Shown here: piece by piece, positions 1 through 64,000 of the stretch
How positions within the stretch are numbered: position 1 is the first letter of the stretch
Layout of the letters: each line of letters opens with the position of its first letter
NCBI GenBank assembly: GCA_947486575.1
Contig: CANKUB010000006.1
Span: 2,455 to 66,454, forward strand
Length of the DNA stretch: 64,000 nucleotides
DNA from: Betaproteobacteria bacterium
Lineage (GTDB): Bacteria > Pseudomonadota > Gammaproteobacteria > Burkholderiales > SG8-41
Direction: 5' to 3'
Made by a program: the position numbers and the translations under genes
Notes under the pieces: generated by a model
What the model saw: only the letters and a program-made list of their open reading frames with translations
Told to the model about the DNA's origin: nothing
Database searches by the model: none

Positions 1-456
1 GATCGTGCCCGGCTTGGCCTTGGCAACGCTCACCAACTCCGGCACCGTGCGCGCCGCCACCGACGGATGGATCACCAGCACCAGTGGGTTGAGTGTGCAG
101 ATTGAAATCGGCGCAAAACCTTTTTCGGCATCGTAGGGCAACTTGCTGTAAATGTAGGGGTTGATGCTGATGGTGGAAATATTGGTCTGGATAAAGGTGT
201 AGCCATCGGGAGGCGCTTTGGCGGTGGCCTCCATCGCGATGATGCCCGCTGCGCCACCGCGATTATCGACCACCACTTGCTGGTCGAGCGCCTCACCCAG
301 GCGCGAGGCATATGAACGCGCCACAAAATCTGCGCCGCCGCCGGGCGGCACCGGCACGATCATGCGGACGGGCTTATTGGGATAATTCTGCGCATTGACT
401 TGCGGTGCGACATACAATAAAAATATCAATAATAACAAATAGTTACGATGCGTCAT
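1..456 (-). CDS. Bug/TctC-family periplasmic solute-binding protein (TTT receptor); C-terminal part lies outside the window
   Basis: Absent from the ORF track because it is open at the window edge. Reverse translation from ATG at 454-456 gives MTHRNYLLLLIFLLYVAPQVNAQNYPNKPVRMIVPVPPGGGADFVARSYASRLGEALDQQVVVDNRGGAAGI: a signal peptide followed by the YP-x-KPVR-x-IVP..GG..D Bug signature. Confidence 0.85.
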   Translation of the reverse strand, partial: MTHRNYLLLLIFLLYVAPQVNAQNYPNKPVRMIVPVPPGGGADFVARSYASRLGEALDQQVVVDNRGGAAGIIAMEATAKAPPDGYTFIQTNISTISINPYIYSKLPYDAEKGFAPISICTLNPLVLVIHPSVAARTVPELVSVAKAKPGTI

Positions 457-473
457 TTTAAACCTGACCGGTT

Positions 474-1463
474 TCATTCGGGTTGAATGCCTGCCTTACG
501 CACCACCTCTGACCATTTGGCAATTTCTTTTTTAACGTACGCGCCGAATGCTTCCGGCGTGCCGACAATGGCATCGGTAGATTGCGCTGCCAGCTTTTCT
601 TTCACATCCGCAGCCTGCATCGCCTGATTGATTTCGCTGTTGAGCTTGTTGACGATGGCGCGCGGCGTGCCTGCGGGCGCGAAGATGCCATACCACGTGG
701 TAACTTCGAGATTCGGCATGCCCGCTTCAATCGCGGTTGGCACGTCCGGCAACGTTGGCGAACGCTGCGGCGCGATAACCGCCAGCCCGCGCAGTCGGCC
801 CGTCTTGATGTGCGGTGCGGGCGCAGGGATGCCGATAAACAGCGCGTGAACCTGACCGCTGATCACATCGTTCATCGCGAGGCTTGATCCCTTATACGCG
901 ATATGCACAAGGTTCACGCCCGCTTGGAGCTTGAACAATTCTGCTGCGAGATGCAACGAAGTACCTACGCCACTCGACGCATAATTCAAGCTACCGGGTT
1001 TGGCTTTTGCCAGCGCGATGAATTCCTTGAGCGTGGCCGCAGGCAGATTACCCGGCGTGACAATCACCATCGGCACCGCAGCCACTCGCGCAATTGGCGC
1101 GAAATCCTTCACGGTATCGTAGCCCAGCTTTTTGTAGAGGCTGGGGCTGATGGTGATATTTGGCGCCACCAGCAGCAGCGTATAGCCGTCGGGCGCTGCG
1201 CGTGCAGCGAGCTCTATACCTAGATTGCCCGCAGCACCGGGGCGATTATCGATAATGACCTGCTGCCCCATAGACTGCGTGAGTTTTTGGCCGATGAGCC
1301 GCGCAATAAACTCAGTAGCGCCGCCCGGTGGAAAACCAACAATGAAGCGTATCGGTTTGGTCGGGTAAGCCTGTGCTGAGTCAGTCAACGCGGGCTGGGC
1401 CGTAACCCAACCGGCGTGACCCAGGCCTGCCACTGCCAGTAACTTTATAATCGTACGCTGCAT
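474..1463 (-). CDS. Bug/TctC-family periplasmic solute-binding protein
   Basis: The ORF 474..1661 is trimmed to the internal ATG at 1461-1463 (MQRTIIKLLAVAGLG..., signal peptide). It carries YPTKPIRFIVGFPPGGATE, VIIDNRPGAAGN, APDGYT and the C-terminal KAGIQPE motif typical of Bug proteins. Confidence 0.9.
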   Translation of the reverse strand: MQRTIIKLLAVAGLGHAGWVTAQPALTDSAQAYPTKPIRFIVGFPPGGATEFIARLIGQKLTQSMGQQVIIDNRPGAAGNLGIELAARAAPDGYTLLLVAPNITISPSLYKKLGYDTVKDFAPIARVAAVPMVIVTPGNLPAATLKEFIALAKAKPGSLNYASSGVGTSLHLAAELFKLQAGVNLVHIAYKGSSLAMNDVISGQVHALFIGIPAPAPHIKTGRLRGLAVIAPQRSPTLPDVPTAIEAGMPNLEVTTWYGIFAPAGTPRAIVNKLNSEINQAMQAADVKEKLAAQSTDAIVGTPEAFGAYVKKEIAKWSEVVRKAGIQPE

Positions 1464-1467
1464 CGTG

Positions 1468-2421
1468 TCACTTTCTGTCGTCGTTTTCCGGAATCGGATA
1501 AGGCACAGGCTTGCCCGCAAAATGCGCCTCCAGATTTGCCAGCACCTTGCGGCCACGCTCAACGCGTATTTCCTGCGTGTGCGTACCAATATGCGGTGCC
1601 AGCACCACGTTTTCCATTTCCAGCAGCGCCGCTGGAACCTGAGGCTCATCCCAGAAAACATCGAGCCCCGCGCCCGCCAGATTATTTTCCTGTAGCGCTG
1701 TAATCAATGCCGCTTCATTCACCACTGGACCGCGTGCCACATTGATCAAATATCCGCCCGGCCCCAGCGCCTGCAACACCTTCGCATCGACAAGATCGCG
1801 CGTTTGCGCTGTCAACGGACAGCACACCACCAGCACATCCACGTCGCGCGCCATTGCCAGCAGATCGCTGTAGTAGGGATGAGATGATTGCTTCCGGTTT
1901 GGCCCGTGGTAACAAACCGTCATGTCGAACGCCTGCACGCGTCTGGCTACGCCCTGCCCTATCGCGCCATAACCAATGATGCCGCAGCGTTTGCCGTGAA
2001 CCTCGTTACCGGCAAGCGTGATCTCTTTTTCCCACCGGCCCGCACGGATAAAACGGTCGCTAACCGCAATGCGCCGCATCACGTCAATCATCAGGCCCAG
2101 CGCAAGATCGGCCACTGATTCGGTAATGGCATCGGGCGTGCGCGTGCAGATAATATGGCGTGCCTTCGCCTCAACCAGATCGAGCGTGTTGCGCGGCGAG
2201 CCAAAGCACGCAATGATTTCAAGTCTGGGCAACACCCTCATCGTCGCCGTATCGCAGCCGCCCAGCCCTGAGGTAACCACACCACGTATGCGAGTTGCGA
2301 CAGTCTTCAAAAATGCGTCGCGATCCGGCTGCATCCAGAGTTTGTGAATCACATACTGCTGCTCCAGCGCTGCCAGCGTTGGCGCAAATATGGGCAGCAG
2401 TACCAGAATTTCCGGTTTCAT
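1468..2421 (-). CDS. D-isomer-specific 2-hydroxyacid dehydrogenase (glyoxylate/hydroxypyruvate reductase-like)
   Basis: It has the NAD-binding motif GIIGYGAIGQGVARR, plus NVARG and LAPHIG motifs. The start is placed at ATG 2419-2421 (MKPEILVL), which is preceded by AGGAG; the track start at 2442 is a GTG. Confidence 0.85.
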   Translation of the reverse strand: MKPEILVLLPIFAPTLAALEQQYVIHKLWMQPDRDAFLKTVATRIRGVVTSGLGGCDTATMRVLPRLEIIACFGSPRNTLDLVEAKARHIICTRTPDAITESVADLALGLMIDVMRRIAVSDRFIRAGRWEKEITLAGNEVHGKRCGIIGYGAIGQGVARRVQAFDMTVCYHGPNRKQSSHPYYSDLLAMARDVDVLVVCCPLTAQTRDLVDAKVLQALGPGGYLINVARGPVVNEAALITALQENNLAGAGLDVFWDEPQVPAALLEMENVVLAPHIGTHTQEIRVERGRKVLANLEAHFAGKPVPYPIPENDDRK

Positions 2422-2438
2422 GGCGTCAATGCTCCTGT

Positions 2439-3422
2439 TCACTCACCCTTGATACCAGCCTCTTTGATGACCTTGCCAAAGCGCGCGGCTTCACTGCGGA
2501 TGAACTGGCCGAATTGCTCGGGCGTGCTGGTCATTGGCTCGACACCAGCGGCGGTAAATCGCTGTTGAGTATCCGGTGCATTCACGGCTTTGATGATCTC
2601 GCTGTTCAATCGCGAGATCATTGCCGCCGGTGTACCGGTGGGCGTGAGCATGCCATACCACACCAGCACTTCGGCATTCTTAAGCCCCTGCTCCGCCGTT
2701 GTTGGCACGTCGGGCATATACGACAGACGTTTCTCGGCCAGCACCGCGAGTGCGCGTACTTTACCGCCTTTGATCTGCCCGAGCGCCGAGGGCGCGGCCA
2801 TGATCAGCATATCAACCTGCCCGCTCACCATGCCTATCAGCGCGAGGCCCGAGCCTTTGTAGGGCACGTGCACGATATCGAGCTTTTCAAGGTTTTTCAG
2901 CAACTCAGGCGCGAGATGCGTGGTGGTGCCGATACCGCCGGAACCGTAGTTCAATTTACCGGGCGCAGCGCGCGCGATGCGCACCAGTTCCTGTAGGTTT
3001 TTGGCAGGCACTGACGGATGAACCAGCAACACGTTCAGCACTGCACCCACCAGCGAGATAGGCGCAAGGTCTTTGTACGGATCGTAATTCAGTCGGGTAT
3101 AAAGGTGAGGGCTGAGCGAAATCACCGGCGAACTCAACACGATGGTGTAACCATCCTGCGGCGCTTTAGCGGCCAGTTCCAGGCCAATGTTGCCGCTGGC
3201 CCCCGGGCGATTATCGGTAGGCACCTGCTGCCCCATTTGCTCGCCCAGTTTTTGCGCCAGCAGACGTCCCACCAGATCAGTGGGCCCGCCGGGCGGAAAC
3301 GGCAGAATCATGCGCACGGGCTTGACCGGGTAATTTTGCGCCAGCACCGCGCCAGCGCCGCACGCGACAGCCAAAGCCGTGCCCAGATGCGAGCCCAGCT
3401 GGATAACCCGCTTTCGAATCAT
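2439..3422 (-). CDS. Bug/TctC-family periplasmic solute-binding protein
   Basis: Motifs YPVKPVRMILPFPPGGPTD, PTDNRPGASGN, PQDGYT and C-terminal EAGIKGE. The start is at ATG 3420-3422 (MIRKRV), preceded by GAGGAG. Confidence 0.9.
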   Translation of the reverse strand: MIRKRVIQLGSHLGTALAVACGAGAVLAQNYPVKPVRMILPFPPGGPTDLVGRLLAQKLGEQMGQQVPTDNRPGASGNIGLELAAKAPQDGYTIVLSSPVISLSPHLYTRLNYDPYKDLAPISLVGAVLNVLLVHPSVPAKNLQELVRIARAAPGKLNYGSGGIGTTTHLAPELLKNLEKLDIVHVPYKGSGLALIGMVSGQVDMLIMAAPSALGQIKGGKVRALAVLAEKRLSYMPDVPTTAEQGLKNAEVLVWYGMLTPTGTPAAMISRLNSEIIKAVNAPDTQQRFTAAGVEPMTSTPEQFGQFIRSEAARFGKVIKEAGIKGE

Positions 3423-3511
3423 TTCAGTCTCCTCAAACAAACGCGCCGGGACATGCCCGGCGCTGATAATGCTATCGCTTCGTCCGCTAATCGCGAATCT
3501 GGGTTGTTACG

Positions 3512-4699
3512 TTACTTTAAACGCTTCAGAATCTTGAGACGTTGCACATTGTCACCAGCAAGGTGCGTCCACACCATTGCGTCGCGCACCAGCTTATCGA
3601 CACGCGAATTCATCATGCAGCCCTCGGCACCGTGTATCTGCATGTTGAGCTGCGTGACGCGCTGGATGATATCGGTCGAGTAATTCATCACAAAACCGGC
3701 ATTGGCGGAATGCTCGCCCGCATCGTGCTGCCACGCCGTGCGCATCACGAAAGAACGCAACGCCTCGGTAAGCATGTGCATTTCGTGAACGCTGAGTGCG
3801 ACGAGCTGATGCTCCATCAGATATTTGCCAGCACGTTTGTGGGTGCGCGCGTAGGCCGTGCCCAATTCAACGGCATCGTCACACACACCCAGCGCATTCG
3901 CCGCCAATTCCAGATCACCGAAGATATCCCCGCCTGTGGTGTCGCCCTTGCCGGCTTTGACTGAACCGGTGCCCACTGCGCCCACGATATTCTCTTTCGG
4001 CAAGCGTGCGTTTTCGAATATCAGTTCGGCATTCTGATAAAAGCGCCAGCCCCGCTTGTTGAACACCTTGCCGATGCGAAAACCCGGTGTGCCCTTGGGC
4101 ACCATGAACAGCGTGCCGCCCTGCTTGATGTTGACATCCGGATTGGTGCGAGTGTCGACGAAAAACAGCGACCCTACGCTGCCATTAGCGATAAAACATT
4201 TTTCGCCATTGAGCACCCATTCGTCGCCGTCCTGCACGGCCTTAACCCGGTAGCCTGCCTTGGGGTCATCTTCCGGCGGCATACGGTTATCTGAGCCTGA
4301 GTTTGGCTCGGTGATACCGCGGCCCATCACATAGCGATGATTGGCGAGAAACGGCTTGAGAAAGCGTTCTTTCTGGTCATCCGTGCACGCCATCGACATC
4401 AAGTGGCTCCACTTCCAGTTCTGACTGAAAGCTTTGGACATGGCGCTGTCGCCCTTGGCCAGTTCCGCCATCACGATCGCCTGGGATACGAAATCTGCTC
4501 CCGGTCCGCCCCACGACTTGGGCACTGCCAGCGTACGAAAGCCGAGTTTGGAGCCTGCCTCGATTATGTCCCAATCCCATGGCGCGAAGCCACCTTCGAT
4601 TTGATCACGTGCCACTGAGGCGGGGCGCAAAACGTCTGCGGCAAATTTACGCGCCTCAGCCTGCCAGTGACGTTGTTCTTCGTTGAGCGAAAAATCCAT
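3512..4699 (-). CDS. Acyl-CoA dehydrogenase family protein with the canonical C-terminal catalytic Glu position substituted
   Basis: The 395-aa product shows ACAD architecture. The C-terminal helix reads RDAMVWTHLAGDNVQRLKI where MCAD-type enzymes read [19 protein letters not shown], so Ala or Leu sits at the Glu position. Confidence 0.85.
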   Translation of the reverse strand: MDFSLNEEQRHWQAEARKFAADVLRPASVARDQIEGGFAPWDWDIIEAGSKLGFRTLAVPKSWGGPGADFVSQAIVMAELAKGDSAMSKAFSQNWKWSHLMSMACTDDQKERFLKPFLANHRYVMGRGITEPNSGSDNRMPPEDDPKAGYRVKAVQDGDEWVLNGEKCFIANGSVGSLFFVDTRTNPDVNIKQGGTLFMVPKGTPGFRIGKVFNKRGWRFYQNAELIFENARLPKENIVGAVGTGSVKAGKGDTTGGDIFGDLELAANALGVCDDAVELGTAYARTHKRAGKYLMEHQLVALSVHEMHMLTEALRSFVMRTAWQHDAGEHSANAGFVMNYSTDIIQRVTQLNMQIHGAEGCMMNSRVDKLVRDAMVWTHLAGDNVQRLKILKRLK

Positions 4700-4723
4700 A
4701 ATCTGTCCTTAGATGTCTTTAAC

Positions 4724-5977
4724 TCAAGCCGCAAGTTTGCGTTGGTAGCCAGCAACGGATTCAGCAATCTGCAGCTTGGCCGCGCCATCGGTATCTTCCG
4801 AATGCGCAAAAATGAAACCGTCGTTCACATATTTTTGCAACGGCATATCGCGCATCACACCCATCGCGCCGAAGCACTCAGCGGCAAGCAAGGTCACTTC
4901 GTGCACCGCTTCCGCAGAGGCCACGCGCGCGATCACGTGTAATGGCAGTTCTGACAAGCTGCGGTCAGCAACGGCTTCGGGATGATCCAAGGCCCACGCC
5001 GCTTTCCATACCATGTTGCGCGAGAGTTCAAGTTTGATGGTGCAATCGGCAATCTTGGTGCCAATGGCCTGATGCTCCATGATATTGCGCCCACCCTGAC
5101 GACGCATTTTGGCGTAATCCACTGCGGCATCGTAGCTGGCGCGACCCACGCCAAGGCTCACCGCCGCCATCGCCACCTGGTTACGCGCCAACAGTTTGCC
5201 GTCGGCAAACGGACATGCCCCTTCTTTACCCAGCAAATTCGCCGCAGAAACTTTGCAATCTTTCAATTCAATGGCTGCTGCTGTGCCGTGATGCCAGCGC
5301 GTCAGGGTGTTGTCCGGGCCACCAAATGCGCTGATGGTGTTTTGCACTTTGAAACCAGCAGTGTCGTGCGGAATCAAAAAGGTTGAAAGACCATTCATGC
5401 CTTTGCTGCCCGCACTGGTACGCACCTGCACGGCAAACAATTTTGCCAGCGGCGCATTCGATACCGCTTCAATGCGGCCATTGATTACCCAATCATTGCC
5501 CTGCTTCACTGCTGTGGGAATAACCAAATCTTCGTCGTAAGCATCGCGATGATAGGTCCAGCCGATTCCCGCTTCCATCGTGGTGCCCGCAAACGCCAGG
5601 TGGTAGTTGTCATCGTCGACAAACGCCTTTACGTGCCTGGCTTTTTGCTCGGCAGTCATCAGCGTATCGAACAGCGTGCGGCCCAGCGCAGCCGTAGTAC
5701 CAAGAATCGTTGCCACATCCACTTCACCGGATGCCAGCTCTTCGAGCACGATGCACGTCGTCAGGTTATCCGCACCGGCGCCACCCGCGTCTTCGGACAA
5801 TGCCAGTGTGCGTATGCCGAGTTGCGTGGCGCTTTTGAGCAGATTCGTCATCACCGGCTTTTCAAAGGGCTGCAGACGGTCTGGATGAATGGCGGCAGCT
5901 TTCATTTCGCGCTGCGCAAAATCGCGTAGGGTATCGCGCATTTCGAGCTGCTCAGGGGTCAGCGTAAGATTGAACAT
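4724..5977 (-). CDS. Acyl-CoA dehydrogenase family protein with the catalytic Glu retained
   Basis: The 417-aa product has a C-terminus NDGFIFAHSEDTDGAAKLQIA that aligns without gaps to [21 protein letters not shown], with Glu conserved. Confidence 0.85.
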   Translation of the reverse strand: MFNLTLTPEQLEMRDTLRDFAQREMKAAAIHPDRLQPFEKPVMTNLLKSATQLGIRTLALSEDAGGAGADNLTTCIVLEELASGEVDVATILGTTAALGRTLFDTLMTAEQKARHVKAFVDDDNYHLAFAGTTMEAGIGWTYHRDAYDEDLVIPTAVKQGNDWVINGRIEAVSNAPLAKLFAVQVRTSAGSKGMNGLSTFLIPHDTAGFKVQNTISAFGGPDNTLTRWHHGTAAAIELKDCKVSAANLLGKEGACPFADGKLLARNQVAMAAVSLGVGRASYDAAVDYAKMRRQGGRNIMEHQAIGTKIADCTIKLELSRNMVWKAAWALDHPEAVADRSLSELPLHVIARVASAEAVHEVTLLAAECFGAMGVMRDMPLQKYVNDGFIFAHSEDTDGAAKLQIAESVAGYQRKLAA

Positions 5978-6086
5978 AAGTATTTGATTCCATTAAAAAC
6001 TTCAGAAATAGGCCAGAACAATATAGCCCTGCCGGATGAAGGCGAGACTATAGCGGGAAGCGCGTTCGTTGAAAAGGCTAGAAAGG

Positions 6087-6551
6087 CTAGTAATGCGACT
6101 TGAAGCTGATCGCGTCGCGGTATTTGATATCTTCGAGATCGATGTACGAGCGCTTGGTCGCCTTGTCCACGGTGAACTGCATCTTGCGATTGGTTTCATT
6201 GCAGGCGCGAATGTCGATCAGTTCCAGCGCCTCTTTCACCTCCCACTCATGCGCGCCCGCGATACCTGCCGGCGCATAAATGATCGAACCGGCTTCGACT
6301 TCAAATTCCTTGCCGTTGATGTCCCGCACCGTCGCGTGACCCGAAATCACATAATACGTCGCTTCAATCGGATGCCAGTGCAATTGTTCATAGGTGCCGG
6401 GCTTGTAACTCGCGCGCCCGAGCCGCACACGGTCAGTCATAAACACTTCGGGCCATCCGATGAGCCGCGTGTAGGTCTGCCCGTCAGTCACGCCACGTGA
6501 CCCTTTGTAGTCTTTTTCGTTAATCACCCGCAGGGTTGATTCCACTTCCAT
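6087..6551 (-). CDS. Cupin-domain protein, probably metal-binding
   Basis: Cupin motif 1 is LHWHPIEATYYVISG (H-x-H-x4-E). Cupin motif 2 is GSIIYAPAGIAGAHEW. Confidence 0.75.
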   Translation of the reverse strand: MEVESTLRVINEKDYKGSRGVTDGQTYTRLIGWPEVFMTDRVRLGRASYKPGTYEQLHWHPIEATYYVISGHATVRDINGKEFEVEAGSIIYAPAGIAGAHEWEVKEALELIDIRACNETNRKMQFTVDKATKRSYIDLEDIKYRDAISFKSHY

Positions 6552-6572
6552 TTTTGGTGCTCCCGATTAAAA

Positions 6573-7361
6573 TTATTCGCCAGTGAATTTGGGCTTGCGC
6601 TTCTCACGCCAGGCTTTGTGCGCTTCGTCTTTGTCCTTCGACATCTCCAGCACCATAAAGCGATAGGCGTCTGTCAGGGACGCATCTTGCAAGTTTGATA
6701 TGTCCATGCCGCGAATGATCGATTCCTTGGTCAGGCTCACCGCCAACGGTGGCAGCGCAGCGATGTGCTCGGCGATCTCCTGCGTTTTGGCTTTGAGTTC
6801 TGCGTGCGGCACGTACCATTGCGCCACGCCCAGCCGGTACGCTTCTTCCCCTTTCAATGGAAATCCCATCGCCAGCCGCATGCCCATACCTTTGCCCGCG
6901 TAGCGCGCCAACCGCGTGCCGCCGCCGTAATTCGGAATAATCCCCAGCGCCACCTGCGGCAAGCGCCACTCGGATTTATCGGAAGCCACAATCAAATCAC
7001 AGGCCAGACTGATGATTGCTCCGACACCAATCGCGTAACCATTCACTGACGCAATCACCGGCTTGGGGAAATCGCCCAGCAGATTCGCCGGGAACATGCG
7101 TGGCCGACGTAACTTTTTGACAAACTGCTTTGCGCCGCCGGTCACATGCGCATTGGCTTTTTTCAGATTAGCACCAGCCGAAAACGCACCACCGGATTCG
7201 TCGCCCGTTAGTATGACCACGCGCACATCGTCATCGTCCGTGGCCTTGTTCAGTTCAGCAACCAGACCCTCGTTGTAATCCTCATCCCAGGCATTGCGCA
7301 CTGCCGGACGGCTGAGCGTCAGCGTGAGGATGTGTCCCTTCTTTTCCGCCAAGAGCGGCAT
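6573..7361 (-). CDS. Enoyl-CoA hydratase/isomerase (crotonase) family protein
   Basis: The 262-aa product shows a crotonase-like pattern: LTLSRPAVRNAWD, VVILTGDESGGAFSAGANL and PVIASVNGYAIGVG. Confidence 0.85.
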   Translation of the reverse strand: MPLLAEKKGHILTLTLSRPAVRNAWDEDYNEGLVAELNKATDDDDVRVVILTGDESGGAFSAGANLKKANAHVTGGAKQFVKKLRRPRMFPANLLGDFPKPVIASVNGYAIGVGAIISLACDLIVASDKSEWRLPQVALGIIPNYGGGTRLARYAGKGMGMRLAMGFPLKGEEAYRLGVAQWYVPHAELKAKTQEIAEHIAALPPLAVSLTKESIIRGMDISNLQDASLTDAYRFMVLEMSKDKDEAHKAWREKRKPKFTGE

Positions 7362-7397
7362 ACGCTATCTCCTTGTTTTTAAATATCTTTTCGTGAG

Positions 7398-8834
7398 CTA
7401 TGCAGCCACTAGCGCAGGCGCCGGGTGTCCAGCCACTGCCAACATTGCCAGCGTGGTGGCGAATGCCTGCGCGTCGGTCAGTTGTTCCAGTTCAAGCACG
7501 GCATCGCAAATCGATTGAGCCCGTGCGGCGGTCAAAACGCCAATCGTATTCTGCATGAACTTCTCGATAATCGCATCAGCACTCGCTGGCTCATCGGGCA
7601 GAATATTGTCACGATGCCGCAGTTCGCGCCCGTCTTTCATCTTGACGATTACTTCGCCGGAGCGTGATTTTGGAAAACCCGGGTTCGGGTCTATCTCATA
7701 GCTGACCTTATTCGCCAGCTTCAGCAAATCCGCATCGGTATACGAAGGCGCCTCAATTTCATTCAGCCCAAATTTGCCACGCACCAGCGCGCACGCCACC
7801 GAGTACGGCAGGCTGAACTGCGCCGAATAGCTGCTCGCCGGTTTGAGTTTGGATGCGAGCGGTTCGCAAACCAGCGGCACTGCGGCATCCGCTATCAGCG
7901 TGCGTACCGATTCAACATTGTCCGCGCTAAACGGTTGCGATTGTTCCTTTGACAGTTTGATCGCGCAGTTCATGAACGCATGCAGTTGGTGGCAAGCCGG
8001 AAACAGCTTGATCGACGTGCGTGTGAATTCCCAGGTTTCGCCCAAACCTTCGACCACGGACTTCGGTTGCGCGCTGGCCTTATGCTCTCCAAGAAAGCAG
8101 GTGTAGAGGCCGAAGTGACCTTCATACGCTTGCGCCGGGCCGACGTAGCCTGCCCGCGCAAACGCGGCTGCGGTAATCCCCGAAGCGCCCGCCCAGCCCG
8201 GATGCAGCCGTTTGGTCCACGAGCCCTCCTGCAATGGCTGCAATGTCCCTGAGGTAACGGAAAGCGCCACACCCTGCGCCAGCGCGTGTTGCTCGGCATT
8301 AAGTTTCATCAGTCGGCCTGCGGCTACCGTGCTGCCGAAAACACCAGCGATACCGGTGGCGTGAAATCCCGCGTTGACAAAGCCCCCCTTGGCCGCAGCC
8401 GCAATTCGCGCAGAGATTTCCAGCCCGAGCAGCGTCGCCATCAACATGTCTTTGCCATTGGCTTTGGCGTGCACACCCATACCCAGCACAACCGGTATGC
8501 AACTCGCCGACAGATGCACCGAGCCCGGCAAGTAAGTGTCGTCGTAATCTAGACCGTGCACGAGTATACCGTTCATCACCACGGCGTCGCGCAGTGCGAG
8601 CCTCGCTTGATTGCCGATCACTACGCTATCGCCGGTGCCCAGACTGCTCAACGCCGACAGTGCAATGGGCGCAAACGGATAGCGAGAAGCGGCAAACGCC
8701 GTGCCGATGGCATCCAGCATCACCAACTTGGCACGTTCACGAACGGTCGGTGGAATATCGTCATAGCTGCGCGAGGCGACAAACTGCGCCACCTGCTGCG
8801 ATAGCGTTGGGGATAAAATTTGGGTATTGCTCAT
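7398..8834 (-). CDS. MmgE/PrpD family protein
   Basis: The 478-aa product has the N-terminus LSQQVAQFVASRSYDDIPPTVRERAKLVMLDAIG, typical of MmgE/PrpD. It is a paralog of five other ORFs in the window. Confidence 0.85.
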   Translation of the reverse strand: MSNTQILSPTLSQQVAQFVASRSYDDIPPTVRERAKLVMLDAIGTAFAASRYPFAPIALSALSSLGTGDSVVIGNQARLALRDAVVMNGILVHGLDYDDTYLPGSVHLSASCIPVVLGMGVHAKANGKDMLMATLLGLEISARIAAAAKGGFVNAGFHATGIAGVFGSTVAAGRLMKLNAEQHALAQGVALSVTSGTLQPLQEGSWTKRLHPGWAGASGITAAAFARAGYVGPAQAYEGHFGLYTCFLGEHKASAQPKSVVEGLGETWEFTRTSIKLFPACHQLHAFMNCAIKLSKEQSQPFSADNVESVRTLIADAAVPLVCEPLASKLKPASSYSAQFSLPYSVACALVRGKFGLNEIEAPSYTDADLLKLANKVSYEIDPNPGFPKSRSGEVIVKMKDGRELRHRDNILPDEPASADAIIEKFMQNTIGVLTAARAQSICDAVLELEQLTDAQAFATTLAMLAVAGHPAPALVAA

Positions 8835-8860
8835 GGTTGGTTGCTCTCGAATAGCTGTCG

Positions 8861-9853
8861 TTAATCCGCTTTCATGCCCACTGCCTGTATCACCCGCCTG
8901 TTCTGCTCCAGCTCGCGGTTGATCATTTTTGCGAATTCCTGCGGCGTATTTCCCACGGCGTCGGTGCCAGATGCGGCAAATTTGTCGCGGGTTTCAGGCT
9001 GCCGCAATACCGCTTTGATTTGCGTATGCAGATAATCCACGATCGGGGCGGGTAAATTGGCTGGCCCCAGAACGCCCTGCCATGGCGCTGTTTCAAAATC
9101 CTTTACACCCGCTTCCGCCAGCGTCGGCACATCAGGTAGATACGACACCCGCTGCTGACCTGACGTGCCCAGTATTTTCACACGACCTGTTTTAATGAAC
9201 GCCATCACCGTTGGCGGTGTAGTAAATATGAGTTGCACTTCACCGCCGAGCAGTGCGGTTAAAGCGGGCGCACCTCCTTTGAACGGTACCGAAACCATTT
9301 TGGTATTGGTGAGCATCTTGAACAGCTCCGCCGCCAGCGCCCCGGAACTACTGGGCGTTGCGAGCGCTACATTCAGCACGCCCGGTTTCGCTTTGGCCAG
9401 CGCAATGAGTTCCTGCGTGGTGTTGGCAGGCACATTGGCATTTATAGCGAGCAACAACGGCTGCTGGCCGGCCAGTGTGATCGGCGTGAAATCCTTGTAG
9501 ACATCGTACGGTACCTTGCGATAAATAAACGGCACAATGGTGTGAGCCGCGTAAGTGAACAACAGCGTATAGCCATCCGCCCGCGCGTTCGCAACGATTT
9601 CATTGCCCAGCACGCCGCCAGCGCCGGGGCGGTTATCGACCACGAAAGACTGGCCAACGGCTTCACTCAACTTGCTGACGGTGAGGCGCGCGATGATATC
9701 GGTGCCGCCGCCAGCGGCAACGGGCACGATCACTCGCACCGGGCGTTCGGGGTAACGTGCTGTGCCCTTGACTACGGATTGCGCGTGTGCGCCATCGACC
9801 GCCAACACGGCGGAACAGAAAAATATATTTAAAAACAATGCGTTACGATTCAT
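8861..9853 (-). CDS. Bug/TctC-family periplasmic solute-binding protein
   Basis: A signal peptide followed by YPERPVRVIVPVAAGGGTD, VVDNRPGAGG and ADGYT. Confidence 0.9.
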   Translation of the reverse strand: MNRNALFLNIFFCSAVLAVDGAHAQSVVKGTARYPERPVRVIVPVAAGGGTDIIARLTVSKLSEAVGQSFVVDNRPGAGGVLGNEIVANARADGYTLLFTYAAHTIVPFIYRKVPYDVYKDFTPITLAGQQPLLLAINANVPANTTQELIALAKAKPGVLNVALATPSSSGALAAELFKMLTNTKMVSVPFKGGAPALTALLGGEVQLIFTTPPTVMAFIKTGRVKILGTSGQQRVSYLPDVPTLAEAGVKDFETAPWQGVLGPANLPAPIVDYLHTQIKAVLRQPETRDKFAASGTDAVGNTPQEFAKMINRELEQNRRVIQAVGMKAD

Positions 9854-9860
9854 ATCGCGA

Positions 9861-12011
9861 CTAGGGCCGACGCACGATCAAGGCGTCCAGCACCCGCGCA
9901 CCCGCGCCAGCTTCATAAACCATCATGGGGTTGATATCGAGCTCCGAAATTTCATGCCGGAAATCATGTGCGAACCAGGACAAACGCACGATGGCATCCA
10001 CCACGGCATTGCGATCCCGCGCTGACATGCCGCGCACGCCGGCCAGCAATTTCACGCCGCGCAGTTCGTCCAGCATTTCATTGGCTTGCCGGAGTGTGAC
10101 CGGCGCTGCGCGATACGAAATATCTTTCAGCACCTCGACGTGTATGCCGCCCAGACCCGCCGCAATGATGGGGCCGAACACCGGATCCATGATCACGCCC
10201 AGCATCATTTCCACGCCTGGCCGTGCCATCTCCTGCACCAGCACGCCATTGATTTTCGCTTGAGGCGCGTACGCCCTTGCAGACTCGATGATGCTGTCGA
10301 ACGCTTCGCTTACCGCATCCTTACCCGAAACGCCAAGGCGAATGCCGCCTGCCTCTGTCTTGTGTGCAATGTCCGGCGAGTCAATTTTAAGTGCAACCGG
10401 GCCGCCCATTTTGGCTGCAATAGCCGCAGCCTCTATTGCCGTTGCCGCCAGTGCCTCTTGCGTTACGGGCAAGCCGTAGCAAGCTAACAGTTGCTTGGCT
10501 TCGCGCTCGGTGACTTTCGGCCCCAAGGCCTTGAGCTGGCCTTCGGCCTTGGCGTAGTCAACGCCGGACGGACGCTCCGGTGTCAAAGCGCCTGATTTTC
10601 GCGCCAATACATATTGCCCAAAATCGTAGGCCGCCCGAATGGCGCGGGTGCATGGCGTGGCGTCGCGGTAGACCACTACGCCTTTATCAATGAGATCACG
10701 CGCTTTGTAGTCCTTGTCATCCATGCAGCCACCGACCCACAACATGGCCGTCTGTTTGCCGCATTGAGCCATGATCTCTACCGTCTGATCCATATTCTTT
10801 CGCGTAGGGAATGGCACGATGGGAATCATCACATCCACGCCGGGATCAGCGGCTATCGTTGTCAGTGCCTTGCGGTAAAAATCCTGATCGCCGGTGGCAG
10901 CCGAGGTGAGATCGGTCGGATTGCCCACTTTGCCGTAACCCGGCATCAGCTTTGCCAGCGCTTCCTGTGTCTCAGTGGCAAATGCGTTCCATTGCAAATC
11001 AAAAATAGCGCCGGCATCGGCCAGATTCACGATATTGCCGCCGGTGGGCGCTACGGCCGCCAAACCGCGCCCTTTGGGCCATTTACGATGGCGCAAAAAC
11101 ACCGCTGTTTCGTAAAGCTCGTTGCACTCGTGCACCTGTATTAATCCATACTGACGGCACACCGCTTTGATGATGTCGTTGTCGCCCGCAATAGTGCCGG
11201 TATGCGACGCGGCCGCACGACTGCCAGCATCAGTCGAACCGATTTTCAGGATGACCAGTGGTTTTTCCAGTTCGGCGGCCTCTTCCGCAAGACACCGGAA
11301 TTTTTCGCCATTCTTGATACCTTCGATGGCGAGCAACACCACATTGGTGGTTTCGGAATGCAGCATGAAGCGCGCAAAATCCAGCGTATCAATGTCGGCC
11401 TCGTTGCCGCAACTGGCTTCGTAACTGATGCCGAGACCATGCTCCATGGTGCGCCACATCACGTTGATCTGCCCTAATCCGCCGCTGTGACTCACCACGC
11501 CGATATCGCCCGCCTTCGCATAGGTCTCGCGAATCGCCGCCGTGGATGTCATGGCGAAGCGGTCGATGAAATTCACGATGCCATTGCAGTTGGGGCCCAT
11601 GAAACGGATACCCTTGGCATTGCCAAATTCGATCAGGCGTTTTTGGCGTGCACGGCCTTCGTCCGTACCTGACTCGGCAAAGCCGCCGCTGAAGACGGTA
11701 GCAAAACGCACGCCGATGGCCGCGCAATCTTCCAGCACATCGAACACGCGCTCGCTCGACACCACCAGCCCGACGTGATCCGGCGTCTCGGGCAAATCCT
11801 TGACGCCCGGGTAACACTTGAAACCGTAAATTTCCTTCAACCGCGGGTTGACCGGATAAATATTCCCTGCGAAACCAAAACGCGTCATCTGCTGAAACAC
11901 GCGCCCGCCGAAATTTGTGGGATGGTCAGTGGCCCCCACCAGCGCGATGCTGCGGGGCGCCATCATTGGCGAGATATCGGGTAAATCGTTTACTGGTAAA
12001 GGTGCATTCAT
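9861..12011 (-). CDS. Acyl-CoA synthetase (NDP-forming), with fused CoA-binding/ligase and ATP-grasp domains
   Basis: The 716-aa product has an N-terminal CoA-binding region (IALVGATDHPTNFGGRV), the phosphohistidine loop AAASHTGTIAG, and a C-terminal ATP-grasp-like region. Confidence 0.85.
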   Translation of the reverse strand: MNAPLPVNDLPDISPMMAPRSIALVGATDHPTNFGGRVFQQMTRFGFAGNIYPVNPRLKEIYGFKCYPGVKDLPETPDHVGLVVSSERVFDVLEDCAAIGVRFATVFSGGFAESGTDEGRARQKRLIEFGNAKGIRFMGPNCNGIVNFIDRFAMTSTAAIRETYAKAGDIGVVSHSGGLGQINVMWRTMEHGLGISYEASCGNEADIDTLDFARFMLHSETTNVVLLAIEGIKNGEKFRCLAEEAAELEKPLVILKIGSTDAGSRAAASHTGTIAGDNDIIKAVCRQYGLIQVHECNELYETAVFLRHRKWPKGRGLAAVAPTGGNIVNLADAGAIFDLQWNAFATETQEALAKLMPGYGKVGNPTDLTSAATGDQDFYRKALTTIAADPGVDVMIPIVPFPTRKNMDQTVEIMAQCGKQTAMLWVGGCMDDKDYKARDLIDKGVVVYRDATPCTRAIRAAYDFGQYVLARKSGALTPERPSGVDYAKAEGQLKALGPKVTEREAKQLLACYGLPVTQEALAATAIEAAAIAAKMGGPVALKIDSPDIAHKTEAGGIRLGVSGKDAVSEAFDSIIESARAYAPQAKINGVLVQEMARPGVEMMLGVIMDPVFGPIIAAGLGGIHVEVLKDISYRAAPVTLRQANEMLDELRGVKLLAGVRGMSARDRNAVVDAIVRLSWFAHDFRHEISELDINPMMVYEAGAGARVLDALIVRRP

Positions 12012-12017
12012 TGCATT

Positions 12018-12458
12018 TTATTTCCGTAAATGATCAGCAAACCCGCTGGCTGATCCCACCAAAGTTTTAACGCCTTGCTGATTTTCACACCAGCATTCCA
12101 CGGTGACGCGCGGCCTGCCGCCTACATCGTCGTGGCTGGTCACCACGGCGCGGGCCGTCAACGTTTCACCCACGATCACCGGCTTGATGAACGACGCCGA
12201 TACTTTGCCGCCTCTGACGAAACCTTCGCCGAGCCAGCTCGTCATCATTTGCGACACGTAGGCAGTAGACATCAATGCCTGCACCAGCGGTGCGGGAAAG
12301 CCCTTTTTCTTTGCCCATTCGACATCGGTATGGATTGAGTTGGGGCGCACGCCGGAATAGCAATCGATCTGACGCTGGCTGATGGTTTTTTTCAAGGGCG
12401 GCAGTTCCGTGCCAACTGCCAACAACTGCGGCTGACTAGCGGTTTTTGGCATGTTCAT
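12018..12458 (-). CDS. MaoC-like (hotdog fold) dehydratase subunit
   Basis: The 146-aa product has a hydratase-2-like segment YSGVRPNSIHTDVEWAKKKGF. An alternative ATG lies at 12450-12452. It overlaps the upstream hotdog gene by 17-23 bp. Confidence 0.75.
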   Translation of the reverse strand: MNMPKTASQPQLLAVGTELPPLKKTISQRQIDCYSGVRPNSIHTDVEWAKKKGFPAPLVQALMSTAYVSQMMTSWLGEGFVRGGKVSASFIKPVIVGETLTARAVVTSHDDVGGRPRVTVECWCENQQGVKTLVGSASGFADHLRK

Positions 12459-12912
12459 GCACTCCCGATTTCGGGAACAGCATTTGCGTGAATTGGCCGC
12501 GAACCAGAACCGTCCCGGTTTCTTCGTCGCGCGTTGCGAATTCGGTAACCATGTAATGACGTCCGCGCTTTTCGTATTTGTCGATCAGTTTTCCACGCGT
12601 GCGTACGCGCATACCGACGCGTAGTGGTTCCACAAACTCGTACTGCATTTTCGCGTGCAAACCGGCGGGCACGATGTATTTGCTGTGGCGCATGAACAGC
12701 GCCTGATTGCCCATTAAAACCGGATGGGTGATCTTTCCGCCGAAAGGCGAACTTGCGGGCGCGTCATCGCTGCCTTCGAAATACCAAGGGTCGTGATCCT
12801 CCACCGCGAAGGCAAACGTCTCCACGTCTTCAGGCTTGATCAGAAAATCATCGGACATGAACTCCTCGCCCACCGTCACCACTTCATAATTTATTTCTTT
12901 AAATTCAATCAC
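12436..12912 (-). CDS. MaoC N-terminal-like (hotdog fold) dehydratase subunit
   Basis: The 158-aa product contains GGKITHPVLMGNQALF and a hotdog-type C-terminal beta region. It is translationally overlapped with 12018..12458. Confidence 0.7.
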   Translation of the reverse strand: MIEFKEINYEVVTVGEEFMSDDFLIKPEDVETFAFAVEDHDPWYFEGSDDAPASSPFGGKITHPVLMGNQALFMRHSKYIVPAGLHAKMQYEFVEPLRVGMRVRTRGKLIDKYEKRGRHYMVTEFATRDEETGTVLVRGQFTQMLFPKSGVHEHAKNR

Positions 12913-12927
12913 TTATATTTTCCTTAT

Positions 12928-14292
12928 CTATGCTGCCAACTGTTTGATCACAGTAGTTACGTCACTCACACCTTCCAGCTTCAACAACGTTTCGAGCAGG
13001 CTCGTGCGTTGCGCATCGTTCAAGCGCGCCGCAGTCAGCTCATGAAATTTCGCCAGCACGTCGGCATCGCTCAATTGATTTTTGGCATGACCGCGTGGAT
13101 AGATCACCTCCTTGCTGAGCGTCTGCCCCGCTTTAGTACGTATGGTGACGCGGGCAGGCGCACCTTCTGGATACAGACTATCCAGACGGTCGTCGCTGCG
13201 CATTTCTATTTTGGCCATCAATGCAGCCACTGCGGGGTCAACCAATCGCGCATCGGAAAAAGAAGCATCGGTTACCGATCCGTCCAGCAGTGCCATCGCC
13301 ACCACATACGGCATGCTGTGATCCGCAGTCTCCCGCGTGGAAGGCGCCCAGCGATTGGCGTCGGTGCCCATCATCATATGTGCAGCCTTATAGCCATCCA
13401 CCACAATTTCCGCGATGTCTTCGACTTTCACTTGCGGCCGCAAATCCAGTGCGGCGAATACTGCCGATTGTCCGTGATAACAAATCGGCAAACACTTCAA
13501 ATGGGTTTGCGTAATCAAATGTTCGTTGTAGGGCAAAGGCCAATCGTGACGGCCAATCACCTCCCACAGCCCGCCATTTCCTTCAAACACCGCTGTCGGC
13601 CCGGTGAAACCGTCCTGCGCCAGCTGCGCCGCGAACACGGCATTGCGTGAGGCGTTGGCGCCTGCGCAGCCCTTCCAATTCGACAAGGCGCCACGACGGG
13701 CCTGCGCCAGCGACATATTGGGCGCCAGCGCCATCGCCACCGCATTCGCCATCTGGTCACGCGAGAGTTTCAGCAACTTGCCTGCGCCCAGCACACAGCC
13801 GAGCACGCCATATACCGGCTGATCCCACCCCTTGGCATTGATATCGATGGCATTGCAGAAACTGCAATACACATCGTAAGCCAGCGTAATCGCGTTGATA
13901 ACTGCTTTGCCATCGGCGTGAACGCTTTCGGCAACCGCAAGAATGCCCGAAATCATGTCACTCGGATGGCCGCGGCTCTTGCCTAGATAGGTATCGCTGA
14001 TATCGAGCAAGCGCGTCATTACGCCATTGGCGAATGCTGCGGCTTCCGGCGTGGTTTGAATGTTGCTGCCCCACACCGTGGCCGGATTATCGGTACGGCT
14101 GCGCAGGGCCACCTTGCGCGCGAGCGCACTGGTCGGATTGTCGTATGCACCCAGCGCGCTTGAAAACGCATCAATTACACGCAGCTTGCAGGCATGCACC
14201 ACATCGGGTGACAGCGATTCAAACGACGACTTCTGCGCAAAGCTCACCAGCGCTTCGGTTGTGACATCCCATCCTGCAACAGCTTGATCCAC
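12928..14292 (-). CDS. MmgE/PrpD family protein
   Basis: It shows a PrpD-like N-terminus and DHSMPY-type motifs (ADHSMPYVVAMAL). The start is moved to GTG 14290-14292, which is preceded by GAGGAG. The longer track ORF would overlap the upstream gene. Confidence 0.85.
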   Translation of the reverse strand: MDQAVAGWDVTTEALVSFAQKSSFESLSPDVVHACKLRVIDAFSSALGAYDNPTSALARKVALRSRTDNPATVWGSNIQTTPEAAAFANGVMTRLLDISDTYLGKSRGHPSDMISGILAVAESVHADGKAVINAITLAYDVYCSFCNAIDINAKGWDQPVYGVLGCVLGAGKLLKLSRDQMANAVAMALAPNMSLAQARRGALSNWKGCAGANASRNAVFAAQLAQDGFTGPTAVFEGNGGLWEVIGRHDWPLPYNEHLITQTHLKCLPICYHGQSAVFAALDLRPQVKVEDIAEIVVDGYKAAHMMMGTDANRWAPSTRETADHSMPYVVAMALLDGSVTDASFSDARLVDPAVAALMAKIEMRSDDRLDSLYPEGAPARVTIRTKAGQTLSKEVIYPRGHAKNQLSDADVLAKFHELTAARLNDAQRTSLLETLLKLEGVSDVTTVIKQLAA

Positions 14293-14306
14293 GGTAGTTC
14301 TCCTCT

Positions 14307-15296
14307 TCACTCTGGCTTTATACCTGCGACTTTGATCACACGTGCCCACTTTGCCAACTCGCTCTTGACGAGATTCGCCAGTTCGGCCTGTGTCCCCGTA
14401 TCCCCATCGAGACCTTGCGCATCCATGACAGATCTCGCTTCAGCGTTCGCGATATTTTTACGCGTGAGTTCGTTTAAACGGCTGACGATCGGTTGTGCCG
14501 TGCCCGCTGGCGCAAACAACGCGTTCCATGCGGTTACTTCATAACCGGCAATGCCGGACTCATCCACTGTTGGCACATCCGGCAATACCGACGAGCGCTT
14601 CGCCCCAGTAACGCCCAGCGCAATCAGCTTGCCTTGCTTGACATGTGGCACCACCGTCGTGCTGCCGAAAGTCAGCGCAATTTGCCCGCCCAGCAAATCC
14701 GGCATCACCTGTCCGGTGCCTTTGTAGGGAATATGTGCCAGCTTCACACCAGCCATGTGGCCAAACAATTCACCCGCAAGATGCGTACCGCTGCCTACAC
14801 CCACCGACGCAAAGTTGATTTGACCGGGTCGCACTTTCGCCAATGCAATCAATGACTTGACGTTGCGTGCTGGCAGCGATGGATGCGCCACCACAAAGAA
14901 CATGTACGACGATAGTTTTGAAATCGGTTCGAAATCCTTGACCGGATCGTAGCCCACTTTGCGCTGCAAGCTCGGATTAACCGTGATGCTGCTTTGAACA
15001 ATCAGCAACGTATATCCATCCGCCGGCGATTTGGCCACCAGTTCAACGCCAATCGAACCACCCGCACCCGGCCGGTTTTCAACGATGAATTGTTGCCCCA
15101 GATCGCCCGTCAGCGATTTGGCGAGCAATCGTGCCACCAGATCAAGTGAACCGCCCGGACTGAAGGGATTGATGATTCGCACGGGTTTAACCGGGTACGT
15201 CTGGGCGTTCACATGAATGCAGCTCAGTACGAGCGCTGCCGCCACACCACCTTGGACGCACCGGTGAAAAAATAATCGCAGCCTGCAATTTGCCAT
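14307..15296 (-). CDS. Bug/TctC-family periplasmic solute-binding protein
   Basis: Motifs YPVKPVRIINPFSPGGS, IVENRPGAGGS, ADGYT and C-terminal VAGIKPE. Confidence 0.9.
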   Translation of the reverse strand: MANCRLRLFFHRCVQGGVAAALVLSCIHVNAQTYPVKPVRIINPFSPGGSLDLVARLLAKSLTGDLGQQFIVENRPGAGGSIGVELVAKSPADGYTLLIVQSSITVNPSLQRKVGYDPVKDFEPISKLSSYMFFVVAHPSLPARNVKSLIALAKVRPGQINFASVGVGSGTHLAGELFGHMAGVKLAHIPYKGTGQVMPDLLGGQIALTFGSTTVVPHVKQGKLIALGVTGAKRSSVLPDVPTVDESGIAGYEVTAWNALFAPAGTAQPIVSRLNELTRKNIANAEARSVMDAQGLDGDTGTQAELANLVKSELAKWARVIKVAGIKPE

Positions 15297-15388
15297 ACGT
15301 AATCCACACCCGTTCCGAACGATCTACGCATTACATCATGCGCGGCAAGACTATGCCACAATGTGCATCGCAATATGAACTGCGCGCC

Positions 15389-16342
15389 ATGTCAAATTCA
15401 GACGGAGTACTGCACGTGCAATACTCAACATCAAGGCGCAGATTTCTAGAGACAACAACGATGACAGCTACGGGCCTGGTTTTAAACGCTTTGAACTCGG
15501 CAGGGGCAGCCCATGCTGCACCCGAACCGATGTGGGTGCCCGCCCCAATTCCGCCGCAGGCGCCGGTGCAGGAAGGCATGGTCGATGTTGATGGATCACG
15601 GCTGTGGTACTGGGACACCGGCGGCAATGGCCAGCCGGTGATTCTGCTGCACGCCGGTACGCAAAGCGGCGCAGGATGGGTTTACCAGCAGCCTGCGCTG
15701 GCAATGGCGGGTTACCGGGTGATAGGTTATTCGCGGCGTGGTTATTACCGCTCGGATGCAGGTGATGCCAGCAATCCTGGTGTTGGCTCCGATGATCTAC
15801 AGCGTTTGATTCAGCACCTGAAACTCGAAAGGGTGCATCTGGTTTCCGCCGCACAAGGTGGTTTTTTTGCCATTGATTACACACTGGAATATCCAGACAA
15901 CGTGCGCAGTCTTGCAGTGATTTCGTCCTACATGGGCATTACGGAAGCCGACTACGCTGCGGTGAATACGCGGCTGCGGCCAAAATTTTTCGCCACGTTG
16001 CCGCATGATTTTCAGGAGCTGTCACCCTCATACCGCGCCGGAAACCCCGAAGGCTTGGCCGCGTGGCAAGCCCTGGAGCATCAGGCGATTCCCGGCAAAC
16101 GCATCACGCCGAAAATGAAGCAGCCGCTGACATGGGCACGGCTGGAGTCGATCAAACACCCGACACTGCTGATGACGGGCGACTCCGATCTTTACACGCC
16201 ACCATCGCTACTGCGCATGCAGGCACAACATATGCCGCACGCCGAGGTGCACATTGTGCGCGAGGCCGGCCACAGTCCTTATTGGGAGCAGCCTGTGACA
16301 TTCAATCAGATTCTGCTGGCGTTTCTGGCGAAGCAGAAATAG
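15389..16342 (+). CDS. Tat-signal alpha/beta-fold protein with a non-canonical nucleophile elbow (Ser replaced by Ala)
   Basis: It starts MSNSDGVLHVQYSTSRRRFLETTTMTATGLVLNALNSAGAAHA, which contains a twin-arginine motif. Alpha/beta-hydrolase motifs LLHAGTQS, GDSD and GHSPYWEQP are present. The elbow reads VHLVSAAQGG where the paralog at 54145 reads AHIIGCSMGA. Confidence 0.75.
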   Translation: MSNSDGVLHVQYSTSRRRFLETTTMTATGLVLNALNSAGAAHAAPEPMWVPAPIPPQAPVQEGMVDVDGSRLWYWDTGGNGQPVILLHAGTQSGAGWVYQQPALAMAGYRVIGYSRRGYYRSDAGDASNPGVGSDDLQRLIQHLKLERVHLVSAAQGGFFAIDYTLEYPDNVRSLAVISSYMGITEADYAAVNTRLRPKFFATLPHDFQELSPSYRAGNPEGLAAWQALEHQAIPGKRITPKMKQPLTWARLESIKHPTLLMTGDSDLYTPPSLLRMQAQHMPHAEVHIVREAGHSPYWEQPVTFNQILLAFLAKQK

Positions 16343-16354
16343 TCAGCAGGATGC

Positions 16355-16978
16355 TCAGGCGTCGATGAAGGTCGTTTTAACCACCGATTCCCGTTGCAAA
16401 AATTGCTGCATCCAGGCATCCGTGCGCGGATGCCCTGTGCGCCAGCCGAAATCAGCGAATCGAAAATCAAGATAGGCCAACGCCGTGCCGATGCCGACAT
16501 GCCCTATGTCGAACGGCGTGCGCGCAAGTGCATCCGCATCCGCCTCCATCACCTCCAGTGCATTGCGCGTCTTGAGCGCGAAGGTTGTCAGCCATTCCGG
16601 CGTTTGGCGCGCAACGGGCTTGCCGATCTCCGAGCGCCATAGCAGCAGTGCATCCAACAGGCCGTTGCCCAGCGCGTGACGGCGCAGCGCTGTCCAGCGT
16701 GCTTCCCCCTTGTTTGGCAACAACGGCGGGAAAAGCTTACCGTTGTATTGACTGTCGAGATATTCGCAAATCAGCAGCGATTCATGCAGCACGCGGCCAT
16801 CATCCAGAATCAGTGTGGGAATTCTGCCCAGCGGGTTATAGCGCATGACTTCCGCGTTGGGTTTAGTCAGTGAAACCACCGACGGTATGCGCTCGATTTT
16901 ATCAGCCAGACCCAGTTCATAAACGCAGATCATGACTTTGCGCACATACGGCGAGCGCGACGACCAGTGCAGTTTCAT
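16355..16978 (-). CDS. Glutathione S-transferase family protein
   Basis: The 207-aa product has an N-terminal thioredoxin-like GST region (SPYVRKVMICVYELGL, NPLGRIPTLILDDG, ESLLICEYLD). Confidence 0.8.
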   Translation of the reverse strand: MKLHWSSRSPYVRKVMICVYELGLADKIERIPSVVSLTKPNAEVMRYNPLGRIPTLILDDGRVLHESLLICEYLDSQYNGKLFPPLLPNKGEARWTALRRHALGNGLLDALLLWRSEIGKPVARQTPEWLTTFALKTRNALEVMEADADALARTPFDIGHVGIGTALAYLDFRFADFGWRTGHPRTDAWMQQFLQRESVVKTTFIDA

Positions 16979-16982
16979 GCTG

Positions 16983-17954
16983 TTACTCCAGTTTGAGATT
17001 GATTTTACGAATCAGGTCACCCCATTTGCGCGCCTCAGACGTGCGGAATGCCTGAACATCTTCGACCGAGCTGCCGACCGCGCCGACGCCGATAGCGTAG
17101 AGCAAATCGCGTGTTTCAGGCGCGCGCAGCGAAGCAACCCATAACTTGTTGATGCGCTGAACAAGCTCGGGCGGGGTAGCGGCAGGCACGGCAACGCCGT
17201 ACCAGCTATCCGAGCGCAAGCTAAGGTAGCCCGACTCAGTGGTGGTGGGCACATTCGGCAATTGCTTGATACGCTCGTTGCTGCTTACCGCCAGCGCCCG
17301 CATCTTGCCAGATGGCAGATAACCAATCACCGCAGGAACATCGAACAGCGCCACTTCGACATGGCCGCCGATCAAATCAACGATGGCAGGCGCAGCACCC
17401 TTGTATTGCACGTTGGTCATCTTGATGCCGGCCGACATCTTGAATAGCTCCGTACCCAGATGAATGAGACCACCGACCCCGATGATCGATATATTCAACT
17501 GGCCGGGCCGCCGCGTCGCGAGCTGCGCAAGCTCCTGCATGTTTTTCACCGGCAGTGAAGGATGCACCACGAAAATCTGCGGTACTGACACCGCCTGCGT
17601 GACCAGACTGAGATCGCGGTCTGGATCAACCAGCGGCTTGGTATACAGATACTTCGTGAATGACAGGGTGCTGCCAGACGAAAACCAGCTGGTGTAGCCG
17701 TCCGGGGCCGATCGTGCAACGTAGTCACCGGCAATGAAGCCGTTCGCGCCGGGCCGATTTTCGACAATAATGTTTTGGCCACTAATGTCAGTCATTTTCT
17801 TACCGATGATACGAGTCATCGTATCGGCTGGCCCACCCGCCGGAAATCCAACCGCAATGCGCATGGGCTTCGACGGATAACTTTGCGAGTAAGTCTGCAT
17901 GCAAAACCCTTGCAACGCCAGCCCGGCCAGCATGGCTGTCTTCACTATCTTCAT
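16983..17954 (-). CDS. Bug/TctC-family periplasmic solute-binding protein
   Basis: Motifs YPSKPMRIAVGFPAGGPAD, IVENRPGANG and PDGYT. The start is chosen at ATG 17952-17954 (MKIVKTAML), 7 nt after GGAGGG. Alternative starts lie at 17960 and 17978. Confidence 0.88.
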   Translation of the reverse strand: MKIVKTAMLAGLALQGFCMQTYSQSYPSKPMRIAVGFPAGGPADTMTRIIGKKMTDISGQNIIVENRPGANGFIAGDYVARSAPDGYTSWFSSGSTLSFTKYLYTKPLVDPDRDLSLVTQAVSVPQIFVVHPSLPVKNMQELAQLATRRPGQLNISIIGVGGLIHLGTELFKMSAGIKMTNVQYKGAAPAIVDLIGGHVEVALFDVPAVIGYLPSGKMRALAVSSNERIKQLPNVPTTTESGYLSLRSDSWYGVAVPAATPPELVQRINKLWVASLRAPETRDLLYAIGVGAVGSSVEDVQAFRTSEARKWGDLIRKINLKLE

Positions 17955-18244
17955 CTGCATACCCTCCCCGGACGCCACACTCTAGCACGCGACTCGCATC
18001 CTCGATTCCTGCGCGGTTACTTCGTGACGAGGCGACCGCGCAAAGCAGCAATAATCCGCGTCACAGATGAGCGTCAAGCATAAGAGTCGAGGAAAAGGGT
18101 CTTTACAAGACTATCGTTTAGTGATTGTATAATCATTCAACAAAAACAATTACTTACGTTTTGCTTACTAGCGCGTGTAGCCGCTTTCTGGCGACACGCT
18201 GATAGTCCAGCGGCACCGTCAATGTTCAAACTCTGGAGACCCCT

Positions 18245-20227
18245 ATGTCGTCCGCCAATTCGTCTGCCATCGAATCCGTACTACACGAAAGCCGCGTATT
18301 CCCCCCGAGCGACGCTTTCGTCAAGCAAGCCAACATTTCCGGCATGGCGGCTTATCGAAAACTTTGCGCCGATGCAGAAAAAGATTTTGAAGGCTTCTGG
18401 GCGAATCTCGCACGCACGGAATTGCTATGGCAAAAGCCATTCACCCAGACACTCGACGAATCCCACGCACCGTTTTATAAATGGTTTCACGATGGCGAAC
18501 TGAATGCATCGTATAACTGTCTGGACCGGCATCTGAAAACGCAGCCGGACAAGGTCGCGATCATTTTCGAGGCGGATGACGGCAAGGTCAGCACCATCAC
18601 CTATCGTGAATTGCACCGTCAAGTCTGCGTGGCGGCGAATGGTTTGAAATCTCGCGGCATTAAACTGGGCGATCGCGTGATTGTGTATATGCCGATGTCG
18701 ATTGAAGCCGTGGTGTGCATGCAGGCTTGCGCGCGCATCGGCGCAATTCACTCAGTGGTATTCGGCGGCTTTTCCGCCAAGAGTTTACAGGAACGCATTA
18801 TCGATGCCGGTGCGGTGGCAGTACTGACGGCTGACGGGCAATTTCGCGGTGGGCGTGAGATTCCGTTAAAGCCTGCGGTGGATGAAGGGATAGCACTCGG
18901 CGGTTGCGAATCCATCCACAGCGTCGTGGTTTACAAGCGCACCGGCACCGCCGTTGCGTGGCATGAAAAGCGCGATGTGTGGCTGCATGATCTGGTGCTA
19001 GGCCAATCGGACGTTTGCGAACCCACCTGGGTGAACGCCGAGCATCCGCTGTTTATTCTGTACACCTCCGGCTCTACCGGCAAACCCAAGGGCATCCAGC
19101 ATTCCACCGGCGGCTATTTGCTGTGGACCATTCTGACAATGAAGTGGACCTTCGACTACAAGCCTGCCGACGTGTTCTGGTGTACGGCGGACGTGGGCTG
19201 GGTTACCGGCCACTCATACGTCTGCTACGGCCCGCTGGCGTGCGGCGCGACGGAAATTATTTTCGAAGGCGTGCCGGTTTACCCCGACGCCGGTCGTTTC
19301 TGGAAAATGATTCAAAATCATAAGGTTACGGTATTCTATACCGCACCGACCGCGATTCGCTCACTGATTAAAGCCGGTGGCGATTTACCGAAGCAATATG
19401 ATCTTGCGAGCCTGCGTATCCTCGGCACCGTGGGCGAGCCGATCAATCCTGAAGCCTGGATCTGGTATCACGAAACCGTTGGCGGCAGCCGCTGCCCGAT
19501 TGTGGACACGTGGTGGCAGACCGAAACCGGTGGTCACATGATCACGCCGCTGCCCGGCGCCACGCCGACCAAACCCGGCTCGGCAACCTTCCCGTTGCCC
19601 GGCGTGATCGCCGATATTGTTGATGAAACGGGCCAATCCGTTGGCAAAGGCAAAGGCGGCATACTGGTGATTAAAAAACCCTGGCCGTCGATGCTGCGCA
19701 CGATCTGGGGCGACCCGGAGCGTTTCAAAAAAACCTATTACCCGGAAGATTTTCAGGGCAAGTATTACCTCGCGGGCGATGGCGCAACCTACGATGACGA
19801 AGGCTACATCCGCATCATGGGGCGCATCGACGATGTGTTGAATGTGTCGGGCCATCGCCTCGGCACGATGGAAATCGAATCCGCACTGGTTGCGAACACA
19901 GCGTTAGTGGCAGAAGCCGCTGTGGTGGGCCGCCCCGATGATTTGACCGGTGAAGCGATATGTGCGTTCGTGGTACTAAAAGGCGCGCGGCCTACCGGCG
20001 ACGAAGCGAAAAAAATCATCAAGATATTGCAGGATTGGGTGGGCAAGGAAATCGGCGCGATTGCCAAGCCGCGCGACATACGCTTCGGCGACAACCTGCC
20101 GAAAACGCGCTCCGGCAAAATCATGCGGCGATTGCTGCGTTCCATCGCAAAAGGGGAAGAGATTACGCAGGATGTTTCCACGCTGGAAAATCCGGCGATA
20201 CTCGATCAGCTTAAACAAACCGTGTGA
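18245..20227 (+). CDS. acs: Acetyl-CoA synthetase (AMP-forming)
   Basis: The 660-aa product has the canonical Acs N-terminus, the AMP-binding motif [11 protein letters not shown], and C-terminal [13 protein letters not shown]. Confidence 0.95.
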
Positions 20228-20442
20228 ACGCCAGTCACATGAACCAGCCCAGCGAAAAAGGTCAACGCCTCGCGGCACTTTTCCTGCTGGGCGCGTTGCT
20301 ATTTAACTTTCCACTCTTGCAATTGTTTGCACGCGACGGCACGGTGCTGGGCGTGCCGCTACTCTACTGCTATGTATTTTGCGCCTGGGCTGCACTGATC
20401 GGGTTGATGGCGTGGGTAGTTGAGCATCGCAGCCGCGACTAG
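20224..20442 (+). CDS. Small two-TM membrane protein, translationally coupled to acs and preceding the SLC5-domain kinase
   Basis: The GTG at 20224 overlaps the acs TGA as GTGA; an alternative ATG lies at 20239. Two hydrophobic spans are visible: [20 protein letters not shown] and [21 protein letters not shown]. Confidence 0.6.
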
Positions 20443-20451
20443 GGAATCACC

Positions 20452-23187
20452 ATGCTAACCGGCGGCATCATCGTCGTCGCCTCGTTCGCCTACGTGGCGC
20501 TGCTGTTCGCCATCGCGGCGTACGGCGACAAGCGCGCGGACGCGGGCCGCAGCCTGATTGCCAACCCGTACATCTATGCGCTTTCTCTGGCCGTGTACTG
20601 CACGTCATGGACGTTTTACGGCAGCGTAGGGCGCGCCGCCACCGGAGGTATCGGCTTTCTGGCGATCTACATCGGCCCCACATTGATGGCCGCACTGTGG
20701 TGGTTTGTGCTGATGAAAATGATCCGCGTCAGCAAGGCCAATCGCATCACATCGATTGCCGATTTTGTCGCGTCGCGCTATGGCAAGAGCCAGTTGCTGG
20801 GCGGGCTGGTGACCATCATTGCAGTGGTGGGCATCATTCCCTACATCGCGTTGCAACTGAAAGCCATATCAACCAGCTTTTCCATCATCCTGCATTACCC
20901 CGGCGTTGCCATGCCGGAAAAAACCGGCGCGCAATTATTTGTGGGCGACAACACGTTTTATATCGCGATGATGCTGGCCGCGTTCACCATTCTGTTTGGC
21001 ACGCGCTATCTCGACGCTACGGAGCGTCACGAGGGCCTGGTTGCGGCGATTGCCTTTGAATCCGTAGTGAAGTTAGTCGCGTTCATCGCGGTGGGCGTGT
21101 TCGTGACCTACAGCATGTATGACGGATTCGCAGATATTTTCCAGCGCGCCAGTGCGAATCCGCAATTGAAGTTGCTGATGACGCTCGGTGGCGATTTTGG
21201 CAGCTATACCTCGTGGGCATCACTCACGATGCTGTCGATGTTCGCCATTCTATTTCTGCCACGCCAGTTTCAGGTGGCGGTAGTTGAGAATGTTGATGAG
21301 CGACATTTGAATAAAGCCATCTGGTTGTTCCCGCTGTATTTGCTGGCGATCAATATTTTTGTGCTGCCGATTGCACTCGGCGGCTTGATGCACTTTCCAA
21401 TGGGCGGCGTCGATGCCGATACCTTTGTGCTGACTTTGCCCATTTCACAGCAGCAGGCGTGGATCGCCATGCTGGCATTCGTAGGCGGCTTATCTGCCGC
21501 CACCGGCATGGTCATCGTTGAAACCATCGCGCTGTCCACGATGGTGTGTAACGATCTTGTGATGCCCTTGCTGCTGCGCACGCCAGGCCTGCGATTGGCA
21601 GAGCGGCATGATTTATCGCGCTTGCTGCTGGGCATACGGCGCGGTGCGATTGTGGGCATATTGACCCTCGGCTACGTTTATTTCTTTCTGGCAGGTGAGG
21701 CGTATGCCCTTGTTTCCATTGGATTAATTTCATTCTCTGCGGTAGCGCAATTTGCCCCTGTGATTATCGGCGGGCTGTTCTGGAAAGGCGGCACACGGCT
21801 GGGCGCGATCAGTGGATTGGGCGCGGGCTTTTGCGTGTGGCTGTATACCTTGCTGCTGCCGTCATTTGCAAAATCCGGCTGGATGCCCGTGATGTTTTTG
21901 TCGCAAGGCGCCTGGGGCATCGATCTGCTGAAGCCGCAGCAACTGTTCGGGCTGCAAGGGCTGGATGAAATTTCACACTGTCTGTTCTGGAGCATGCTGG
22001 TCAACATTGGCCTCTACATCACGATCTCGCTGCTACGCCGCCCGGATGCGGCCGAGCACACGCAAGCCACTTTGTTTGTCGACGCGACCGCACCGGCGCG
22101 AGTGAGTGGCTCGCGCTTCTGGCGCGGCACTGCGTCGCTGGATAGTCTGCTGGCATTGCTGGGCCGTTTTTTAGGGCCGGAGCGCGCACGCGAAGCCTTC
22201 ATCACCTACGCCCGAAGGCGCGGTGCGGAGACACTGGCCGCGCTGCCGCCCGACGCCGACACGGTGCATCACGCCGAATCGCTGCTCTCCGGCGCCATCG
22301 GCAGCGCCAGCGCACGTGTGATGATTGCCTCGGTGGTTGAGGAGGAACCGCTCGGCATCGGCGAAGTCATGCACATCATTGACGAAGCCTCGCAAGTGCT
22401 GGCGCACAGCCGCCAGCTTGAACGTCAATCGCGCGAACTCGAAGCCGCCACCAATGAGCTGCGCAGCGCCAATCTGCGGCTGACCGAACTCGATCAACTG
22501 AAAGACGATTTTATTTCCACGGTCACGCACGAGCTGCGCACACCGTTGACCTCGATACGCGCGTTCTCCGAAATCCTGCGTGACAACCCGGCGCTGGATT
22601 TGCCGCAACGTGAAAATTTTCTCGGCATCATCATTCGTGAATCGGAGCGGCTTACACGTCTGATCAATCAGGTGCTTGATCTTGCCAAACTCGAATCCGG
22701 CGGTGGTGAATGGCAAACCATCCCGTTTGATTTACGCGATGTCATTGATGAATCGCTGCATGCCACCAGCCAATTGTTCAAGGACAATGGGGTTAGCGTG
22801 GAAACCACTTTGCCCCCAACCGCACCAGAATTGCTAGCCGACCGTGATCGCGTGATGCAAGTCATGCTCAATCTCTTGTCGAATGCCGCAAAATTCTGTA
22901 CGCCGCAGCAAGGCCGCGTACACGTAACCCTGCACCAAGAAGTAACTGCATTGCGTGTTGATGTCGCCGACAACGGCATCGGCATCCACATTGAAGATCA
23001 AGCCGTCATCTTCGACAAATTCCGTCAGGCCGGCGACACGCTCACTGAAAAACCCAAAGGCAGCGGATTGGGTTTAGCCATCTCGCGACAGATCGTTGAA
23101 CACCTCGGCGGCAAACTATGGGTCACCAGCGTAGCGGGTGCAGGCGCTACTTTTTCGTTCACCTTACCCTTGCCGCAGCAGCGATGA
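20452..23187 (+). CDS. Sensor histidine kinase with an N-terminal sodium:solute-symporter (SLC5/SSF) domain (CbrA/CrbS-like architecture, no receiver domain)
   Basis: The 911-aa product has about 540 aa of multi-TM SSF-like sequence. This is followed by a STAC-like linker (SLDSLLALLGRFLGPERAREAF...AESLLSGAIGSASARVMIA), the H-box FISTVTHELRTPLTSI, N-box LLSNAAKF, G1 DNGIGI and G2 GSGLGL. Confidence 0.9.
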   Translation: MLTGGIIVVASFAYVALLFAIAAYGDKRADAGRSLIANPYIYALSLAVYCTSWTFYGSVGRAATGGIGFLAIYIGPTLMAALWWFVLMKMIRVSKANRITSIADFVASRYGKSQLLGGLVTIIAVVGIIPYIALQLKAISTSFSIILHYPGVAMPEKTGAQLFVGDNTFYIAMMLAAFTILFGTRYLDATERHEGLVAAIAFESVVKLVAFIAVGVFVTYSMYDGFADIFQRASANPQLKLLMTLGGDFGSYTSWASLTMLSMFAILFLPRQFQVAVVENVDERHLNKAIWLFPLYLLAINIFVLPIALGGLMHFPMGGVDADTFVLTLPISQQQAWIAMLAFVGGLSAATGMVIVETIALSTMVCNDLVMPLLLRTPGLRLAERHDLSRLLLGIRRGAIVGILTLGYVYFFLAGEAYALVSIGLISFSAVAQFAPVIIGGLFWKGGTRLGAISGLGAGFCVWLYTLLLPSFAKSGWMPVMFLSQGAWGIDLLKPQQLFGLQGLDEISHCLFWSMLVNIGLYITISLLRRPDAAEHTQATLFVDATAPARVSGSRFWRGTASLDSLLALLGRFLGPERAREAFITYARRRGAETLAALPPDADTVHHAESLLSGAIGSASARVMIASVVEEEPLGIGEVMHIIDEASQVLAHSRQLERQSRELEAATNELRSANLRLTELDQLKDDFISTVTHELRTPLTSIRAFSEILRDNPALDLPQRENFLGIIIRESERLTRLINQVLDLAKLESGGGEWQTIPFDLRDVIDESLHATSQLFKDNGVSVETTLPPTAPELLADRDRVMQVMLNLLSNAAKFCTPQQGRVHVTLHQEVTALRVDVADNGIGIHIEDQAVIFDKFRQAGDTLTEKPKGSGLGLAISRQIVEHLGGKLWVTSVAGAGATFSFTLPLPQQR

Positions 23188-23555
23188 GCCAACGCATACT
23201 GATCGCCGAAGACGATCATAATATATTGATTTCAATAGACTTTTTATTAAAGGCCGCGGGCTATACCGTATTGACCGCCAGCGACGGCGTGAGCGCTTGG
23301 GCAGCACTCGAAGATCAACGTCCGGATTTAGTCGTGCTCGACATTATGCTGCCCGCGCTGGATGGCTACGAATTGTGCAAACGCGTGCGCGCCACACCTG
23401 CGCTGCAAGCGATAAAAGTGGTGATGTTAAGCGCGCGCGGGCGCGAAGCCGAAATTGAAAAGGGTTTGCAATTGGGCGCTGACGCCTACCTGCGAAAACC
23501 GTTTGGCACGCGCGAATTGCTGGATACCATTGCGCGCTTGCTGGCAGCAGCTTGA
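23184..23555 (+). CDS. Single-domain (REC-only, CheY-like) response regulator
   Basis: Its ATG overlaps the kinase stop as ATGA. The 123-aa product contains IAEDD, DLVVLDIMLP (phospho-acceptor Asp) and YLRKPF, with no output domain. Confidence 0.9.
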   Translation: MSQRILIAEDDHNILISIDFLLKAAGYTVLTASDGVSAWAALEDQRPDLVVLDIMLPALDGYELCKRVRATPALQAIKVVMLSARGREAEIEKGLQLGADAYLRKPFGTRELLDTIARLLAAA

Positions 23556-23607
23556 TACTGTTACCGCGCCGGATTCCCATGCAGTCAATTCAGTTTTTAC
23601 AGCAGCC

Positions 23608-24597
23608 ATGAAACCCATGATAGTCGCGTTACTGTTGGCCGTATTTTCGGCAGCCGCCACGCCCGCGCTGTCCGCGCAGCCTGTGAACGATACGGCTGTC
23701 AGCTATCCCTCAAAACCAGTACGCTGGGTCGTGGGTTTTGCGCCCGGCGCCTCCAACGATATTGTCGCCCGCACCATCAGCGCGCGCCTCGGCGAAGCTT
23801 GGGGCCAGCAGTTCATCATTGACAACCGCACCGGCGCAGCAGGCATGATCGGTGGCGAGATCGTCGCGCGCTCCGTGCCGGACGGCTACACGCTGCTGCT
23901 CGCAACCGGCGGGCCGAACACCATTGCCCCGCTGCTCACGCGCAAGCCCGTGTATCGCGTGGAGGATTTCGACTACGTGTCGGTGATGGCCTATACGCCG
24001 CTCATCATCGCGGTGACACCGTCGTTTGCACCGAAAACACCGCGCGACCTGGTAGAACATCTGAAGGCAAATCCCGGCAAAACAAACTGGGGCTCGGCGG
24101 GCGTCAACAGCAGCCCGCACGTGGGGTTTGCAAGCTTTACGCACGCCACTGGAACGCGCGCGACGCATGTGCCATATAAGGGCGCAGCGGTGGCACTCAT
24201 TGATGTGGCCAGCGGACAGATCGACGCGATACACACCACCGCAGCATCCGCCGAAGCGGCAGTTCGCAGCAATCGCGTGCGCGTGATCGCGGTGGCGGGG
24301 CCAAAGCGCGTGCCGGTAATTCCAGATGTGCCGACGCTCGTCGAATCCGGCATAAAAGGCGGCGACTCGCTGGTGTGGTTTGGCATGGCCGTGCCGCTGA
24401 AGACACCGCCAGTCATCGTGCGCAAGCTCAACGCGGGCGTCACCAATGCCCTCGCCATTCCGGAAGTTCAGCGTCGCCTGACCGATCTGGGCATGGAGAT
24501 CGTCGGTGGCTCACCCGAAGCAGCGGCAAAATTCGTGCGCGACGAAGCTGGACGGATACGTAGCCTGATCAAGGCCGGGGTGCTGAAGCAGGAGTAG
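23608..24597 (+). CDS. Bug/TctC-family periplasmic solute-binding protein
   Basis: The track ORF is trimmed to ATG 23608 (MKPMIVALLLAVFSAAATPALSA). Motifs YPSKPVRWVVGFAPGASND, IIDNRTGAAG and PDGYT are present. Confidence 0.9.
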   Translation: MKPMIVALLLAVFSAAATPALSAQPVNDTAVSYPSKPVRWVVGFAPGASNDIVARTISARLGEAWGQQFIIDNRTGAAGMIGGEIVARSVPDGYTLLLATGGPNTIAPLLTRKPVYRVEDFDYVSVMAYTPLIIAVTPSFAPKTPRDLVEHLKANPGKTNWGSAGVNSSPHVGFASFTHATGTRATHVPYKGAAVALIDVASGQIDAIHTTAASAEAAVRSNRVRVIAVAGPKRVPVIPDVPTLVESGIKGGDSLVWFGMAVPLKTPPVIVRKLNAGVTNALAIPEVQRRLTDLGMEIVGGSPEAAAKFVRDEAGRIRSLIKAGVLKQE

Positions 24598-24795
24598 CGA
24601 CGATCAGGTATAAGCATGCAATGCGTTTTATCAGGTTTCGCGTTCCGCCATTCATGGACGATCAAAATGATGAAAACCATAGTATCTAAAAACCGGGTGA
24701 CACTGGACTTTTTGCGGCGCCACTAGCGGTGCAAATCAGGGTTTTTGCGCTGCCGTAACGAACAGCGAATAACGAAATTAGCTGAAAGGGCGAAC

Positions 24796-26190
24796 ATGAA
24801 TAAAGTCGTAACCTCGGCCGAGCAGTCCATCGCGGACATGCCTGACGGCGCTACCGTTGCGTTGTCGGGCTTTGGTCTTGGTCACCGGTTTCCCAACACG
24901 CTGTTGCAGGCGCTGCGCCACCAAGGCACAAGGCAACTCACGCTGGTGTGCAATTCCCTGGGCAACGCGGGCGAGAAAGGCCAGTTGCTGGTGGAAAACA
25001 AGCAGGTCAAAAAGATCCTCGCGTCGTTCTCCGTGCGCCCCGGCACGCGCACACCTGCGGAAACGCAGATCATCGCGGGCGAGTTGGAGGTGGAGCTGAT
25101 TCCGCAGGGCATTCTGGTCGAACGCTGCCGCGCGGGCGGCGCGGGAATTCCGGCCTTCTATTCGCCGACCGCTGCCGACACCGAGCTGGCTATAGGCAAG
25201 GATATGCGCTACTTCAACGGCAAGGCGCATGTGCTGGAACACGCCATACACCTGGATTACGCACTGCTGAGCGGCTATCGCGCCGACCGCGCGGGCAATG
25301 TGCAATTTCGCGGCGGCGCGCGCAATTTCAATCCGTCGTTCGCCAAGGCCGCGCGCGTGGCAATTATCGAAGTGGATGAAATCGTCGAGACTGGCGAGAT
25401 ACCGTCTGAGTTGATCGATCTGCCCGGCATCTTCATCGACCGCGTGGTGCAGAACACGCATTTCATCGACGCGCGCAAACTGTCGCGCAGCGGCAAGCGT
25501 GCGGCGGATACCGCGCGCAGTTATCTCGGCAAGCCGGGCCTGACCCGTGCCGCCATCTCCCGCAACGCCGCGAAAATCGTGCGCAACGACAGTTACGTCA
25601 ATCTCGGCACCGGCATTCCCACCGAGGTTTCCAATTACCTTGAGGGCCGCGGCGTGTGGCTGCACGCGGAGAACGGCGTGCTCGGTTACGGCGGCACTGT
25701 CACCGGCGACGCCATCGACCCCGACGTGTTCAACGCTGGCGGCCAGTTTGTGCAACCCATCGCGGGCACGTCCTACTTCGACAGCGTTACCTCCTTCGAG
25801 ATGGCGCGCGGCGGCCATATCGACACCGTTATCCTTGGCGCTTATGAAGTCGATCAGGATGGCAACGTCGCCAACTGGAGTCTCGCTGACGCCAAACGCG
25901 GCGGCATCGGCGGCGCGATGGATTTGGTGGCAGGCGATGCCGAATTGATTATCGTGCTGGAGCACCGCGACAGCAAAGATCGACCCAAGCTGCGCAAGCA
26001 TTGCACTTTTCCGCTGACGGCACGTCGGCGCGTCAACTGGGTGGTCACTGATCTCGCCGTGCTGCACTGGGTGGACGGGCGTTTTGTGCTGGAGGCCGTG
26101 GCGCCCGGATTCACTTCCGAAGACATTGTTGCGCTGACGGAAATGGAATTTGCCGTAGCGCCCACACTGGCGATCATGGAAACAGCCTGA
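24796..26190 (+). CDS. 3-oxoacid CoA-transferase family protein with fused A and B subunits
   Basis: It starts MNKVVTSAEQSIADMPDGATVALSGFG (subunit A). The second half carries the subunit-B catalytic motif HAENGVLGYG (E-N-G). Confidence 0.85.
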   Translation: MNKVVTSAEQSIADMPDGATVALSGFGLGHRFPNTLLQALRHQGTRQLTLVCNSLGNAGEKGQLLVENKQVKKILASFSVRPGTRTPAETQIIAGELEVELIPQGILVERCRAGGAGIPAFYSPTAADTELAIGKDMRYFNGKAHVLEHAIHLDYALLSGYRADRAGNVQFRGGARNFNPSFAKAARVAIIEVDEIVETGEIPSELIDLPGIFIDRVVQNTHFIDARKLSRSGKRAADTARSYLGKPGLTRAAISRNAAKIVRNDSYVNLGTGIPTEVSNYLEGRGVWLHAENGVLGYGGTVTGDAIDPDVFNAGGQFVQPIAGTSYFDSVTSFEMARGGHIDTVILGAYEVDQDGNVANWSLADAKRGGIGGAMDLVAGDAELIIVLEHRDSKDRPKLRKHCTFPLTARRRVNWVVTDLAVLHWVDGRFVLEAVAPGFTSEDIVALTEMEFAVAPTLAIMETA

Positions 26191-26299
26191 TCTCACTGTG
26201 GGAATAATGCAGTTAAATCACCAGGAGCAGTCGATGAAACGATCACCTTTGATTCTGAGCGTGCCGATGCTGTGCGCCCGTCTGTCGCTGCATGCACTG

Positions 26300-26652
26300 G
26301 CCGTGATCGGGCTGCTGCCATCCGGCAGGGTGCGCCCGCTTGCGGTGACCAGCGCGCAGCGCGTGCCTCAACTGCCCACAGTGCCCACGACAAGCGAAGC
26401 GGGATTTCCCGCCGTGCGCTCGGAGGGCTGGTACGCGTTTGTGGCGCCGGTAGCAACACCGACGGAAACGCTAAGCCGGGCGCGCCAGTTGATCACGGCG
26501 GCGCTGCGTGCGCCGGATACGCGCGAACGCCTCAATAGCATCGCCGCGATGCCCGTCGGCAACACGCCCGATGAACTGCGTGTCTTTTGGCGCGCTGAGA
26601 GCCTTTTAAGTGGGGCGAGTTAATCAAGGCGATTGGCCTCAAGCCTGAATAG
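26300..26652 (+). pseudogene. Bug/TctC-family gene remnant (C-terminal third only, frameshifted)
   Basis: The ORF 26198..26623 encodes only LPSGRVRPLAVTSAQRVPQLPTVPTTSEAGFP...WYAFVAPVATP...PDELRVF, which is the Bug C-terminal lobe. The usual ending KWGELIKAIGLKPE-stop is in a different frame at 26608-26652. No signal peptide or N-lobe is present. Confidence 0.75.
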
Positions 26653-26761
26653 GCACAGCCGCAGGGTCAATAGGCATTCCAATCTGTAACTTATTGATTT
26701 TATTGAAATTATTTTGATCAAATCATGAGCGCATACAATACAAGTCAGGAGGCATCGCACG

Positions 26762-27910
26762 ATGAGTATCAAAGGCAAAGCCTATATCGGGGGAATTTAC
26801 GAACACCCCTCGCGCAAGATCGACAACAAGTCGATTGCAGAGCTTCACACGGAATGTGCCAAGGGTGCGCTGGACGACGCGGGTCTGACGTTCAAGGATG
26901 TTGACGCCTATTTCTGTTCCGGCGATGTGCCCGGCTTGGGCGCACTCAGCATGCCCGACTACATGGGGCTGACCGTCAAGCGACAGGACTCCACCAATAC
27001 CGGCGGTTCCTCTTACCTGTTTCACGTCGGCCATGCCGCCGAGGCGATTGCCGCCGGTAAATGCAAAGTGGTTCTCATCACTTGCGCGGGCTTCGGTCGC
27101 CGTGGCACAGCGGTGCGTGAACGCGGCGGACCCGATGCGCCGTTTGAATATCCCTATGGCCCGGTGACGGTGAATCTGTATGCCATGGCGGCGCGGCGCC
27201 ACATGCACGAGTACGGCACCACCAGCGAGCAACTGGCGTGGGTCAAGGTTTCGGCCTCGCACCACGCCCAGCACAATCCCCATGCCTTTCTGAAAAAGGT
27301 TGTGACGGTTGAAGACGTGCTCAACTCGCCGATGATTGCCGATCCACTGCACCGCATGGATTGCTGTGTGGTAACCGACAGCGGCGGCGCGGTGCTGGTG
27401 GTGGCGCCGGAAATCGCGCGACAACTGAAAACACCCAGGGTCAAACTGATCGGTCAGGGCGAATCGTCCAAAGGCCAGATGGGTGGCCATGTCGATCTGA
27501 CGTACACCGGCGCGGTGCGCTCCGGCCCCGTCGCTTTCGCCGAAGCGGGCGTCACACCCGCCGACATCAAATATGCCTCCATCTACGACAGCTTTACCAT
27601 CACCGTGGTGGAAACTATCGAAGACCTTGGGTTCTGCAAAAAGGGCGAAGGCGGCAAGTTTGTGTCCGATGGCAACCTGATTTCCGGTGTGGGCAAGCTG
27701 CCCTTCAATACCGACGGCGGCGGCATGTGCAACAACCATCCGGTCAATCGCGGCGGCATTACCAAAATTATCGAGGCAGTGCGGCAACTGCGCGGTGAGG
27801 CTCACCCGAAAGTACAAGTTAAAAATTGCGATATCGCGCTTGCTCACGGCACCGGCGGTTCACTCGGCACGCGGCACAGCAGCGCAACCATGATCATGGA
27901 AAGGGAGTAA
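26762..27910 (+). CDS. Thiolase-like (SCP-x/Ltp-type) protein lacking the nucleophilic Cys
   Basis: The 382-aa product has the family motifs PLHRMDCCVVTDSGGA, YDSFT, NTDGGGM and AHGTGGS. The segment aligning with the thiolase C-x-S-G nucleophile loop reads TNTGGSSYL. Confidence 0.8.
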   Translation: MSIKGKAYIGGIYEHPSRKIDNKSIAELHTECAKGALDDAGLTFKDVDAYFCSGDVPGLGALSMPDYMGLTVKRQDSTNTGGSSYLFHVGHAAEAIAAGKCKVVLITCAGFGRRGTAVRERGGPDAPFEYPYGPVTVNLYAMAARRHMHEYGTTSEQLAWVKVSASHHAQHNPHAFLKKVVTVEDVLNSPMIADPLHRMDCCVVTDSGGAVLVVAPEIARQLKTPRVKLIGQGESSKGQMGGHVDLTYTGAVRSGPVAFAEAGVTPADIKYASIYDSFTITVVETIEDLGFCKKGEGGKFVSDGNLISGVGKLPFNTDGGGMCNNHPVNRGGITKIIEAVRQLRGEAHPKVQVKNCDIALAHGTGGSLGTRHSSATMIMERE

Positions 27911-27915
27911 TACGA

Positions 27916-28320
27916 ATGGCTACTGCATATCAGGACAGAAAAATCCCGGTCGCGCCGCTCAACGCGGGAGATGCGCCGTTTTTTGAAGGTGCTGCAGCGG
28001 GCAAGCTGATGGTGAAGTACTGCAACGACTGCAAGCAATACCACCACTATCCACGGCCGATGTGCCCGTTCTGCTACTCGACCCACACCGAGTGGCGGCA
28101 GGCCAGGGGCACGGGCGTGGTCTACAGTTTCAGCATTTCGCGCGCAACAGGGCCGATTCCCTACGCGATAGCGTACGTGACGCTGGACGAAGGCCCGACC
28201 ATCATGACCAACATCGTTGAGACTGATCTCGACACCATCCAGTGCGGACAAAAGGTGACGGTGGTGTTCAAGCCCACCGAAGATCCCAAACTTGCGGTAC
28301 CCATGTTCAAGCCCGCCTAG
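27916..28320 (+). CDS. DUF35-type Zn-ribbon/OB-fold protein
   Basis: The 134-aa product starts at ATG 27916. It has the four-Cys ribbon CNDCKQYHHYPRPMCPFC followed by an OB-like region (GVVYSFSI...YVTLDEGPTIMTNI). It sits between two thiolase-like genes. Confidence 0.8.
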   Translation: MATAYQDRKIPVAPLNAGDAPFFEGAAAGKLMVKYCNDCKQYHHYPRPMCPFCYSTHTEWRQARGTGVVYSFSISRATGPIPYAIAYVTLDEGPTIMTNIVETDLDTIQCGQKVTVVFKPTEDPKLAVPMFKPA

Positions 28321-28337
28321 ATCAAGAGGATTTCACG

Positions 28338-29492
28338 GTGACCATCAAAGGCAAAGCCTATATCGGCGGGATTTTCGAGCACCCCGCCCGCAAGCTCGGC
28401 AACGATATTTCGCAGGCCGAGCTGCATGCACAGTGCTCAAAGGGCGCGCTGGAAGACGCTGGTCTTTCGTTCAAGGATGTTGACGGTTATTTCGGCGCGG
28501 GTGACATCCCCGGCGGACTTCTGAGCATGGTGGATTATCTAAACCTGACTGTAAGGCATCTCGATCAGACTTACACCGGCGGTTCTTCGTACCTTTACCT
28601 CGTAGCACACGCTGCCGAGGCCATCGCGGCAGGCAAATGCAGCGTCGCCCTTATTTCGCTGGCTGATTTCGGCCGTCGCGGCACGGCAGTACGCGACCGT
28701 GGCGAGGGCATAGCCGAGCAACCTTTTGAATATCCTTTCGGCCCCGTTACGGTGAACCTGTACGCCATGGCGGCGCAGCGCCACATGTATCAATATGGCA
28801 CCACCAGCGAGCAACTCGCGCAGGTCAAGGTGGCGGCTTCGCACCATGCGCAGTGGAACCCCAACGCCGTAATCCGGAAAGTCTTGACCACCGAAGACGT
28901 ACTCAATTCACCGATGGTCGCCGACCCGCTGCACCGCATGGACTGCTGTGTGGTGACCGATGGCGGCGGTGCGGTCGTCGTAGTTTCGCCGGAAATCGCC
29001 AGACAATTGAAAAAACCCAAGGTCAAGCTGATTGGCGTCGGCGAATCATCCAAAGACCAGATGGGCGGCAAGATAGACCTGACCTACACCGGCGCAGTGC
29101 GCTCCGGCCCCATCGCTTTCGCCGAAGCGGGCGTCACACCCGCCGACATCAAATACGCCTCCATCTACGACAGCTTCACCATCACCGTGGTGGAAACTAT
29201 CGAGGACCTGGGTTTCTGCAAAAAGGGCGAGGGCGGCAAGTTTGTGTGCGACGGCAACTTGGTCTCCGGCGTGGGCAAGCTGCCCTTCAACACCGACGGC
29301 GGCGGCATGTGCAACAACCATCCGGGCAACAAAGGCGGCATCACCAAAGTCATCGAGGCCGTGCGCCAGTTGCGCGGCGAGTCCCATCCCAAAGTGCAGG
29401 TCAAGAACTGCGACATCGCGCTGGCCCACGGCACCGGCGGCTCACTTGGTACGCGCCATGGCAGTGCTACGCTGATTATGGAACGTGAATAG
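28338..29492 (+). CDS. Thiolase-like (SCP-x/Ltp-type) protein lacking the nucleophilic Cys; tandem paralog of 26762..27910
   Basis: The GTG start at 28338 is preceded by AAGAGGA (VTIKGKAYIGGIFEHP, compared with MSIKGKAYIGGIYEHP in the paralog). It has the same motif set and also carries TYTGGSSYL at the nucleophile loop. Confidence 0.8.
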   Translation: MTIKGKAYIGGIFEHPARKLGNDISQAELHAQCSKGALEDAGLSFKDVDGYFGAGDIPGGLLSMVDYLNLTVRHLDQTYTGGSSYLYLVAHAAEAIAAGKCSVALISLADFGRRGTAVRDRGEGIAEQPFEYPFGPVTVNLYAMAAQRHMYQYGTTSEQLAQVKVAASHHAQWNPNAVIRKVLTTEDVLNSPMVADPLHRMDCCVVTDGGGAVVVVSPEIARQLKKPKVKLIGVGESSKDQMGGKIDLTYTGAVRSGPIAFAEAGVTPADIKYASIYDSFTITVVETIEDLGFCKKGEGGKFVCDGNLVSGVGKLPFNTDGGGMCNNHPGNKGGITKVIEAVRQLRGESHPKVQVKNCDIALAHGTGGSLGTRHGSATLIMERE

Positions 29493-29508
29493 CCTCCGTG
29501 GACCGGTC

Positions 29509-30516
29509 ATGAGCGTCTTGCAGCGCGCAGTTAGCATCCTGAACCGTTACGTCATTGCCGTCTGCCTCATTGGCTTGACCGCCACCACGGTGGCAGCCGC
29601 TACGGCTGAACGCGAGCAATATCCAAACCGCTCGATTCGCCTGGTAAATCCCTTCGCGCCGGGCGGTATCGTTGACACCTCGGTGCGCGCAGTCCTGCCG
29701 CATGTGGTGCAAGCCTGGGGGCAGCAGGTTGTTGTCGATAATCGGCCGGGTGCAGGCACCAATATTGGCACGGAAATCGTGGTGCGGGCGCCACCCGATG
29801 GCTACACGTTGTTGGCGACGACGGGTTCGCTCTCGACCAACCCGAACTTCTACCCCAAGCTCTCGTTCAAGCCCACACGCGATCTCGCGCCCGTCATTCT
29901 GCTTGCGCAAACTTCTGGCGCGCTGGCCATTCACACGGGTGTGTCAGCGAAAACTTTGCCAGAGTTCATTGCGCTGGCACGCACACAACCGGGTCAGCTC
30001 ACAGTGGCGTCGGCGGGTACCGGTACCTCCACGCATTTATCCATCGAATTACTGAAATCGCTGGCGAAGATTGACGTCGTGCATGTGCCATTCAAAGGTG
30101 GTGGTGGGGGCATCGTCGGCGTTATGGGCGGGCAACTTGCTGGCGTAATGACGGTACTCACGCTGGTGTTGCCGCATCATAACGCCGGCAAGGTGCGCAT
30201 CCTGGCGGTGACGACAACTACGCGCAGCCCATTGGCGGGCGACATCCCCACCTTTGCCGAGGCGGGTGTTCCCGGCTATGAGGCGGCTGCCTGGGTGGGC
30301 CTGTTCGCCCCGCGTGCCACGCCCCAGCCCGTACTCCGAAAATGGAATGCCGAGATTAACCGGATTATCCGCGAGCCTGAAGTGATAGAGCGTTTCAAGG
30401 CGACTGGCCTGATCGCGCGTGGCGGCAGCGAACAGGAATTGAGCGCCTACTTCCTGAAGGAAACTGAACGCTGGGCGGCTGTGATCAAGGCCGCTAATAT
30501 TGCGATCAACCCCTAG
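29509..30516 (+). CDS. Bug/TctC-family periplasmic solute-binding protein
   Basis: It starts MSVLQRAVSILNRYVIAVCLIGLTATTVAAATA. Motifs YPNRSIRLVNPFAPGGIVD, VVDNRPGAGT and PDGYT are present. The ATG at 29509 is preferred over the GTG at 29485. Confidence 0.88.
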   Translation: MSVLQRAVSILNRYVIAVCLIGLTATTVAAATAEREQYPNRSIRLVNPFAPGGIVDTSVRAVLPHVVQAWGQQVVVDNRPGAGTNIGTEIVVRAPPDGYTLLATTGSLSTNPNFYPKLSFKPTRDLAPVILLAQTSGALAIHTGVSAKTLPEFIALARTQPGQLTVASAGTGTSTHLSIELLKSLAKIDVVHVPFKGGGGGIVGVMGGQLAGVMTVLTLVLPHHNAGKVRILAVTTTTRSPLAGDIPTFAEAGVPGYEAAAWVGLFAPRATPQPVLRKWNAEINRIIREPEVIERFKATGLIARGGSEQELSAYFLKETERWAAVIKAANIAINP

Positions 30517-30542
30517 TCGATACCATGCGATACCACTGCGAG

Positions 30543-31211
30543 CTAAGCCGCATGATCAATCACATACCCCCGCCCATAATGCGTGCGCACCTCCACCCCT
30601 GAACCGGCGAGTTTTTTGCGCACGCGATGGATATAAACTTCAATCGCGTTGTGGCTGACTTCTTTGTCGTAGTTGTATAGCTGCTCCACCAACTGTTCTT
30701 TACTCACCACACGGCCAAATCGCCGCAGCAGAATTTCCAGCACACCGGCTTCGTGCAGCGACATTGGCAGCGGTTTGCCGGCCACACTGGCCACACGGCC
30801 CACGGTATCAAAGATCAATTCCCCGTATTGCAGGGTGGGCGTTGCTACGCCAGTGCCACGCCGCAGCAATGCGCGCACGCGCGCCTGTAACTCACTCAGG
30901 CTGAAGGGCTTAACCAGATAATCATCAGCACCCAGATCCAGTCCGGCGACTTTTTCCTCGGGCTGCTCTCGGCCCGATAAAATCAACACGGGCAGTGAGG
31001 TATTGCGTTTGCGCAGCCGCCGCAGTACCTCAAGACCATCAATTTTGGGCAATCCCAGATCAAGTATCAGCAGCGCAAAATTATCGCTCTTGAGCGCCTC
31101 ATCCGCAGCAAGCCCGTGCGCCACATGGTCCACCACATAGCCCGCCTGCGTCAGCGAAAACCGCAGCGCTTCTGACAACGCGGTGTCATCCTCTGCAATC
31201 AGTATGCGCAT
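30543..31211 (-). CDS. OmpR/PhoB-family response regulator (REC plus winged helix); no adjacent kinase
   Basis: It starts MRILIAEDD and contains LLILDLGLPKIDG and YLVKPF. The C-terminal wHTH reads NAIEVYIHRVRKKL...GRGY. Confidence 0.92.
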   Translation of the reverse strand: MRILIAEDDTALSEALRFSLTQAGYVVDHVAHGLAADEALKSDNFALLILDLGLPKIDGLEVLRRLRKRNTSLPVLILSGREQPEEKVAGLDLGADDYLVKPFSLSELQARVRALLRRGTGVATPTLQYGELIFDTVGRVASVAGKPLPMSLHEAGVLEILLRRFGRVVSKEQLVEQLYNYDKEVSHNAIEVYIHRVRKKLAGSGVEVRTHYGRGYVIDHAA

Positions 31212-31501
31212 GCTCCCCTCCAGAAATTCCTTTCAAAATTGCTGTGCCGCAACAAATTCAGCACTTGGCGACATCTTGTAACTTGTTGTTTTTATTATAT
31301 TTTTACCACATTCCGCACGTTCGTCAGTATGCGGCATTCACATAAAAGTTCAGGTTTCTGTAAGTAACTTCCATTACGATCATTGTGCTCCAAGCGGGCG
31401 TCTGCAAACACGGCACCCGTTTGATCAAGGCTTCTAATAACCAATACTGTAACGGGTCTTGAGCATTTGATAAATCAGTTCATTCAACCAAGGAGGGTTC
31501 C

Positions 31502-31768
31502 ATGCAACCTAGCGTAAAACACCAGGAATACTGGCGAAAAAATCTGGTCATCACCGCAATATTGCTGGCAATCTGGTTTGTTGTCACGTTTATCGAGGGC
31601 TGGTACGCACGTGAGTTGAACAGCATGACGTTCCTCGGCTTTCCACTGGGCTTTTACATGTCCGCACAGGGATCGCTGGCAATTTATGTCGTGATTATCG
31701 GCGTCTATGCCCTCTACATGAAAAAACTCGACAAAGAATTCGGCGTTGATGAAGGAGACCTCGAATGA
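31502..31768 (+). CDS. DUF4212-type small membrane subunit of a sodium:solute symporter
   Basis: The 88-aa, two-TM product is preceded by AAGGAGG. Its stop overlaps the start of the SSS permease as ATGA. Confidence 0.8.
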   Translation: MQPSVKHQEYWRKNLVITAILLAIWFVVTFIEGWYARELNSMTFLGFPLGFYMSAQGSLAIYVVIIGVYALYMKKLDKEFGVDEGDLE

Positions 31769-33840
31769 GCCAAGCCCAAACCCACAGCGCGTTTAATTCG
31801 CAGCTGAAAAAATATTACACCTTTTACACCGGCGGCTTTATCGCGTTTTTGATTTTCCTCGCGATTGCCGAGCAGATGGGCATGTCACGGCAAATGATCG
31901 GTTACATTTTCCTCGCTGCCACCATCGGCCTGTACGCGGGCATTGGCATCATGAGCCGTACAGCCGATGTCTCCGAGTACTACGTTGCGGGCCGCCGCGT
32001 ACCGGCGTTCTTTAACGGCATGGCAACGGGTGCTGACTGGATGAGTGCCGCGTCGTTCATTGGCATGGCGGGCACGCTGTACCTCTCAGGCTTTGACGGA
32101 CTTGCCTTCGTGATGGGCTGGACCGGCGGCTACTGTCTGGTGGCATTCCTTCTGGCACCGTATCTGCGCAAATTCGGCCAGTTCACCATCCCGGATTTTC
32201 TGGGTGCGCGTTATGGCGGCAATATCATCCGCTCAATCGGCGTGATCGCAGCGATAACCTGTTCGTTTGTTTACGTGGTGGCGCAGATCTACGGTGTAGG
32301 CCTGATTACCAGCCGATTCACGGGCTTGGAGTTCGGCGTCGGCGTGTATGTCGGTCTCGCGGGCATTCTGGTTTGCTCCATGCTCGGCGGCATGAAAGCG
32401 GTCACCTGGACACAAGTTGCGCAATACATCATTCTGATCATTGCGTATCTCACGCCGGTGGTGTGGCTCGGCCTCAAGCACACGGGCATCCCCGTGCCGC
32501 AAGTGGCCTACGGCCCGGTGCTGCAAAAAGTGGGCGACCTTGAAAAGAAGATCACCGCTGATCCCAAAGAGATTGAAGTTCGCAATATCTTCAAGGAACG
32601 TGCTGCCACCGCCAACGCCGGCTTGAAAGACCCCGCCAAAGGCTACGCCGACGGCAAGGCCAAGCTCGAAAAAGCAGTGGCTGATGCCAAAGCAATCGAA
32701 CCCGCCGATGCAGCCAAAGTAGCTGCAGCCGAAAAAGCGCTGGGAGGCTATTACAAAGACGAAGCGGCAGCCAAAGCACAGTGGAACAAAGACAAGGGCC
32801 TCGGCGCACGCGCAGCCCCGCCACGGCCGCATGCTGAGCCTTACCCCGGCAAGGATGAAGATGCACGCTTCACGGCGAAGCTCAACTTCCTCGGTATTGT
32901 GTTCTGCATGATGTTCGGCACAGCCGCCCTGCCCCACATTTTGATGCGCTATTACACGACACCGAGCGTGCAGCAGGCGCGCGTATCGGTATTCTGGTCG
33001 CTGTTCTTCATCTTCCTGCTGTATTTCACTGCGCCTTGCCTTGCGGTGCTGGCGAAGTTTGACGTGTACACCAATCTGGTCGGCAGTAGTTTTGCATCGC
33101 TGCCCGCATGGGCTGCGGCTTGGGCCAAGGTTGATCCGAGCCTGCTCAACATCACCGACATCAACAAAGACGGCATCGTGCAACTCGCCGAAATCGTGAT
33201 CGGCGGCGACTTGATCGTGCTGGCAACGCCAGAAATCGCGGGCTTGCCATATGTGGTTTCCGGCCTGGTTGCTGCTGGTGGTCTGGCTGCGGCCCTCTCT
33301 ACCGCTGACGGCTTGCTGCTGACGATTGCCAATGCGCTGTCGCACGATCTTTACTACAAAATGATCGACCCGCAAGCCACCACCAAAACGCGCGTAACGA
33401 TTTCCAAAGGGTTGTTGGTGGTTGTCGCGGGTGTTGCTGCCTACGTCACATCACTCAAACCCGGCGACATTCTGTTCCTGGTGGGTGCTGCGTTCTCGCT
33501 GGCGGCATCGGCATTCTTTCCACCGCTGGTGCTCGGCGTATTCTGGAAGCGCGCCAACAAGTGGGGTGCCATTGTTGGCATGCTGGCCGGATTGGGCGTA
33601 TGCCTGTATTACATGATGCGCACCTACCCGTTCTTCACCAATATGGGCGTGCCGAAGATGGATTTGTGGTTCGGGCTTAACCCGATTTCGGCTGGCGTGT
33701 TTGGCTTGCCGGTAGGCTTGCTCACCATCTTTATCGTGAGCCTGCTGACCGCACCGCCCAATGAAGAGACGCAGAAGCTGGTCGAGCACGTGCGTTACCC
33801 CAATCTGGTGGGTGACACGTATCAATCGCAGGCAAGCTGA
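31765..33840 (+). CDS. Sodium:solute symporter family permease (large subunit paired with DUF4212; ActP-like cation/carboxylate symporter)
   Basis: The 691-aa product is multi-TM SSF sequence interrupted by an Ala/Lys-rich soluble insert of about 110 aa (VLQKVGDLEKKITADPKEIE...PYPGKDEDARF). Confidence 0.88.
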   Translation: MSQAQTHSAFNSQLKKYYTFYTGGFIAFLIFLAIAEQMGMSRQMIGYIFLAATIGLYAGIGIMSRTADVSEYYVAGRRVPAFFNGMATGADWMSAASFIGMAGTLYLSGFDGLAFVMGWTGGYCLVAFLLAPYLRKFGQFTIPDFLGARYGGNIIRSIGVIAAITCSFVYVVAQIYGVGLITSRFTGLEFGVGVYVGLAGILVCSMLGGMKAVTWTQVAQYIILIIAYLTPVVWLGLKHTGIPVPQVAYGPVLQKVGDLEKKITADPKEIEVRNIFKERAATANAGLKDPAKGYADGKAKLEKAVADAKAIEPADAAKVAAAEKALGGYYKDEAAAKAQWNKDKGLGARAAPPRPHAEPYPGKDEDARFTAKLNFLGIVFCMMFGTAALPHILMRYYTTPSVQQARVSVFWSLFFIFLLYFTAPCLAVLAKFDVYTNLVGSSFASLPAWAAAWAKVDPSLLNITDINKDGIVQLAEIVIGGDLIVLATPEIAGLPYVVSGLVAAGGLAAALSTADGLLLTIANALSHDLYYKMIDPQATTKTRVTISKGLLVVVAGVAAYVTSLKPGDILFLVGAAFSLAASAFFPPLVLGVFWKRANKWGAIVGMLAGLGVCLYYMMRTYPFFTNMGVPKMDLWFGLNPISAGVFGLPVGLLTIFIVSLLTAPPNEETQKLVEHVRYPNLVGDTYQSQAS

Positions 33841-33855
33841 TCGTTGTTGGCTATC

Positions 33856-33887
33856 AACAAAGCCCGCTTCGGCGGGCTTTGTTTTTG
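33856..33887 (+). terminator. Rho-independent terminator after the SSS permease
   Basis: The stem is AAAGCCCGC / GCGGGCTTT with a TTCG loop, followed by GTTTTT (33859-33886). Confidence 0.85.
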
Positions 33888-33902
33888 GACTAAAATCCCC
33901 CA

Positions 33903-34457
33903 ATGAACATTCAATCCTGGTGGCACTTTCGGCGTGTGCAGTTTTTCCTGTTCGTCAACAAGCCGGATCAAGCCATGGCCGCACTGAAAGACGTTTTGTC
34001 GGTAGAGCCGTCCAACGTGCTCGCCGCGAATTCGCTGGGGTTTCAGTACGGCGAAAAAGGCGAATACGATTTGGCCGCTGCACAATTTCAGTCTGTACTG
34101 CGCATCAACCCGGATGACGCCAATACGCAATTCAATCTGGGGTTCATATGCCAGAAGCAGGCACGCCACGACGATGCGGTTGCGTTGTTTGAATCCGCCG
34201 TAAAAAATAATGCCACACTGGACCGTGCGTGGTTTGGCCTTGGCATGTCACAAGTCGCGCTGCACCAGCGCGAAGCCGCGGTCACATCGTTTGAGCACGC
34301 TGCCAAACTGCAACCCATGAACCCGCATGCCCTGTATGAACTGGGCGTGCAATATCACGCGCTGGGCCAGCATGAAAAAGTCGCTGACGTAATTGAGCGG
34401 TTAAAACAATTTGATCCCAAAGCCACCGCGCAATTGATCACCGCAACACAAACCTGA
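33903..34457 (+). CDS. Tetratricopeptide-repeat (TPR) protein
   Basis: The 184-aa product contains several 34-aa A/L/Y/G-patterned repeats (for example AANSLGFQYGEKGEYDLAAAQFQSVLRINPDDA and AWFGLGMSQVALHQREAAVTSFEHAAKLQPMNP). Confidence 0.75.
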   Translation: MNIQSWWHFRRVQFFLFVNKPDQAMAALKDVLSVEPSNVLAANSLGFQYGEKGEYDLAAAQFQSVLRINPDDANTQFNLGFICQKQARHDDAVALFESAVKNNATLDRAWFGLGMSQVALHQREAAVTSFEHAAKLQPMNPHALYELGVQYHALGQHEKVADVIERLKQFDPKATAQLITATQT

Positions 34458-34470
34458 CACCGTCAAAACC

Positions 34471-34761
34471 ATGTACCAGCTCGTCATAATACTCAAAGCA
34501 ATCAATGAGATAGCATTGCTCTCGCTACTGGCGCAAGGGTTGCTCTTTTTGTTTGCGGGCGCTAAGCGGGATAGCAACGCAATCTACTTCATCTTCAAAA
34601 CTCTCACCTCGCCTGTGATGAAATTCGCGCGCCTGATAACGCCGCGCTTCGTTCTTGATCAGCACATCGGCTTCGTCGCCTTGTTTATCTTGCTGGCTGC
34701 GGAAGCATTGTTGATCGCCGCAAAAATATACCTGTATATCGAGGCAAGCGGCGCACGTTGA
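34471..34761 (+). CDS. Small hypothetical membrane protein
   Basis: The 96-aa product has two or three hydrophobic spans. I recognise no family. Confidence 0.5.
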   Translation: MYQLVIILKAINEIALLSLLAQGLLFLFAGAKRDSNAIYFIFKTLTSPVMKFARLITPRFVLDQHIGFVALFILLAAEALLIAAKIYLYIEASGAR

Positions 34762-34808
34762 TAACGCGACGCCGGAAAGCAGTCGCAATCTGTTAAAATC
34801 ACACCCCC

Positions 34809-34900
34809 GGAGAGATGGATGAGTGGTTTAAGTCGCACGCCTGGAAAGCGTGTGTACGTCGAAAGTCGTACCGTGGGTTCGAATCCCACTCTCTCCGCCA
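34809..34900 (+). tRNA. tRNA-Ser (anticodon GGA), with encoded CCA
   Basis: The acceptor stem is GGAGAGA/TCTCTCC. The anticodon stem CACGC/GCGTG carries the loop CTGGAAA. There is a long variable arm (GTACG...CGTAC), a T arm GTGGG-TTCGAAT-CCCAC, discriminator G and CCA. Confidence 0.95.
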
Positions 34901-35183
34901 GTTCGATGTTCAGCAGCTTCCAATAACATCTCATAAAATCCAGTAACCGTATGTTTTTAAACAAAAATAATAATATTCTTGTTTAAGGACGACCTAAGTC
35001 ACTTGCTGACATGCGACGGTAACTTTCGCAATAGTTACCGCCACTCATCCAGGCGTTACCGTCAATATTGTTACCCTAAGCGAACGGCAGTGGCACCCTA
35101 CCTGTTCTGTGACGAATAACTACGCTTGGACGGTGTCCGCATGCAGCTACACGCCTGGCGCGTGTTTTGTCGGGCTAGTGCAT

Positions 35184-36374
35184 CTACACCGCCCCCTTGG
35201 CACGCAGCACCGCAATGGCCGCAGCATCGTAGCCCAGACCTTTAAGCACCGCGTCCGTGTGTTCGCCAGCCTCAGGTGTATGCCCTAGCGTATCCGGCTG
35301 CGGATAACTGCTCATGTGGATGGGTTGACCAACCACTTTCTGCGACCCGTATTTCGGATGCTCGACAGGCTTTGCGATACCGAGATGCTGCACTTGCGGA
35401 TCGGCAAATACCTTGTCGATGGTGTTGATCGGGCCGCATGGCACACCCGCTTTACTCATCACCGCATCCCAGTGTGCATTGGTGTGACCGCGCATGATTT
35501 CAGCAAGGCGCGCATTTAGCGCTGGGCGGTTCTTCGAGCGCTGTTGCGGCGTAATGTAATCAGGATTGGTCAGGAGATCGGTGGCGCCCGCCGCCTCGCA
35601 GAAACGCTGCCACAGACTGTCGCCAGACGCGGCGATGTTGATATAGCCGTCGGCAGTCTGAAACATGCCGGTGCCGGTCGCGGTGGGGTGGTTGTTGCCC
35701 TCCTGCCCGGCGACTTCACCACGCATCAGGTAGCGCGCGGCCTGGAAATCAAGCATAAAAATTTGCGTCTCGATCAATGAAGTTGAAACCCACTGACCCT
35801 CGCCGGTGCGCGCCCTGTCGAGCAAAGCGAGAACTAGCGCGTTAGCCAACAGGAGACCTGCTGAGGTGTCGTTAATAGCGATGCCAACGCGGATCGGCCC
35901 GCCGCCAGCATGCCCGGTGATCGACATCAGCCCACCCATGCCCTGAGCGATCTGGTCAACGCCGGGCCTGCCTGCGTAAGGCCCGTCCTGCCCAAAGCCG
36001 GAAATGCTGCCGTAGACGATGCGCGGATTAACCTTTTTCACCGCCTCGTAATCGACGCCGAGCTTGTGCTTGACGGTGGATTTGTAGTTCTCAACGACAA
36101 CATCTGCTGTCTTTGCCAGTTCGAAAAAAATCTTCAGGCCTTCCGGCGTTTTCAGGTTAAGCGTCAGGCTGCGCTTGTTGCGGTGCAGGTTCTGGAAATC
36201 CGGCCCCTCGCGCCGACCACCGGTCGCGTCCATGCCTGCGCCGGGCGCTTCGATCTTGATAACGTCAGCTCCCCAGTCGGCTAGCTGACGTACGGCTGTC
36301 GGGCCTGCGCGGTGTGCGGTCAGGTCTAATACGGTAAAGCCGTTGAGTGGCAATGGGCGGGGTGTCGTTGGCAT
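35184..36374 (-). CDS. CaiB/BaiF family (class III) CoA-transferase
   Basis: The track ORF is trimmed to ATG 36372-36374. The product starts MPTTPRPLPLNGFTVLDLTAHRAGPTAVRQLADWGADVIKIEAPG, a typical family III N-terminus. Confidence 0.88.
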   Translation of the reverse strand: MPTTPRPLPLNGFTVLDLTAHRAGPTAVRQLADWGADVIKIEAPGAGMDATGGRREGPDFQNLHRNKRSLTLNLKTPEGLKIFFELAKTADVVVENYKSTVKHKLGVDYEAVKKVNPRIVYGSISGFGQDGPYAGRPGVDQIAQGMGGLMSITGHAGGGPIRVGIAINDTSAGLLLANALVLALLDRARTGEGQWVSTSLIETQIFMLDFQAARYLMRGEVAGQEGNNHPTATGTGMFQTADGYINIAASGDSLWQRFCEAAGATDLLTNPDYITPQQRSKNRPALNARLAEIMRGHTNAHWDAVMSKAGVPCGPINTIDKVFADPQVQHLGIAKPVEHPKYGSQKVVGQPIHMSSYPQPDTLGHTPEAGEHTDAVLKGLGYDAAAIAVLRAKGAV

Positions 36375-36503
36375 ATTCTCTCCAGAGGAAGTGATGAGTT
36401 GAAATTCGCAAGCATCAAGCTTGAGTATCGCACCCCGGCGCTCCAACCGGAAAAATGCTGAAAGCCGGGCTGACACGCTCTGTGTGATAGACTATTTTTT
36501 GAT

Positions 36504-36520
36504 GGGAATCTCGCATTCCC
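36504..36520. promoter_or_regulatory. Candidate operator palindrome in a divergent promoter region
   Basis: GGGAAT-ctcgc-ATTCCC is a perfect 6-bp inverted repeat. It lies 45 bp upstream of the ATG at 36565, between divergent genes. Confidence 0.3.
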
Positions 36521-36564
36521 GCACACCATCATGCCGATGGCCAATCAACCCGGGAGGAAACCCA

Positions 36565-38277
36565 ATGTACGATCTCATCATTCGAAATGGCACAGTCGTC
36601 GACGGTACAGGATTGCCAAAATATCGGGCAGACGTTGGCGTGATCGGTGATCGAATTGCCGCCATCGGGCGCATCGGCGAACGCGGCAAAGCAGAATTAG
36701 ATGCCACCGGCCAGGTGGTGTCGCCGGGCTTCATCGACGGGCACACGCACATGGATGCGCAGGTATTTTGGGATCCACTGGGAAGCTGCTCTTGCTGGCA
36801 CGGTGTCACCACTGCTGTCATGGGAAATTGCGGCTTTACGCTTGCACCGGGTTCCGCCGACCAGCGTGACATGATCATCAGCAACATCGCGCGGGCGGAA
36901 GACATCTCAGCAGAAGCAATGGCGGCGGCAATCCGCTGGGACTGGACTACATTCCGCGAATACATGAATGTTGTCGACAAACTGCCCAAGGCGATCAACT
37001 ACGCCTCAAACATCGGGCACTCTGCGCTGCGCACGCATGTCATGGGGCCGCGCGCTTTCGAGCAGCAAGCCACAGCCGATGACCTGGGCGCGATGGAACA
37101 CAAATTGCTCGACGCGCTCGACGCGGGCGCCATCGGCTTCACCAGCTCACGTTCAACGGGGCACAAACTGCCGGAGCCGGATAACCGACCCGTCGCATCC
37201 AACCACGCGTCCTGGGACGAATTGAGCCGGCTGGTATGCGCCATGGGGAAAACGGGCCGTGGCATATTCGAGCTTTCCCGCGAAAAAGAAGCGCGTTCGC
37301 CGGATGCCATGTTGCGCAAGGCTGCCAATGACCGGCTGCGCGATCTCGCGGTGAAGAGTGGCGTTCCCATCACCTTCGGCATACCCGGCGGAAGCGTCGG
37401 CGTGGAGGATTCTTTGGCACTGCTGGACAGCACGGCGGACGCTGGCGGGCGCATGTTCGGACAGACGCATACCCGTGGCATTTCCCACATGCTGTCATTC
37501 AAGGGACGTTTGCAGTTCGATGATCTCGCTGAGTGGGCGGAAGTACGGGCCTTGCCTATCGAGGAACAACGCAAGGCTTTCAGTGATCCGGCGCGGCGCA
37601 AACGCTTGGTGGATGCAACCAAGACCGGGGTCTATCGAACCGGCGGCGGCGAACCGCGCAAGCCGAACTACGAGAACATGTATGTCCTGTACAGCGCTGT
37701 GTCGCGCAACCCCACCGTCGCGGAACTGGCTGCGCAGCGCAATGTCGATCCGGTTGAAGTCATGATGGACCTCGCTGTGGAGAGCAACTTCAATCAGTTG
37801 TTCATGCAGTTTGATATAGCCACGGTGCCCAAGAGTGAGGCGGAAGCACTGAAAACCTTGCGCCATCCGCGCACGGTGATGACGTTTTCCGATTCCGGCG
37901 CGCATGTCAGCCTGATCATGGATTCATCCATACACACTCACTTGCTGGCCTACTGGGTGCGCGAGCGCAAGGCATTTTCACTGGAAGAAGGCGTAAAAAT
38001 GATCACGCTCACACCAGCGATGGCGTGGGGATTCACTGATCGCGGCTTGTTGCGTCAGGGTTGCATCGCGGATATCAACGTATTCGATCCTGCAACAATT
38101 GCGCCGGAGATCCCCACTATCGAGAACGATCTGCCAACCGGCGCGCGCAGACTCAAGCAAAAGTCGACCGGCATCATGGCCACCATCATTGCCGGCAAAG
38201 TGGCATTCAGGTATGGCGACCATACCGGCGCGCTGGGCGGGAAGCTGCTGCGGTCGACTGCCGGGGGCGTGCGCTAA
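36565..38277 (+). CDS. N-acyl-D-amino-acid deacylase (D-aminoacylase) family amidohydrolase
   Basis: The start ATG at 36565 follows GGGAGGAAA. The product begins MYDLIIRNGTVVDGTG...VSPGFIDGHTHMD...VMGNCGFTLAP, which matches the family signature. Confidence 0.85.
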   Translation: MYDLIIRNGTVVDGTGLPKYRADVGVIGDRIAAIGRIGERGKAELDATGQVVSPGFIDGHTHMDAQVFWDPLGSCSCWHGVTTAVMGNCGFTLAPGSADQRDMIISNIARAEDISAEAMAAAIRWDWTTFREYMNVVDKLPKAINYASNIGHSALRTHVMGPRAFEQQATADDLGAMEHKLLDALDAGAIGFTSSRSTGHKLPEPDNRPVASNHASWDELSRLVCAMGKTGRGIFELSREKEARSPDAMLRKAANDRLRDLAVKSGVPITFGIPGGSVGVEDSLALLDSTADAGGRMFGQTHTRGISHMLSFKGRLQFDDLAEWAEVRALPIEEQRKAFSDPARRKRLVDATKTGVYRTGGGEPRKPNYENMYVLYSAVSRNPTVAELAAQRNVDPVEVMMDLAVESNFNQLFMQFDIATVPKSEAEALKTLRHPRTVMTFSDSGAHVSLIMDSSIHTHLLAYWVRERKAFSLEEGVKMITLTPAMAWGFTDRGLLRQGCIADINVFDPATIAPEIPTIENDLPTGARRLKQKSTGIMATIIAGKVAFRYGDHTGALGGKLLRSTAGGVR

Positions 38278-38405
38278 CTTGCGCTAACTATCATCAGCTT
38301 GCCCGTCTACCAAAGCGGGGCTTGCGCTGTGCGCCGCAGCGTGCCAGACGCGCTTGCCGCACACACCGTCAGTCTGTTCGTTTCGCAATTCGAGAAGGTG
38401 CATAC

Positions 38406-39389
38406 ATGACCATCACGCTCAGGCGATTTACAGGTCTGCTCACGCTGGCACTGCTCGCGTGCAGCAGTGCAGCCATCGCACAGGACAAACCAGCCGGATA
38501 CCCGGTTCGACCGATCCGGCTCATCGTGGCTGTTGCTCCAGGCGCCGGTGCCGATGCGATCGCGCGAGCGGTAGCTCAGATGTTGAGTGATCGCTTGGGT
38601 CAGAATGTCATCGTTGATAATCGCTCGGGCGGCGGCGGCGTCATCGCCACGGAATTAGTCGCCAAATCACCGCCTGACGGCTACACAATACTCAGCCAGG
38701 GCGATACGCTCATGCTGCAAGGCGCCATGAAGCGCGTGCCCTTCGACGTGCTCAAGGCGTTTGAGCCCATTGTCTCGACATCCGCGCAACCGTACATTCT
38801 TCTGGTGGCACCTAACTTTCCGCCGAAGACCATGAAAGAAATGGTCGCGTATTCGGCAACGCAGACCGTGACTTACTCCGGCAGTTCAGGCGTGGGCGCG
38901 ACGGTACACCTCGGCATGGAATGGTTCGCCCAGCTATCCGGCGCGAAATTACTGTTCGTGCCCTACAAGGGCAGCGCGCCCGCCATTCTCGGTGTGATGG
39001 GCGGCGAGATTCACATGGCCGCAGGGAGCGCCATTGCCGCCAGCGGCGCGATTCGCAGCGGCAAGCTGCGCGCACTGGCAACGATGGGACTCACGCGCAT
39101 TCCCGTACTGCCGGATTTACCCACGGTGGCCGAGCAGGGCTATCCGGGGTTCAAGATCACCAATCGTTACAATCTTTCCGCTCCGGCGGGAACGCCGCGC
39201 CCGATCATCGCAGCCATCAATCGTATCGTGAGCGACGGCATGCATACACCACAGATGGCACAACGGCTCGCCGCCGACGGCAGTCAGCCCGCCGAGCGCA
39301 TGACACCCGATGAACTCAAGGCAGCGCTTGCTCGCGAGTACGCCGAGATCGAGCAACAGGTAAAGCGACTGAATATCAAGATTCAATAA
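38406..39389 (+). CDS. Bug/TctC-family periplasmic solute-binding protein
   Basis: The track ORF is trimmed to ATG 38406 (MTITLRRFTGLLTLALLACSSAAIA). Motifs YPVRPIRLIVAVAPGAGAD, IVDNRSGGGG and PDGYT are present. Confidence 0.9.
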   Translation: MTITLRRFTGLLTLALLACSSAAIAQDKPAGYPVRPIRLIVAVAPGAGADAIARAVAQMLSDRLGQNVIVDNRSGGGGVIATELVAKSPPDGYTILSQGDTLMLQGAMKRVPFDVLKAFEPIVSTSAQPYILLVAPNFPPKTMKEMVAYSATQTVTYSGSSGVGATVHLGMEWFAQLSGAKLLFVPYKGSAPAILGVMGGEIHMAAGSAIAASGAIRSGKLRALATMGLTRIPVLPDLPTVAEQGYPGFKITNRYNLSAPAGTPRPIIAAINRIVSDGMHTPQMAQRLAADGSQPAERMTPDELKAALAREYAEIEQQVKRLNIKIQ

Positions 39390-39412
39390 TTTAATAATTT
39401 AAGAGCGCGCGA

Positions 39413-39432
39413 AACCCGGCGTTGCCCGGGTT
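39413..39432. terminator. Hairpin between convergent Bug genes (possible bidirectional terminator)
   Basis: AACCCGG-cgttgc-CCGGGTT, flanked by AT-rich sequence on the left. Confidence 0.5.
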
Positions 39433-39434
39433 GA

Positions 39435-40403
39435 TCACTTTAACCCTGCCGCCCGCGCCACTTCTTCAAACGTCACCAGCATGCCACGCAGAATCTTGTC
39501 GAACTCCTCCGGCGACGTAGCTGCCGGTATAAAGTCGATCGCCTCCATCTGCTTTTTGACATCCGGCATATCCAGCACGCGAGCAATATCCCGGCTGACC
39601 TTGTTCACGATGGCACGCGGCGTTTTTGCGGGTGCCAGGATCGCGTGAGACGCATCACGGCGAAAGCTCGGCAAAGTCTCCAGCACCGTGGGTACATCCG
39701 GCAATAACGGCGAGCGTTTCGGCGTTACCACCGCCAGCGCGAGCAATCGCCCATCCCGGATCATGCCAATCGATGTGCCAAGGCCCGGCATGCCGAGATG
39801 CACACGCCCCGCCAGATTTTCAATCAGCATTTCCGGCTGCCCCTTGAATGCCACATGCGTCATCTTGATACCCGCGGCCATACGAAAGCGCTCGGTACTC
39901 ATGTGAATGCCGCTACCCGCCCCCGCTGATCCGTAGAGAATCTTGCCGGGCCGCTCATTCGCCGCCACAATCAGTTCCTTCACCGACTTGATACCGAACG
40001 TCGGCGAAATGACCAGTGCGCCGGTTGAGTAGCCAATCTGCGACACGCCGGAGAAATCACGCAACGGGTCATAGCCGACATTGGATCGCAGCACCGCATT
40101 GATCGCAAACGATGCTGAAATCACCAGCAGGGTGTAACCGTCGGGGGTGGCCTGCGCTGCCATCGACGACGCAATGGAACTGCCTGCCCCGCTGCGGTTT
40201 TCGATCACCACCGGCTGCCCCCATAGTTCGCTCAGCCTGGGCGCCAGCAGGCGGGCAGATTGGTCTGTTGCACTGCCTGCGGAGAAGCCGACCACCATAC
40301 GCACCGGGCGCGAAGGCCAATTGTTGGCAGACGAAGTTTGTGCGCCAACCAGGGGAACCACTCCAGCCATCAACAACGTCAAGCAAGCCAAACCCTTGAT
40401 CAT
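39435..40403 (-). CDS. Bug/TctC-family periplasmic solute-binding protein
   Basis: A signal peptide followed by WPSRPVRMVVGFSAGSATD, VIENRSGAGS and PDGYT. Confidence 0.88.
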   Translation of the reverse strand: MIKGLACLTLLMAGVVPLVGAQTSSANNWPSRPVRMVVGFSAGSATDQSARLLAPRLSELWGQPVVIENRSGAGSSIASSMAAQATPDGYTLLVISASFAINAVLRSNVGYDPLRDFSGVSQIGYSTGALVISPTFGIKSVKELIVAANERPGKILYGSAGAGSGIHMSTERFRMAAGIKMTHVAFKGQPEMLIENLAGRVHLGMPGLGTSIGMIRDGRLLALAVVTPKRSPLLPDVPTVLETLPSFRRDASHAILAPAKTPRAIVNKVSRDIARVLDMPDVKKQMEAIDFIPAATSPEEFDKILRGMLVTFEEVARAAGLK

Positions 40404-40448
40404 TTAACACTCCGTGTCATTCGGGCTATTCGGATTCCCTGCTACGCA

Positions 40449-41417
40449 TTAGGGCTTCAGCGACAGCCCCACCCGCTCAACATTTACCTTTTCCTCATCG
40501 TACCAAGTCTTGACGCGACGCACGTATTCCTCGGTTGAAAGGTAAAAGTTTTCCTGATCGAGTCGCTCCAGTGTTTTCTGATAGCCCGGGTCTTCAATCG
40601 CTTTTTTCACGGCATCGTGCAAAATTTTCACATGCTTCGGATCCATGCCTTTCGGTCCCGCTAGGCCATATGGAGAATTGGAAACGATGTTGTAGCCAAG
40701 CTCTTTTAGCGTCGGCACATTGGGCCAACGCTTGGTACGCTCTGCGCCCCAGGTGACCAGCAGCCTGAAGCGGCCCGATTGAACATACTCACCCCAGCCG
40801 CTTGAGTCCGCTACGGCTGTAATGTGACCACCCATCAGGGCGGCGGTGGTATCCGCATTCCCTTTGAACGGAACATGGGTCCATTTAATACCTTCCTTCA
40901 AGCCAAGCTCCTCCATCGTCATGTGCAGCGATGTGCCAAGACCCGGCGTACCATAAGTCACCTTTTCAGGATTGGCTTTGGCGTAGGCGATGAACTCTTT
41001 CCACGTTTTCCACGGCGAATCCGCACGCACTACGACGCCGAACGTATAACCGGTTACGCCAACTATCCAGCTGAAATCCTTGAACACGTCCCACGTCACC
41101 TTTTGCATATGCGGATAACGCAATACCGTAATCGGCATCTGCGAAATGGTGTAACCGTCAGGCCGTGCATTGACCAGGCTGGCAGGCCCGATCGTGCCGC
41201 CAGCCCCCGTCTTGTTCTCGACGATCACGCGCGTCCCCAGTTGCTTGCCCAGCACTTCGGCAAGATTTCGCATGGCGATGTCGGTACCGCCGCCTGCGGA
41301 ATACGGCACGATCAACGTAATCGGGCGTTCTGGATATCCCTGTGACCATGCGTTAGTGCAGGCACAAAGCGCAATGAACAAAGCGCGGCAGGTGTTGTGC
41401 AGGAATCGGTATTTCAT
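40449..41417 (-). CDS. Bug/TctC-family periplasmic solute-binding protein
   Basis: Motifs YPERPITLIVPYSAGGGTD, IVENKTGAGG and PDGYT. Confidence 0.88.
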   Translation of the reverse strand: MKYRFLHNTCRALFIALCACTNAWSQGYPERPITLIVPYSAGGGTDIAMRNLAEVLGKQLGTRVIVENKTGAGGTIGPASLVNARPDGYTISQMPITVLRYPHMQKVTWDVFKDFSWIVGVTGYTFGVVVRADSPWKTWKEFIAYAKANPEKVTYGTPGLGTSLHMTMEELGLKEGIKWTHVPFKGNADTTAALMGGHITAVADSSGWGEYVQSGRFRLLVTWGAERTKRWPNVPTLKELGYNIVSNSPYGLAGPKGMDPKHVKILHDAVKKAIEDPGYQKTLERLDQENFYLSTEEYVRRVKTWYDEEKVNVERVGLSLKP

Positions 41418-41444
41418 GGAAGCTCCTCGATGAAAACTAACTAT

Positions 41445-42848
41445 TTACCGGTTGGCCGCTACATGTTCCGCCGCCAGCAAGCCGAACGTCAAGGCTTTCA
41501 TCAAGCCGCCGGCATAACCTACGGCAGGGCCGCCTTCCAGTCCGCCGGTGGTCGCGCCAGCGGCATACAAACCGGGAATTGCCGTGTTGTCCGGACGCAG
41601 TACTTGCCCATGCGCGTTGATGCGTACTCCGCCCATGGTGTAGGTCAAGCCGGCGCATGCGGGCGCGCCATAGAACGGTGCCGTGCGCACCGGCAGCGGC
41701 TTGCGTCGCGTGGCGGAGCGTGGCGGTTGCAATCCACCCAGTTTCCCGTCCGCAAGTGCGGTGTTGTAATCGCGCACGGTAGATTCCAGTGCCGCCGCAT
41801 CGATCTTCAATTTGACGGCTAATTCAGCAATGCTGTCTGCTTTGAACAGTGTACCGCCGTTGGCGAGCAGAGTCGCGTTGGGTGGTATGCCTGCGGCACG
41901 TCCAGGCCCTTGCCAGATCGCTTCGTCAAACACAACGGATGTTCCCAATGGATCCGCCTGACGCGCGATGGCATTCGTAATATAAACACCGCCCATGCCT
42001 TCGTCAGCGATGCGCTGCCCGCGCTGGTTGACTAGCAACCCCGCAGCGGCCAGCTCATCCAGTTGCGGATAAGGCCACAGGCGATCATTCTGCATCGCAT
42101 CGCGCGACAACACGTGACCGTAAAACGCTTCGAGCGTGCTGAGACTGGCGCCCACGGCTTGCGCCATGCGCAGACCATCACCCACCCCTGTGCGCACATT
42201 GCGCTGCTTCAACGATTGTGGTGATGGCGTGAGGTGTTGGCCTGCGAGGCATTCGTTGGCCTGGAACCCGCCATCCGCAAGCACCACGGCACGACCGCGG
42301 AATTCGAGTTCCTGTTCGCCCTGTTTCGCACGCACACCCACACAACAACCGTTTTCTACAATTAAATCAACAACTTGCGTATTCCTATACAACGCACCAC
42401 CGCGTTCGTGCAATTTGCTTTCAAGCGCGCGCAATCCCCTATCTGAACCCAGCCCCTTCCATTCCAGATGCGTTGCAGGTGGTCTTACCGGTGCGAGCAC
42501 CCAATTGCGCCAGCCTGCCGTCGTCGCCTGCTCAAAACTTGCGCCCTCGTCGCGCAACCAATGCACTGCGCGGCTGGCGTTGCTAGCAATGGCATCCACC
42601 AGCGCTGTCTCCGCATAACCCGCTGTAATTTCGTTGATAGCCTGCGCCAGCGCCCCGGGCGCCGTGGTGGGATCGTTGTACGAAATATGCATCACGCCAC
42701 CCGCCACGCGCGAATTGCAGGCGTAGAGCGCATCACTGCCGCGTTCCAGCACTGCCGCTTTTAGGCCAAGTTGTGCAGCGCGGCTGGCTGCTGCAAGGCC
42801 GGCATAACCGCCACCCATACTGATCAAATCGTATTGTTGTACCGTCAT
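41445..42848 (-). CDS. FAD-dependent oxidoreductase (fumarate reductase/succinate dehydrogenase flavoprotein-like, KstD/TcuA-like)
   Basis: The 467-aa product has the N-terminal dinucleotide fold YDLISMGGGYAGLAAASRAA and the C-terminal motif IPGLYAAGATTGG. Confidence 0.8.
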   Translation of the reverse strand: MTVQQYDLISMGGGYAGLAAASRAAQLGLKAAVLERGSDALYACNSRVAGGVMHISYNDPTTAPGALAQAINEITAGYAETALVDAIASNASRAVHWLRDEGASFEQATTAGWRNWVLAPVRPPATHLEWKGLGSDRGLRALESKLHERGGALYRNTQVVDLIVENGCCVGVRAKQGEQELEFRGRAVVLADGGFQANECLAGQHLTPSPQSLKQRNVRTGVGDGLRMAQAVGASLSTLEAFYGHVLSRDAMQNDRLWPYPQLDELAAAGLLVNQRGQRIADEGMGGVYITNAIARQADPLGTSVVFDEAIWQGPGRAAGIPPNATLLANGGTLFKADSIAELAVKLKIDAAALESTVRDYNTALADGKLGGLQPPRSATRRKPLPVRTAPFYGAPACAGLTYTMGGVRINAHGQVLRPDNTAIPGLYAAGATTGGLEGGPAVGYAGGLMKALTFGLLAAEHVAANR

Positions 42849-42851
42849 GGT

Positions 42852-43562
42852 TTACTCACTAATAGCACTCAATAAACGCCCCTGCGCTGCCAGCGAACCG
42901 CGCCACCCAAGCATGCGCAACGCCGACCACAGAGCCGCTGCCGTGGTGGAAATAACCGGTTTGCCAATTTTCGCTTCAAGCTGTTGCGTGATCGCCATGG
43001 TACTCCAGTTGGTGCCGGCAAAGACGATCGCCTCTGCCTGCTGGCAATCCAGCTTCAGACCCATATCGTAGGCGCTCTGCGGCAACAACCTGCCTACCTC
43101 GAGATTTTGCGTCAAGCCAAGCTCCTGCGTGGCAACTACCTCGATGCCATTCCCCTGCAAAAAGCGGCTGGCGATTTCGCTCACCACCTTGTCGTACGGT
43201 GCACCGATTGCAATGCGCGTCACTTTCAAATGGCGCAATGCCTCGAGCAGCGCTGTCGCTGTGGTTGAAGCACGCTTGCCGGTAGCGGCCGCGATTCGCG
43301 CAGCAAGCTCCCGGTCATAGGTTGCGCCTTTGAGAAAGCCCGGCGAAACCGCGCCCAGCATGATCACATCGACATCTGCGGTGGCCAGCAACCTACCCTG
43401 AGAATCCAGTTCCGCCAGCATCGCAGCGATGGTTTCTTCGCTGATGCTTGAAAGAAACAGCCGCGCCGTATGCAGCGTCACGTCTGGCGGCAACGCGCGA
43501 TAAAACTCCGGTTCCACCGAGGTGTTCGACGATGGAATCAGCAAGCCGATGCGGGCACTCAT
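42852..43562 (-). CDS. Asp/Glu/hydantoin-racemase superfamily protein (maleate isomerase/arylmalonate decarboxylase-like) lacking both catalytic Cys
   Basis: The family N-terminus IGLLIPSSNTSVEPEF is present. The two catalytic loops read IMLGAVSPGF and VFAGTNWST, where the paralog at 44547 reads VVAYGCTAAGF and MFIGCSQLPT. The protein has a single Cys (KLDCQQ), which lies outside both loops. Confidence 0.75.
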   Translation of the reverse strand: MSARIGLLIPSSNTSVEPEFYRALPPDVTLHTARLFLSSISEETIAAMLAELDSQGRLLATADVDVIMLGAVSPGFLKGATYDRELAARIAAATGKRASTTATALLEALRHLKVTRIAIGAPYDKVVSEIASRFLQGNGIEVVATQELGLTQNLEVGRLLPQSAYDMGLKLDCQQAEAIVFAGTNWSTMAITQQLEAKIGKPVISTTAAALWSALRMLGWRGSLAAQGRLLSAISE

Positions 43563-43572
43563 GCTTGCAACG

Positions 43573-44535
43573 CTATTCCGCCTTGATGCCAGCCGCGCGA
43601 ATGACCTTGCCCCATTTCTCGATATCGCCTTTCAGAAAGGCCGCCAGCTCCTCGGGTGTGCCAGGCGCAGGATCAGCGCCCTGAGAAATCAGCCAGGCGC
43701 GCACAGTCGGTGAACCAATGATGCTCACCATGTCGCGATTCAACACGCGAATAACGTCTGAGGGTGTACGGGCTGGTGCGAACATCGCAAACCAAGTCAC
43801 CGCATCAAAACCCGCGAATCCCGCTTCCGCCACCGTTGGAATATCCTGCGCGCCAGCAAAACGATTTTTGCTGGTAATCGCGTAGGCTTTCACTTTGCCT
43901 GCCTTGACTTGCGGTAAAGCTACCGGCACCGGCACGCCGGAAAGCTGCACCTCGCCGCTCATCACCGCTGTCATCGCTGCACCGATGCCCTTGTACGGCA
44001 CATGCACAAACTTGAGGCCAAACGCGTGGTTCATCATTTCAAAATTCAGGTGCGCAGCACCGCCAGCGCCACCCGTGGAATAGTTCACCGCGCCAGGACG
44101 CGCTTTAACATAGTCAACCAGCGCTTTCATATTCGCCGGTTGCAGGGACGGGTGCGCAATGATGATCAGCGGCACATATGCATAGTGCGTGATCGGCGCA
44201 AAATCCCTCAAAGGGTCGTACGGCATTTTCTTGTAAAGACTGGGCGCAGCGGAAAATGACCCATGCTGACCCAAATGCACGGTATAGCCATCCGGTGCCG
44301 CCCGCGCGGCCACTTCCCCTGCAATCACGCCGCCCAAGCCGGAACGATTTTCGATCACTACCGGCTGACTCCAGCGCTCGCTCAAGCGCTGGCCAAGATA
44401 ACGCGCGAGCAGATCGCCACTAGTGCCAGTGGAGGCCGCGATGATGCGCACGGGTTTGGTGGGGAATTGCGCGCCAGCGGCGCACCAAAAGCCAGCTAGA
44501 AAGACGCCCGTAACTATTTGTTTTAATTGTTTAAT
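43573..44535 (-). CDS. Bug/TctC-family periplasmic solute-binding protein, probable non-canonical (ATT) start
   Basis: The track ORF begins at GTG 44451, inside the conserved KPVR box. The frame stays open upstream to a stop at 44536-44538 and encodes IKQLKQIVTGVFLAGFWCAAGAQFPTKPVRII, a signal peptide plus the Bug box. No ATG, GTG or TTG is present in that stretch. An ATT at 44533-44535 lies 7 nt after GAGGGG. Confidence 0.7.
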   Translation of the reverse strand: MKQLKQIVTGVFLAGFWCAAGAQFPTKPVRIIAASTGTSGDLLARYLGQRLSERWSQPVVIENRSGLGGVIAGEVAARAAPDGYTVHLGQHGSFSAAPSLYKKMPYDPLRDFAPITHYAYVPLIIIAHPSLQPANMKALVDYVKARPGAVNYSTGGAGGAAHLNFEMMNHAFGLKFVHVPYKGIGAAMTAVMSGEVQLSGVPVPVALPQVKAGKVKAYAITSKNRFAGAQDIPTVAEAGFAGFDAVTWFAMFAPARTPSDVIRVLNRDMVSIIGSPTVRAWLISQGADPAPGTPEELAAFLKGDIEKWGKVIRAAGIKAE

Positions 44536-44546
44536 TTAAGCACCCC

Positions 44547-45233
44547 TCAAGCAGCTACACGACCCTCGGCGGCAAGCTGCGCACGGCGCGCTGTCACCTG
44601 TATTGACGAAAACGCCGGCCGCCCAAACTCACGCTCGAGATCACCAAGAATCTCCGCCGTGGGCAACTGCGAACAGCCGATGAACATCGCTTCGCAATCA
44701 TCCGCCATGGTTTCGCGCGCGAGTTTTGCAACCTGGTGCGCCTCAATGCGGCCCAGTTCATCGACGTTCTGTGCATAAAAACTGTTGAAGCGTTTGACGG
44801 TGATGCCGCCATCCGCAAGAAACGCTTTTAACTGCGTGTTCACGGTATCCAGATAAGGTGTCACCAGCGCAATTTTGGTCGCGCCAATTTCCTGCAAGGC
44901 CACCACCATCGAACGCGCCGTGGTAACCACGTTCTTACCCGTGATATTGAACAGGCTTCGTTGCAACGCCTTGTCGCCCGATGGCCCTGATATAAACCCC
45001 GCCGCCGTGCAGCCATACGCCACCACATCGACCCTCGGATCATCAAACGCCTCCGCCAGTTTCAGCGCCTGCGCCATATATTCCGGCAGCGTTTCCTGGG
45101 TCAGCATGCCTTTGCCGCGCGGTATGCGCTGGGTTGCGCAAGTCGAACCGGCGGGCAGCCACGCCGTCAATTCACGCTCCATCGTGGTGTTGTTACTCGG
45201 CACCATCAGGCCGACATGCAAGGCGTCTTTCAT
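44547..45233 (-). CDS. Maleate cis-trans isomerase-like Asp/Glu-racemase superfamily protein (both catalytic Cys present)
   Basis: The start ATG at 45231-45233 follows GGGAG. The product contains VGLMVPSNNTTMEREL and the Cys loops AYGCTAAGF and IGCSQLPT. Confidence 0.8.
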   Translation of the reverse strand: MKDALHVGLMVPSNNTTMERELTAWLPAGSTCATQRIPRGKGMLTQETLPEYMAQALKLAEAFDDPRVDVVAYGCTAAGFISGPSGDKALQRSLFNITGKNVVTTARSMVVALQEIGATKIALVTPYLDTVNTQLKAFLADGGITVKRFNSFYAQNVDELGRIEAHQVAKLARETMADDCEAMFIGCSQLPTAEILGDLEREFGRPAFSSIQVTARRAQLAAEGRVAA

Positions 45234-45314
45234 GTGAACTCCCATCATTTCCATGGCAAAGATTATCAATTTCGCCATGTTATCCTACTGTGAAACACAA
45301 GACGAGGGCATCTT

Positions 45315-46292
45315 ATGAAACCACTAATCTGGCGGGGCGCGGCCCTGCTTTTGTGCCTGACAAGCGCCACCGCAAGTGCGCAGACAATGGGACAAGGTTG
45401 GCCACAGCGCCCCGTGCGCTTTGTGTTGGGCTTTCCACCCGGGGGTGGCATCGACGTAGTGGCACGTTTGCTGAGCGTGCCGCTGAGCGAACGATTGGGC
45501 CAGCAAGTCGTCGTCGATAATCGGCCTGGCGCCAACGGCATTCTGGGCGTGGAAATCACGTCGAAGGCTGCACCCGACGGCCACACATTTTTTGTCGGCA
45601 CCACCGGCAACATTACCGTCAACGCCATACTGGTAAAAAATCTGCCATTCAACATGGACCGCGATTTCGTGCCGGTGATGCAGACTTCATCCGTGCCGTT
45701 TCTGATTTACGTGCATCCCAAAGTGCCCGCAAAATCGCTCGACGAACTCATTGCACACGTCAAGGCCAACCCAGGCAAAGTCAATTACTACTCATCGGGC
45801 AACGGCGGACTGCCGCATCTGGCCAGCGAGCTGCTCAACAACCAGGCCAGCATCAAAGCCATCCACGTGCCCTACAAAGGCAGCGCGCCGGGATTCAACG
45901 ATCTGCTCGGCGGACAGGTGCAGTTTGGCTTTGACGCCGCCTCCATCGGCCTGCAACATGTCAAAGCAGGCCGCATGCGCGCGGTTGCGACGACAGGCCC
46001 CAAACGCCTGGCGTTTCTGCCCGATGTGCCCGCCGCCAATGAATCACTGAAAGGATTTGAAGTCGTGAACTGGTATGGCATCGTCGCGCCCACTGGAACG
46101 CCAACCACTGTGATCGAACGCCTGAACAGCGAAATTCTGCGCGCCTTTAAAATTCCCGAACTGCGCGAGAAGCTGATTGCCCAAGGCACCGATCCGGTGG
46201 ACAGCAATCCCAAAGCATTTGGCGCGTTCATGAAGGCCGAATCGGCGAAATGGGGGCGCGTGGTTAAAGAAGCGAATATCCGGACGGATTAA
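45315..46292 (+). CDS. Bug/TctC-family periplasmic solute-binding protein
   Basis: Motifs WPQRPVRFVLGFPPGGGID, VVDNRPGANG and PDGHT. Confidence 0.9.
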   Translation: MKPLIWRGAALLLCLTSATASAQTMGQGWPQRPVRFVLGFPPGGGIDVVARLLSVPLSERLGQQVVVDNRPGANGILGVEITSKAAPDGHTFFVGTTGNITVNAILVKNLPFNMDRDFVPVMQTSSVPFLIYVHPKVPAKSLDELIAHVKANPGKVNYYSSGNGGLPHLASELLNNQASIKAIHVPYKGSAPGFNDLLGGQVQFGFDAASIGLQHVKAGRMRAVATTGPKRLAFLPDVPAANESLKGFEVVNWYGIVAPTGTPTTVIERLNSEILRAFKIPELREKLIAQGTDPVDSNPKAFGAFMKAESAKWGRVVKEANIRTD

Positions 46293-46318
46293 GGCTCAGC
46301 CGCTTGTGGGAGGCTGGG

Positions 46319-47347
46319 CTATGTATGCCTGGCGGTTTCATCAGCCACTTCGGCGTCCAGCATATCTATCAATTTCCGCACCCACGACTCACGCAGGTTA
46401 CGGCCAATCAACACCATACGTGTGCGCCTATCTGCCGAAGGCCATCGCGGCAACCACACTGGCGCGTGATAGACATGCTGCACACCGTGGATCACGGCCG
46501 GACGTTCCGGCGATTCAAGAACATGTACGATGCCTTTCACGCGCAGCAAGTCAGCTCCGAAATTCTCCGCCAGCGCAGACAGCAGCAGCGGCAGCGTTAC
46601 GGCGCGCAACGGCGCTTCGCGTAGCAGACTGATGCTGCTGTAGTCATCGCTATGCGTATGCCCGTGGTTCCCCTGGTGACCCTGGTAACTATGGCTGGTT
46701 CGTGCCAGCCACGCGCCTACATCCGGATGCTTACTGTTGGCATCATAACTGCCGCAATCGAACAAGACGGATGGCGCAATAGCGCCCTGAACGCCGGCCG
46801 ACGCCATCGCACCGGGATTCAGATGCGCCAACCACTGCCTTAATGCATCCACGTCCGCCCCGGCCACATCCGTTTTAGTGATGACAATGCGGTCGGCAAC
46901 CGCGACCTGACGCCGGGACTCTTCGTGTTGCTCAAGCGTGGTGATTCCCAGCAACGCATCAACCGTGGTGATCACGCCATCCAGCGTGTAGAAGCCCGCG
47001 AGATCACGCTCCGTCATCAGCGCGTGCAGGATGGGCGCGGGATCGGCGAGGCCACTGGTTTCGATAACTACACGCTCGAACGGTGGCACCGTACCCTGTG
47101 CACGTCTCGCAGCCAGATCAGCCAGCGTCAGGGTGAGGTCGCTGCGCACATTGCAGCACAGGCAGCCATTGGAAAGCTGAACAAAACTTTCCTCGCTCGT
47201 CTCGATCAAATCATGGTCCAGCCCGATGGCGCCAAACTCGTTGACGATGACCGCAGTCTTGCCCATAGCCGGATCGCGCATAAGACGGGCCAGCAGCGTC
47301 GTTTTGCCGCTGCCTAGAAAACCGGTAAGCACAGAAACAGGAATCAC
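46319..47347 (-). CDS. COG0523/CobW-family G3E P-loop GTPase (putative metallochaperone)
   Basis: The Walker A motif is GFLGSGKTT and the CxCC motif is GCLCCN. There is a His-rich stretch SHSYQGHQGNHGHTHSDD and a CobW_C-like tail. The GTG start overlaps the upstream stop as GTGA. Confidence 0.88.
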   Translation of the reverse strand: MIPVSVLTGFLGSGKTTLLARLMRDPAMGKTAVIVNEFGAIGLDHDLIETSEESFVQLSNGCLCCNVRSDLTLTLADLAARRAQGTVPPFERVVIETSGLADPAPILHALMTERDLAGFYTLDGVITTVDALLGITTLEQHEESRRQVAVADRIVITKTDVAGADVDALRQWLAHLNPGAMASAGVQGAIAPSVLFDCGSYDANSKHPDVGAWLARTSHSYQGHQGNHGHTHSDDYSSISLLREAPLRAVTLPLLLSALAENFGADLLRVKGIVHVLESPERPAVIHGVQHVYHAPVWLPRWPSADRRTRMVLIGRNLRESWVRKLIDMLDAEVADETARHT

Positions 47348-47697
47348 GCGGGTTCTGGCGCCGACACGACACGGATCGGGCTACCCCGCTCCACACCCAG
47401 CGCCTCGCGCAGGGCCGCGAGCAAACCCACCAGCGAACCGCAGGCACGCGGACGCCCTTCACGCACGCCGCCTGGTGCATCGCCCGCACGGCGCCAGCGG
47501 GCAAACCAACGAAACGGCGTATCGGTGCCAGCGCGCTCTACCCACACTATGGTGCCGCTGACCGCTCGAACTTCCGCGATTACAGGCGCATCCGCCGCGT
47601 GCACAGTACCGTCGACATGCCACAGCGCGAGGCTGTCCGCCAGAAATGCGCGCAGTTGCTCTGTGTCATCAGCAGGTTTTGCGGCGGCGCTGCTCAC
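47344..47697 (-). CDS. Hypothetical 117-aa protein; no family recognised
   Basis: It exactly fills the space between the hydantoinase and the CobW GTPase, with a GTGA overlap at each end. It is Ala/Arg/Trp-rich (LALWHVDG...TPFRWFARWRRAG). Confidence 0.55.
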   Translation of the reverse strand: MSSAAAKPADDTEQLRAFLADSLALWHVDGTVHAADAPVIAEVRAVSGTIVWVERAGTDTPFRWFARWRRAGDAPGGVREGRPRACGSLVGLLAALREALGVERGSPIRVVSAPEPA

Positions 47698-49121
47698 AGC
47701 AGCGCGCAGCTTCTGATTTCTTCTGAAATTTTTCGCGGTAAAAATTGACCGTCTTTCAAGTCGCCGTGGAATTGTCCGTCATCGACAACCACTTTGCCGC
47801 GCAATACCGTGGTCGAGGGCCATGCCAGCATTTCGTGGCCTTCCCATGGCGAGTAATCCGATTCGTGCAGCATCTCCTTGGTGAGCACGAAGCGCCGTGA
47901 CGGATCGAGCACCACGATATCGGCGTCGGAGCCCACTGCCAGCGCACCCTTGCGTGGATACAGCCCCATGATTTTGGCTGCGTTGCTAGACACCAAATTG
48001 ACAAAGCGCTCCAGAGAATAGCCCCGGCGCCCCACCATCTCGGAGTACATCAGCGACACCCGCGGCTCCACGCCGACATTGCCGCCGGTGGTGTCGTCCA
48101 CGCGCTTGCCTTGTATTTTGTCTTTCAGCGAACAACACACTTCGTCCGTCGCCACCGTATGAATGGTGTTATCCAGCATGCCCGCCCACAGCGCATTCTG
48201 GTCCGACTGTGCCTTGATTGAAGGGTAGGTGTGGTAAATCTGCCCATTCGGACGCTTGTAGTCCTCTGAGGTGTACATCAGATATTGATGCAGCGTCTCG
48301 CCGTACACCGGCAGACCACGTCCCCGCGCTTCGCGTATGGCCTCGACGCCAAACGCGGCGCTGACATGCATGAAATAAAGGGCGATGCCCGGCACGTTCT
48401 TCGCTAGTCCCAGCACGCGGCGAAACGATAAATCTTCGGACATGGCGTTGTGCACCTCCGCCATGTTCTCGAAGCCCGCGCGATTTTCCCGAATGAGCTT
48501 GTCGTACATATGCATCACGATATCGTTGTCTTCGCCATGGATCACGCACAGGCCGTGCTCCTGCGCCACCACCTTGAAGACCTCCCAGATATCGCCAAAA
48601 TCGACCATGCGCCCGCGCCGGCTGGGCGTGATATCCGTGGTAAACATCTTGACCGTCGGATAACCAGAACGCAGCGCTTCGCCCAACTGTCCGAAAATCT
48701 CCGGTGGCAGCGCACCCTCCACCATCACATGAAAGCTGTAATCACATTGGCACTGCCCGGTCCAATCGCGGTGCCGGTCTTCGATGGCCTGCTGAATGGT
48801 TTTGCCGTGCGTCCAACGCACGAAATCGATCATGGTCGTGGTGCCGCCGTACAACGCCGCTCGCCCCACCACCGATGGCGGATCGGTGTAGGTCACGCTG
48901 CCATCCGGATGGGGCGAGTACCATTTCAGATGCACATGCGGATCGATGCCACCCGGTATGACGATCTTCCCGGTCGCGTCGATCAGTCGTTTGGCGGTTT
49001 CAGCTCCGAAAGTGCCGGCCGCAGCCGACGCCACGATTTTCTCGCCCTGAATCGCCAGATCACACGCCGCCACACCAGCCGGCGTCACCACCCTGTCGCC
49101 GCGTATCACCAGATCGAACAT
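47694..49121 (-). CDS. Dihydropyrimidinase/D-hydantoinase family cyclic amidohydrolase
   Basis: The product starts MFDLVIRGDRVV and contains GGIDPHVHL (HxH), YPTVKMFTT (candidate carboxylated Lys), VIHGED, FMHVS and VATDEV. Confidence 0.85.
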   Translation of the reverse strand: MFDLVIRGDRVVTPAGVAACDLAIQGEKIVASAAAGTFGAETAKRLIDATGKIVIPGGIDPHVHLKWYSPHPDGSVTYTDPPSVVGRAALYGGTTTMIDFVRWTHGKTIQQAIEDRHRDWTGQCQCDYSFHVMVEGALPPEIFGQLGEALRSGYPTVKMFTTDITPSRRGRMVDFGDIWEVFKVVAQEHGLCVIHGEDNDIVMHMYDKLIRENRAGFENMAEVHNAMSEDLSFRRVLGLAKNVPGIALYFMHVSAAFGVEAIREARGRGLPVYGETLHQYLMYTSEDYKRPNGQIYHTYPSIKAQSDQNALWAGMLDNTIHTVATDEVCCSLKDKIQGKRVDDTTGGNVGVEPRVSLMYSEMVGRRGYSLERFVNLVSSNAAKIMGLYPRKGALAVGSDADIVVLDPSRRFVLTKEMLHESDYSPWEGHEMLAWPSTTVLRGKVVVDDGQFHGDLKDGQFLPRKISEEIRSCALL

Positions 49122-49148
49122 AGCTAACCCCTTGTTTTTATTAAATAA

Positions 49149-50495
49149 TTATAACCGCTGCAGCAATGCCGTGAAATCACCCACGTTCGCCCAATGTTCG
49201 CTGCGGTCAATAGCTGCTTCAACCTGTGCAACGCCATCCCGCGTGAGCACATGACCCGCCAATTCGCGGAATTTGCCGCGCAAAGTCGCCTCGGAATAAG
49301 GCCGGTTGAAGTCGCCTTCATGACTCTCACAAGCATGCATCGCTTTACGGCCATCTTTCAACGTCACGATCACGCGCGCCGGGCGCAAGCGAGGTGCAAC
49401 GGCACTCATCGCCGTATCCTCGACCACACTCACGCGCTGGCGCAGTGCCGTGATCGCCGGATCGAGCAAGGCGCTGTCATCCAGATCGCTGTGCTCTGCC
49501 CTGCCGCGCACCACCATAACCGCCGCCGCATGCGGCAGCGAATACTTCGAGGCAAAAAAATTGGGCGGATTCTGGCCGCGCATGACCGAGGCAAAACGAT
49601 AGGTCGCGAACTCAATACGCTCAATATCTTCGGCGCGCGGCTTCAATTCCGCGAGCGCCGCTTTCAGCACATCCAGCGCCGGATGTATCGGATTGCAGCA
49701 GGCATACATACGGAAATAATTGCGCGTGATTTCCCAGCGTGTGCCCAGTTCATCCAGCAGGTTATCGGGTTTGAAGCCATCGCCTACCAGTTGACTCAAT
49801 GCCTCTTCAATCGAATTTTCCTGCGCCTCAATGCCCGCCAACGCCAGATCCGGCGCCAAAGCCCCGGCAAATCCACTCATACCGCCAGCGATGTTGAGTG
49901 CCGTCGCACCCGCGCCGGTGTTCATGTAGCTAGGCGTCATCAACAACACCGCTGAAATACGCATAGCACGGCTGACGCCCGCAGCATCCAGACCGCGCAT
50001 GCGAGCGCCTGCCGCTGCTGCAGCGAGCAACATCGCCTGACCGTTTTGATGCGCCAGCGGTCGTGGCGTAAATGCCATGCCGAGCCTTGCCGCGACATCG
50101 TAGCCCGCCACCAGACCGGCCAGCAGCGTCTTGCCGCTAGCCTGCGCATGCTCGCCCACGGACAACATGCTGGGCAGAATCTGTATCGCGGGCTGGCCCG
50201 TGACGAGCCTCAGCCCTTCGCACAATTCAATGGCGCGCCCGGCAATGCCATTGAGCAGTGCTGCGGTACGCGGGTCATGCGTGGGCCAGCCCCGCGCATA
50301 CACAGTGGCGCCCGTGCCCGCAGTGGCGCCTATGCGTTTGCGCACCTGGTTCACCTCCGGCCTTACGGATCCCGCAAGAATGACACCAATGGTGTCGAGC
50401 AAAACCAGTTTGGCATGCTGCTGAACCGGCGCGGGAATATCTTCCCAACGTGTTTCGGCCGCAAACTTTGCCAGCGCCTCTATCTGCTGCCCCAT
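49149..50495 (-). CDS. MmgE/PrpD family protein
   Basis: The N-terminus ALAKFAAETRWEDIPAPVQQHAKLVLLDTIG is typical of the family. The product is 448 aa. Confidence 0.85.
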   Translation of the reverse strand: MGQQIEALAKFAAETRWEDIPAPVQQHAKLVLLDTIGVILAGSVRPEVNQVRKRIGATAGTGATVYARGWPTHDPRTAALLNGIAGRAIELCEGLRLVTGQPAIQILPSMLSVGEHAQASGKTLLAGLVAGYDVAARLGMAFTPRPLAHQNGQAMLLAAAAAGARMRGLDAAGVSRAMRISAVLLMTPSYMNTGAGATALNIAGGMSGFAGALAPDLALAGIEAQENSIEEALSQLVGDGFKPDNLLDELGTRWEITRNYFRMYACCNPIHPALDVLKAALAELKPRAEDIERIEFATYRFASVMRGQNPPNFFASKYSLPHAAAVMVVRGRAEHSDLDDSALLDPAITALRQRVSVVEDTAMSAVAPRLRPARVIVTLKDGRKAMHACESHEGDFNRPYSEATLRGKFRELAGHVLTRDGVAQVEAAIDRSEHWANVGDFTALLQRL

Positions 50496-50510
50496 GTACG
50501 TTGACTCCTG

Positions 50511-51497
50511 TTACTCCAGTTTGATGCCGGCATCACGGATGATGCGCGTCCACTTCGAAATTTCGTCACGCACGAAGCGGTCGAACTGCGCAGGGGTGCT
50601 ACCCAACGGCTTTGCGCCATCCTGCACTGTACGATCGCGGATCGCGGGCGTAGCCATGGTCTTTGCAACTTCACCGCTGAGCTGCTCAACGATTGCAGAC
50701 GGCGTATTTGCCGGCGCAAACACGCCGAACCACCCTGCTGCCTCGAAATCCTTGATTCCGGCCTCAATGGCCGTCGGCACATCGGGCAGCGCCATAGCCC
50801 GCTCGCGTGTAGAAACCGCGAGCGCACGCAGGCGCTTTGAACGCAAGAGTGCCATCACTGTTTCCGAAGTATAAAACGCGGAAGTGGCTTCGCCGCTCAT
50901 AACAGCGACAGCCGCCTGTGAGCCGCCCTTGTAGGGAACGTGCCCCAACTGTGTTTTGGTAACCACCGCGAACAGCGCTCCAGCCAGATGCATGGCACTG
51001 CCCGGCCCGGAGGATGCGTAGAAAACTGAACCCGGTTGCTCGCGCGCAAGCCGAACGAAACCCTGCAAGTCCTTCACCGGCAATGTCGGGAGTACGCATA
51101 TTACGTAGGGCGCGCTCACTATCTGCGATACCGTCGCAAAATCCTTGATGGCGTCAAATCGCAGTTTTGGATACAACCCCGGCGAAAACGCGAACGAAGC
51201 CGAAGTCACCAGGAATGTGTAACCGTCGGGCGCCGATCGCGCTACAAACTCCGTGCCGACAGTAGAGCCCGCACCGGGGCGGTTATCGACAATAAATTGC
51301 TGACCATAACCCTCTGAAAAACGCTGAGCGAGAAGCCGAGCAAAAATGTCAGCGCCACCGCCCGGTGTGAAAGGCACCACGAATCGTACGTTTTTCTCGG
51401 GATACTTTTGCGCTGTGGCATGTTGCGCGACAGTCAATCCGGGTATAAGCGCGGCGACGGCGACGCCAACATAGAAACGAAAGCGAAAATTTTTCAT
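50511..51497 (-). CDS. Bug/TctC-family periplasmic solute-binding protein
   Basis: Motifs YPEKNVRFVVPFTPGGGAD, IVDNRPGAGS, PDGYT and C-terminal DAGIKLE. Confidence 0.9.
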   Translation of the reverse strand: MKNFRFRFYVGVAVAALIPGLTVAQHATAQKYPEKNVRFVVPFTPGGGADIFARLLAQRFSEGYGQQFIVDNRPGAGSTVGTEFVARSAPDGYTFLVTSASFAFSPGLYPKLRFDAIKDFATVSQIVSAPYVICVLPTLPVKDLQGFVRLAREQPGSVFYASSGPGSAMHLAGALFAVVTKTQLGHVPYKGGSQAAVAVMSGEATSAFYTSETVMALLRSKRLRALAVSTRERAMALPDVPTAIEAGIKDFEAAGWFGVFAPANTPSAIVEQLSGEVAKTMATPAIRDRTVQDGAKPLGSTPAQFDRFVRDEISKWTRIIRDAGIKLE

Positions 51498-51561
51498 GCC
51501 ATTTTCCTTGCTGAAGTTACATGATGAACACGCAAATCATATCGCGTCACGCCCCAATCCA

Positions 51562-52932
51562 TCACAACACCATTTCACCGGCCAACGCCCGGAAATCGCT
51601 GATTTCTTCAATACGAATCAGACGGTCAAAAAGAGCCAGCGTCGCGGGCTTGCCCCAAATCGGCTCGCCCAGCTCAAAAAACTTGCCTGTCAGATCAGCT
51701 GGCGTATGCGGATTTGCCGGTTCGCCTTTGGTGATGATGCTTCGCCCCTCATGCACCGTGCCATCTTTCATTGTGATACGCACGGTAACCGGCTGCTCCT
51801 TGGGATAGCGCGCGGTAAATGACAGGTCTTCACTCACATCCACTCGTTGCACCAGCGCCTGTACCTGTGCATTGGCGACCGCAGCGTCGTCAAAACTCTT
51901 CAGTCCCGAGCGGCCGTGATACAAAATGCTGGCCAGGGCAAACGGCACGGAAAAACGCGCCCCAAAACTGGAAACAATGTTTTTGCCGGCCAGACTCGCC
52001 GCCAGCATGTAGGCTTTGACATCAATGTGCTCGATCTCGCCGGGCACCAGCCGTCCGCCGGGCACCTTTGCCAGCAGGTCTTCAAGGGCATCAATGGCCG
52101 AGTGGGCATAACGTCCGATGGGATGCAATTTGAAGTAGCTTTTTGCAATCAGCCATTCTGAACCCAGCCCCTCGATAGCCAGCGCAGGATCGAACTTGTC
52201 TGAGTAGATGCCTCTGCCGTACGCGTTGCCAACACCATCGATTTCGCCGGTAAACCCGCACTCGACCAGCCGGGCCGCTGTCAGCCCCATCAAACCCGAA
52301 TGACCCGTGAAGATGTTGCGCACCGTTGCGCCGTCGAGCAGCGTCTGGCGGCTGCTCGCCATACCCATGGTCGCCGCGCATTGGATGAGTTCCAGCATTT
52401 GCGCCGCATTGAAGCCCTTCAGCACGCCCGCCGCTATGGCCGCACCAATGACGCCATAGGTGCCATGCGGATGAAAGATCATGCGCATCTGTGCAGCACG
52501 GCTGATGCGCGCTGACACTTCATAACCCAGCGCAACCGCGCGCAGCACTTCGCCACCGCTGTAACCAGAGACCTGCGCCAGCGCCACCGCTGCCGGTACC
52601 ACCTGAATCCCGGGATGCCCCTTGGCGAACAGATTGCCCTCATCGAGTTCCAGCCAGGTACCTGCCGTGCCGTTCAACAGTGCGGCATCGAGTGCCCCCG
52701 CACGTTTGCCCGTGCCGATCACCCACGCCGTTCCCGCCCCTGCGTCAGCCAATTGTTTGGCGACGAACCTCTGCATTTCCGGCTGCTGCATGCCAGCCGC
52801 GACAACCGGAATCGAGTCGGCGATCACCCACCGTGCGCGTTCGCGTGCGGGGGCGCTGATATCGGATAACCGTGTTCCGGCAACAAATTCAGCAAGCGTA
52901 ATCAGGTATAGCGGGGTTGTGCGATCTGACAA
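51562..52932 (-). CDS. MmgE/PrpD family protein
   Basis: The product contains LAEFVAGTRLSDISAPARERARWVIADSIP and is 456 aa. Confidence 0.85.
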   Translation of the reverse strand: MSDRTTPLYLITLAEFVAGTRLSDISAPARERARWVIADSIPVVAAGMQQPEMQRFVAKQLADAGAGTAWVIGTGKRAGALDAALLNGTAGTWLELDEGNLFAKGHPGIQVVPAAVALAQVSGYSGGEVLRAVALGYEVSARISRAAQMRMIFHPHGTYGVIGAAIAAGVLKGFNAAQMLELIQCAATMGMASSRQTLLDGATVRNIFTGHSGLMGLTAARLVECGFTGEIDGVGNAYGRGIYSDKFDPALAIEGLGSEWLIAKSYFKLHPIGRYAHSAIDALEDLLAKVPGGRLVPGEIEHIDVKAYMLAASLAGKNIVSSFGARFSVPFALASILYHGRSGLKSFDDAAVANAQVQALVQRVDVSEDLSFTARYPKEQPVTVRITMKDGTVHEGRSIITKGEPANPHTPADLTGKFFELGEPIWGKPATLALFDRLIRIEEISDFRALAGEMVL

Positions 52933-53044
52933 TTTGATTTCTCCTGTGATGCAATTCTAATCCCCCCGCAGCGGTACGGGTTCTAATTTGTCTTGTATTG
53001 CCTTCTATCATCGGGCTTGGCAGTAGAATTCTGCCTGTCAGGCT

Positions 53045-53092
53045 TTCTTTCACCCGTTCGTTCACCCATTCGTTCACCCATTCGTTCACTTT
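53045..53092. repeat. 12-bp tandem direct repeat (four units) immediately upstream of a Bug gene
   Basis: The units are ttctttcacccg / ttcgttcaccca / ttcgttcaccca / ttcgttcacttt. The array ends 12 bp before the ATG at 53105. Confidence 0.85.
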
Positions 53093-53104
53093 TGCGAGGC
53101 CCCC

Positions 53105-54097
53105 ATGACAACTGCGACTACTGCATTGCGTCCAATACTTGGGGCCACGATTCTTGTGGCGTATGTCATGTCGAGCGCACACGCGCAAGGCGTCCCTGCA
53201 AGCTATCCCAACAAGCCCGTGCGGCTCATTGTGCCGTTTGCACCGGGCGGTTCCAACGATATCGTTGCCCGCATCATTGGCTACAAATTTGCTGAGCGCT
53301 TTGGACAACAGGTCATCATCGATAACCGCGGCGGCGCCAGCGGCATCATCGGCACCGATCTCGCTGCAAAAGCGCCTCCTGACGGCTACACCTTGCTGAT
53401 GATGAGCCTGACGCTGGCGGTGAATCCAAGTCTATTCAAGAAGCTGCCTTACGACACAGAACGTGATCTCATGCCGGTGAGTCTGGTGGCTTCGGCACCG
53501 CTGATCTTGGTGGTGCATCCCTCAGTGCCGGCGAAATCTCTCAAGGAGCTCATCAGTTACGCAAAAGCCAGTCCCGGCAAGCTGAACTTCGGCTCCGGCG
53601 GCGCTGGCACTACCCCGCATCTCGCCGGTGAAATGCTGAAATCGATGGCTGGCCTGCAAATGACGCACGTGCCGTACAAAGGCGGTGGCCCTGCCCTCGC
53701 CGATCTGATCGGCGGCCAGTTACAACTGATGCTGGAAAACATTCCCAGCACCTTGCCACACGTTAAATCTGGCAAGCTGCGCGTGCTAGCGCTAAGCGGA
53801 CTCACCCGTTCCTCTCTGGTGCCCGATGTGCCGACCCTGGATGAAGCAGGATTGAAAGGGTATGAAATCGTCGGCTGGAACGGCTTGTTTCTGCCGGCGA
53901 CGACACCGAACGCCATCGTGACCCGTCTGCATGCGGAAACCGTAAAATCACTAGCAGCAACGGATATCAAGGAACGGCTGGCGGGTATCGGCGCCGAGGG
54001 TATCGGCAACACGCCGCAGCAGTTCAGCACCTTCCTGAAGGCGGAAATCCGGAAATGGGCACAAGTGGCTCGTGATGCCGGATTGAAGGCTGAATAA
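53105..54097 (+). CDS. Bug/TctC-family periplasmic solute-binding protein
   Basis: Motifs YPNKPVRLIVPFAPGGSND, IIDNRGGASG, PDGYT and C-terminal DAGLKAE. Confidence 0.9.
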   Translation: MTTATTALRPILGATILVAYVMSSAHAQGVPASYPNKPVRLIVPFAPGGSNDIVARIIGYKFAERFGQQVIIDNRGGASGIIGTDLAAKAPPDGYTLLMMSLTLAVNPSLFKKLPYDTERDLMPVSLVASAPLILVVHPSVPAKSLKELISYAKASPGKLNFGSGGAGTTPHLAGEMLKSMAGLQMTHVPYKGGGPALADLIGGQLQLMLENIPSTLPHVKSGKLRVLALSGLTRSSLVPDVPTLDEAGLKGYEIVGWNGLFLPATTPNAIVTRLHAETVKSLAATDIKERLAGIGAEGIGNTPQQFSTFLKAEIRKWAQVARDAGLKAE

Positions 54098-54144
54098 AAG
54101 TAAATAAAAACAAATACTTACATCGAACACCCAAAGGAGAAATC

Positions 54145-55023
54145 ATGCCCTATGCACTATTCAATGGCGTACGCCTTTACTACGAAGAAGCGGGCAAAGG
54201 CATTCCCATCATCTGGGTGCACGAATTCGCCGACGATTTGCATGGCTGGGAAGCTCAGATGCAGCACTTCAGCCGGCGCTATCGCTGCATCGCGTACAAC
54301 GCACGCGGCTATCCGCCCTCCGACGTACCGAAATCAGCATCGCTGTATTCCCAGGCCATCGCCACTGATGACATCGCCAACGTTATGCGGCACCTGAAAA
54401 TCCGCAAGGCGCACATCATCGGCTGCTCTATGGGGGCTTATGCTACGTTGCACTTCGCCTTGCGCTATCCGCGCATGGCGATATCGTGCACCGTCATCGG
54501 CGCGGGTTACGGCTCCGATCCCGACAAGCGCAAACAGTTTCTCGGTGACAATGAAGTCATGATCAAACGGTTTCTCGAATTGGGTACTGCCGAGGCCGTC
54601 AAACCGTATCAAATCGGGCCGGCCCGCGTGCAGTTCCAGAACAAGAATCCGCGCGGCTTCGCCCATTTTTGCGCCGAATTCGCCAAGCATTCTGCACTCG
54701 GGTCGGCTAACACCCTGCGCGGCGTGCAGGGCAAACGTCCGACGATTTACAGTCTGGAATCCGCCCTGCGCAAGTGCCGCGTGCCGCTGCATATCATGAG
54801 CGGCGACGAAGACGACAACTGCCTTGATCCGGGCATATTCATCAAGCGCGTTTGTCCGTCGGCCATGCTGACCGTGGTGCCGAACACCGGCCATGCGGTA
54901 AACCTTGAAGAACCCGTGTTGTTCAACAGCATGATCGCGGAATTTCTGGCGCAGGTGGATTCTGGTCGCTGGCGCGGACGCGATCCGCGTTCGCTGAACA
55001 AATCGACGATGGCGAAATCCTGA
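54145..55023 (+). CDS. Alpha/beta hydrolase (canonical Ser-Asp-His triad)
   Basis: The elbow is IIGCSMGAY, with Asp in SGDEDD and His in NTGHAVNLEEP. No signal peptide is present. Confidence 0.85.
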   Translation: MPYALFNGVRLYYEEAGKGIPIIWVHEFADDLHGWEAQMQHFSRRYRCIAYNARGYPPSDVPKSASLYSQAIATDDIANVMRHLKIRKAHIIGCSMGAYATLHFALRYPRMAISCTVIGAGYGSDPDKRKQFLGDNEVMIKRFLELGTAEAVKPYQIGPARVQFQNKNPRGFAHFCAEFAKHSALGSANTLRGVQGKRPTIYSLESALRKCRVPLHIMSGDEDDNCLDPGIFIKRVCPSAMLTVVPNTGHAVNLEEPVLFNSMIAEFLAQVDSGRWRGRDPRSLNKSTMAKS

Positions 55024-55041
55024 ACGTCAGTCAAAGAACGC

Positions 55042-55962
55042 CTAGTCGGAGAACGCCTTACTGTCCATTACCTGCCGCGCGAAACGCATGTCCGACAAGT
55101 CATCATACGTGCAGGAATTGCGGATCGCGCCGCACGCCAGCATCGCGTCGCGCAGCCACTCCAGCCCCTCGCGGTGCTGCAGCGGATTGGTATTCCACAC
55201 CCCACTCGCTTTGTAGCCATCGCAACTCGCCGCGAGGGTTTGCAAAGGGATTTCGGGCATGTATGAGGCAATCGCTTCCGCCAGCGCGCGTCCGTCGTGC
55301 GTGGCGATCCATTGTTCCGTGCGATACATGGCGCGCGTCATGCGCAGCACGGTATCGGGTGCACGCTCGATAAAGGCGCGCGTGGTATTCAACGTGGTGT
55401 AGGTCGTCGGGCCGCGGCTGGCAGCGGTATACCAGCGGTGCCCAACGCCTTCATCCACCAGTCGCGTTGCAAACGGCTCGAACACCTGAATCACATCCAC
55501 CGCCCCCGCGCGCAACAACGCGACATTTTCCGCCATGGTACGTGCTGGCGACAGCGCAATGCTGGCTGGATCAACACCTGCCAGACGCAAATCCTGTTGC
55601 AGACAGTACCAGGGCGTGGGCACTTCACTCACGACAGCCACCCGCTTCGCTGCCAGATCCTGCATGCGAAACGCCTTGTTCGGCGCGCGTCCCAGTAAAT
55701 AAAAAGGATCACGCCCGACCACTTCACAAAAGCTCACCAGACCATTCGCCGGGTTCTTGTCCCACGCATGCAGCAGCCGCATCGGACCGCCCCACGATAC
55801 CTGCCCCGTTCCCGTCAGTATCGCGTTGAGTGTCTGGTCAGCCGCATCGGACATTCTGAGCTGCACTTCGACGCCCTCAGTGTCAAAGGCTTTCAGCGCG
55901 AATGCCGCATAAAACGGCGCATAAAACACGGCGCGAAAATTTTCGATCAGGGTGATGGCCAT
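55042..55962 (-). CDS. NMT1/THI5-like (ABC-type SBP fold) protein without a signal peptide
   Basis: The track ORF is trimmed to ATG 55960-55962, which follows AAGGAA. The product starts directly in the domain (MAITLIENFRAVFYAPFYAAFALKAFDTEGVEV). The longer N-terminal extension is not hydrophobic. Confidence 0.65.
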   Translation of the reverse strand: MAITLIENFRAVFYAPFYAAFALKAFDTEGVEVQLRMSDAADQTLNAILTGTGQVSWGGPMRLLHAWDKNPANGLVSFCEVVGRDPFYLLGRAPNKAFRMQDLAAKRVAVVSEVPTPWYCLQQDLRLAGVDPASIALSPARTMAENVALLRAGAVDVIQVFEPFATRLVDEGVGHRWYTAASRGPTTYTTLNTTRAFIERAPDTVLRMTRAMYRTEQWIATHDGRALAEAIASYMPEIPLQTLAASCDGYKASGVWNTNPLQHREGLEWLRDAMLACGAIRNSCTYDDLSDMRFARQVMDSKAFSD

Positions 55963-55990
55963 GCTGTTCCTTTGTTTATTCCGGGGAAAC

Positions 55991-56986
55991 CTACTCTGCC
56001 TTGATCCCTGCATCCTTGACGACGCCTGCCCACACCTTCGACTCCGCAGCAATACGATCTGCCAGTTCGCGCGGTGTGCTGGTTTCCGGCTCCAGCCCCT
56101 GGCGCGCCATGGCCTGCTGCACGTCCAGCATGCCCACGGCCTTTACGGACTCAGAATGCAGCCTGTTCACAATCTTTATAGGTGTTTTCGCCGGCAACAG
56201 CAATGCATACCATGAACCCACGTCAAACCCGGGAAAACCCTGCTCCGCCAGCGTGGGCAATTCCGGCACCACGCGTGATCGTTTAGCGCCGGTGGACGCC
56301 AGTGCTTTCAGGCGCCCGCTCTTTACGTGCTGAATTGAGGAGGCCACACTGGCAAACAATACCTGCGTCTCCCCACCCAGCACGGCCGCTGCCGCCGGCC
56401 CGCCGCCTTTGTACGCAATATGCGCCATCGTTACCCCTGCGCGCTTTTGAAACAGTTCCGCTGCCAGATGCAACGGACTGCCCACGCCCGCCGAAGCGTA
56501 GTTAAAGCCACTCGGTTTGGCTTTGGCCAGTGCAATGAACTCCTTGAGGTTGCTGGCCTGCACACTCGAATGCAACACCAGAATGTACTGCGCCGTCGCC
56601 AGCAGCGTGACCGGCTGGAAATCCCTTTCCGCGTTAAATGACAACTTGTAAAGATAGGGATTCACCGTCAGCACCGTATTGAACCCCATGAACGTGGTAT
56701 AGCCGTCGGGCGCCGCGTTCGCCACGATTTCAGCCGCCAGATTACCGCCCGCCCCGCCACGGTTATCCACCACCCATGCCTGGCCCAAGGCGTTGTGCAG
56801 CTTCGGCGTAATAATCCGCGCCATCGTATCTGCGCCGCCGCCTGCGGCAAACGGCACCAGAATGCGTATCGGGCGTGTGGGATAGGCTGGTTCCGCTGCA
56901 ATAGCTGATACAGTCAGCAACATCGCCGCAACAAAAATAGTTTCGCTAAAACAATGCGTTACATTCATTTTGGACAATACTTCCAT
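55991..56986 (-). CDS. Bug/TctC-family periplasmic solute-binding protein
   Basis: Motifs YPTRPIRILVPFAAGGGAD, VVDNRGGAGG, PDGYT and C-terminal DAGIKAE. An alternative start lies at 56968. Confidence 0.88.
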   Translation of the reverse strand: MEVLSKMNVTHCFSETIFVAAMLLTVSAIAAEPAYPTRPIRILVPFAAGGGADTMARIITPKLHNALGQAWVVDNRGGAGGNLAAEIVANAAPDGYTTFMGFNTVLTVNPYLYKLSFNAERDFQPVTLLATAQYILVLHSSVQASNLKEFIALAKAKPSGFNYASAGVGSPLHLAAELFQKRAGVTMAHIAYKGGGPAAAAVLGGETQVLFASVASSIQHVKSGRLKALASTGAKRSRVVPELPTLAEQGFPGFDVGSWYALLLPAKTPIKIVNRLHSESVKAVGMLDVQQAMARQGLEPETSTPRELADRIAAESKVWAGVVKDAGIKAE

Positions 56987-56992
56987 CGCGGC

Positions 56993-58357
56993 CTATACCA
57001 CGGTCAATCGCGTTATTTCGCCAGCATCGGCGACGTCTTCAAGTTTCCACAAGCGTGCCAGCAACGCTTCTGACTTCGAATCCGGCAATACCTTCCGTGC
57101 CAGCGTGCGAAATTTCTTTTCGATGTCGGCATCGTCCATGGGGTTCTTCCAGTGGCCTTTGTGATGATCCACCACCGTGCTGAATTCGGCACCGGATTTT
57201 GTAATGAGTTTGAAGTAGCAGCGCATCGCATCCGGCATATGCTTATCCGCTTCGGCCGACGCGTTGATTTTCACCTTGCGTGTCAGCGCACGGATCGCCG
57301 GGTCGAACACGTGTGCATCGTCAAAATGTTCTTCCTGCACGTCGCCATGTATCAGCGCCACAGCCACGGTGTAGGGCATGCTGTGATCAGCCGTCTCGCG
57401 ATTGGGTGGCTCCCATTTCTCTGGCGTGTCGGCCATCAATACGATGGCAGTCGTCACCGTTTCTATCTGAATTTCGGCGATATCGTCAGGCGATGAGACC
57501 TTCTCGCGCATCTGTAAAGCGGCTTCGCACACTGTTTGCGAATACTGGCCCAGCGGAAACCGCTTGATCAGGCATTCCATGATTTTAAAGGGTGCACCCT
57601 GTATGCCACCGAGCGTATCCAGCGCAAATGTCTTGCGTGCCACCGCCTTGAAATAGCCGCCCACGCCCTCGAATATCGGCGACGGCCCCGTCATGCCGCG
57701 TGACGCCAGCATCGCCGCAAACACTGCATTGCGCGAGGCATTGGCATAGGCACAGCCCTTCCACATCGACACGTTGCCTATGCGTGTTTGATACAGCGCG
57801 TTGTTCGGCGCGATGCCGAGTTGCAGGCAATGCTCGAATGCCTTGCCCTTTAACCCGAACAGCCACGCGACGGCAACTGTGCTCGCCATACCACCCACGG
57901 TGACATGATCGTAGCCAATGGGTTTCAAATCCACCTCATCGCAAATGCGGCAAAACATTTCGTACGCCAGCACCGTGGCCAGAATCACATCCTTGCCGCT
58001 GCGCTGGTTGATCTCAGCCGCCGTCAGCACCGCCGCGATGCTGTCGCTGGGATGGCCCGACTCGCCCTTGCTGGTATAGCCGTCGTTGTAATCCAGAAAA
58101 CGGATCATCACGCCATTGGCGAATGTCGCCAGCTCGGGACTGGTTTTGAGTCCGCTGACCATCACTGTTGCGGGTTGTTTACTGCTGGTCATATCCGCCA
58201 AATCGCGTGCGATTTTCTCCGGCGCGCTGTTGTAGCCGCCGAGCGCGCAGCCGATGGAATCGATAATCACGCGCTTGGCGGTTTTGATCACCTCCGGCGG
58301 TAGGTCTTCGTAACGCAGGTTGGCGGCGTAGGTGCTGAGTTGTTCGACTATCGTCAT
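56993..58357 (-). CDS. MmgE/PrpD family protein
   Basis: The product contains LSTYAANLRYEDLPPEVIKTAKRVIIDSIG and ADHSMPYTVAVAL. Confidence 0.85.
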   Translation of the reverse strand: MTIVEQLSTYAANLRYEDLPPEVIKTAKRVIIDSIGCALGGYNSAPEKIARDLADMTSSKQPATVMVSGLKTSPELATFANGVMIRFLDYNDGYTSKGESGHPSDSIAAVLTAAEINQRSGKDVILATVLAYEMFCRICDEVDLKPIGYDHVTVGGMASTVAVAWLFGLKGKAFEHCLQLGIAPNNALYQTRIGNVSMWKGCAYANASRNAVFAAMLASRGMTGPSPIFEGVGGYFKAVARKTFALDTLGGIQGAPFKIMECLIKRFPLGQYSQTVCEAALQMREKVSSPDDIAEIQIETVTTAIVLMADTPEKWEPPNRETADHSMPYTVAVALIHGDVQEEHFDDAHVFDPAIRALTRKVKINASAEADKHMPDAMRCYFKLITKSGAEFSTVVDHHKGHWKNPMDDADIEKKFRTLARKVLPDSKSEALLARLWKLEDVADAGEITRLTVV

Positions 58358-58374
58358 GACTTCATTTTTGAGTT

Positions 58375-58469
58375 GTAGGGCGGAAAAGCGTAGCGCCTTC
58401 CGCCACGCCTATTGGCAATACCACGCTCGTTCGGCGGATGATGCTATGCTTATCCGCCCGGCGGGTTAC
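58375..58469. repeat. REP-like palindromic element pair (REPIN-like) between two PrpD paralogs
   Basis: The two copies are in inverted orientation. One is GTAG-GGCGGAAAAGCGTAGCGCCTTCCGCC (58375-58404). The other, on the reverse strand, is GTAACCCGCC-GGGCGGATAAGCATAGCATCATCCGCC (58469-58433). Each forms a GGCGGA(A/T)...(A/T)TCCGCC hairpin. Confidence 0.6.
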
Positions 58470-59854
58470 TTTATAAAATCCCGCACACTCACCTCATCCC
58501 GCAACCGCCAAACCCGCTGTATCACCCGTCCCATCTCAGACTCACCCGCGCCGCCGTTGTAACCGGCAAGCCGCACCGCTTTGTCCTCAATCTCCGTCCG
58601 GGAAAGCGTGTTGTCCGGATCGCCTTTAGGCGACGATACTTTGCCTTCCAGCTTGCGGCCATCCTTGGTCGTTGCGGTTACATGACCCAGCCAGCGCTTG
58701 GGATACGCGTCATCCACCACCGGGTCGAGGACCATTTTCACCTTGTCGTGGAACGAACGTGTCGCCGGGTCTTTGAGGGAATCCTCGGTAAAATCCGCCA
58801 GGCCTGCGCGCCCGTGCAATGCCGCCAGCGCCAGCACGAACCCCATCGAGAATTTGGATTGATGGATAGTCTGCGGATCGGTTACCGGGCCCAGCACGTC
58901 GATGGCACCTTGATGCACATGCGCGGTCACCGCCGTAATGTCGTCGTGTTTCAGCTTATTGTCCTGCATCACTTTCAGCAACGCGTCAGCCGCGGGGTGG
59001 GTATGGCGGCAGGAAGCGTGAAACTTGAACGAGGTTTCGGTCATGCCCCAGCGTGTGCCGAGACCATCAATCAGTTTTGCGGGATCGGCATCGGTGGACA
59101 TGCCCGCCGCCATGCCTTGTTTTCCTTCAAGAATTTTGTGCGCGCCGGTAAAGCCATCACGAGCGATATAGGCAGCCATCAGGCCGTCAGCCGCCGCTTT
59201 GGCCGTATGCAATTGCTTGGAATCAGCCGCATCGCGCAGGAACTCCCACAAACCCGCCGCCATGGTGCCCGCCGAGCCGATGCAGTGCTGCATTTGTTGC
59301 GCATTGAGTTTGAGGATGTGCGCCACGCCTGCCGCTGCTGCAAGCTTGCCCGCAGTGCCGGTGGTGTGAAACACCTTGTAGTGCGAGCGGCCAAGAAATT
59401 CGCCAACCCGCACACCGCAATCATAGCCAGCGACGGATGCCGCGATCAGATCCTTGCCGGTCGCGCCCACTTCCTGTGCCGCCGCGAGCACTGCCGGGAA
59501 CACCACCGTGGCCGGGTGATAGACGGAACCGTTGTGCACATCATCCTGCTCCACCACGTGCGAAGCCGCACCGTTGATCAGCGCGGCGAAAAACGGCGAG
59601 GTGCGGCCGCGCGTGGTCAGTATTTCCGCAGGGCCTGTGGCGGGCCCCATGGCCTTGGCAAACTGCTCCAGCACCAGAACGGGACGCGAGCCCTTGCCTG
59701 CCAGACCAGAGCCCAGCCAGTCGAGAAAAAAATCTTCAGTTCGAGATACCACATCCAGCGGCAGCGCTTCGTAACGTATCGACGCCAGAAACTCGCACAG
59801 GGTTTGCGTTTCGCTTTTGGCGGACGAGAGGGGATTGTTTTCGGCTTGATCCAT
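58466..59854 (-). CDS. MmgE/PrpD family protein
   Basis: The start ATG at 59852-59854 follows AAGGAG (MDQAENNPLS). The product contains LCEFLASIRYEALPLDVVSRTEDFFLDWLG. Confidence 0.85.
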   Translation of the reverse strand: MDQAENNPLSSAKSETQTLCEFLASIRYEALPLDVVSRTEDFFLDWLGSGLAGKGSRPVLVLEQFAKAMGPATGPAEILTTRGRTSPFFAALINGAASHVVEQDDVHNGSVYHPATVVFPAVLAAAQEVGATGKDLIAASVAGYDCGVRVGEFLGRSHYKVFHTTGTAGKLAAAAGVAHILKLNAQQMQHCIGSAGTMAAGLWEFLRDAADSKQLHTAKAAADGLMAAYIARDGFTGAHKILEGKQGMAAGMSTDADPAKLIDGLGTRWGMTETSFKFHASCRHTHPAADALLKVMQDNKLKHDDITAVTAHVHQGAIDVLGPVTDPQTIHQSKFSMGFVLALAALHGRAGLADFTEDSLKDPATRSFHDKVKMVLDPVVDDAYPKRWLGHVTATTKDGRKLEGKVSSPKGDPDNTLSRTEIEDKAVRLAGYNGGAGESEMGRVIQRVWRLRDEVSVRDFIK

Positions 59855-59922
59855 GATAAATACTCCTTGGTGATGCGCCAATTGTAGTCGAATGCACCGC
59901 GCGGATTCGCCGCGAAATGCGT

Positions 59923-60900
59923 TTACTCCGCCTGTATGCCGGCTGCTTTGATGACACGGGCCCAGGTATCACTTTCCTGCCGTATATGCTGCGCAAACTC
60001 GGCACCGGGCTTGAATACCGGCTCGACGCCCAGTTTCAAAAAAGCCTCTTTGACATCCGGCATTTCAAGCACTTTCCGCGATTCCGCAATCAGGGTATTC
60101 ACCACGGGCGCGGGCGTACGCAATGGCAGAAAGAATCCGTACCAGGAGGTGACTTCAAGATCCTTGTAACCGAGTTCGCCCACGGTTGCCACATCCGGCG
60201 CCGCGACCGCGCGTCGCGGGCCTGTCACAGCAATGGCTTTCAACCGGCCCGTTTTGACATGCGGCACCACCGACGGCAGGCTACCGAACAACACCTGCAC
60301 CTCGCCGGCCAGCAGCGCAATCGACGCCGGGCCGCCGCCCTTGTACGGCACGTGCGTAAGCTGCGCCCCCGTGCGCGCCTTGAAGAGTTCCGCCGATAAA
60401 TGCAGCGGCGTGCCTATGCCGGAGGACGAATAGCTCAAGGTCGTGGATTTTGATTTGGCCAGTGCAATGAACTCATTCAGCGAATCCGCCTTTACGCCGG
60501 GATGCAATACCAGCATGTACTGTCCGGCATTGAGCATAGTGACGGGAATGAGGTCCTTCACCGGATCAAACGGCAGCTTGTACATCAGGGGATTGACCGT
60601 GATGACGCCGCTCAACGCAAACAGCACCGTCTGCCCGTCGGGGTTGGCGCGTACCACGATTTCAGCGGCAATATTGCCGCCCGCACCACCACGATTGTCA
60701 TTTACCCAGGGCTGCCCCAGCGCATCCTGCAGCTTGGGTGTGATCGTACGCGACAAGGCATCCGCGCCGCCGCCAGGCGCAAACGGAATCAGCAATCGTA
60801 CCGGCTTATCGGGTTTCCAGCCGGCTGCGTGCGCCGGAACGCCGGCAAGAGCAACCAAAGCAGCAAGCACAAATGACTCTATACCATTGTTTTTAAACAC
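59923..60900 (-). CDS. Bug/TctC-family periplasmic solute-binding protein
   Basis: Motifs KPDKPVRLLIPFAPGGGAD, VNDNRGGAGG, PDGQT and C-terminal AAGIQAE. The start is uncertain. The GTG at 60898-60900 is the first start downstream of the preceding gene's stop. Confidence 0.85.
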   Translation of the reverse strand: MFKNNGIESFVLAALVALAGVPAHAAGWKPDKPVRLLIPFAPGGGADALSRTITPKLQDALGQPWVNDNRGGAGGNIAAEIVVRANPDGQTVLFALSGVITVNPLMYKLPFDPVKDLIPVTMLNAGQYMLVLHPGVKADSLNEFIALAKSKSTTLSYSSSGIGTPLHLSAELFKARTGAQLTHVPYKGGGPASIALLAGEVQVLFGSLPSVVPHVKTGRLKAIAVTGPRRAVAAPDVATVGELGYKDLEVTSWYGFFLPLRTPAPVVNTLIAESRKVLEMPDVKEAFLKLGVEPVFKPGAEFAQHIRQESDTWARVIKAAGIQAE

Positions 60901-60913
60901 TATTTTTAGCTTT

Positions 60914-61894
60914 TTATTCCGGCTTGATGCCAGCCTCCTGCGCCACCTTGGCATACTTCTGATACTCCACAGCCACGTACTTGCCGAGATCCTCCGGCGT
61001 ACCTAGCAGGGTGTCTATGCCCTGCCCGGCGATGTTCGCCTTCACCTCAGGCTCGTTCATCGCGCGCCGCGTTTCCGCATTCAGGCGATCAATGATCGGG
61101 CGCGGCACGCCCGCGGGCGCGAACATGGCATACCACACGCCTGACTCATAGCCGGGCACGCCCGATTCGTGCACTGTGGGAAGATTCGGCAACATCGGCG
61201 TGCGTTTCAGCGTGGTGGCTGCAATCGCCCGCACTTTGTTGGCCTGGATATGCGGAAATATCGGACCGATGCCGGTGATCATGAACTGCACTTCGCCGGA
61301 AAGTAAGCCGATCATCGCAGGCCCTGCGCCTTTGTACGCCACACGTGTCATTTGTGTGTTCGCCATACGGTTAAACATTTCCGTCGCAAGCCAGGTGGAA
61401 CTGGCGCTCGCGGCATACAGCATCTCGCCTTTGCGCGCACGCGCCAACTGCAGAATGTCGCGTGTCGTCTTGACCGGCAACGAGGGGTGCACCACCAGCA
61501 GGCTCGGTATCTCGCCAATATTGATCACCGGCGCAAAATCCTTCAGCGTGTCAAAGGGCACGCGCTTGTAGACGCTGGCATTGATTGCCTGCGAGCTGGA
61601 GTTCATCAGCACGGTATAGCCGTCCGCTGGCGCCTTGACCACCACCTCCATCGCCAGCAACGCATCTGCGCCAGGCCGGTTTTCGATAATGATTTGCTGC
61701 CCCAGAAAGGCCCCCAGCTTGGGACTCACTATGCGCGCAATGACATCCGTCGCGCCACCGGGAGCAAAACCAATCATCATGCGAACCGGCTTGGTGGGAT
61801 AGGCTTGCGCCTTCAGATCGCCCGCACTCAAGCCGGCCAACACCAGCAATCCAGCAGACAGCGTAGCCAACCGGCCCTTCTGATACTTGAACAT
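60914..61894 (-). CDS. Bug/TctC-family periplasmic solute-binding protein
   Basis: Motifs YPTKPVRMMIGFAPGGATD, IIENRPGADA, ADGYT and C-terminal EAGIKPE. Confidence 0.9.
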   Translation of the reverse strand: MFKYQKGRLATLSAGLLVLAGLSAGDLKAQAYPTKPVRMMIGFAPGGATDVIARIVSPKLGAFLGQQIIIENRPGADALLAMEVVVKAPADGYTVLMNSSSQAINASVYKRVPFDTLKDFAPVINIGEIPSLLVVHPSLPVKTTRDILQLARARKGEMLYAASASSTWLATEMFNRMANTQMTRVAYKGAGPAMIGLLSGEVQFMITGIGPIFPHIQANKVRAIAATTLKRTPMLPNLPTVHESGVPGYESGVWYAMFAPAGVPRPIIDRLNAETRRAMNEPEVKANIAGQGIDTLLGTPEDLGKYVAVEYQKYAKVAQEAGIKPE

Positions 61895-61948
61895 CAGTCA
61901 CTCCTCCGCTTTGTTTTTGCGCTCGGCATGGCAAAATGCCGACTCTGG

Positions 61949-62635
61949 ATGGAACCCTTATTAGGAACGCTCATGCAACAACTTATGCAAGGCAAAACCA
62001 TTGTTTACGATGCCATCACGGTAAAACGCGAAGGTGGATTCGCCTTCGACGTATGGCACCAGAATCATTATATTCCGTCAGTGCTGGCTGGTGGTCAAAT
62101 GCTCAATGTGCAATGTTATGGCAGTCCATTGCGCGCGACCTATGTTTCCGTATTCGAATCGAACGTCGAGGCCAGACCATTGCAAGGGACACTGCCACTG
62201 CCCATGCATGAATCAATAATGTCGACGGAGCGGCACATTGCCACCTTCGTCAATCAGCAATATGCGCCCAACACGGGCGACCCGTTCCACGACACGCCTA
62301 TCCTCTATCCCGTGCTATTCAGCGTGCCAGCCGACAACAAGGCCGGCGAAAAAGACTTTGACGCCTGGTACGACGAAGAGCATTTGGGCATCCTGTTGAA
62401 AAACCCGCACTGGCCAATGTGTCGACGCTTCAAAGTGCATGCGCCCGCCGATGGAGGCGGGACACCTCAGTGGACGCATATCGCGTTGCATTATCTGCGC
62501 GATCTGCGCGCACTGGAATCACCGGAGCGCGATGAAGCGCGCGCCACCCCGTGGCGTGCCCGGCTGGCACAGCATGCGTGGTTCAAGGGTGATTACCGCG
62601 TGCTGCACAAGTTTGGCCCGCGCAGAACATCCTGA
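61949..62635 (+). CDS. Hypothetical protein with two tandem halves carrying an F-x2-W-x4-H / DAWYDEEH motif (family not assigned)
   Basis: Only the part of track ORF 61352..62635 downstream of the Bug gene is taken. Candidate starts are at 61949, 61973 and 61985. It contains FAFDVWHQNHYIP and EKDFDAWYDEEHLGILL. Confidence 0.55.
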   Translation: MEPLLGTLMQQLMQGKTIVYDAITVKREGGFAFDVWHQNHYIPSVLAGGQMLNVQCYGSPLRATYVSVFESNVEARPLQGTLPLPMHESIMSTERHIATFVNQQYAPNTGDPFHDTPILYPVLFSVPADNKAGEKDFDAWYDEEHLGILLKNPHWPMCRRFKVHAPADGGGTPQWTHIALHYLRDLRALESPERDEARATPWRARLAQHAWFKGDYRVLHKFGPRRTS

Positions 62636-62665
62636 CTTCTTATTTAAAAACAAATACTTACGAAT

Positions 62666-63307
62666 CTACTTTTTCTCACCGAACACCCCTGCCAGCGGCC
62701 CGCGCGTCCAGTACGGTGTGTATTCGTTCACCATGTCGAGATACTTCGCGGCATCGCCGAACATTTTTACATCCATCGGCGATGTATAAGGTGCGCTGGC
62801 TTCGATCCAGCCAATGTAATCGATCTGATTGTTGTAGTCTGAACGCAGCACGCGCACCTGCGTCGTTTCCGGACGCTTTTCAAAATTGCCGCGGACGCCC
62901 TGAACGATGCGGTCAGCCAACGTATCGGGTGCACTGCGAAAACGCAAAAAGGTGAGCCGCGCAAAATGTCCGGTTAATGCCTGGCCCGGATAAATCTGCG
63001 TGCCGCTGCCGCGCCATTGTCCGCGCACCTTGGTCAGCATGCGCTTGGTCCAGGCGCTGAAACCGTTCCAGGATCGTTGCTTGTAGGGCTCACTTTCCAA
63101 CACGTCAATATGCGTCAGGTCATACATCGACAGATAGCGCGGCCAGCCATTCAGGCAGACATAGCGCCGTCCGGTTTCGAATCCGGGTATGGAGGTACGA
63201 TCGGGAATGTGCTCCATGTCATACCAGTCGTTAAATTCCTCGTCGTAAGCCGGTGTCGGCTCCATTGAGACCATCAGAAATCCCTTGCCTTGCTTTTGCT
63301 CACCCAT
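62666..63307 (-). CDS. Hypothetical protein; distant paralog of 61949..62635 (EEFNDWYDMEHIPD motif)
   Basis: The 213-aa product contains YDEEFNDWYDMEHIPDRTSIPGF and a second half-domain. It is convergent with the paralog. Confidence 0.6.
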   Translation of the reverse strand: MGEQKQGKGFLMVSMEPTPAYDEEFNDWYDMEHIPDRTSIPGFETGRRYVCLNGWPRYLSMYDLTHIDVLESEPYKQRSWNGFSAWTKRMLTKVRGQWRGSGTQIYPGQALTGHFARLTFLRFRSAPDTLADRIVQGVRGNFEKRPETTQVRVLRSDYNNQIDYIGWIEASAPYTSPMDVKMFGDAAKYLDMVNEYTPYWTRGPLAGVFGEKK

Positions 63308-63443
63308 GCTGTTATTCCATTTCTGTTTTTAAAGTGAAGTAATTTTCCATTATCACAAGGTTGATACAACGCCCGAATTGCGTTTCCCAGGAAATGGAAT
63401 TGGTATGAATCGATCTTTCGTTGTTGAATGGATAAATTAAAAA

Positions 63444-64000
63444 TCATGCTCTTGGCGCCAGTGCCGCCGCGTACTGTCCCGCCAATCGTCCCGATGTAAA
63501 TCCCCAGCCGATGTGATTGCCATGGCCCTTCAACAGTAAACCGCCCTGTCCGGTAGCACCTGCGGCGTACAGGCGGGGTATTGGCACATCCCCCTTGCCC
63601 AGCACTTGCAGACTCGTATTGATAGCCAGACCGCCGTCGGTGTAATTAATGTAATTCTTCACCGGCCCCAATACCACGTACGGCCCATCACCCAATGGCG
63701 GACGCTCGCCGCGTCCTGGCGGGCCTTCGCCGGCATTGTAAGTCGCCACAGTTTGTTTCAATACGGCGGCGTCCATACCCAACTCGCGCGCCACGTCATC
63801 CAGCGTGTCACCGCGCCGCACCAGGTCCGGACGCGTTCTTTCGTAGTCCTGCAAATAAGCAAAGGCGACACCCGGCGCAGTAGACACATAATCCGGCCAT
63901 TGCGTGAATTTTTTTGCCACCCTTGCATCGCCCAGTACATAGCCCATGCCTTTGGGCTGCAGCGCCAGCTCAAATACCATGCGCTGGGTTTCATCCGCGA
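63444..64000 (-). CDS. FAD-dependent oxidoreductase, C-terminal part (N-terminus outside the window)
   Basis: The frame stays open to the window edge (..ADETQRMVFELALQ..). The C-terminal motif IPRLYAAGATGQGG resembles that of the FAD protein at 41445..42848. Confidence 0.7.
   Translation of the reverse strand, partial: ADETQRMVFELALQPKGMGYVLGDARVAKKFTQWPDYVSTAPGVAFAYLQDYERTRPDLVRRGDTLDDVARELGMDAAVLKQTVATYNAGEGPPGRGERPPLGDGPYVVLGPVKNYINYTDGGLAINTSLQVLGKGDVPIPRLYAAGATGQGGLLLKGHGNHIGWGFTSGRLAGQYAAALAPRA

Follow-up and report, generated by a model that had tools for sequence, protein, structure and literature searches.

The closest known system to the locus described here is the itaconate/methylsuccinate cluster of Pseudomonas aeruginosa and Cupriavidus necator, in which the genes are arranged ich-mcd-mmgE-ict-ccl (Gonner et al. 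2025, PMC12290011). Its hallmark set is a MaoC-type hydratase, an acyl-CoA dehydrogenase (ACAD) and a PrpD-family enzyme; the methylsuccinate isomerase gene always adjoins mcd, itaconate clusters have recently been found also to serve methylsuccinate, and the characterised substrates of PrpD-family enzymes are all free acids with a succinate substructure (PMC12290011). Our locus has in common with this system a PrpD-family enzyme, CoA activation, an ACAD and a MaoC-type hydratase, and the C. necator cluster is adjoined by a gene for a TctC-type receptor.

Heteromeric ACADs and MaoC-like hydratases are known from steroid side-chain degradation (ChsE1-E2, ChsE4-E5 and ChsH1-H2), and pimeloyl-CoA dehydrogenase (PimCD) likewise has two subunits. 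Orphan Bug/TctC receptors of the tripartite tricarboxylate transporter family are known in Bordetella and Cupriavidus.

The window, by which we mean the whole 64-kb stretch of DNA analysed, comes from an uncultured betaproteobacterium of soil and groundwater. From position 15296 down to the window start all 15 of 15 genes are co-directional, and they are listed here in the order in which they follow one another from Bug1. Every function was assigned from family membership and genomic context.

14307..15296, minus strand: Bug1, Pfam TctC family; opens the array; receptor of the PrpD1 module
12928..14292, minus strand: PrpD1, Pfam MmgE/PrpD, both domains
12436..12912, minus strand: MaoC-N, Pfam FAS1_DH_region hot-dog subunit, partner of MaoC-C
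12018..12452, minus strand: MaoC-C, Pfam MaoC_dehydratase (1.9e-15), hot-dog subunit of a split (R)-hydratase-type pair
9861..12011, minus strand: ACS, fused alpha-beta NDP-forming acyl-CoA synthetase of 716 aa (Pfam)
8861..9853, minus strand: Bug2, Pfam TctC family; goes with the PrpD1-MaoC-synthetase module
7398..8834, minus strand: PrpD2, Pfam MmgE/PrpD, both domains; kin to the PrpD-family gene of itaconate/methylsuccinate-type clusters
6573..7361, minus strand: crotonase, enoyl-CoA hydratase/isomerase family, Pfam ECH_1 (6.6e-45)
6087..6551, minus strand: cupin, small metal-binding monocupin of 154 aa, Pfam Cupin_2, with His-x-His...Glu and His motifs
4724..5977, minus strand: ACADa, Pfam ACAD family
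3512..4699, minus strand: ACADb, Pfam acyl-CoA dehydrogenase family
2439..3422, minus strand: Bug3, Pfam TctC (6e-75); travels with the cupin-HADH module
1468..2442, minus strand: HADH, D-isomer-specific 2-hydroxyacid dehydrogenase, Pfam 2-Hacid_dh_C (2e-55); last gene of the block
474..1463, minus strand: Bug4, Pfam TctC (2.8e-77); outside the conserved block
1..456, minus strand: Bug5, periplasmic receptor of the TctC family, truncated at the window start; outside the conserved block

The earlier note on this DNA described fifteen same-strand genes, as is indeed the case, and Pfam backs every one of the family names that it gave (four of the five TctC/Bug genes are confirmed by Pfam, and the fifth, which is cut by the window start, is recognised by the Bug N-terminal motif). 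Its account of the spacing, 4-36 bp or overlaps apart from gaps of 89 and 109 bp, agrees with the gene calls on an identical metagenome contig from which our gap sizes are taken: 14, 15, -17, 6, 7, 26, 36, 21, 109, 24, 89, 17, -53 and 17 nt from Bug1 downward, where the -53 turns into +4 should Bug4 begin at its signal-peptide ATG (1463). The array is the longest co-directional run in the window, and as there is a second run of about 11 genes on the plus strand, co-direction alone is weak evidence. Bug genes number about 19 in the 64 kb and PrpD-family genes at least six, and with the window so rich in both families the five Bugs and two PrpDs of the array are not specific per se. As with the orphan Bugs of Bordetella and Cupriavidus, many TctC genes lie beside catabolic enzymes with no adjacent TctA/TctB (neither has a Pfam match in any gene table of the window, which holds receptors only); unlike in those genera, their density is extreme, and orthologs of Bug1, Bug2 and Bug3 travel with specific modules.

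The fifteen genes had been taken as one unit, of which the conserved part proves to be ten enzyme genes from PrpD1 to HADH (PrpD1, MaoC-N, MaoC-C, ACS, PrpD2, crotonase, cupin, ACADa, ACADb and HADH), with Bug genes coming and going. Gene order, which the earlier note had proposed to compare among genomes, is kept across diverged ones: at least seven non-identical uncultured Burkholderiales genomes, whose flanks and Bug genes vary, have the ten enzymes side by side and in one order. The arrangement PrpD1-MaoCN-MaoCC-ACS-(Bug)-PrpD2-ECH-cupin-ACADa-ACADb-(Bug)-HADH is found in loci L005, L006, L012, L024, L105 and L107, and L008 keeps the block order with PrpD2 replaced; the genes upstream differ from locus to locus. 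Identities across these relatives are 63-81% for PrpD1, 77-89% for ACS and 62-76% for HADH, and part of the synteny could reflect inheritance rather than selection, because the full-block relatives may represent one family-level lineage. The receptors are less constant. Bug1 (79-86% identity in relatives) is absent from L006, Bug2 (83-90%) from L024, which has zero Bug genes among its ten enzymes, and Bug3 from L005, L008, L012 and L024.

The block unites two modules, each of which also occurs by itself. Module A comprises Bug1/Bug2-PrpD1-MaoC-N/MaoC-C-ACS, and module B comprises PrpD2-crotonase-cupin-ACADa/ACADb-HADH. Module A is present by itself in L106 (PrpD1 62%, MaoC-N 76%, MaoC-C 69% and ACS 65% identical), where Bug1 is 66% identical and a 68% ortholog of Bug2 adjoins PrpD1, and an 87%-identical copy of ACS is found alone in an unrelated context in L007. 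In L019 and L091 a paralogous ACS (34% identity) lies directly upstream of orthologous ACADa (61%), ACADb (79%), cupin (81%) and HADH (58%).

Such modularity would be expected if there were no common pathway and the locus held independent receptor-enzyme modules, each for one acid, in a Bug- and PrpD-rich island whose organisation and shared ancestry account for gene direction and spacing. The abundance of both families in the window, the solitary occurrences of module A and of ACS, the presence of cupin-HADH alone in most of 80 loci, the neighbours of PrpD1 homologs at 61-65% identity (Bug or PrpD genes only) and the conserved internal elements described below all speak for this explanation, which we nonetheless consider rather unlikely. 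Against it are the contiguity and order of the ten enzymes in so many genomes despite changing flanks and Bugs, gaps of no more than 36 nt throughout from Bug1 to the cupin, an invariant operator in one copy only, at the head, and the independent joining of an ACS to ACADa/b-cupin-HADH in L019 and L091. Our preferred reading, held with moderate confidence, is that this is a composite Burkholderiales catabolic cluster that degrades one or a few related acids with a succinate substructure (C4-dicarboxylates) via CoA thioesters.

Three non-coding elements bear on how the array may be expressed.

15311..15383, minus strand: predicted head promoter/operator, with the invariant 15-mer GCAGTTCATATTGCG (15369-15383), N9, GTGGCA, 18 nt and TGATGTAAT
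6047..6075, minus strand: internal promoter-like site from a consensus scan, TTTTCA, 17 nt, TATAGT, in the 109-nt cupin-ACADa gap
3443..3463, minus strand: GC-rich hairpin with an 8-bp stem and 5-nt loop, then GUUUGUUUG, directly after ACADb

First, the head element stands out in alignments as a phylogenetic footprint. Its end lies some 15 nt upstream of the Bug1 ATG, and TGATGTAAT is extended -10-like; the exact 15-mer has a single occurrence in the window, and it is present once and in the same place in L001-L006, L008, L009, L012, L105 and L107, where the upstream genes differ. Second, the sequence CTTT[TGC]CA ... GCTATAGTC of the internal site is kept amid variable DNA in all eight of eight cluster loci, the distant L024 included. 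Third, the hairpin (dG -18.2 kcal/mol, z = -2.4) is unique in the window, and its stem is kept in L005, L006, L008 (with a different loop) and L023, whichever of Bug3 or HADH comes next; a terminator, an attenuator and an mRNA-stability element are candidate roles. The internal promoter-like site and the hairpin suggest that parts of the array may be separately expressed, and the conservation of such promoter-like and terminator-like elements would argue against one simple transcript or operon.

The two PrpD-family proteins are only 25% identical and belong to different subfamilies, and both score well above the Pfam gathering cut-off of 32.1 bits (MmgE_PrpD_N and MmgE_PrpD_C give 230 and 157 bits for PrpD1 and 195 and 97 bits for PrpD2). 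Assignment as the 2-methylcitrate dehydratase PrpD equivalog was rejected, the best scores being 159 bits (PrpD1) and 59 bits (PrpD2) against NCBIfam cut-offs of 458-950. In alignments PrpD2 retains the equivalents of hCAD D93, T97, H103, H159, K207, K272 and H277 and of all the succinate-binding residues H85, D88, H99, H150, K198 and K266 of IDS epimerase, and it has Val at the position of IDS epimerase Tyr145, the proposed second catalytic base. PrpD1 lacks His at the hCAD H159/IDS-epimerase H150 position (G-W-D there) and has Gln at hCAD H277; its best cultured homolog (42%) is on Celeribacter indicus pP73A, with an NDP-forming ACS and an ACAD nearby.

PrpD2 shares 46% identity with PrpD genes of Azospirillum Sp7 p3 and Pseudosulfitobacter pSMR1-4 that are part of MaoC-PrpD-ACAD-CoA transferase-lyase clusters. 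This kinship, together with the shared hallmark enzymes, raises the possibility that the block is the plain itaconate/methylsuccinate pathway, reordered, with a ligase in place of the CoA transferase and the lyase encoded elsewhere. We consider this very unlikely. The block has an NDP-forming ligase where the known cluster has a family III CoA transferase (Ict), and neither a CoA_transf_3 family member nor a citramalyl-CoA lyase (Ccl, HpcH/CitE type) was found, either in the block or in the gene tables, which reach to ~61.5 kb of the window. Unlike that of the known cluster, the hydratase is split, and its MaoC subunits gave no tblastn match at 1e-5 to itaconate-type cluster loci; the ACAD genes number two, and their products share only 24-29% identity with the ACADs of such clusters (loci L102 and L103). 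PrpD2 is separated from the ACAD genes by the crotonase and cupin, in contrast to the adjacency of isomerase gene and mcd (PMC12290011), and the Val noted above replaces a proposed catalytic base. Five enzymes would moreover be left unexplained, namely a second PrpD subfamily (PrpD1), the crotonase, the metal cupin, the second ACAD and the GHPR-type dehydrogenase (HADH).

No block enzyme has an equivalog-level match in NCBIfam, and a literature search found no published description of the combination. To that extent the earlier view of an orphan pathway stands; its logic, however, parallels that of the itaconate/methylsuccinate cluster (PMC12290011), and we regard the cluster as an uncharacterised variant of that type of pathway, built from smaller reusable modules, rather than a new kind of system.

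Among the CoA enzymes, ACS carries CoA_binding_2, Succ_CoA_lig and ATP-grasp_5 in a single chain, which places it in the NDP-forming acyl-CoA synthetase superfamily, and it falls below every NCBIfam equivalog cut-off (446 bits vs 1300); the crotonase likewise has no NCBIfam equivalog (best 172 bits vs a cut-off of 400). MaoC-C and MaoC-N overlap by 17 nt, MaoC-C and ACS always come after MaoC-N in the loci examined, and the best 120 of 519 MaoC-N homologs are at least 72% identical. ACADa and ACADb are 24% identical to each other and adjacent in every locus holding either gene complete. Aligned to rat SCAD, ACADa has Glu at the canonical catalytic position and a degenerate flavin-loop motif; aligned to MCAD and 4u83, ACADb keeps the TEPxxGSD flavin motif and has Ala at the MCAD Glu376 position. 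The losses are thus complementary, and because the genes are always adjacent the two proteins are probably heteromer partners. The identity of ACADb is 89-94% among cluster relatives, against 69-81% for the remaining cupin loci that have an ACAD pair.

The paired ACAD genes and split MaoC genes recall the ChsE/ChsH and PimCD systems, which also consist of adjacent, anciently diverged paralog pairs with N- and C-terminal hot-dog subunits as separate genes and, in ChsE and PimCD, with one ACAD lacking the canonical catalytic Glu and the other having a degenerate flavin loop. On these grounds one could imagine a beta-oxidation system whose substrates are long or bulky (the side chain of a steroid or bile acid, say, or a dicarboxylate of the pimelate type), and there are NCBIfam matches to pimC/pimD and IpdE2, but these are weak (33-71 bits against cut-offs of 450-650) and the similarity is generic. 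Among solved structures of the ChsH type none matches the MaoC pair significantly (for MaoC-C the PDB matches are no more than weak), the block is without thiolase, aldolase or 3-hydroxyacyl-CoA dehydrogenase, and small, polar di- or tricarboxylates are what the PrpD-family enzymes and TctC receptors suggest. We thus consider this explanation extremely improbable.

The gene content backs the earlier proposal that a substituted or dicarboxylic acid is processed in a CoA-dependent manner, and for the composite cluster that we prefer the following route can be proposed by analogy. Acids would be delivered by the Bug receptors to a TctAB permease encoded elsewhere, and PrpD1 and PrpD2 would work on the free acids, PrpD2 probably isomerising a 2-substituted succinate and PrpD1 probably dehydrating or decarboxylating a precursor to an unsaturated acid, a role proposed because the PrpD1 module occurs without ACAD in L106. 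The NDP-forming synthetase would take the part of the CoA transferase, the two-subunit ACAD would desaturate the saturated CoA ester, and hydration of the enoyl-CoA(s) would fall to the split MaoC hydratase and the crotonase, whose stereochemistry may be opposite. The 2-oxo/2-hydroxy acid so formed would be handled by the metal cupin and GHPR-type reductase, which may also take such an acid imported directly through Bug3. For C-C cleavage or thioester release the cluster has no recognisable gene, the block containing no lyase, thiolase or thioesterase. It is conceivable, though we think it unlikely, that the cupin performs the missing C-C cleavage or decarboxylation instead of a CoA-ester lyase and that HADH takes the released 2-oxo acid, which would make this an undescribed CoA-dependent route for an abundant soil or groundwater acid of the substituted-succinate or tricarboxylate class and cupin-(Bug3)-HADH a new and widespread two-enzyme funnel.

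The cupin is the most conserved gene of the block (the best 120 of 609 homologs are at least 77% identical, and identities are 79-97% in 80 metagenome loci), and its structural matches are generic only (TM1459, KdgF, RemF and DddK). HADH is of the glyoxylate/hydroxypyruvate/hydroxyphenylpyruvate reductase type: it resembles the GHPR subfamily of D-2-hydroxyacid dehydrogenases over its full length at 205-258 bits (PDB 3ba1, 5j23; the best PDB matches are the hydroxyphenylpyruvate reductase 3ba1 and S. meliloti GHPRs). It differs from named GHPRs in falling below every NCBIfam equivalog cut-off and in its persistent pairing with a small metal cupin, an arrangement for which we found no paper. 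In 37 of the 54 metagenome loci that could be evaluated, the cupin has HADH downstream of it, and Bug3 orthologs (71-78%) lie between the two in L021, L055, L066, L070, L076, L085, L089, L090, L093 and L100. The cupin-(Bug3)-HADH core is widespread and mobile. CoA enzymes are near it in only 6 of 35 loci of at least 6 kb, which leaves its role in a CoA pathway uncertain.

The cluster embodies no new principle of metabolism. The substrates of most PrpD-family proteins and TctC receptors are not known, and a 154-aa cupin conserved at 77-97% identity among hundreds of sequences of uncultured Burkholderiales in soil and groundwater metagenomes has no assigned function. The three pairings of Bug1/Bug2 with PrpD1-MaoC-ACS and of Bug3 with cupin-HADH offer defined combinations for ligand and activity screens. 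Once identified, the substrate could prove to be a branched or substituted dicarboxylate that is common in the environment but has gone unrecognised, much as itaconate clusters turned out to use methylsuccinate.

Outside the block, Bug4 (90%) and Bug5 (89%) have orthologs in L008 only, and other loci have a different Bug in the Bug4 position (43-45% identity). The translation of Bug5 starts MTHRNYLLLLIF...NYPNKPVRMIVPVPPGG.

The six-frame ORF list and its translations place fifteen minus-strand genes in an unbroken run from position 15296 to the window start, as the earlier note had described, and Pfam agrees with every family assigned there. The spacing, taken from gene calls on identical metagenome contigs, is also as claimed: neighbouring genes overlap or lie 4–36 nt apart, except that 109 nt separate the cupin from ACADa and 89 nt separate ACADb from Bug3.

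Genes of the array, all on the minus strand (families from Pfam; Bug5 is TctC/Bug).
14307–15296, minus: Bug1, TctC-family receptor
12928–14292, minus: PrpD1, MmgE/PrpD family
12436–12912, minus: MaoC-N, FAS1_DH_region
12018–12452, minus: MaoC-C, MaoC_dehydratase
9861–12011, minus: ACS, NDP-forming acyl-CoA synthetase, 716 aa
8861–9853, minus: Bug2, TctC
7398–8834, minus: PrpD2, MmgE/PrpD family
6573–7361, minus: crotonase (ECH)
6087–6551, minus: Cupin_2 protein
4724–5977, minus: ACADa, acyl-CoA dehydrogenase family
3512–4699, minus: ACADb, acyl-CoA dehydrogenase family
2439–3422, minus: Bug3, TctC
1468–2442, minus: HADH, D-2-hydroxyacid dehydrogenase
474–1463, minus: Bug4, TctC
starts at 456 and runs off the window start, minus: Bug5, the fifteenth gene

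The head of the array is bordered by a divergent intergenic region and then a plus-strand gene for a Tat-signal alpha/beta hydrolase. The organism is uncultured, and ENA and Logan metagenome contigs are the only sources of exact copies of the array proteins. An Rfam scan of positions 1–18300 found no RNA families, and the repeats in the region reflect similarity among Bug paralogs and nothing else. The hydrolase, a GST and a further receptor, Bug0, lie beside the cluster head (15389–17978) and are co-conserved at 75–87% in three of the compared loci (designated L001–L107), namely L005, L006 and L107, although in L107 other genes keep this set and the cluster apart.

An ACS scan of one genome per species yielded five MAG relatives at 85–89% identity; more loci were added through PrpD1, cupin and MaoC-N homologs, and 80 others by scanning metagenomes with an alignment of the cupin, and the window proteins were mapped onto all of them by tblastn. 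The gene order is real and is conserved across several genomes. First, the order PrpD1-MaoC-N-MaoC-C-ACS-PrpD2-ECH-cupin-ACADa-ACADb-HADH is kept in L005, L006, L012, L024, L105 and L107, and also in L008 apart from PrpD2, whose place is taken there by a Bug and a metallophosphoesterase-like gene; ortholog identities in these loci extend from 63–81% for PrpD1 at the low end to 92–97% for the cupin at the high end. Second, the upstream neighbours differ: the window, L005 and L006 have an alpha/beta hydrolase gene there, L008 has a pair of Bug and PrpD genes, and L012, L105 and L107 have a gene for a molybdopterin oxidoreductase. Third, the set of Bug genes changes from locus to locus: L006 lacks Bug1, L005, L008, L012 and L024 lack Bug3, the ACS gene is followed by two Bug genes in L105 and L107, orthologs of Bug4 and Bug5 are found in L008 only, and L024 has no Bug gene at all among the ten enzyme genes. 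Because the receptors vary while the enzyme order holds, the conserved unit is the block of ten enzyme genes and not the fifteen genes of the original proposal. In L007 (2721–9352) an 87%-identical ACS ortholog stands alone between a tannase/feruloyl esterase gene and genes for SIR2-TIR and STAND NTPase-WD40 proteins that resemble defence genes, a context that may stem from a rearrangement or from chimerism of the MAG contig. The plasmid collection contains no cupin homologs and its best match to ACADb is only 33% identical, so the cluster is on no sequenced plasmid of a cultured strain.

Parts of the block also occur separately. A Burkholderiales MAG (L106, GCA_035626595.1) carries Bug, PrpD1 (62%), a different crotonase, MaoC-N (76%), MaoC-C (69%), ACS (65%) and a carboxyltransferase, and tblastn with the window proteins found no PrpD2, cupin, ACAD or HADH there; it thus holds a stand-alone version of the receptor-PrpD1-MaoC-ACS module. 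The gene after ACS in L106 (13265–14812) is of the Carboxyl_trans family (acyl-CoA carboxyltransferase/decarboxylase-type), which hints that the CoA ester of this module bears an extra carboxyl group. PrpD1 homologs at 61–65% identity have only Bug or other PrpD genes as neighbours.

The second separable unit is the cupin-HADH pair. The cupin family is narrow and highly conserved: the best 120 of 609 homologs reach at least 77% identity, and MAGs account for every source that is named. Of the 80 metagenome cupin loci, 54 have sufficient downstream sequence, and in 37 of these a same-strand HADH ortholog (49–72% identity) follows. The two genes are directly adjacent in 21 of the 37 loci; in the others they are separated by an Amidohydro_2 gene (seven loci), a Bug3 ortholog (four), both of these (three) or the ACAD pair (two). 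The upstream context varies, and a plain ORF census around the cupin was left out as too noisy in high-GC DNA. One type has a divergent aldo-keto reductase. In another, recurrent type the genes directly upstream of the cupin encode a class-I-fumarase-like alpha/beta pair, a fumarate-reductase-like flavoprotein and an enzyme of the Ldh_2 dehydrogenase family (L019, 410–5013; L057, L059, L066, L080, L097 and L099); this set seems to be the equivalent, for free acids, of the ligase/ACAD/hydratase route, with desaturation, hydration and oxidation as its steps. ACAD genes with no ACS visible are present in L086, L087 and L094, other crotonases in L025, L027, L031 and L050, and in L071 the genes placed downstream encode a crotonase and two CoA transferases of family III. 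That cupin-HADH is intrinsically bound to CoA chemistry is unsupported: CoA enzymes are near the cupin in only six of 35 loci of at least 6 kb. Given this scarcity, the pair is a free-standing module into which several upstream chemistries feed. In L019 and L091 the genes upstream of the cupin are those for an ACS paralog, another NDP-forming synthetase with 34% identity, and for orthologs of ACADa and ACADb, and an HADH ortholog is present as well. Here the association of a ligase with the ACAD pair, the cupin and HADH has arisen independently, which bears on the suggestion that the array forms an orphan acyl-CoA pathway. A MOFRL-type glycerate kinase gene is convergent to HADH in L021, L052, L073 and L075.

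Alignment of the head regions reveals three invariant blocks amid otherwise variable DNA. The first is the 15-mer GCAGTTCATATTGCG, located 73–87 nt upstream of the Bug1 ATG and present as a single copy in the window; it is likewise a single-copy element, with its relative position unchanged, in L001–L006, L008, L009, L012, L105 and L107, that is, in every locus with a cluster head and a PrpD1 identity of at least 64%, and is absent from L024 and L106. The second, GTGG(C/T)(A/C), is 9 nt downstream of the 15-mer, and the third, TG(A/G)TGTAAT, lies about 18 nt past the second and reads as an extended -10 promoter, in which case the putative operator would be centred near -53. A sigma-54 promoter was considered for the head and rejected, as GG and GC are separated by 9 nt instead of 10 and neither L012 nor L105 shares the element. 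Within the 109-nt cupin-ACADa gap is a promoter-like site (TTTTCA, 17 nt, TATAGT) kept as CTTT[TGC]CA...GCTATAGTC in all eight of eight cluster loci, L024 included. Directly 3′ of ACADb is a hairpin with a perfect 8-bp GC stem and a 5-nt loop followed by GUUUGUUUG (dG -18.2 kcal/mol, z = -2.4); it is unique in the window and is kept in L005, L006, L008 (same stem, altered loop) and L023, with either Bug3 or HADH next. Promoter-like and terminator-like scan matches are overall no commoner than in shuffled sequence, and it is therefore only their conservation that gives these three elements weight. We infer that a regulated head promoter drives Bug1 through cupin (ten genes, gaps of at most 36 nt); an additional promoter would serve the ACAD pair, and ahead of the Bug3-HADH-Bug4-Bug5 tail the hairpin would attenuate transcription or stabilise the mRNA. 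Upstream of the head promoter, at 15405–15426, a 22-nt near-perfect palindrome, GAGTACTGCACGTGCAATACTC, lies either between the two divergent genes or within the 5′ end of the gene for the Tat-signal hydrolase; allowing up to six substitutions, it has no match in the head regions of L005, L006, L008, L012, L105 and L107.

None of the block's enzymes reaches an NCBIfam equivalog cut-off, and PDB sequence searches with PrpD1, PrpD2, the cupin, both ACADs, the fused MaoC pair and HADH returned family-level relatives only. PrpD1 and PrpD2 are 25% identical, and for each of them the distances to 2-methylcitrate dehydratase, iminodisuccinate (IDS) epimerase and cis-aconitate decarboxylase (CAD) are about the same. 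PrpD2 keeps the equivalents of human CAD D93, T97, H103, H159, K207, K272 and H277 and of IDS-epimerase H85, D88, H99 and H150, with Leu at Y318 and Val at the IDS-epimerase Y145 position; the H150/H159 histidine is replaced by G-(W/Y)-D in PrpD1 and one other window paralog. ACADa and ACADb are 24% identical. ACADb keeps the TEPxxGSD loop and has Ala at the position of the MCAD catalytic Glu376, and ACADa has Glu there (HSEDT against IYEGT) and a degenerate flavin loop; these complementary losses and the invariable adjacency of the two genes suggest that they encode one two-subunit enzyme. The MaoC pair is at best weakly similar to solved hydratases, and HADH belongs to the glyoxylate/hydroxypyruvate/hydroxyphenylpyruvate reductase (GHPR) group. 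The cupin carries His-x-His...Glu and His metal motifs, and its AlphaFold model is mediocre (pLDDT 67) with Foldseek matches to generic monocupins only, so no function is drawn from structure. A lead from Advenella, the cupin mercaptosuccinate dioxygenase, was dismissed since the gene context differs there (rhodanese, cystathionine lyase).

A full-text literature search found no described counterpart of the gene combination, in keeping with the view that the pathway is undescribed. The closest comparison is with the itaconate cluster ich-mcd-mmgE-ict-ccl, which also breaks down methylsuccinate; its PrpD-family protein is a (S)-(R)-methylsuccinate isomerase acting on the free acid, its ACAD is methylsuccinyl-CoA dehydrogenase, and all known PrpD-family substrates have a succinate substructure in common (Gonner et al. 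2025, PMC12290011). Among cultured bacteria, PrpD2 has its best homologs, 46% identical, on plasmid p3 of Azospirillum brasilense Sp7 and on pSMR1-4 of Pseudosulfitobacter, within clusters of just this type that combine MaoC, PrpD, ACAD, CoA transferase, CoA-ester lyase and GntR genes; the best cultured homolog of PrpD1 (42%), on Celeribacter indicus pP73A, has an NDP-forming synthetase and an ACAD nearby. These contexts suggest the same logic for the window cluster: PrpD-type conversion of a free acid, CoA ester formation, desaturation and hydration. However, the window cluster lacks the family III transferase and the CoA-ester lyase of the itaconate/methylsuccinate cluster and has five enzymes beyond that set; its ACADs are only 24–29% identical to those of the Sp7 p3 and pSMR1-4 clusters, and its MaoC subunits are not detectably similar to theirs.

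Beyond the gene families, modular conservation and regulatory footprints described here, we lean slightly towards a composite CoA-dependent cluster for substituted-succinate-type acids, the individual steps being less certain than this general statement. Bug1 and Bug2 would capture one or two related acids, with a TctAB partner encoded elsewhere. PrpD1 may turn its substrate into an unsaturated acid (the module in L106 does without an ACAD), and PrpD2 may isomerise a saturated 2-substituted succinate; ACS would form the CoA esters, ACADa/b would desaturate the saturated one, and the split MaoC hydratase and the crotonase would hydrate the enoyl-CoAs. The cupin and the GHPR-type reductase would then process the resulting hydroxy or oxo acid, for which Bug3 could be an alternative entry. 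The block has no candidate gene for a cleavage or release step, unless the cupin performs it. The widespread cupin-HADH module and the clean receptor-enzyme pairings are the most interesting parts, and both are directly testable.

The remainder of the window is similarly rich in such genes. The gene tables list about 19 TctC/Bug genes in 64 kb, an extreme density, and nowhere in the window a TctA or TctB gene. They also show two Amdase-like genes, FAD_binding_2 flavoproteins, CoA transferases and a thiolase-DUF35-thiolase set. The MmgE/PrpD family has at least six paralogs here, only 23–26% identical to PrpD2; at least four members of the family lie outside the array and were aligned (49149–50495, 51562–52932, 56993–58357 and 58466–59881). 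With Bug and PrpD genes abundant throughout, their occurrence in the array is alone no sign of one pathway. On the minus strand, 41445–45278 encodes a FAD_binding_2 flavoprotein, an Amdase-like protein, a Bug and a second Amdase-like protein (arylmalonate decarboxylase/Asp-Glu racemase family), another carboxylate module. A candidate 475-aa minus-strand ORF (47694–49121) overlaps a called 225-aa plus-strand gene without a Pfam match. On the plus strand, 24745–30516 encodes a family I CoA transferase, a 129-aa Bug fragment, a thiolase-like protein, a DUF35 (zf-ChsH2/OB) protein, a second thiolase-like protein and a Bug; this set resembles BbsAB/SCP-x-type thiolase systems and could provide the thiolytic step absent from the ten-gene block.

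Follow-up and report, generated by a model that had tools for sequence, protein, structure and literature searches.

The window, that is, the whole 64-kb stretch of DNA that was analysed, belongs to an uncultured member of the Burkholderiales and contains a conserved gene island that begins with acs. The first genes and features of this island are as follows (loci of relatives used for comparison carry an L and a number).

18102-18133, plus strand: putative core promoter 5' of acs (block conservation)
18153-18168, minus strand: GTAAG-N6-GTAAG direct repeat of 11-bp period within the acs leader (pattern search)
18245-20227, plus strand: acs, acetate-CoA ligase, 660 aa, first gene of the operon (TIGR02188 equivalog)
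20224-20442, plus strand: CbrX-like two-helix (2-TM) membrane peptide, 72 aa from GTG or 67 aa from ATG 20239
20452-23187, plus strand: predicted SLC5-STAC sensor histidine kinase, 911 aa (domain profiles, structure-chain homology, MxtR-type colinearity)
23184-23555, plus strand: stand-alone receiver (REC-only), 123 aa, class II (Response_reg; ATG overlaps the kinase stop)

The product of acs passes the equivalog cut-off of TIGR02188 (984 bits, cut-off 725). The acs stop codon (TGA, 20225-20227) shares bases with the GTG at 20224-20226 as GTGA, the peptide ORF ends at 20442, 9 bp before the kinase ATG at 20452, and the kinase stop (23185-23187) overlaps the ATG of the receiver gene at 23184 as ATGA. 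These junctions confirm the tight packing of acs, a small membrane ORF, an SLC5-type kinase and a REC-only gene described in an earlier, sequence-only reading of this DNA. From the end of the receiver gene at 23555 to the ATG of a Bug gene at 23608 there are 52 bp. An alternative in-frame start of the peptide, ATG 20239, lies 11 nt past the acs stop and is the choice of the gene callers in the sister contigs. It could be argued that the packing is incidental, with acs regulated separately and the kinase genes transcribed from an internal promoter. Some relatives would fit such an arrangement: L005 and L021 have a palindrome of about 95 nt (-55 to -62 kcal/mol) separating acs from the peptide gene, and L007 and L008 a GC-rich hairpin at that place, so that co-transcription may be attenuated there; acs is located downstream of the kinase cluster in Cupriavidus and 4.5 kb off in L014. 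In the window, however, the distance between acs and the peptide ORF is 0-11 nt, too short for a promoter or a terminator, and terminator-like sites did not exceed chance at the acs/peptide/kinase/REC junctions of the window sequence. The stop-start overlap is also found in five relatives (L001, L006, L012, L017, L020). Among the kinase-sampled loci, 17 extend far enough upstream to be informative, and in 13 of them acs, 81-94% identical across the relatives' modules, directly precedes the peptide-kinase-REC unit. The claim that these four genes form an evolutionarily conserved unit is thus upheld, and incidental packing is considered extremely improbable.

The kinase comprises an SLC5-like 13-TM region (residues ~1-530), a STAC region (~555-650), a coiled coil, HisKA (684-750) and HATPase (797-908). 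HisKA and HATPase were matched with 72 and 103 bits, the H-box motif HELRTPL is present, and Foldseek returned the DHp-CA cores of HK853 and WalK. Profile searches of the kinase detected no PAS domain, and a coiled-coil stretch of no more than about 35 residues connects STAC with the H-box. A fused receiver is likewise missing, as Response_reg was not matched and the protein stops 3 residues past HATPase. Pfam SSF did not match this kinase even at E<=10; PF00474 does match some of its close homologs. The 13-TM SLC5 domain is assigned from homology: residues 8-474 match chain 10ED_A of the CbrXA SLC5-STAC cryo-EM structure (E=5e-68), a kinase profile matches the same chain with E=1.7e-78, reaching residue 588, and residues 2-655 align colinearly, at 43% identity, to an MxtR-type kinase of P. 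aeruginosa. A STAC domain is predicted between SLC5 and the kinase core, where the MxtR-type STAC region aligns without a break to residues ~555-650 and the profile alignment continues into the STAC domain of CbrA, to CbrA residue 550; the AF2 model, poor overall, places helices at 563-629 with pLDDT 70-83. The SLC5-type kinase without receiver proposed earlier was accordingly borne out; among the domain models named there HisKA, HATPase and, in the stand-alone receiver, REC were recovered directly, SLC5 and STAC through homology, and Pfam SSF not at all. The compact architecture occurs in at least 68 of the top 150 clusters (50% identity). The transmitter half is only 31% identical to that of MxtR, and its best NCBIfam matches are PnpS, WalK and PhoR. 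Kinases of these types have OmpR-family regulators as partners, so the PhoR/WalK-like transmitter fits a partner of that family.

The peptide has no match in Pfam and no detectable sequence similarity to CbrX. Its two hydrophobic helices and a motif ending G(I/L)PLLY.Y.F are kept from Burkholderiales to Paracoccus, and in relatives its gene is always immediately 5' of the kinase gene. CbrX binds the SLC5 domain of CbrA (PMC13022988). The small two-TM gene directly before the kinase gene is the organisation of CbrXA, and by this analogy the peptide is a putative CbrX analogue.

The stand-alone receiver contains Response_reg at 5-116 and no other domain, as expected for the REC-only regulator without output domain of the earlier description, and its catalytic positions (D10/D11, D53, S83, K105) are intact. 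Codon 96 (23469-23471) is CAA in the window and TAA in sister contigs (Q96*); 24 contigs carry the 95-aa form, 15 the full-length one. Judging by this allele, the receiver appears dispensable. In relatives' modules, genes for a CBS-DUF294 protein and a PAS-RNase T exonuclease directly follow the receiver gene; both are absent from the window. Class II receivers belong to loci without the exonuclease in 13 of 13 cases, class I receivers to loci with it in 13 of 15. The receiver class follows the presence or absence of the exonuclease/DUF294 pair and not the kinase phylogeny, the kinases of L003 and L017 being 91% identical and their receivers 51%. Derivation from a detached CrbS receiver was considered and rejected, because the sequence class tracks this gene pair and the receivers of hybrid kinases are dissimilar. 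The receiver also evolves faster than the kinase and the regulator of the same loci. This divergence, the frequent Q96* allele and the distribution of the classes would suit a functionless, decaying remnant, orphaned by the loss of the exonuclease and DUF294 genes and leaving a plain two-component pair. On the other hand, class II receivers keep all catalytic residues and 61-81% identity across many lineages, and the ATGA coupling is retained in about six class II loci (gaps of 7-64 nt elsewhere), which points to purifying selection; the copy in the window is intact. A remnant is regarded as rather unlikely.

Beyond the receiver gene the window contains the following features.

23608-30516, plus strand: lineage-specific 7-kb insertion between the receiver and regulator genes, outside the conserved module
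23608-24597, plus strand: Bug, first gene of the insertion (protein matches TctC)
24745-26190, plus strand: fused 3-oxoacid CoA-transferase (insertion)
26198-26623, plus strand: Bug fragment (insertion)
26762-27910, plus strand: thiolase-like (insertion)
27826-28320, plus strand: DUF35 OB-fold (insertion)
28242-29492, plus strand: thiolase-like (insertion)
29485-30516, plus strand: Bug (insertion)
30543-31211, minus strand: OmpR-family (TctD-like) response regulator, 222 aa (REC + Trans_reg_C; conserved synteny)
31349-31380, plus strand: putative promoter footprint of the symporter operon (near-invariant in 17 loci)
31502-31768, plus strand: DUF4212, sodium/solute symporter small subunit (PF13937, TIGR03647)
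31765-33840, plus strand: VC_2705-family sodium/solute symporter, 691 aa (TIGR03648; conserved beside the regulator)
33903-34457, plus strand: TPR protein, 184 aa (after the symporter in most relatives)
34471-34761, plus strand: conserved membrane protein, 96 aa, last gene of the symporter operon
34809-34900, plus strand: tRNA-Ser(GGA), conserved right border of the island (also after the module in L017 and L046)

The insertion is absent in all relatives at <=87% kinase identity and was found in the sister contig L051. No relative has a Bug gene directly after the receiver gene; the Bug-like genes of L005 and L011 are only 35-37% identical and are on the opposite strand, and at least six other Bug genes are located within the window. 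The Bug receptor had been counted as a member of the system. It does not belong there, because the 7-kb insertion, which this gene opens, separates the receiver from the regulator in the lineage of the window.

The order of the module is acs, peptide, kinase, receiver, a convergent OmpR-type regulator and a divergent DUF4212/VC_2705-type symporter operon. Orthologs of the regulator (73-91% identical) are next to the receiver gene, convergent, or within 4.5 kb of it in 17 kinase-sampled loci, and immediately convergent to it in all three regulator-sampled loci. The 64 kb contain two REC genes, the REC-only gene and the regulator, and a single histidine kinase, the SLC5-STAC kinase. No kinase of the regulator's own was found in about 20 loci or within 30 kb in the window, and the conserved module is free of GerE-domain regulators. 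By conserved gene order, the regulator at 30543 is the ortholog of the normal third partner of the module and not an orphan. The guess that it is used by the system gains strong support from the synteny and the sole kinase, and the route from sensor to promoter, earlier called unexplained, would involve a regulator merely displaced by the insertion. Deeper relatives (Paracoccus, Cupriavidus, several MAGs) have no DNA-binding regulator near the kinase, and the alpha-1 helices of the stand-alone receiver and of the regulator's receiver show no notable likeness; both points count against the pairing. On synteny and family-level logic, the pairing of kinase and regulator is most likely. The same deeper relatives, which do carry peptide, kinase, receiver and exonuclease/DUF294 genes, would agree with a different scheme, in which the receiver is the sole true partner and acts through protein-protein contacts like CheY or DivK, the OmpR-type regulator being served by another kinase. 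The regulator would then be a neighbour only through its control of the adjacent symporter. The covariation of the receiver class with the exonuclease/DUF294 pair also favours this scheme. The window, however, has neither of those two genes, leaving no evident partner for the receiver, and the nonsense allele, the regulator's lack of a kinase of its own and the type of the transmitter all speak against it, so that it is judged unlikely.

A further possibility is a His-Asp-His-Asp phosphorelay from the kinase to the stand-alone receiver, a hypothetical Hpt protein and the OmpR-type regulator. Such a relay would be the split form of the one once assumed for hybrid CrbS/MxtR. The translational coupling of the receiver to the kinase and the retention of the peptide-kinase-REC trio, from Burkholderiales to Paracoccus, wherever a locus runs past the kinase would be in line with it, as would the fused receiver of hybrid relatives. 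Against it, the conserved module offers no Hpt candidate, its only unassigned conserved ORFs being the TPR protein and the 96-aa membrane protein. An obligatory relay would be interrupted by the Q96* allele, which is common in the population of the window itself. The receiver is not significantly similar to those of hybrid SLC5 kinases. In V. cholerae, the fused receiver of CrbS is not needed for acs expression, its deletion raises expression, and the authors read it as a phosphate sink (PMC5436829). Of the two roles suggested earlier for the receiver, that of a sink is plausible, and an obligatory relay, given the missing Hpt and the Q96* allele, is very improbable.

The putative core promoter of acs consists of TTTACA (18102-18107), a 17-nt spacer with a TGn end, TTGTAT (18125-18130) and an overlapping TATAAT (18128-18133). 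Every one of the 14 acs-upstream regions under comparison, and L046-L048 as well, retains the pattern CTTTACA-N(11-12)-TTTA(G/A)TG-N-TT-NN-AT. A direct repeat, [GT]T[AC]AG-N6-GTAAG, has 28 matches in 427 kb (window and relatives), 25 of them upstream of acs or in the regulator/DUF4212 intergenic region. In the symporter footprint, TTCAG-N6-GTAAG (31349-31364) is followed after 10 nt by a TACGAT -10 box (31375-31380), and the promoter has no good -35 box; upstream of DUF4212, GTTCAGGATTTTGTAAG...TAnnAT is almost unchanged in 17 loci while the flanks diverge. In the window the acs repeat is a minus-strand element 3' of the -10 box; in other clades it precedes the -35 box by about 50 nt, and there a divergent SRP RNA gene has its 5' end about 44 nt from the repeat. 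Because the acs repeat shifts position and orientation by clade, its role there is uncertain, and the case for direct control of acs is weaker than that for the symporter. An AT-rich motif scattered through the window covers part of the acs site.

The DUF4212 protein (105 bits against TIGR03647, cut-off 26) and the large subunit (779 bits against TIGR03648, cut-off 321) are encoded by genes overlapping by 4 nt, the organisation of a VC_2705-type two-subunit symporter. Fitness data tie symporters of this type to lactate and D-alanine, not acetate, which counts against the acetate reading.

By its predicted components, the acs island of these uncultured Burkholderiales represents a hitherto uncharacterised form of the CrbS/CrbR acetate switch known from Vibrio, Pseudomonas and Sinorhizobium (also MxtR/ErdR). 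The likeness to CrbS/CrbR pointed out earlier extends to the SLC5-STAC sensor (43% identical over ~655 residues) and to the gene company: acs and a monocarboxylate symporter gene are present in both, joined in relatives by genes for CBS-DUF294 and RNase T exonuclease proteins; an extra receiver is seemingly dispensable in both. The CrbS/R and MxtR/ErdR regulons include acs, an acetate symporter, a CBS-DUF294 protein and an RNase T exonuclease (PMC5715377, PMC9927547). The likeness ends at PAS_7, the fused receiver and the LuxR/NarL-type partner. MxtR-type proteins carry PAS_7 at 644-758, which the island kinase lacks. CrbS/MxtR are hybrids with a fused receiver, whereas the island receiver is a separate, non-homologous gene, and their transmitter is only 31% identical to the PhoR/WalK-like one of the island. 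CrbR/ErdR is of the LuxR/NarL type and its operator is the ACTU inverted repeat, while the presumed DNA-binding partner in the island is of the OmpR family and the putative operator a direct repeat. Unlike in CrbS/CrbR, acs shares an operon with the kinase.

The CbrXA/CbrB system of Pseudomonas (10ED) likewise has a non-hybrid kinase with a homologous SLC5 domain and a translationally coupled two-helix peptide gene directly upstream, and the island kinase keeps the lysine equivalent to K196 of CbrA. CbrA differs in its PAS domain and its sigma-54 activator partner CbrB; it senses and transports histidine and exerts catabolite repression control through CrcZ, and its system has neither a stand-alone receiver nor a link to acs. 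RpuS/RpuR of Sinorhizobium fredii (PMC9100948) resembles the predicted island system as an SLC5/STAC kinase system controlling an adjacent monocarboxylate symporter, there one for pyruvate, by way of a promoter direct repeat; RpuS is a hybrid with PAS and REC, RpuR is LuxR-type and the target is MctP, in place of the DUF4212/VC_2705 symporter of the island. With TctE/TctD the island shares the OmpR-family regulator, for which TctD is the closest curated model. The 243 bits obtained are below the cut-off of 337, neither a TctE kinase nor a tctCBA operon is beside the regulator, and its synteny is, unlike that of TctD, always with the SLC5 kinase cluster and the DUF4212 symporter.

Single-domain receivers such as CheY1 of S. 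meliloti and LovR of Caulobacter serve as phosphate sinks. The island receiver, also encoded with a kinase that presumably serves another regulator and seemingly dispensable for output, may by analogy have such a role; it differs in its ancestral exonuclease/nucleotidyltransferase company, a sign that receivers of other lineages may have an output role.

The preferred reading, to which a probability of about 0.6 is assigned, is that a conserved island serves the use of acetate or other short-chain monocarboxylates and that the region forms its left half. The kinase and the CbrX-like peptide would form a CrbS/MxtR-type SLC5-STAC sensor complex responding to acetate, a related short-chain acid, or its transport or metabolism. 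The kinase would autophosphorylate and pass the phosphoryl group directly to the regulator at 30543-31211, which would then activate the divergent DUF4212/VC_2705 operon through the direct repeat with 11-bp period that takes the place of a -35 box, and probably the acs operon as well. Induction of the shared acs-kinase-REC transcript would yield more sensor, a positive feedback, and consumption of the inducer by Acs would constitute a negative one. The stand-alone receiver may compete for the phosphoryl group of the kinase as a non-essential modulator or phosphate sink; ancestrally it would have been coupled to the PAS-RNase T exonuclease and the CBS-DUF294 nucleotidyltransferase, genes lost in the lineage of the window.

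A wider evolutionary reading is tentative and on balance doubtful. The peptide-kinase-REC trio may be an old and widespread signalling core of Alpha- and Betaproteobacteria whose ancestral output was post-transcriptional, with the receiver controlling the exonuclease and the nucleotidyltransferase. The OmpR-type regulator would have been recruited later in one clade of Burkholderiales, giving a two-branch pathway, and the window would represent its end state, in which the old branch has been lost and the receiver is drifting towards a phosphate sink or a pseudogene.

The operon comprises acs, a small ORF encoding a CbrX-like peptide, a gene for a 911-aa SLC5-STAC kinase and a gene for a 123-aa receiver-only protein (REC-only). 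The features of the region are as follows (window coordinates).

14307-15296 (-): full-length Bug (TctC-family receptor) gene
16983-17978 (-): full-length Bug gene
18102-18133: conserved core of the acs promoter (TTTACA, 17 nt including TGn, TTnnAT)
18245-20227: acs, acetate-CoA ligase by TIGR02188 (984 bits; cut-off 725)
20224: GTG start of the small ORF, overlapping the acs TGA as GTGA (raw sequence)
20239: in-frame ATG, alternative start of the small ORF, chosen by gene callers in sister contigs
20442: end of the small ORF (ORF map and raw sequence)
20452: start of the kinase gene, 9 bp on (ORF map and raw sequence)
23184: ATG start of REC-only, in ATGA overlap with the kinase TGA
23469-23471: codon 96 of REC-only, CAA (Gln)
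23608-24597: full-length Bug gene, starting 52 bp past the REC-only stop
26198-26623: truncated Bug (TctC) fragment, 141 aa, matching profile positions 163-247 only
29485-30516: full-length Bug gene
30543-31211 (-): OmpR-type regulator (REC and OmpR-type winged helix in domain searches)
31349-31364: TTCAG-N6-GTAAG in the symporter promoter
31375-31380: TACGAT in the same promoter, where a good -35 box is absent
about 31425-31462: leader hairpin in the DUF4212 5' UTR
38061-39389: full-length Bug gene
39435-40403 (-): full-length Bug gene

When one genome per species was scanned, full-length-type relatives turned up at 28 loci, and the window proteins were mapped onto these. The recurring order is acs, peptide, kinase, REC, a convergent OmpR-type regulator, and divergent genes for DUF4212 and a sodium/solute symporter. 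The symporter pair belongs to TIGR03647/TIGR03648 (VC_2705 family) and is followed on its 3' side by genes for a conserved TPR protein and a 96-aa membrane protein and by a tRNA-Ser gene; Rfam at gathering threshold found nothing but a tRNA in the window. Regulator orthologs in the module are 73-91% identical to the 30543 gene product. The regulator gene lies a few dozen bp past REC in the related loci L001-L004, L006, L009, L022, L025 and L026, and at most 4.5 kb from the kinase-REC end in L005, L007, L008, L010, L011, L017, L019 and L021 (tblastn did not recover REC itself in L021). Reciprocal sampling via the regulator used three orthologs from long contigs (77-82% identity), and each of them sits in the same module. 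The 64-kb window encodes one histidine kinase and two receiver-containing genes. Conserved module synteny and the presence of a single kinase in the window argue that the 30543 regulator is not an orphan.

In the window, REC and the regulator are separated by a 7-kb block that carries a Bug gene, a fused 3-oxoacid CoA-transferase gene, a Bug fragment, two thiolase-like genes with DUF35, and another Bug gene. The block is present in sister contigs at 99% identity and was found in none of the relatives at ≤87% kinase identity. The Bug gene at 23608, assigned to the operon in the sequence-only reading, belongs to this lineage-specific block, has no counterpart at that position in the relatives at ≤87% kinase identity, and is not counted as part of the system. 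Use of the regulator at 30543, raised there as a possibility, agrees with the module synteny, and the route from sensor to promoter that was called unexplained would be accounted for by displacement of the regulator through the insertion.

Besides the Bug gene at 23608, at least six more Bug genes are present in the window. Six full-length Bug/TctC genes and a fragment within about 26 kb form a very dense set, intermixed with CoA-transferase, thiolase-like, MmgE/PrpD and amidohydrolase genes; such interspersion is typical of the Bug expansions of Burkholderiales. The fragment at 26198-26623 is probably a pseudogene and occurs also in the sister contig L051. Two antisense ORFs (472 and 374 aa), at 24778-26196 (-) opposite 24745-26190 (+) and at 26723-27847 (-) opposite 26762-27910 (+), had no family matches and were taken as base-composition artefacts. 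The SRP RNA gene (ffs) is divergent from acs, beside dnaX-ybaB-recR, in L003 (7490-7588), L017 (7473-7571) and L046 (16223-16321). At the ffs position the window instead carries genes for Bug, GST and a hydrolase, and this replacement shows that the left flank of the island is rearranged as well.

The ORF map and raw sequence bore out all junctions described earlier (GTGA, 9 bp, ATGA, 52 bp), and the interval between acs and the kinase is too short to fit a terminator. A consensus scan for sigma-70 promoters and terminators over 17900-34100 gave none above chance level. The acs/peptide stop/start overlap is seen again in L001, L006, L012, L017 and L020; gaps of 30-114 nt occur in other relatives, and a GC-rich hairpin lies between acs and the peptide gene in L007 and L008. 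A near-perfect palindrome of ~95 nt (-55 to -62 kcal/mol) is inserted at this place in L005 (9683-9796) and L021 (2315-2411); it resembles a REP or MITE-type element and might attenuate read-through. Given these hairpins and palindromes, read-through may be attenuated in some lineages. One rival explanation, that the adjacency of acs is incidental, is very unlikely in view of the recurrent overlap, although the hairpins and palindromes between acs and the peptide gene speak for it.

Domain searches found HisKA and HATPase_c in the kinase, which terminates directly after the ATPase domain and is therefore without a receiver. A receiver-less kinase next to a REC-only protein without an output domain, as the sequence-only reading had it, was thus upheld. 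HisKA, HATPase_c and REC models matched as proposed; the Pfam SSF model did not. Pfam and NCBIfam, SSF included, gave no match on the kinase N-terminus even at E≤10, so the SLC5 call was taken from PDB and pairwise homology. Chain A of 10ED, the cryo-EM structure of a P. putida CbrX-CbrA SLC5-STAC fragment (PMC13022988), aligns with kinase residues 8-474 (E=5e-68), and with a profile from 50 homologs the match reaches residue 588 (E=1.7e-78). The P. aeruginosa MxtR/CrbS-type hybrid kinase (1159 aa, SLC5-STAC-PAS_7-HisKA-HATPase-REC) is colinear at 43% identity from residue 2 to about 655, including the STAC region. [quoted passage not shown] Past about residue 655, MxtR continues into PAS_7, whereas the window kinase passes directly to a coiled coil and the H-box; the transmitters are only 31% identical. 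The best curated matches of the window transmitter are PnpS, WalK and PhoR (NCBIfam), kinases that pair with OmpR-family regulators. The AlphaFold2 model of the kinase was poor (pLDDT 55, pTM 0.33; shallow alignment of 50 sequences, all ≥75% identical), and Foldseek recovered the DHp-CA core alone from it. Kinases of this compact architecture are common: among the best 150 representatives (50% identity), 68 have 850-960 aa, and many of these align end to end.

The small ORF encodes a conserved two-helix hairpin with a motif ending in GIPLLY.Y.F, and no family match was found in Pfam or NCBIfam even at E≤10. A peptide ORF lies directly 5' of the kinase gene in every relative, as distant as Paracoccus. 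CbrX, likewise a peptide of two helices, is translationally coupled and binds the CbrA SLC5 domain (PMC13022988). Sequence similarity between the small ORF product and CbrX was not detected, so the resemblance, a two-helix peptide encoded directly 5' of the kinase, is an analogy.

On the 5' side of DUF4212, the arrangement of GTTCAGGATTTTGTAAG, a 10-nt spacer and TAnnAT is almost invariant in 17 loci, and the flanks diverge. A direct repeat of 11-bp period located 10 bp from a -10 box has the geometry of PhoB/OmpR-type activation, and we infer that the regulator would bind the repeat in the symporter promoter. The pattern [GT]T[AC]AG-N6-GTAAG occurs 28 times in 427 kb, with 25 occurrences 5' of acs or in the regulator/DUF4212 spacer. 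At acs, its position and strand vary among clades, and in L003, L017 and L046 about 44 nt separate it from the 5' end of the divergent SRP RNA gene. Control of acs by the 30543 regulator is plausible, with a weaker case than for the symporter.

The AT-rich motif GTAAGTAWTTGTTTTT is common to the acs and regulator leaders and is scattered over the window, with copies at 431, 9831, 18142, 26686, 31278, 44510, 54106 and 62646 (≤3 mismatches; three exact). It was rejected as a regulon marker: its 8 copies (0.36 expected) include the 5' coding ends of Bug genes and unrelated intergenic sites. Some copies lie in 5' UTRs, two in the coding starts of Bug signal peptides and one between convergent genes; candidate explanations for the motif are a dispersed repeat, a leader element and a site of protein binding. 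The hairpin in the DUF4212 leader is conserved in L002, L005, L009, L011, L017, L019, L021, L025, L026 and L046. It has a 7-bp stem (AAGACC/GGTCTT, in some loci AAGCC/GGCTT) with compensatory changes at four of seven pairs, and a loop of ~20 nt in which AAC/AAU triplets abound (CCAACAACAAUAC); a U-rich tract often follows the hairpin. An Hfq/(ARN)n site is one possible role of the hairpin, an attenuator another.

REC-only consists of a receiver domain alone and keeps every catalytic position. Its top family matches are OmpR-family receivers, and with the receiver of the OmpR-type regulator it has 42% identity; a comparison by eye of the alpha-1 helices of these two receivers gave no telling pattern. 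A split hybrid, with REC-only as a detached CrbS receiver, was rejected, as REC-only did not match the receivers of hybrid kinases, whether MxtR-type or from Azospirillum, at a significant level. REC-only evolves faster than the genes around it: identity to the window copy is 50-79%, versus 76-87% for the kinase and 73-91% for the regulator. Stand-alone receivers fall into two sequence classes: the exonuclease accompanies class I in 13 of 15 loci and is absent from all 13 of the class II loci, the window among them, and the receivers of L022 and L048 are intermediate. Receiver class tracks gene content and not kinase phylogeny; L003 and L017 have kinases of 91% identity and receivers of only 51%.

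Codon 96 of REC-only is TAA (Q96*) in the sister contigs L051 (4880-5167), L052 and L053 (12733-13020); these three differ by just one further base over 437 nt, silent in two. The 95-aa form was counted in 24 contigs and the full-length 123-aa form in 15. In V. cholerae, acs expression does not depend on the receiver fused to CrbS and rises when this receiver is deleted; the authors read the receiver as a phosphate sink and the transfer from His to CrbR as direct (PMC5436829). Three less likely rival explanations meet here. A vestigial receiver would be compatible with the nonsense allele, to be weighed with the retained catalytic positions of the intact form. REC-only as the sole true partner of the kinase would fit the deeper relatives that have no DNA-binding regulator near the kinase, to be weighed with the same allele and the conserved regulator. 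An obligatory phosphorelay via an Hpt, which would link receiver and regulator, is unlikely; the conserved ORFs of the module that lack an assignment include no candidate for an Hpt.

Genes for an RNase T-domain protein and a CBS-DUF294 nucleotidyltransferase lie between REC and the regulator in L007, L008, L010, L017 and L019; neither was found in the window. The RNase T domain is C-terminal, with an N-terminal PAS domain in L018, in Paracoccus and, weakly, in Cupriavidus homologs. Deeper relatives have peptide, kinase, REC, exonuclease and often DUF294, and the DNA-binding regulator is absent nearby. A Cupriavidus necator plasmid has the order peptide, kinase, REC, exonuclease, DUF294, acs. 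On plasmid 1 of Paracoccus denitrificans PD1222 (L044, 624884-631784), five overlapping genes occur with no DNA-binding regulator nearby, in the order CBS-DUF294, 81-aa peptide, SLC5 kinase, REC, PAS-RNase T exonuclease. This unit offers a tractable model-organism system for the core module. Pseudomonas pp_0354/pp_0353 and Pflu5625 (CBS-DUF294, RNase T) are direct targets of CrbS/R (MxtR/ErdR), with acs and actP (PMC5715377, PMC9927547). DUF4212 symporters are tied by fitness data to a pair member encoded nearby and to lactate/D-alanine use. The exonuclease/DUF294 pair of the relatives, acs and a symporter have counterparts in the CrbS/R regulon, so the genes that accompany the kinase are those of the acetate/short-chain-acid switch already known; acetate need not be the only signal for the kinase.

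In the best-supported model, the complex of kinase and peptide would sense a short-chain monocarboxylate or its flux, and the kinase would phosphorylate the OmpR-type regulator directly. The regulator would switch on the symporter operon and, probably, also the operon of acs and the kinase, with feedback in both directions in the latter case. The stand-alone receiver would be a dispensable competitor, ancestrally tied to the exonuclease/DUF294 pair, which would since have been lost in the window lineage.

SLC5/STAC "transceptor" kinases have been studied chiefly in Gammaproteobacteria and in a few Alphaproteobacteria. The literature searched, of incomplete coverage, treated only CbrA/B, CrbS/R (MxtR/ErdR), RpuS/R and PrlS/R, and nothing was found in it on the compact architecture, an OmpR-type partner or Betaproteobacteria. 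The sensor is like that of CrbS/MxtR, but the window transmitter is PhoR/WalK-like, the regulator is OmpR-type and not LuxR-type, and the receiver is a separate gene. The system involves no new principle. Its most interesting leftovers are that the receiver co-varies with the exonuclease/DUF294 pair and that a nonsense allele occurs naturally. Since Q96* occurs beside an intact allele in one population, lineages exist with and without the pair, and acs is hard-wired to the sensor, the sink idea and the function of the pair are directly testable. An "orphan" regulator can be merely a partner pushed away by an insertion. The island carries the logic of the acetate switch, wired differently, into abundant uncultured Burkholderiales.

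Follow-up and report, generated by a model that had tools for sequence, protein, structure and literature searches.

A DUF35 gene between two thiolase-fold paralogues without the nucleophilic cysteine: candidate retro-aldolases for non-steroid organic acids

The closest described counterparts of the locus reported here are the steroid side-chain aldolases Ltp2 and Sal, together with IpfD and IpfE, which we take to be an SCPx-like and a DUF35 protein, respectively. The ipfD gene, annotated as a thiolase/acyltransferase, is needed for growth on ibuprofen in Sphingomonadaceae, and genetic and metabolite evidence has led to the ipfDE product being called a retro-aldolase that releases propionyl-CoA and a catechol from a non-steroid CoA ester (PMC9195938). 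In the steroid enzymes the catalytic base is Tyr294 (Ltp2) or Tyr302 (Sal), and Cys304 of Sal is the essential acid, its C304S variant being inactive (PMC12329534). The Trypanosoma brucei SCP2-thiolase-like protein (TbSLP) has the thiolase fold without the thiolase cysteines, and an aldolase role has been proposed for it (PMC12329534).

Our analysis covers a 64-kb stretch of DNA (the window), in which two paralogous thiolase-fold genes, T1 and T2, flank a DUF35 gene, D (Table 1). The open reading frames of all three are intact, each is preceded by a purine-rich ribosome-binding site, and the spacers measure 5 bp between T1 and D (27911–27915) and 17 bp between D and T2 (28321–28337). The gene order, both gaps, the flanking CoA-transferase and the Bug receptor, all part of the original prediction, were borne out by ORF calling and Pfam. 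The downstream Bug/TctC gene has two candidate start codons (GTG at 29485 or ATG at 29509) and is probably co-transcribed with T1-D-T2. Comparison with orthologues gives dN/dS values of 0.036–0.049 for T1 and 0.040–0.046 for T2, and of about 0.04 for T1, T2 and D alike; the three genes are under strong purifying selection.

Table 1. Features of the T1-D-T2 module and its flanks (positions in the window).
Feature	Position	Strand	Description
Fused A/B class I (3-oxoacid, SCOT-like) CoA-transferase	24793-26190	+	Pfam, NCBIfam and SCOT structure matches
Bug/TctC receptor gene remnant	26198-26623	+	C-terminal third alone left; between CoA-transferase and T1
T1	26762-27910	+	ATG start, 382 aa; thiolase fold, NF006010/PRK08142; Gly82, Tyr275, Ser277, His326
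D	27916-28320	+	ATG start, 134 aa; stand-alone DUF35: C4 zinc ribbon and OB fold
T2	28338-29492	+	GTG start, 384 aa; T1 paralogue; Gly82, Tyr277, Ser279, His328
Bug/TctC periplasmic receptor	29485-30516	+	Downstream of T2; Pfam TctC 2.4e-62

The CoA-transferase matches Pfam CoA_trans in two stretches (1.4e-77) and fused SCOT structures with E = 1e-92 to 1e-94, and scores 207 bits with NCBIfam pcaI_scoA (above the cut-off of 128.5) and 217 bits with pcaJ_scoB (below the cut-off of 243.6). Its translation combines the A and B domains of class I and, read by eye, contains H-A-E-N-G, in agreement with the (S/A)ENG motif that carries the catalytic Glu in the B domain. The gene is syntenic with that of the relative L086 (83% nucleotide identity), and its product probably makes the acyl-CoA substrate. 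The Bug remnant upstream of T1, which had escaped earlier notice, matches only positions 163–247 of the TctC profile; it is 86% identical to residues 214–314 of the full-length TctC of L086, relative to which about 575 bp are missing. The proposed link to a TTT receptor is weak as originally stated, with 19 Bug-like matches in the 64 kb of the window, but gains from the synteny between T2 and Bug, since L086 also has a TctC gene downstream of T2.

At the fold level, T1 and T2 belong to the SCP2/DUF35-associated branch of the thiolase superfamily. They are 81% identical, match Pfam Thiolase_C_1 (PF22691; 1.5e-49 and 2.2e-48) and score 695.1 and 667.5 bits with the NCBIfam model NF006010/PRK08142 'thiolase domain-containing protein' (profile positions 1–388 of 388; curated cut-off 462 bits). 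Foldseek gave a probability of 1.00 and a TM of about 0.7 to 4U4E, 9MYR, 6OK1, 7YVY and 7PXP; the AlphaFold model (pTM 0.75, pLDDT 67.6) is poor in the active-site loops, and their geometry is not readable from it. Both phmmer and Foldseek rank 4U4E first and the Sal aldolase second, followed closely by Ltp2 and 7YVY (the P. furiosus thiolase), in an order that is reversed between the two methods, and then by BbsB. A rough neighbour-joining tree groups T1 and T2 with Sal and Ltp2 in a clade that is Gly/Tyr throughout; Sal and Ltp2 nest among the nearest cluster representatives, and the Cys/His thiolases stay outside the clade. NF006010 proteins share about 70% identity over a range that runs from Betaproteobacteria to Neobacillus and Rokubacteria. 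Our literature search found no paper on this subfamily, in keeping with the original view that the system is not recognised as characterised.

Alignment of T1 and T2 with nine solved homologues using MAFFT recovers the published numbering (CtSal G89/Y302/C304/Q347/Q352/G391; TcLtp2 Y294/H296/Y344). Both proteins share the loop T80-G81-G82-S83-S84, in which Gly82 shares a column with the nucleophilic Cys residues of 7YVY, 6ESQ, BbsB and TbSCP2-thiolase; the Cys that canonical thiolases carry at the N-terminus of helix N-alpha-3 (CxS motif) is missing. The same column holds Gly89 of CtSal and a Gly of TcLtp2. At the HDCF/NEAF position T1 and T2 read Y-D-S-F, with Tyr for the His of canonical thiolases and Ser where 6ESQ has Cys. 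The Tyr in question (Tyr275 in T1, Tyr277 in T2) falls in a column with His in all five Cys- or Ser-type homologues and aligns with the aldolase bases Tyr294 of Ltp2 and Tyr302 of Sal. The general acid of these aldolases is lacking, as Ser277 (Ser279 in T2) stands in the Sal Cys304 column and His326 (His328 in T2) in the Ltp2 Tyr344 column. This His lies within N-N-H-P and is the catalytic His of the GHP loop of thiolases. The C-terminal A-H-G-T-G-G segment contains no Cys, and the aligned DUF35-associated and SCP2-type thiolases likewise have none there, which makes the HDCF motif the informative second position.

The claim that both proteins lack the nucleophilic Cys, with T-G-G-S-S in its loop, therefore stands: no Cys came to lie at the nucleophile position, and all 199 family members have Gly in this column. 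Of the Cys, His and Cys positions that the original prediction proposed to check against solved structures, the nucleophile is replaced by Gly and the HDCF His by Tyr, but the GHP His is kept; the C-terminal Cys is absent as claimed, although for this thiolase branch its absence is beside the point. Gly81, like Gly82, is invariant (100%) in these 199 sequences, Y-D-S-F and N-H-P are about 99% conserved (Tyr in 197), and the G-Y-S-H signature is conserved to about 99% across NF006010/PRK08142. The residue following Gly82 is S, C or A, and such variability indicates that it is not the nucleophile. The nucleophile column is free of Cys in all 91 nearest full-length representatives at 50% clustering, and nearly all of these read G-Y-x-x.

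D matches zf-ChsH2 (PF12172; 8e-10, 38.8 bits against a cut-off of 23.2) and OB_ChsH2_C (PF01796; 3.5e-17, 62.5 bits against 27.1), and its C-x2-C...C-x2-C zinc ribbon is made of Cys36, Cys39, Cys50 and Cys53 (C-N-D-C at 36 and C-P-F-C at 50). Its best PDB match is 6OK1_B, the ChsH2 DUF35 of the Ltp2 complex (3.7e-19), with 9MYR_B at 7e-12 and BbsA at 1e-5. As expected of an aldolase, the DUF35 partner is encoded alongside, beginning 5 bp past T1, here as a stand-alone protein and not fused to MaoC. The genomic co-occurrence suggested earlier as a check was found, D being the next gene after T in 78 of the 80 species loci; T1 and T2 are both presumed to depend on D as their obligate partner.

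The original prediction saw in two paralogues and one DUF35 protein a special complex, which the relatives do not support. Those at 87–88% identity have T-D-T-D or T-D-Bug-Bug-T-D, with D copies that are 99% identical to each other, and 80 other species carry one T-D pair alone, without a constant third partner. Because close relatives keep T-D-T-D with such near-identical D copies, T-D-T is a derived state that arose when a redundant D was lost. Judging by these gene orders, the layout of two thiolases with one DUF35 is no special architecture, the second D having been lost in this lineage. T1 and T2 lie side by side in four genomes, in which they form separate orthologue groups with 16 fixed differences, mostly at residues 20–125.

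The absence of the thiolase Cys together with the aldolase active-site signature makes membership in a large family of putative acyl-CoA C-C lyases most likely. With middling confidence, and from sequence comparison, we propose as the best reading that T1 and T2 are DUF35-dependent retro-aldolases of the Ltp2/Sal type, acting on beta-hydroxyacyl-CoA esters of non-steroid organic acids. A Bug receptor would capture an organic acid, the upstream SCOT-like CoA-transferase would convert it to a thioester, and T-D would cleave this thioester, yielding acetyl-CoA (or propionyl-CoA) and a carbonyl compound from beta-hydroxyacyl-CoA. In the cleavage step, Tyr275 (Tyr277 in T2) may take the beta-hydroxyl proton, and the acyl-CoA enolate may be stabilised or protonated by the retained His326/328 and the Gly366 backbone. 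Each T most likely forms a dimer flanked by DUF35 subunits, like the solved D-T-T-D aldolase complexes, and one D could serve both T1 and T2 because the ancestral second copy was redundant. Most differences between the two paralogues fall in the N-terminal loops, which in Sal give the acyl pocket its shape, so that T1 and T2 probably handle two related substrates.

The proposal of an aldol-lyase is favoured by Gly82, by Tyr275/277, by the fact that D is nearest to the DUF35 partners of aldolases and by the clade shared with Sal and Ltp2, but not by the missing general acid or the thiolase-like context. IpfD/IpfE provide a non-steroid precedent, and hydratase genes within 8 kb of T in other genomes (MaoC in 26 and ECH in 10 of 80 loci; ECH directly upstream of T1 in L088 and also in L001–L003) mirror the Shy-Sal and ChsH-Ltp2 pairings. 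Against it stand the loss of the acid of both characterised aldolases (Ser in the Cys304 column of Sal, His in the Tyr344 column of Ltp2), the kept GHP His, a thiolase feature, and the adjacent 3-oxoacid-type CoA-transferase, whose products are thiolase substrates. The module in the window also has no hydratase, the nearest ECH gene (6573–7361) being about 20 kb off, and a motif search run without a positive control found no aldehyde dehydrogenase motif across 1.33 Mb of neighbourhoods. Moreover, T-D elsewhere takes the place expected of a thiolase, beside SDR, ACAD and ECH/MaoC genes.

This last context bears on a Cys-independent retro-Claisen reaction, in which T-D would cleave 3-oxoacyl-CoA without a covalent acyl-enzyme and which we consider possible though rather unlikely. 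Its most plausible variant is a beta-ketoacyl-CoA hydrolase in which water activated by Tyr275/His326 yields acetyl-CoA and an acid, the substrate coming from the SCOT-like transferase or, in other genomes, from SDR dehydrogenases. T-D stands where a thiolase would: it adjoins genes for class I 3-oxoacid CoA-transferases in the window, in L086, in Neobacillus and in Acidobacteria, SDR genes accompany it in 32 of 80 loci, full ACAD-ECH-SDR sets occur (e.g. L054), and a canonical thiolase is nearby in just 3 of 80. The retained GHP His and oxyanion Gly366, and the lack of a nearby aldehyde dehydrogenase motif, fit as well. However, both residues diagnostic for aldolase versus thiolase are of the aldolase type, hydrolysis would waste the thioester, and we know of no thiolase-fold enzyme that performs such a cleavage. 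Since thiolases work by a ping-pong mechanism with just one pantetheine tunnel, direct thiolysis by a second CoA is sterically unlikely. It is similarly doubtful that T-D is a widespread, non-covalent and probably hydrolytic replacement of thiolase, with T1, T2 and the single DUF35 species forming a mixed complex of two acyl-pocket specificities; such a replacement would extend over beta-oxidation-like pathways of many phyla, and the mixed complex would form in this lineage. An ordinary thiolase with another nucleophile, as the JGI name acetyl-CoA C-acetyltransferase of close homologues implies, is hardly credible. Cys201, Cys202 and Cys323 are nearly invariant in the family, but the D-C-C motif is also found in the aldolase Ltp2 and aligns with a thiolase segment that, from the Zoogloea enzyme, we take to be the pantetheine tunnel, BbsB, Sal, 4U4E and the archaeal thiolases have Ser, Ala or Gly in place of Cys323, and the nucleophile column is uniformly Gly.

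A minimal module of transporter receptor, CoA-transferase and T-D would also suit an acyl-CoA decarboxylase, which would use the thioester oxyanion hole and no nucleophile on a malonyl-type (2-carboxyacyl) CoA ester made by the CoA-transferase from a Bug-imported dicarboxylate. The Cys-less TbSLP weakly decarboxylates malonyl-CoA, but at a tiny rate (0.005 per s), and CtSal does not do so at all (PMC12329534). An acetate-CoA ligase gene (acs) and an acetate-type symporter gene lie near the module, although they are not syntenic with it in L086, and decarboxylation would leave unexplained why T-D has hydratase, SDR and ACAD genes as neighbours elsewhere; we regard this reading as improbable. 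Loss of the canonical catalytic Cys, the paired paralogues in four genomes and the scaffolding of the archaeal thiolase/HMG-CoA synthase complex by DUF35 (PMC12329534) might instead suggest that T1 and/or T2 is a scaffold or substrate-presenting partner, or that they form a heterodimer with one dead subunit. This is very improbable: T1 and T2 keep the same fully conserved putative catalytic set, which argues that neither is a degenerate copy, T-D occurs as a lone pair in the 80 other species, and dN/dS is near 0.04.

Thousands of genes of this family are annotated as "acetyl-CoA acetyltransferase" or "thiolase domain-containing protein", and the textbook thiolase mechanism is impossible for any of them. 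Work on the surrounding Gly/Tyr clade has covered two members only, both of them aldolases of steroids. From these the G-Y-S-H subtype stands apart, with about 70% identity across phyla and a stand-alone DUF35 gene as its regular partner, and it is found in small organic-acid modules (transporter, CoA-transferase or ligase, and T-D) as well as in beta-oxidation-like clusters. Knowing its reaction would set right a large block of genome annotation, would bring to acyl-CoA metabolism a non-steroid C-C lyase or a new mechanism of retro-Claisen cleavage, and would offer a compact biocatalyst for forming or breaking C-C bonds. T1 and T2 with their shared D are a natural experiment on how acyl-pocket loops relate to specificity.

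The closest solved relative, the structural-genomics 'putative thiolase' 4U4E of Sphaerobacter thermophilus (E = 5.5e-87, 42% identity), shares with T1 and T2 the G-Y-S-H signature and the H-G-T-G-G motif; it falls outside the tight NF006010 group and has Ser in place of Cys323, and our literature search found neither biochemical data nor a paper on it. TbSLP (5AB4-5AB7; Foldseek E = 1.5e-20) is eukaryotic, to our knowledge has no DUF35 partner, and carries the Sal-type Cys in Y-D-C-F, where T1 and T2 have Ser. The Cys-type DUF35-partnered thiolases share the fold, the DUF35 partnership, the GHP His and the C-terminal G-G oxyanion loop, but have a nucleophilic Cys and H-D-x-F in place of Gly and Y-D-S-F, and their DUF35 proteins are farther from D (3e-7, and 1e-5 for BbsA). 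IpfD/IpfE, likened here by description, receive their substrate from a ring dioxygenase, which is absent from the window. The bile-acid C5 side-chain aldolase CtSal-CtShy(DUF35) (9MYR; PMC12329534) is the second-best match in structure and sequence and forms a DUF35-flanked dimer; its Gly89, Tyr302 and Gly391 correspond to Gly82, Tyr275 and Gly366 of T1, whereas Cys304, Gln352 and Gln347 are replaced by Ser, His and Gly, and Sal operons include a hydratase and an aldehyde dehydrogenase, neither of which is in the present module. The steroid C3 side-chain retro-aldolase TcLtp2-ChsH2 (6OK1, with an M. tuberculosis orthologue; Foldseek E = 1.7e-25, 33% identity) acts on a steroid, and steroid genes are absent from the present locus. 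It has the thiolase His of T1/T2 replaced by the acid Tyr344 and their Ser by His296, and its DUF35 forms part of a fusion with a MaoC hydratase, while D is a separate protein of 134 aa. TcLtp2 nevertheless resembles T1 and T2 in the Gly at the nucleophile position, the Tyr base in Y-D-x-F, the D-C-C segment and the obligate DUF35 partner.

The module comprises two paralogous thiolase-fold genes, T1 and T2, whose products are 81% identical, and a DUF35 gene, D, which lies between them and has the four-cysteine ribbon. The ORF coordinates give intergenic gaps of 5 bp between T1 and D and 17 bp between D and T2, exactly as claimed in the original prediction. A promoter and terminator scan of positions 23000-31500 yielded no signal exceeding the shuffled expectation. 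The Bug/TctC (periplasmic receptor) fragment upstream of T1 is what remains of a complete receptor gene after a deletion of about 575 bp: the intact receptor at the same position in L086, a homologous locus in another genome, aligns with its C-terminal ~100 residues only, at 86% identity.

Features of the module and its flanks (window positions)
Feature	Position	Location or orientation	Details
Acetate-CoA ligase	18245-20227		TIGR02188, 984 bits
Sensor kinase and stand-alone receiver	20452-23555		kinase of 911 aa
Fused class I CoA-transferase	24793-26190	upstream of T1	matches fused succinyl-CoA:3-ketoacid CoA-transferases, E = 1e-93
Bug/TctC fragment	26198-26623	between CoA-transferase and T1	141 aa, pseudogene remnant
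T1	26762-27910	co-directional with D and T2	382 aa; Pfam Thiolase_C_1
D	27916-28320	co-directional with T1 and T2	134 aa; zf-ChsH2 and OB_ChsH2_C of DUF35 (Pfam)
T2	28338-29492	co-directional with T1 and D	GTG start, 384 aa; Pfam Thiolase_C_1
Bug/TctC gene	29485-30516	downstream of T2	
VC_2705-family Na/solute symporter	31502-33840		two-subunit

For analysis of the active site, sequences of nine solved homologues were rebuilt from HMMER alignments and aligned with T1, T2 and family members. The alignment is free of gaps around the nucleophile helix and reproduces exactly the published numbering of the aldolases CtSal (G89, Y302, C304, Q347, Q352, G391) and TcLtp2 (Y294, H296, Y344) (PMC12329534). 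Written as the residues in four columns (nucleophile, HDCF His, HDCF Cys, GHP-loop His), the signature is C-H-A-H in the thiolases 7YVY and BbsB, C-H-C-H in the thiolase 6ESQ, and C-H-A-H in TbSCP2-thiolase 4BIA, the chain of which is a C337A mutant. Sal reads G-Y-C-Q, Ltp2 reads G-Y-H-Y, and T1, T2 and 4U4E, the structure nearest to them, all read G-Y-S-H. The nucleophilic Cys is thus missing from T1 and T2, as had been predicted, and Gly occupies its column. In both proteins Tyr also stands for the HDCF His and Ser for the HDCF Cys, but the GHP-loop His is kept. The C-terminal G-T-G-G region was correctly described as devoid of Cys; this is not diagnostic, because the aligned DUF35-associated and SCP2-type thiolases also have no Cys there. 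T1 and T2 share the Tyr that acts as the catalytic base of Sal and Ltp2; neither aldolase's general acid is present in them, and the thiolase histidine is retained. Of the three residues expected of a canonical thiolase, two are missing. Of the three expected of an Ltp2/Sal-type aldolase, two are present, as is the DUF35 partner, whereas the general acid is lacking and, in the window, so is a hydratase neighbour. In PDB 4YZO (ST0096 of Sulfolobus tokodaii, a 'putative acyl-CoA acyltransferase'), Ser stands in the nucleophilic-Cys column and H-D-M-A replaces HDCF; this protein too is a non-canonical representative of the thiolase branch associated with DUF35.

Both T1 (695 bits) and T2 (668 bits) match NCBIfam NF006010/PRK08142, "thiolase domain-containing protein" (cut-off 462), over their full length and are bona fide members of this family, which is named and has no known function. 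Our literature search found nothing on the subfamily and no paper on 4U4E. Homologues of about 70-75% identity occur in Burkholderiales, Bradyrhizobium, Acetobacteraceae, Caulobacteraceae, Neobacillus, Terriglobia and Rokubacteria/Methylomirabilota. Among 199 family sequences G81 and G82 are invariant, and Y-D-S-F and C-N-N-H-P are conserved to about 98-99%. HMMER, run exhaustively against 1.84 billion representatives clustered at 50% identity, returned 961 proteins at E <= 1e-30. Within the best 150 of these (P0121-P0270), none of the 91 full-length representatives has Cys in the nucleophile column; their signatures include GYSH (20), GYAH (17), GYCH (14), GY[SC]Q (6), GY[CA]Y (4) and GYPH (3). 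A characterised member exists for the Sal (GYCQ) and Ltp2 (GYHY) types only. In a rough neighbour-joining tree, built without bootstrap from a sample skewed towards T1 relatives, Sal and Ltp2 branch from within the Gly/Tyr group, with the Cys/His thiolases placed outside it. The AF2 model was mediocre (pLDDT 67.6, pTM 0.75); it was built on a shallow alignment of 75-95% identical sequences, and its active-site loops are at pLDDT < 50. In Foldseek it matched 4U4E, Sal, Ltp2 and thiolases, in that order. The DUF35 domains nearest to D are those of the two aldolase complexes.

The layout of two paralogues and one DUF35 gene had been taken as a sign of an unusual 2:1 complex, a view that comparison with relatives does not support. 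In L086 and L087 (T1 95% identical to that of the window) the order is CoA-transferase, full-length Bug, T1, D, T2, Bug; it is ECH, T1, D, T2, D in L088 (88%) and T1, D, Bug, Bug, T2, D in L001 (87%). The T1s and the T2s fall into two distinct orthologue groups (87-95% identity among T1s, 88-95% among T2s and 78-84% between T1 and T2), and two D copies within one genome are 99% identical (e.g. L088 11154-11558 and 12756-13160). The ancestral layout was therefore T-D-T-D in tandem, its D genes homogenised, and the second, redundant D has been lost in the window lineage; a designed 2:1 complex was rejected on these grounds. At the nucleotide level the identity of T1 to T2 is mosaic, from 60-66% across nt 181-360 to 89-93% across nt 721-990, a pattern that hints at gene conversion of the 3' half. 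Taken with the 99% identical D genes of relatives, it suggests conversion within the tandem array. Sixteen positions differ consistently between the T1 and T2 groups, mostly at residues 20-125, the others being S207G, A215S, V328G and R330K; from the alignment with CtSal we infer that part of residues 20-125 may correspond to loops shaping Sal's acyl pocket. For each of T1, T2 and D, dN/dS lies at 0.036-0.049, against 0.11 for T1 versus T2, and all three genes are functional. In 80 species-representative loci, T is never found twice within 8 kb. D directly follows T in 78 of the 80 by tblastn, and the remaining two stop at a contig edge; tblastn counts were used since GC3-filtered ORF calls under-counted DUF35 (46/77 loci). 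At L001 a 457-residue ORF (8320-9693, minus strand; equivalents in L002 and L003), divergent from T1, is conserved in the closest T-D relatives; it has no Pfam or NCBIfam match and is absent from the window.

The block conserved with L086 spans 24778-30512, with the CoA-transferase at one end and the downstream Bug gene at the other, and has about 83% nucleotide identity. The ligase, sensor-kinase, receiver and symporter genes flanking it look like a separate acetate-utilisation (acetate-switch-like) set and were rejected as module members, as they are not syntenic with the module in L086. TctC expansion is typical of Alcaligenaceae/Burkholderiales. Since tblastn finds 19 Bug receptor matches in the window, a density of about one every 3.5 kb, adjacency of Bug to any gene in the window is close to chance expectation and alone carries little weight. 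Megablast of the module against plasmids gave weak partial matches only, annotated "thiolase domain-containing protein".

Neighbours in other genomes were tallied from tblastn hits at any position within the fetched locus (<= 8 kb each side; 80 species loci); a strict operon filter left too few neighbours. The most frequent are SDR (32), MaoC hydratase (26), a fused indolepyruvate-ferredoxin-oxidoreductase-like protein (20) and Bug (15), followed by AMP-forming ligase (11), ECH (10), ACAD (9), class III CoA-transferase (8), class I CoA-transferase (4) and canonical thiolase (3). When 83 unannotated same-strand neighbours were pooled and scanned against Pfam, no additional recurrent family emerged. 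Bradyrhizobium and allies (L034, L038, L043-L046, L049-L051, L055, L058-L061, L063, L066, L067, L069, L070, L074) carry a conserved cluster of an IOR-like 2-oxoacid:ferredoxin oxidoreductase (1163 aa), T, D, MaoC hydratase, SDR, DHDPS-like and NUDIX genes. The Neobacillus layout is two PTE-family genes, T, D, an S15-family hydrolase, MBL and CoA-transferase A and B; that of Acidobacteria is CoA-transferase A and B, T, D and an MFS anion transporter; and that of Rokubacteria is a D-2-hydroxyacid dehydrogenase, T and D. The T-D pairs of Firmicutes (L021, L029, L033; Neobacillus/Bacillus) and Acidobacteria (L064, L081) share about 70% identity with those of the window. In Neobacillus and L081, T-D adjoins split class I CoA-transferase A/B genes, and the MFS anion transporter lies downstream in L064 and L081. 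The minimal module logic recurs in three phyla. Cultivable organisms with the T-D pair include Cupriavidus nantongensis/necator, Bradyrhizobium, Zwartia vadi and Neobacillus niacini (loci L011, L032, L045, L016, L029).

Could T1 and T2 be canonical thiolases that use another Cys? The family offers candidates: D-C-C (Cys201/202) and Cys323 are nearly invariant in the 199 NF006010 sequences, and the Bradyrhizobium-clade T has Cys immediately after the nucleophile-column Gly (T-G-G-C-S-Y). However, the position that follows Gly82 is occupied by Ser in 166 sequences, by Cys in 30 (Bradyrhizobium clade) and by Ala in two (Acidobacteria), and such variation in an otherwise invariant family argues against Ser83/Cys83 as a shifted nucleophile. 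Cys323 was rejected because its column holds Ser, Ala or Gly in other homologues, and Cys201/202 because D-C-C is also found in the aldolase Ltp2 and in 4U4E; BbsB has C-C at the same columns. Neither feature is special, and a canonical thiolase of this kind is very improbable.

The residue evidence points instead to Ltp2/Sal-type retro-aldol cleavage of a beta-hydroxyacyl-CoA by T-D. Tyr275 would be the base, and the enolate would be handled by the retained His326 and the Gly366 backbone. Receptor, SCOT-like (class I 3-oxoacid) transferase and T-D could together convert an imported hydroxy-acid to acetyl-CoA and a ketone or oxo-acid, products for which no aldehyde dehydrogenase would be needed. 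A motif search of 1.33 Mb of T-D neighbourhoods found no aldehyde dehydrogenase, weak evidence as it had no positive control. If the hydroxyl were tertiary, we infer that it could not be dehydrogenated and a lyase would be required. Against retro-aldol cleavage, T1 and T2 have the acid residue of neither known aldolase, and the C304S variant of Sal is inactive (PMC12329534). The transferase is of the 3-oxoacid type, and elsewhere SDR, ACAD and hydratase sets put T-D in the place of a thiolase. For these reasons a Cys-independent retro-Claisen reaction, probably hydrolytic, is kept as a serious rival, although we consider it unlikely. Decarboxylation is a distant alternative, and a non-catalytic role of T1 and T2 is slightly more doubtful still.

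The window itself holds an annotated, common gene pair. Across the family, the thiolase name, the aldolase-like active site and the thiolase-like context do not match, and this mismatch is a real and readily testable gap. The original prediction likened the module to Ltp2 with the DUF35 protein ChsH2, and it may well work like that pair and Sal with the DUF35 protein Shy, the two characterised steroid side-chain aldolases. However, both Sal and Ltp2 carry a general acid that has no counterpart in T1 and T2.
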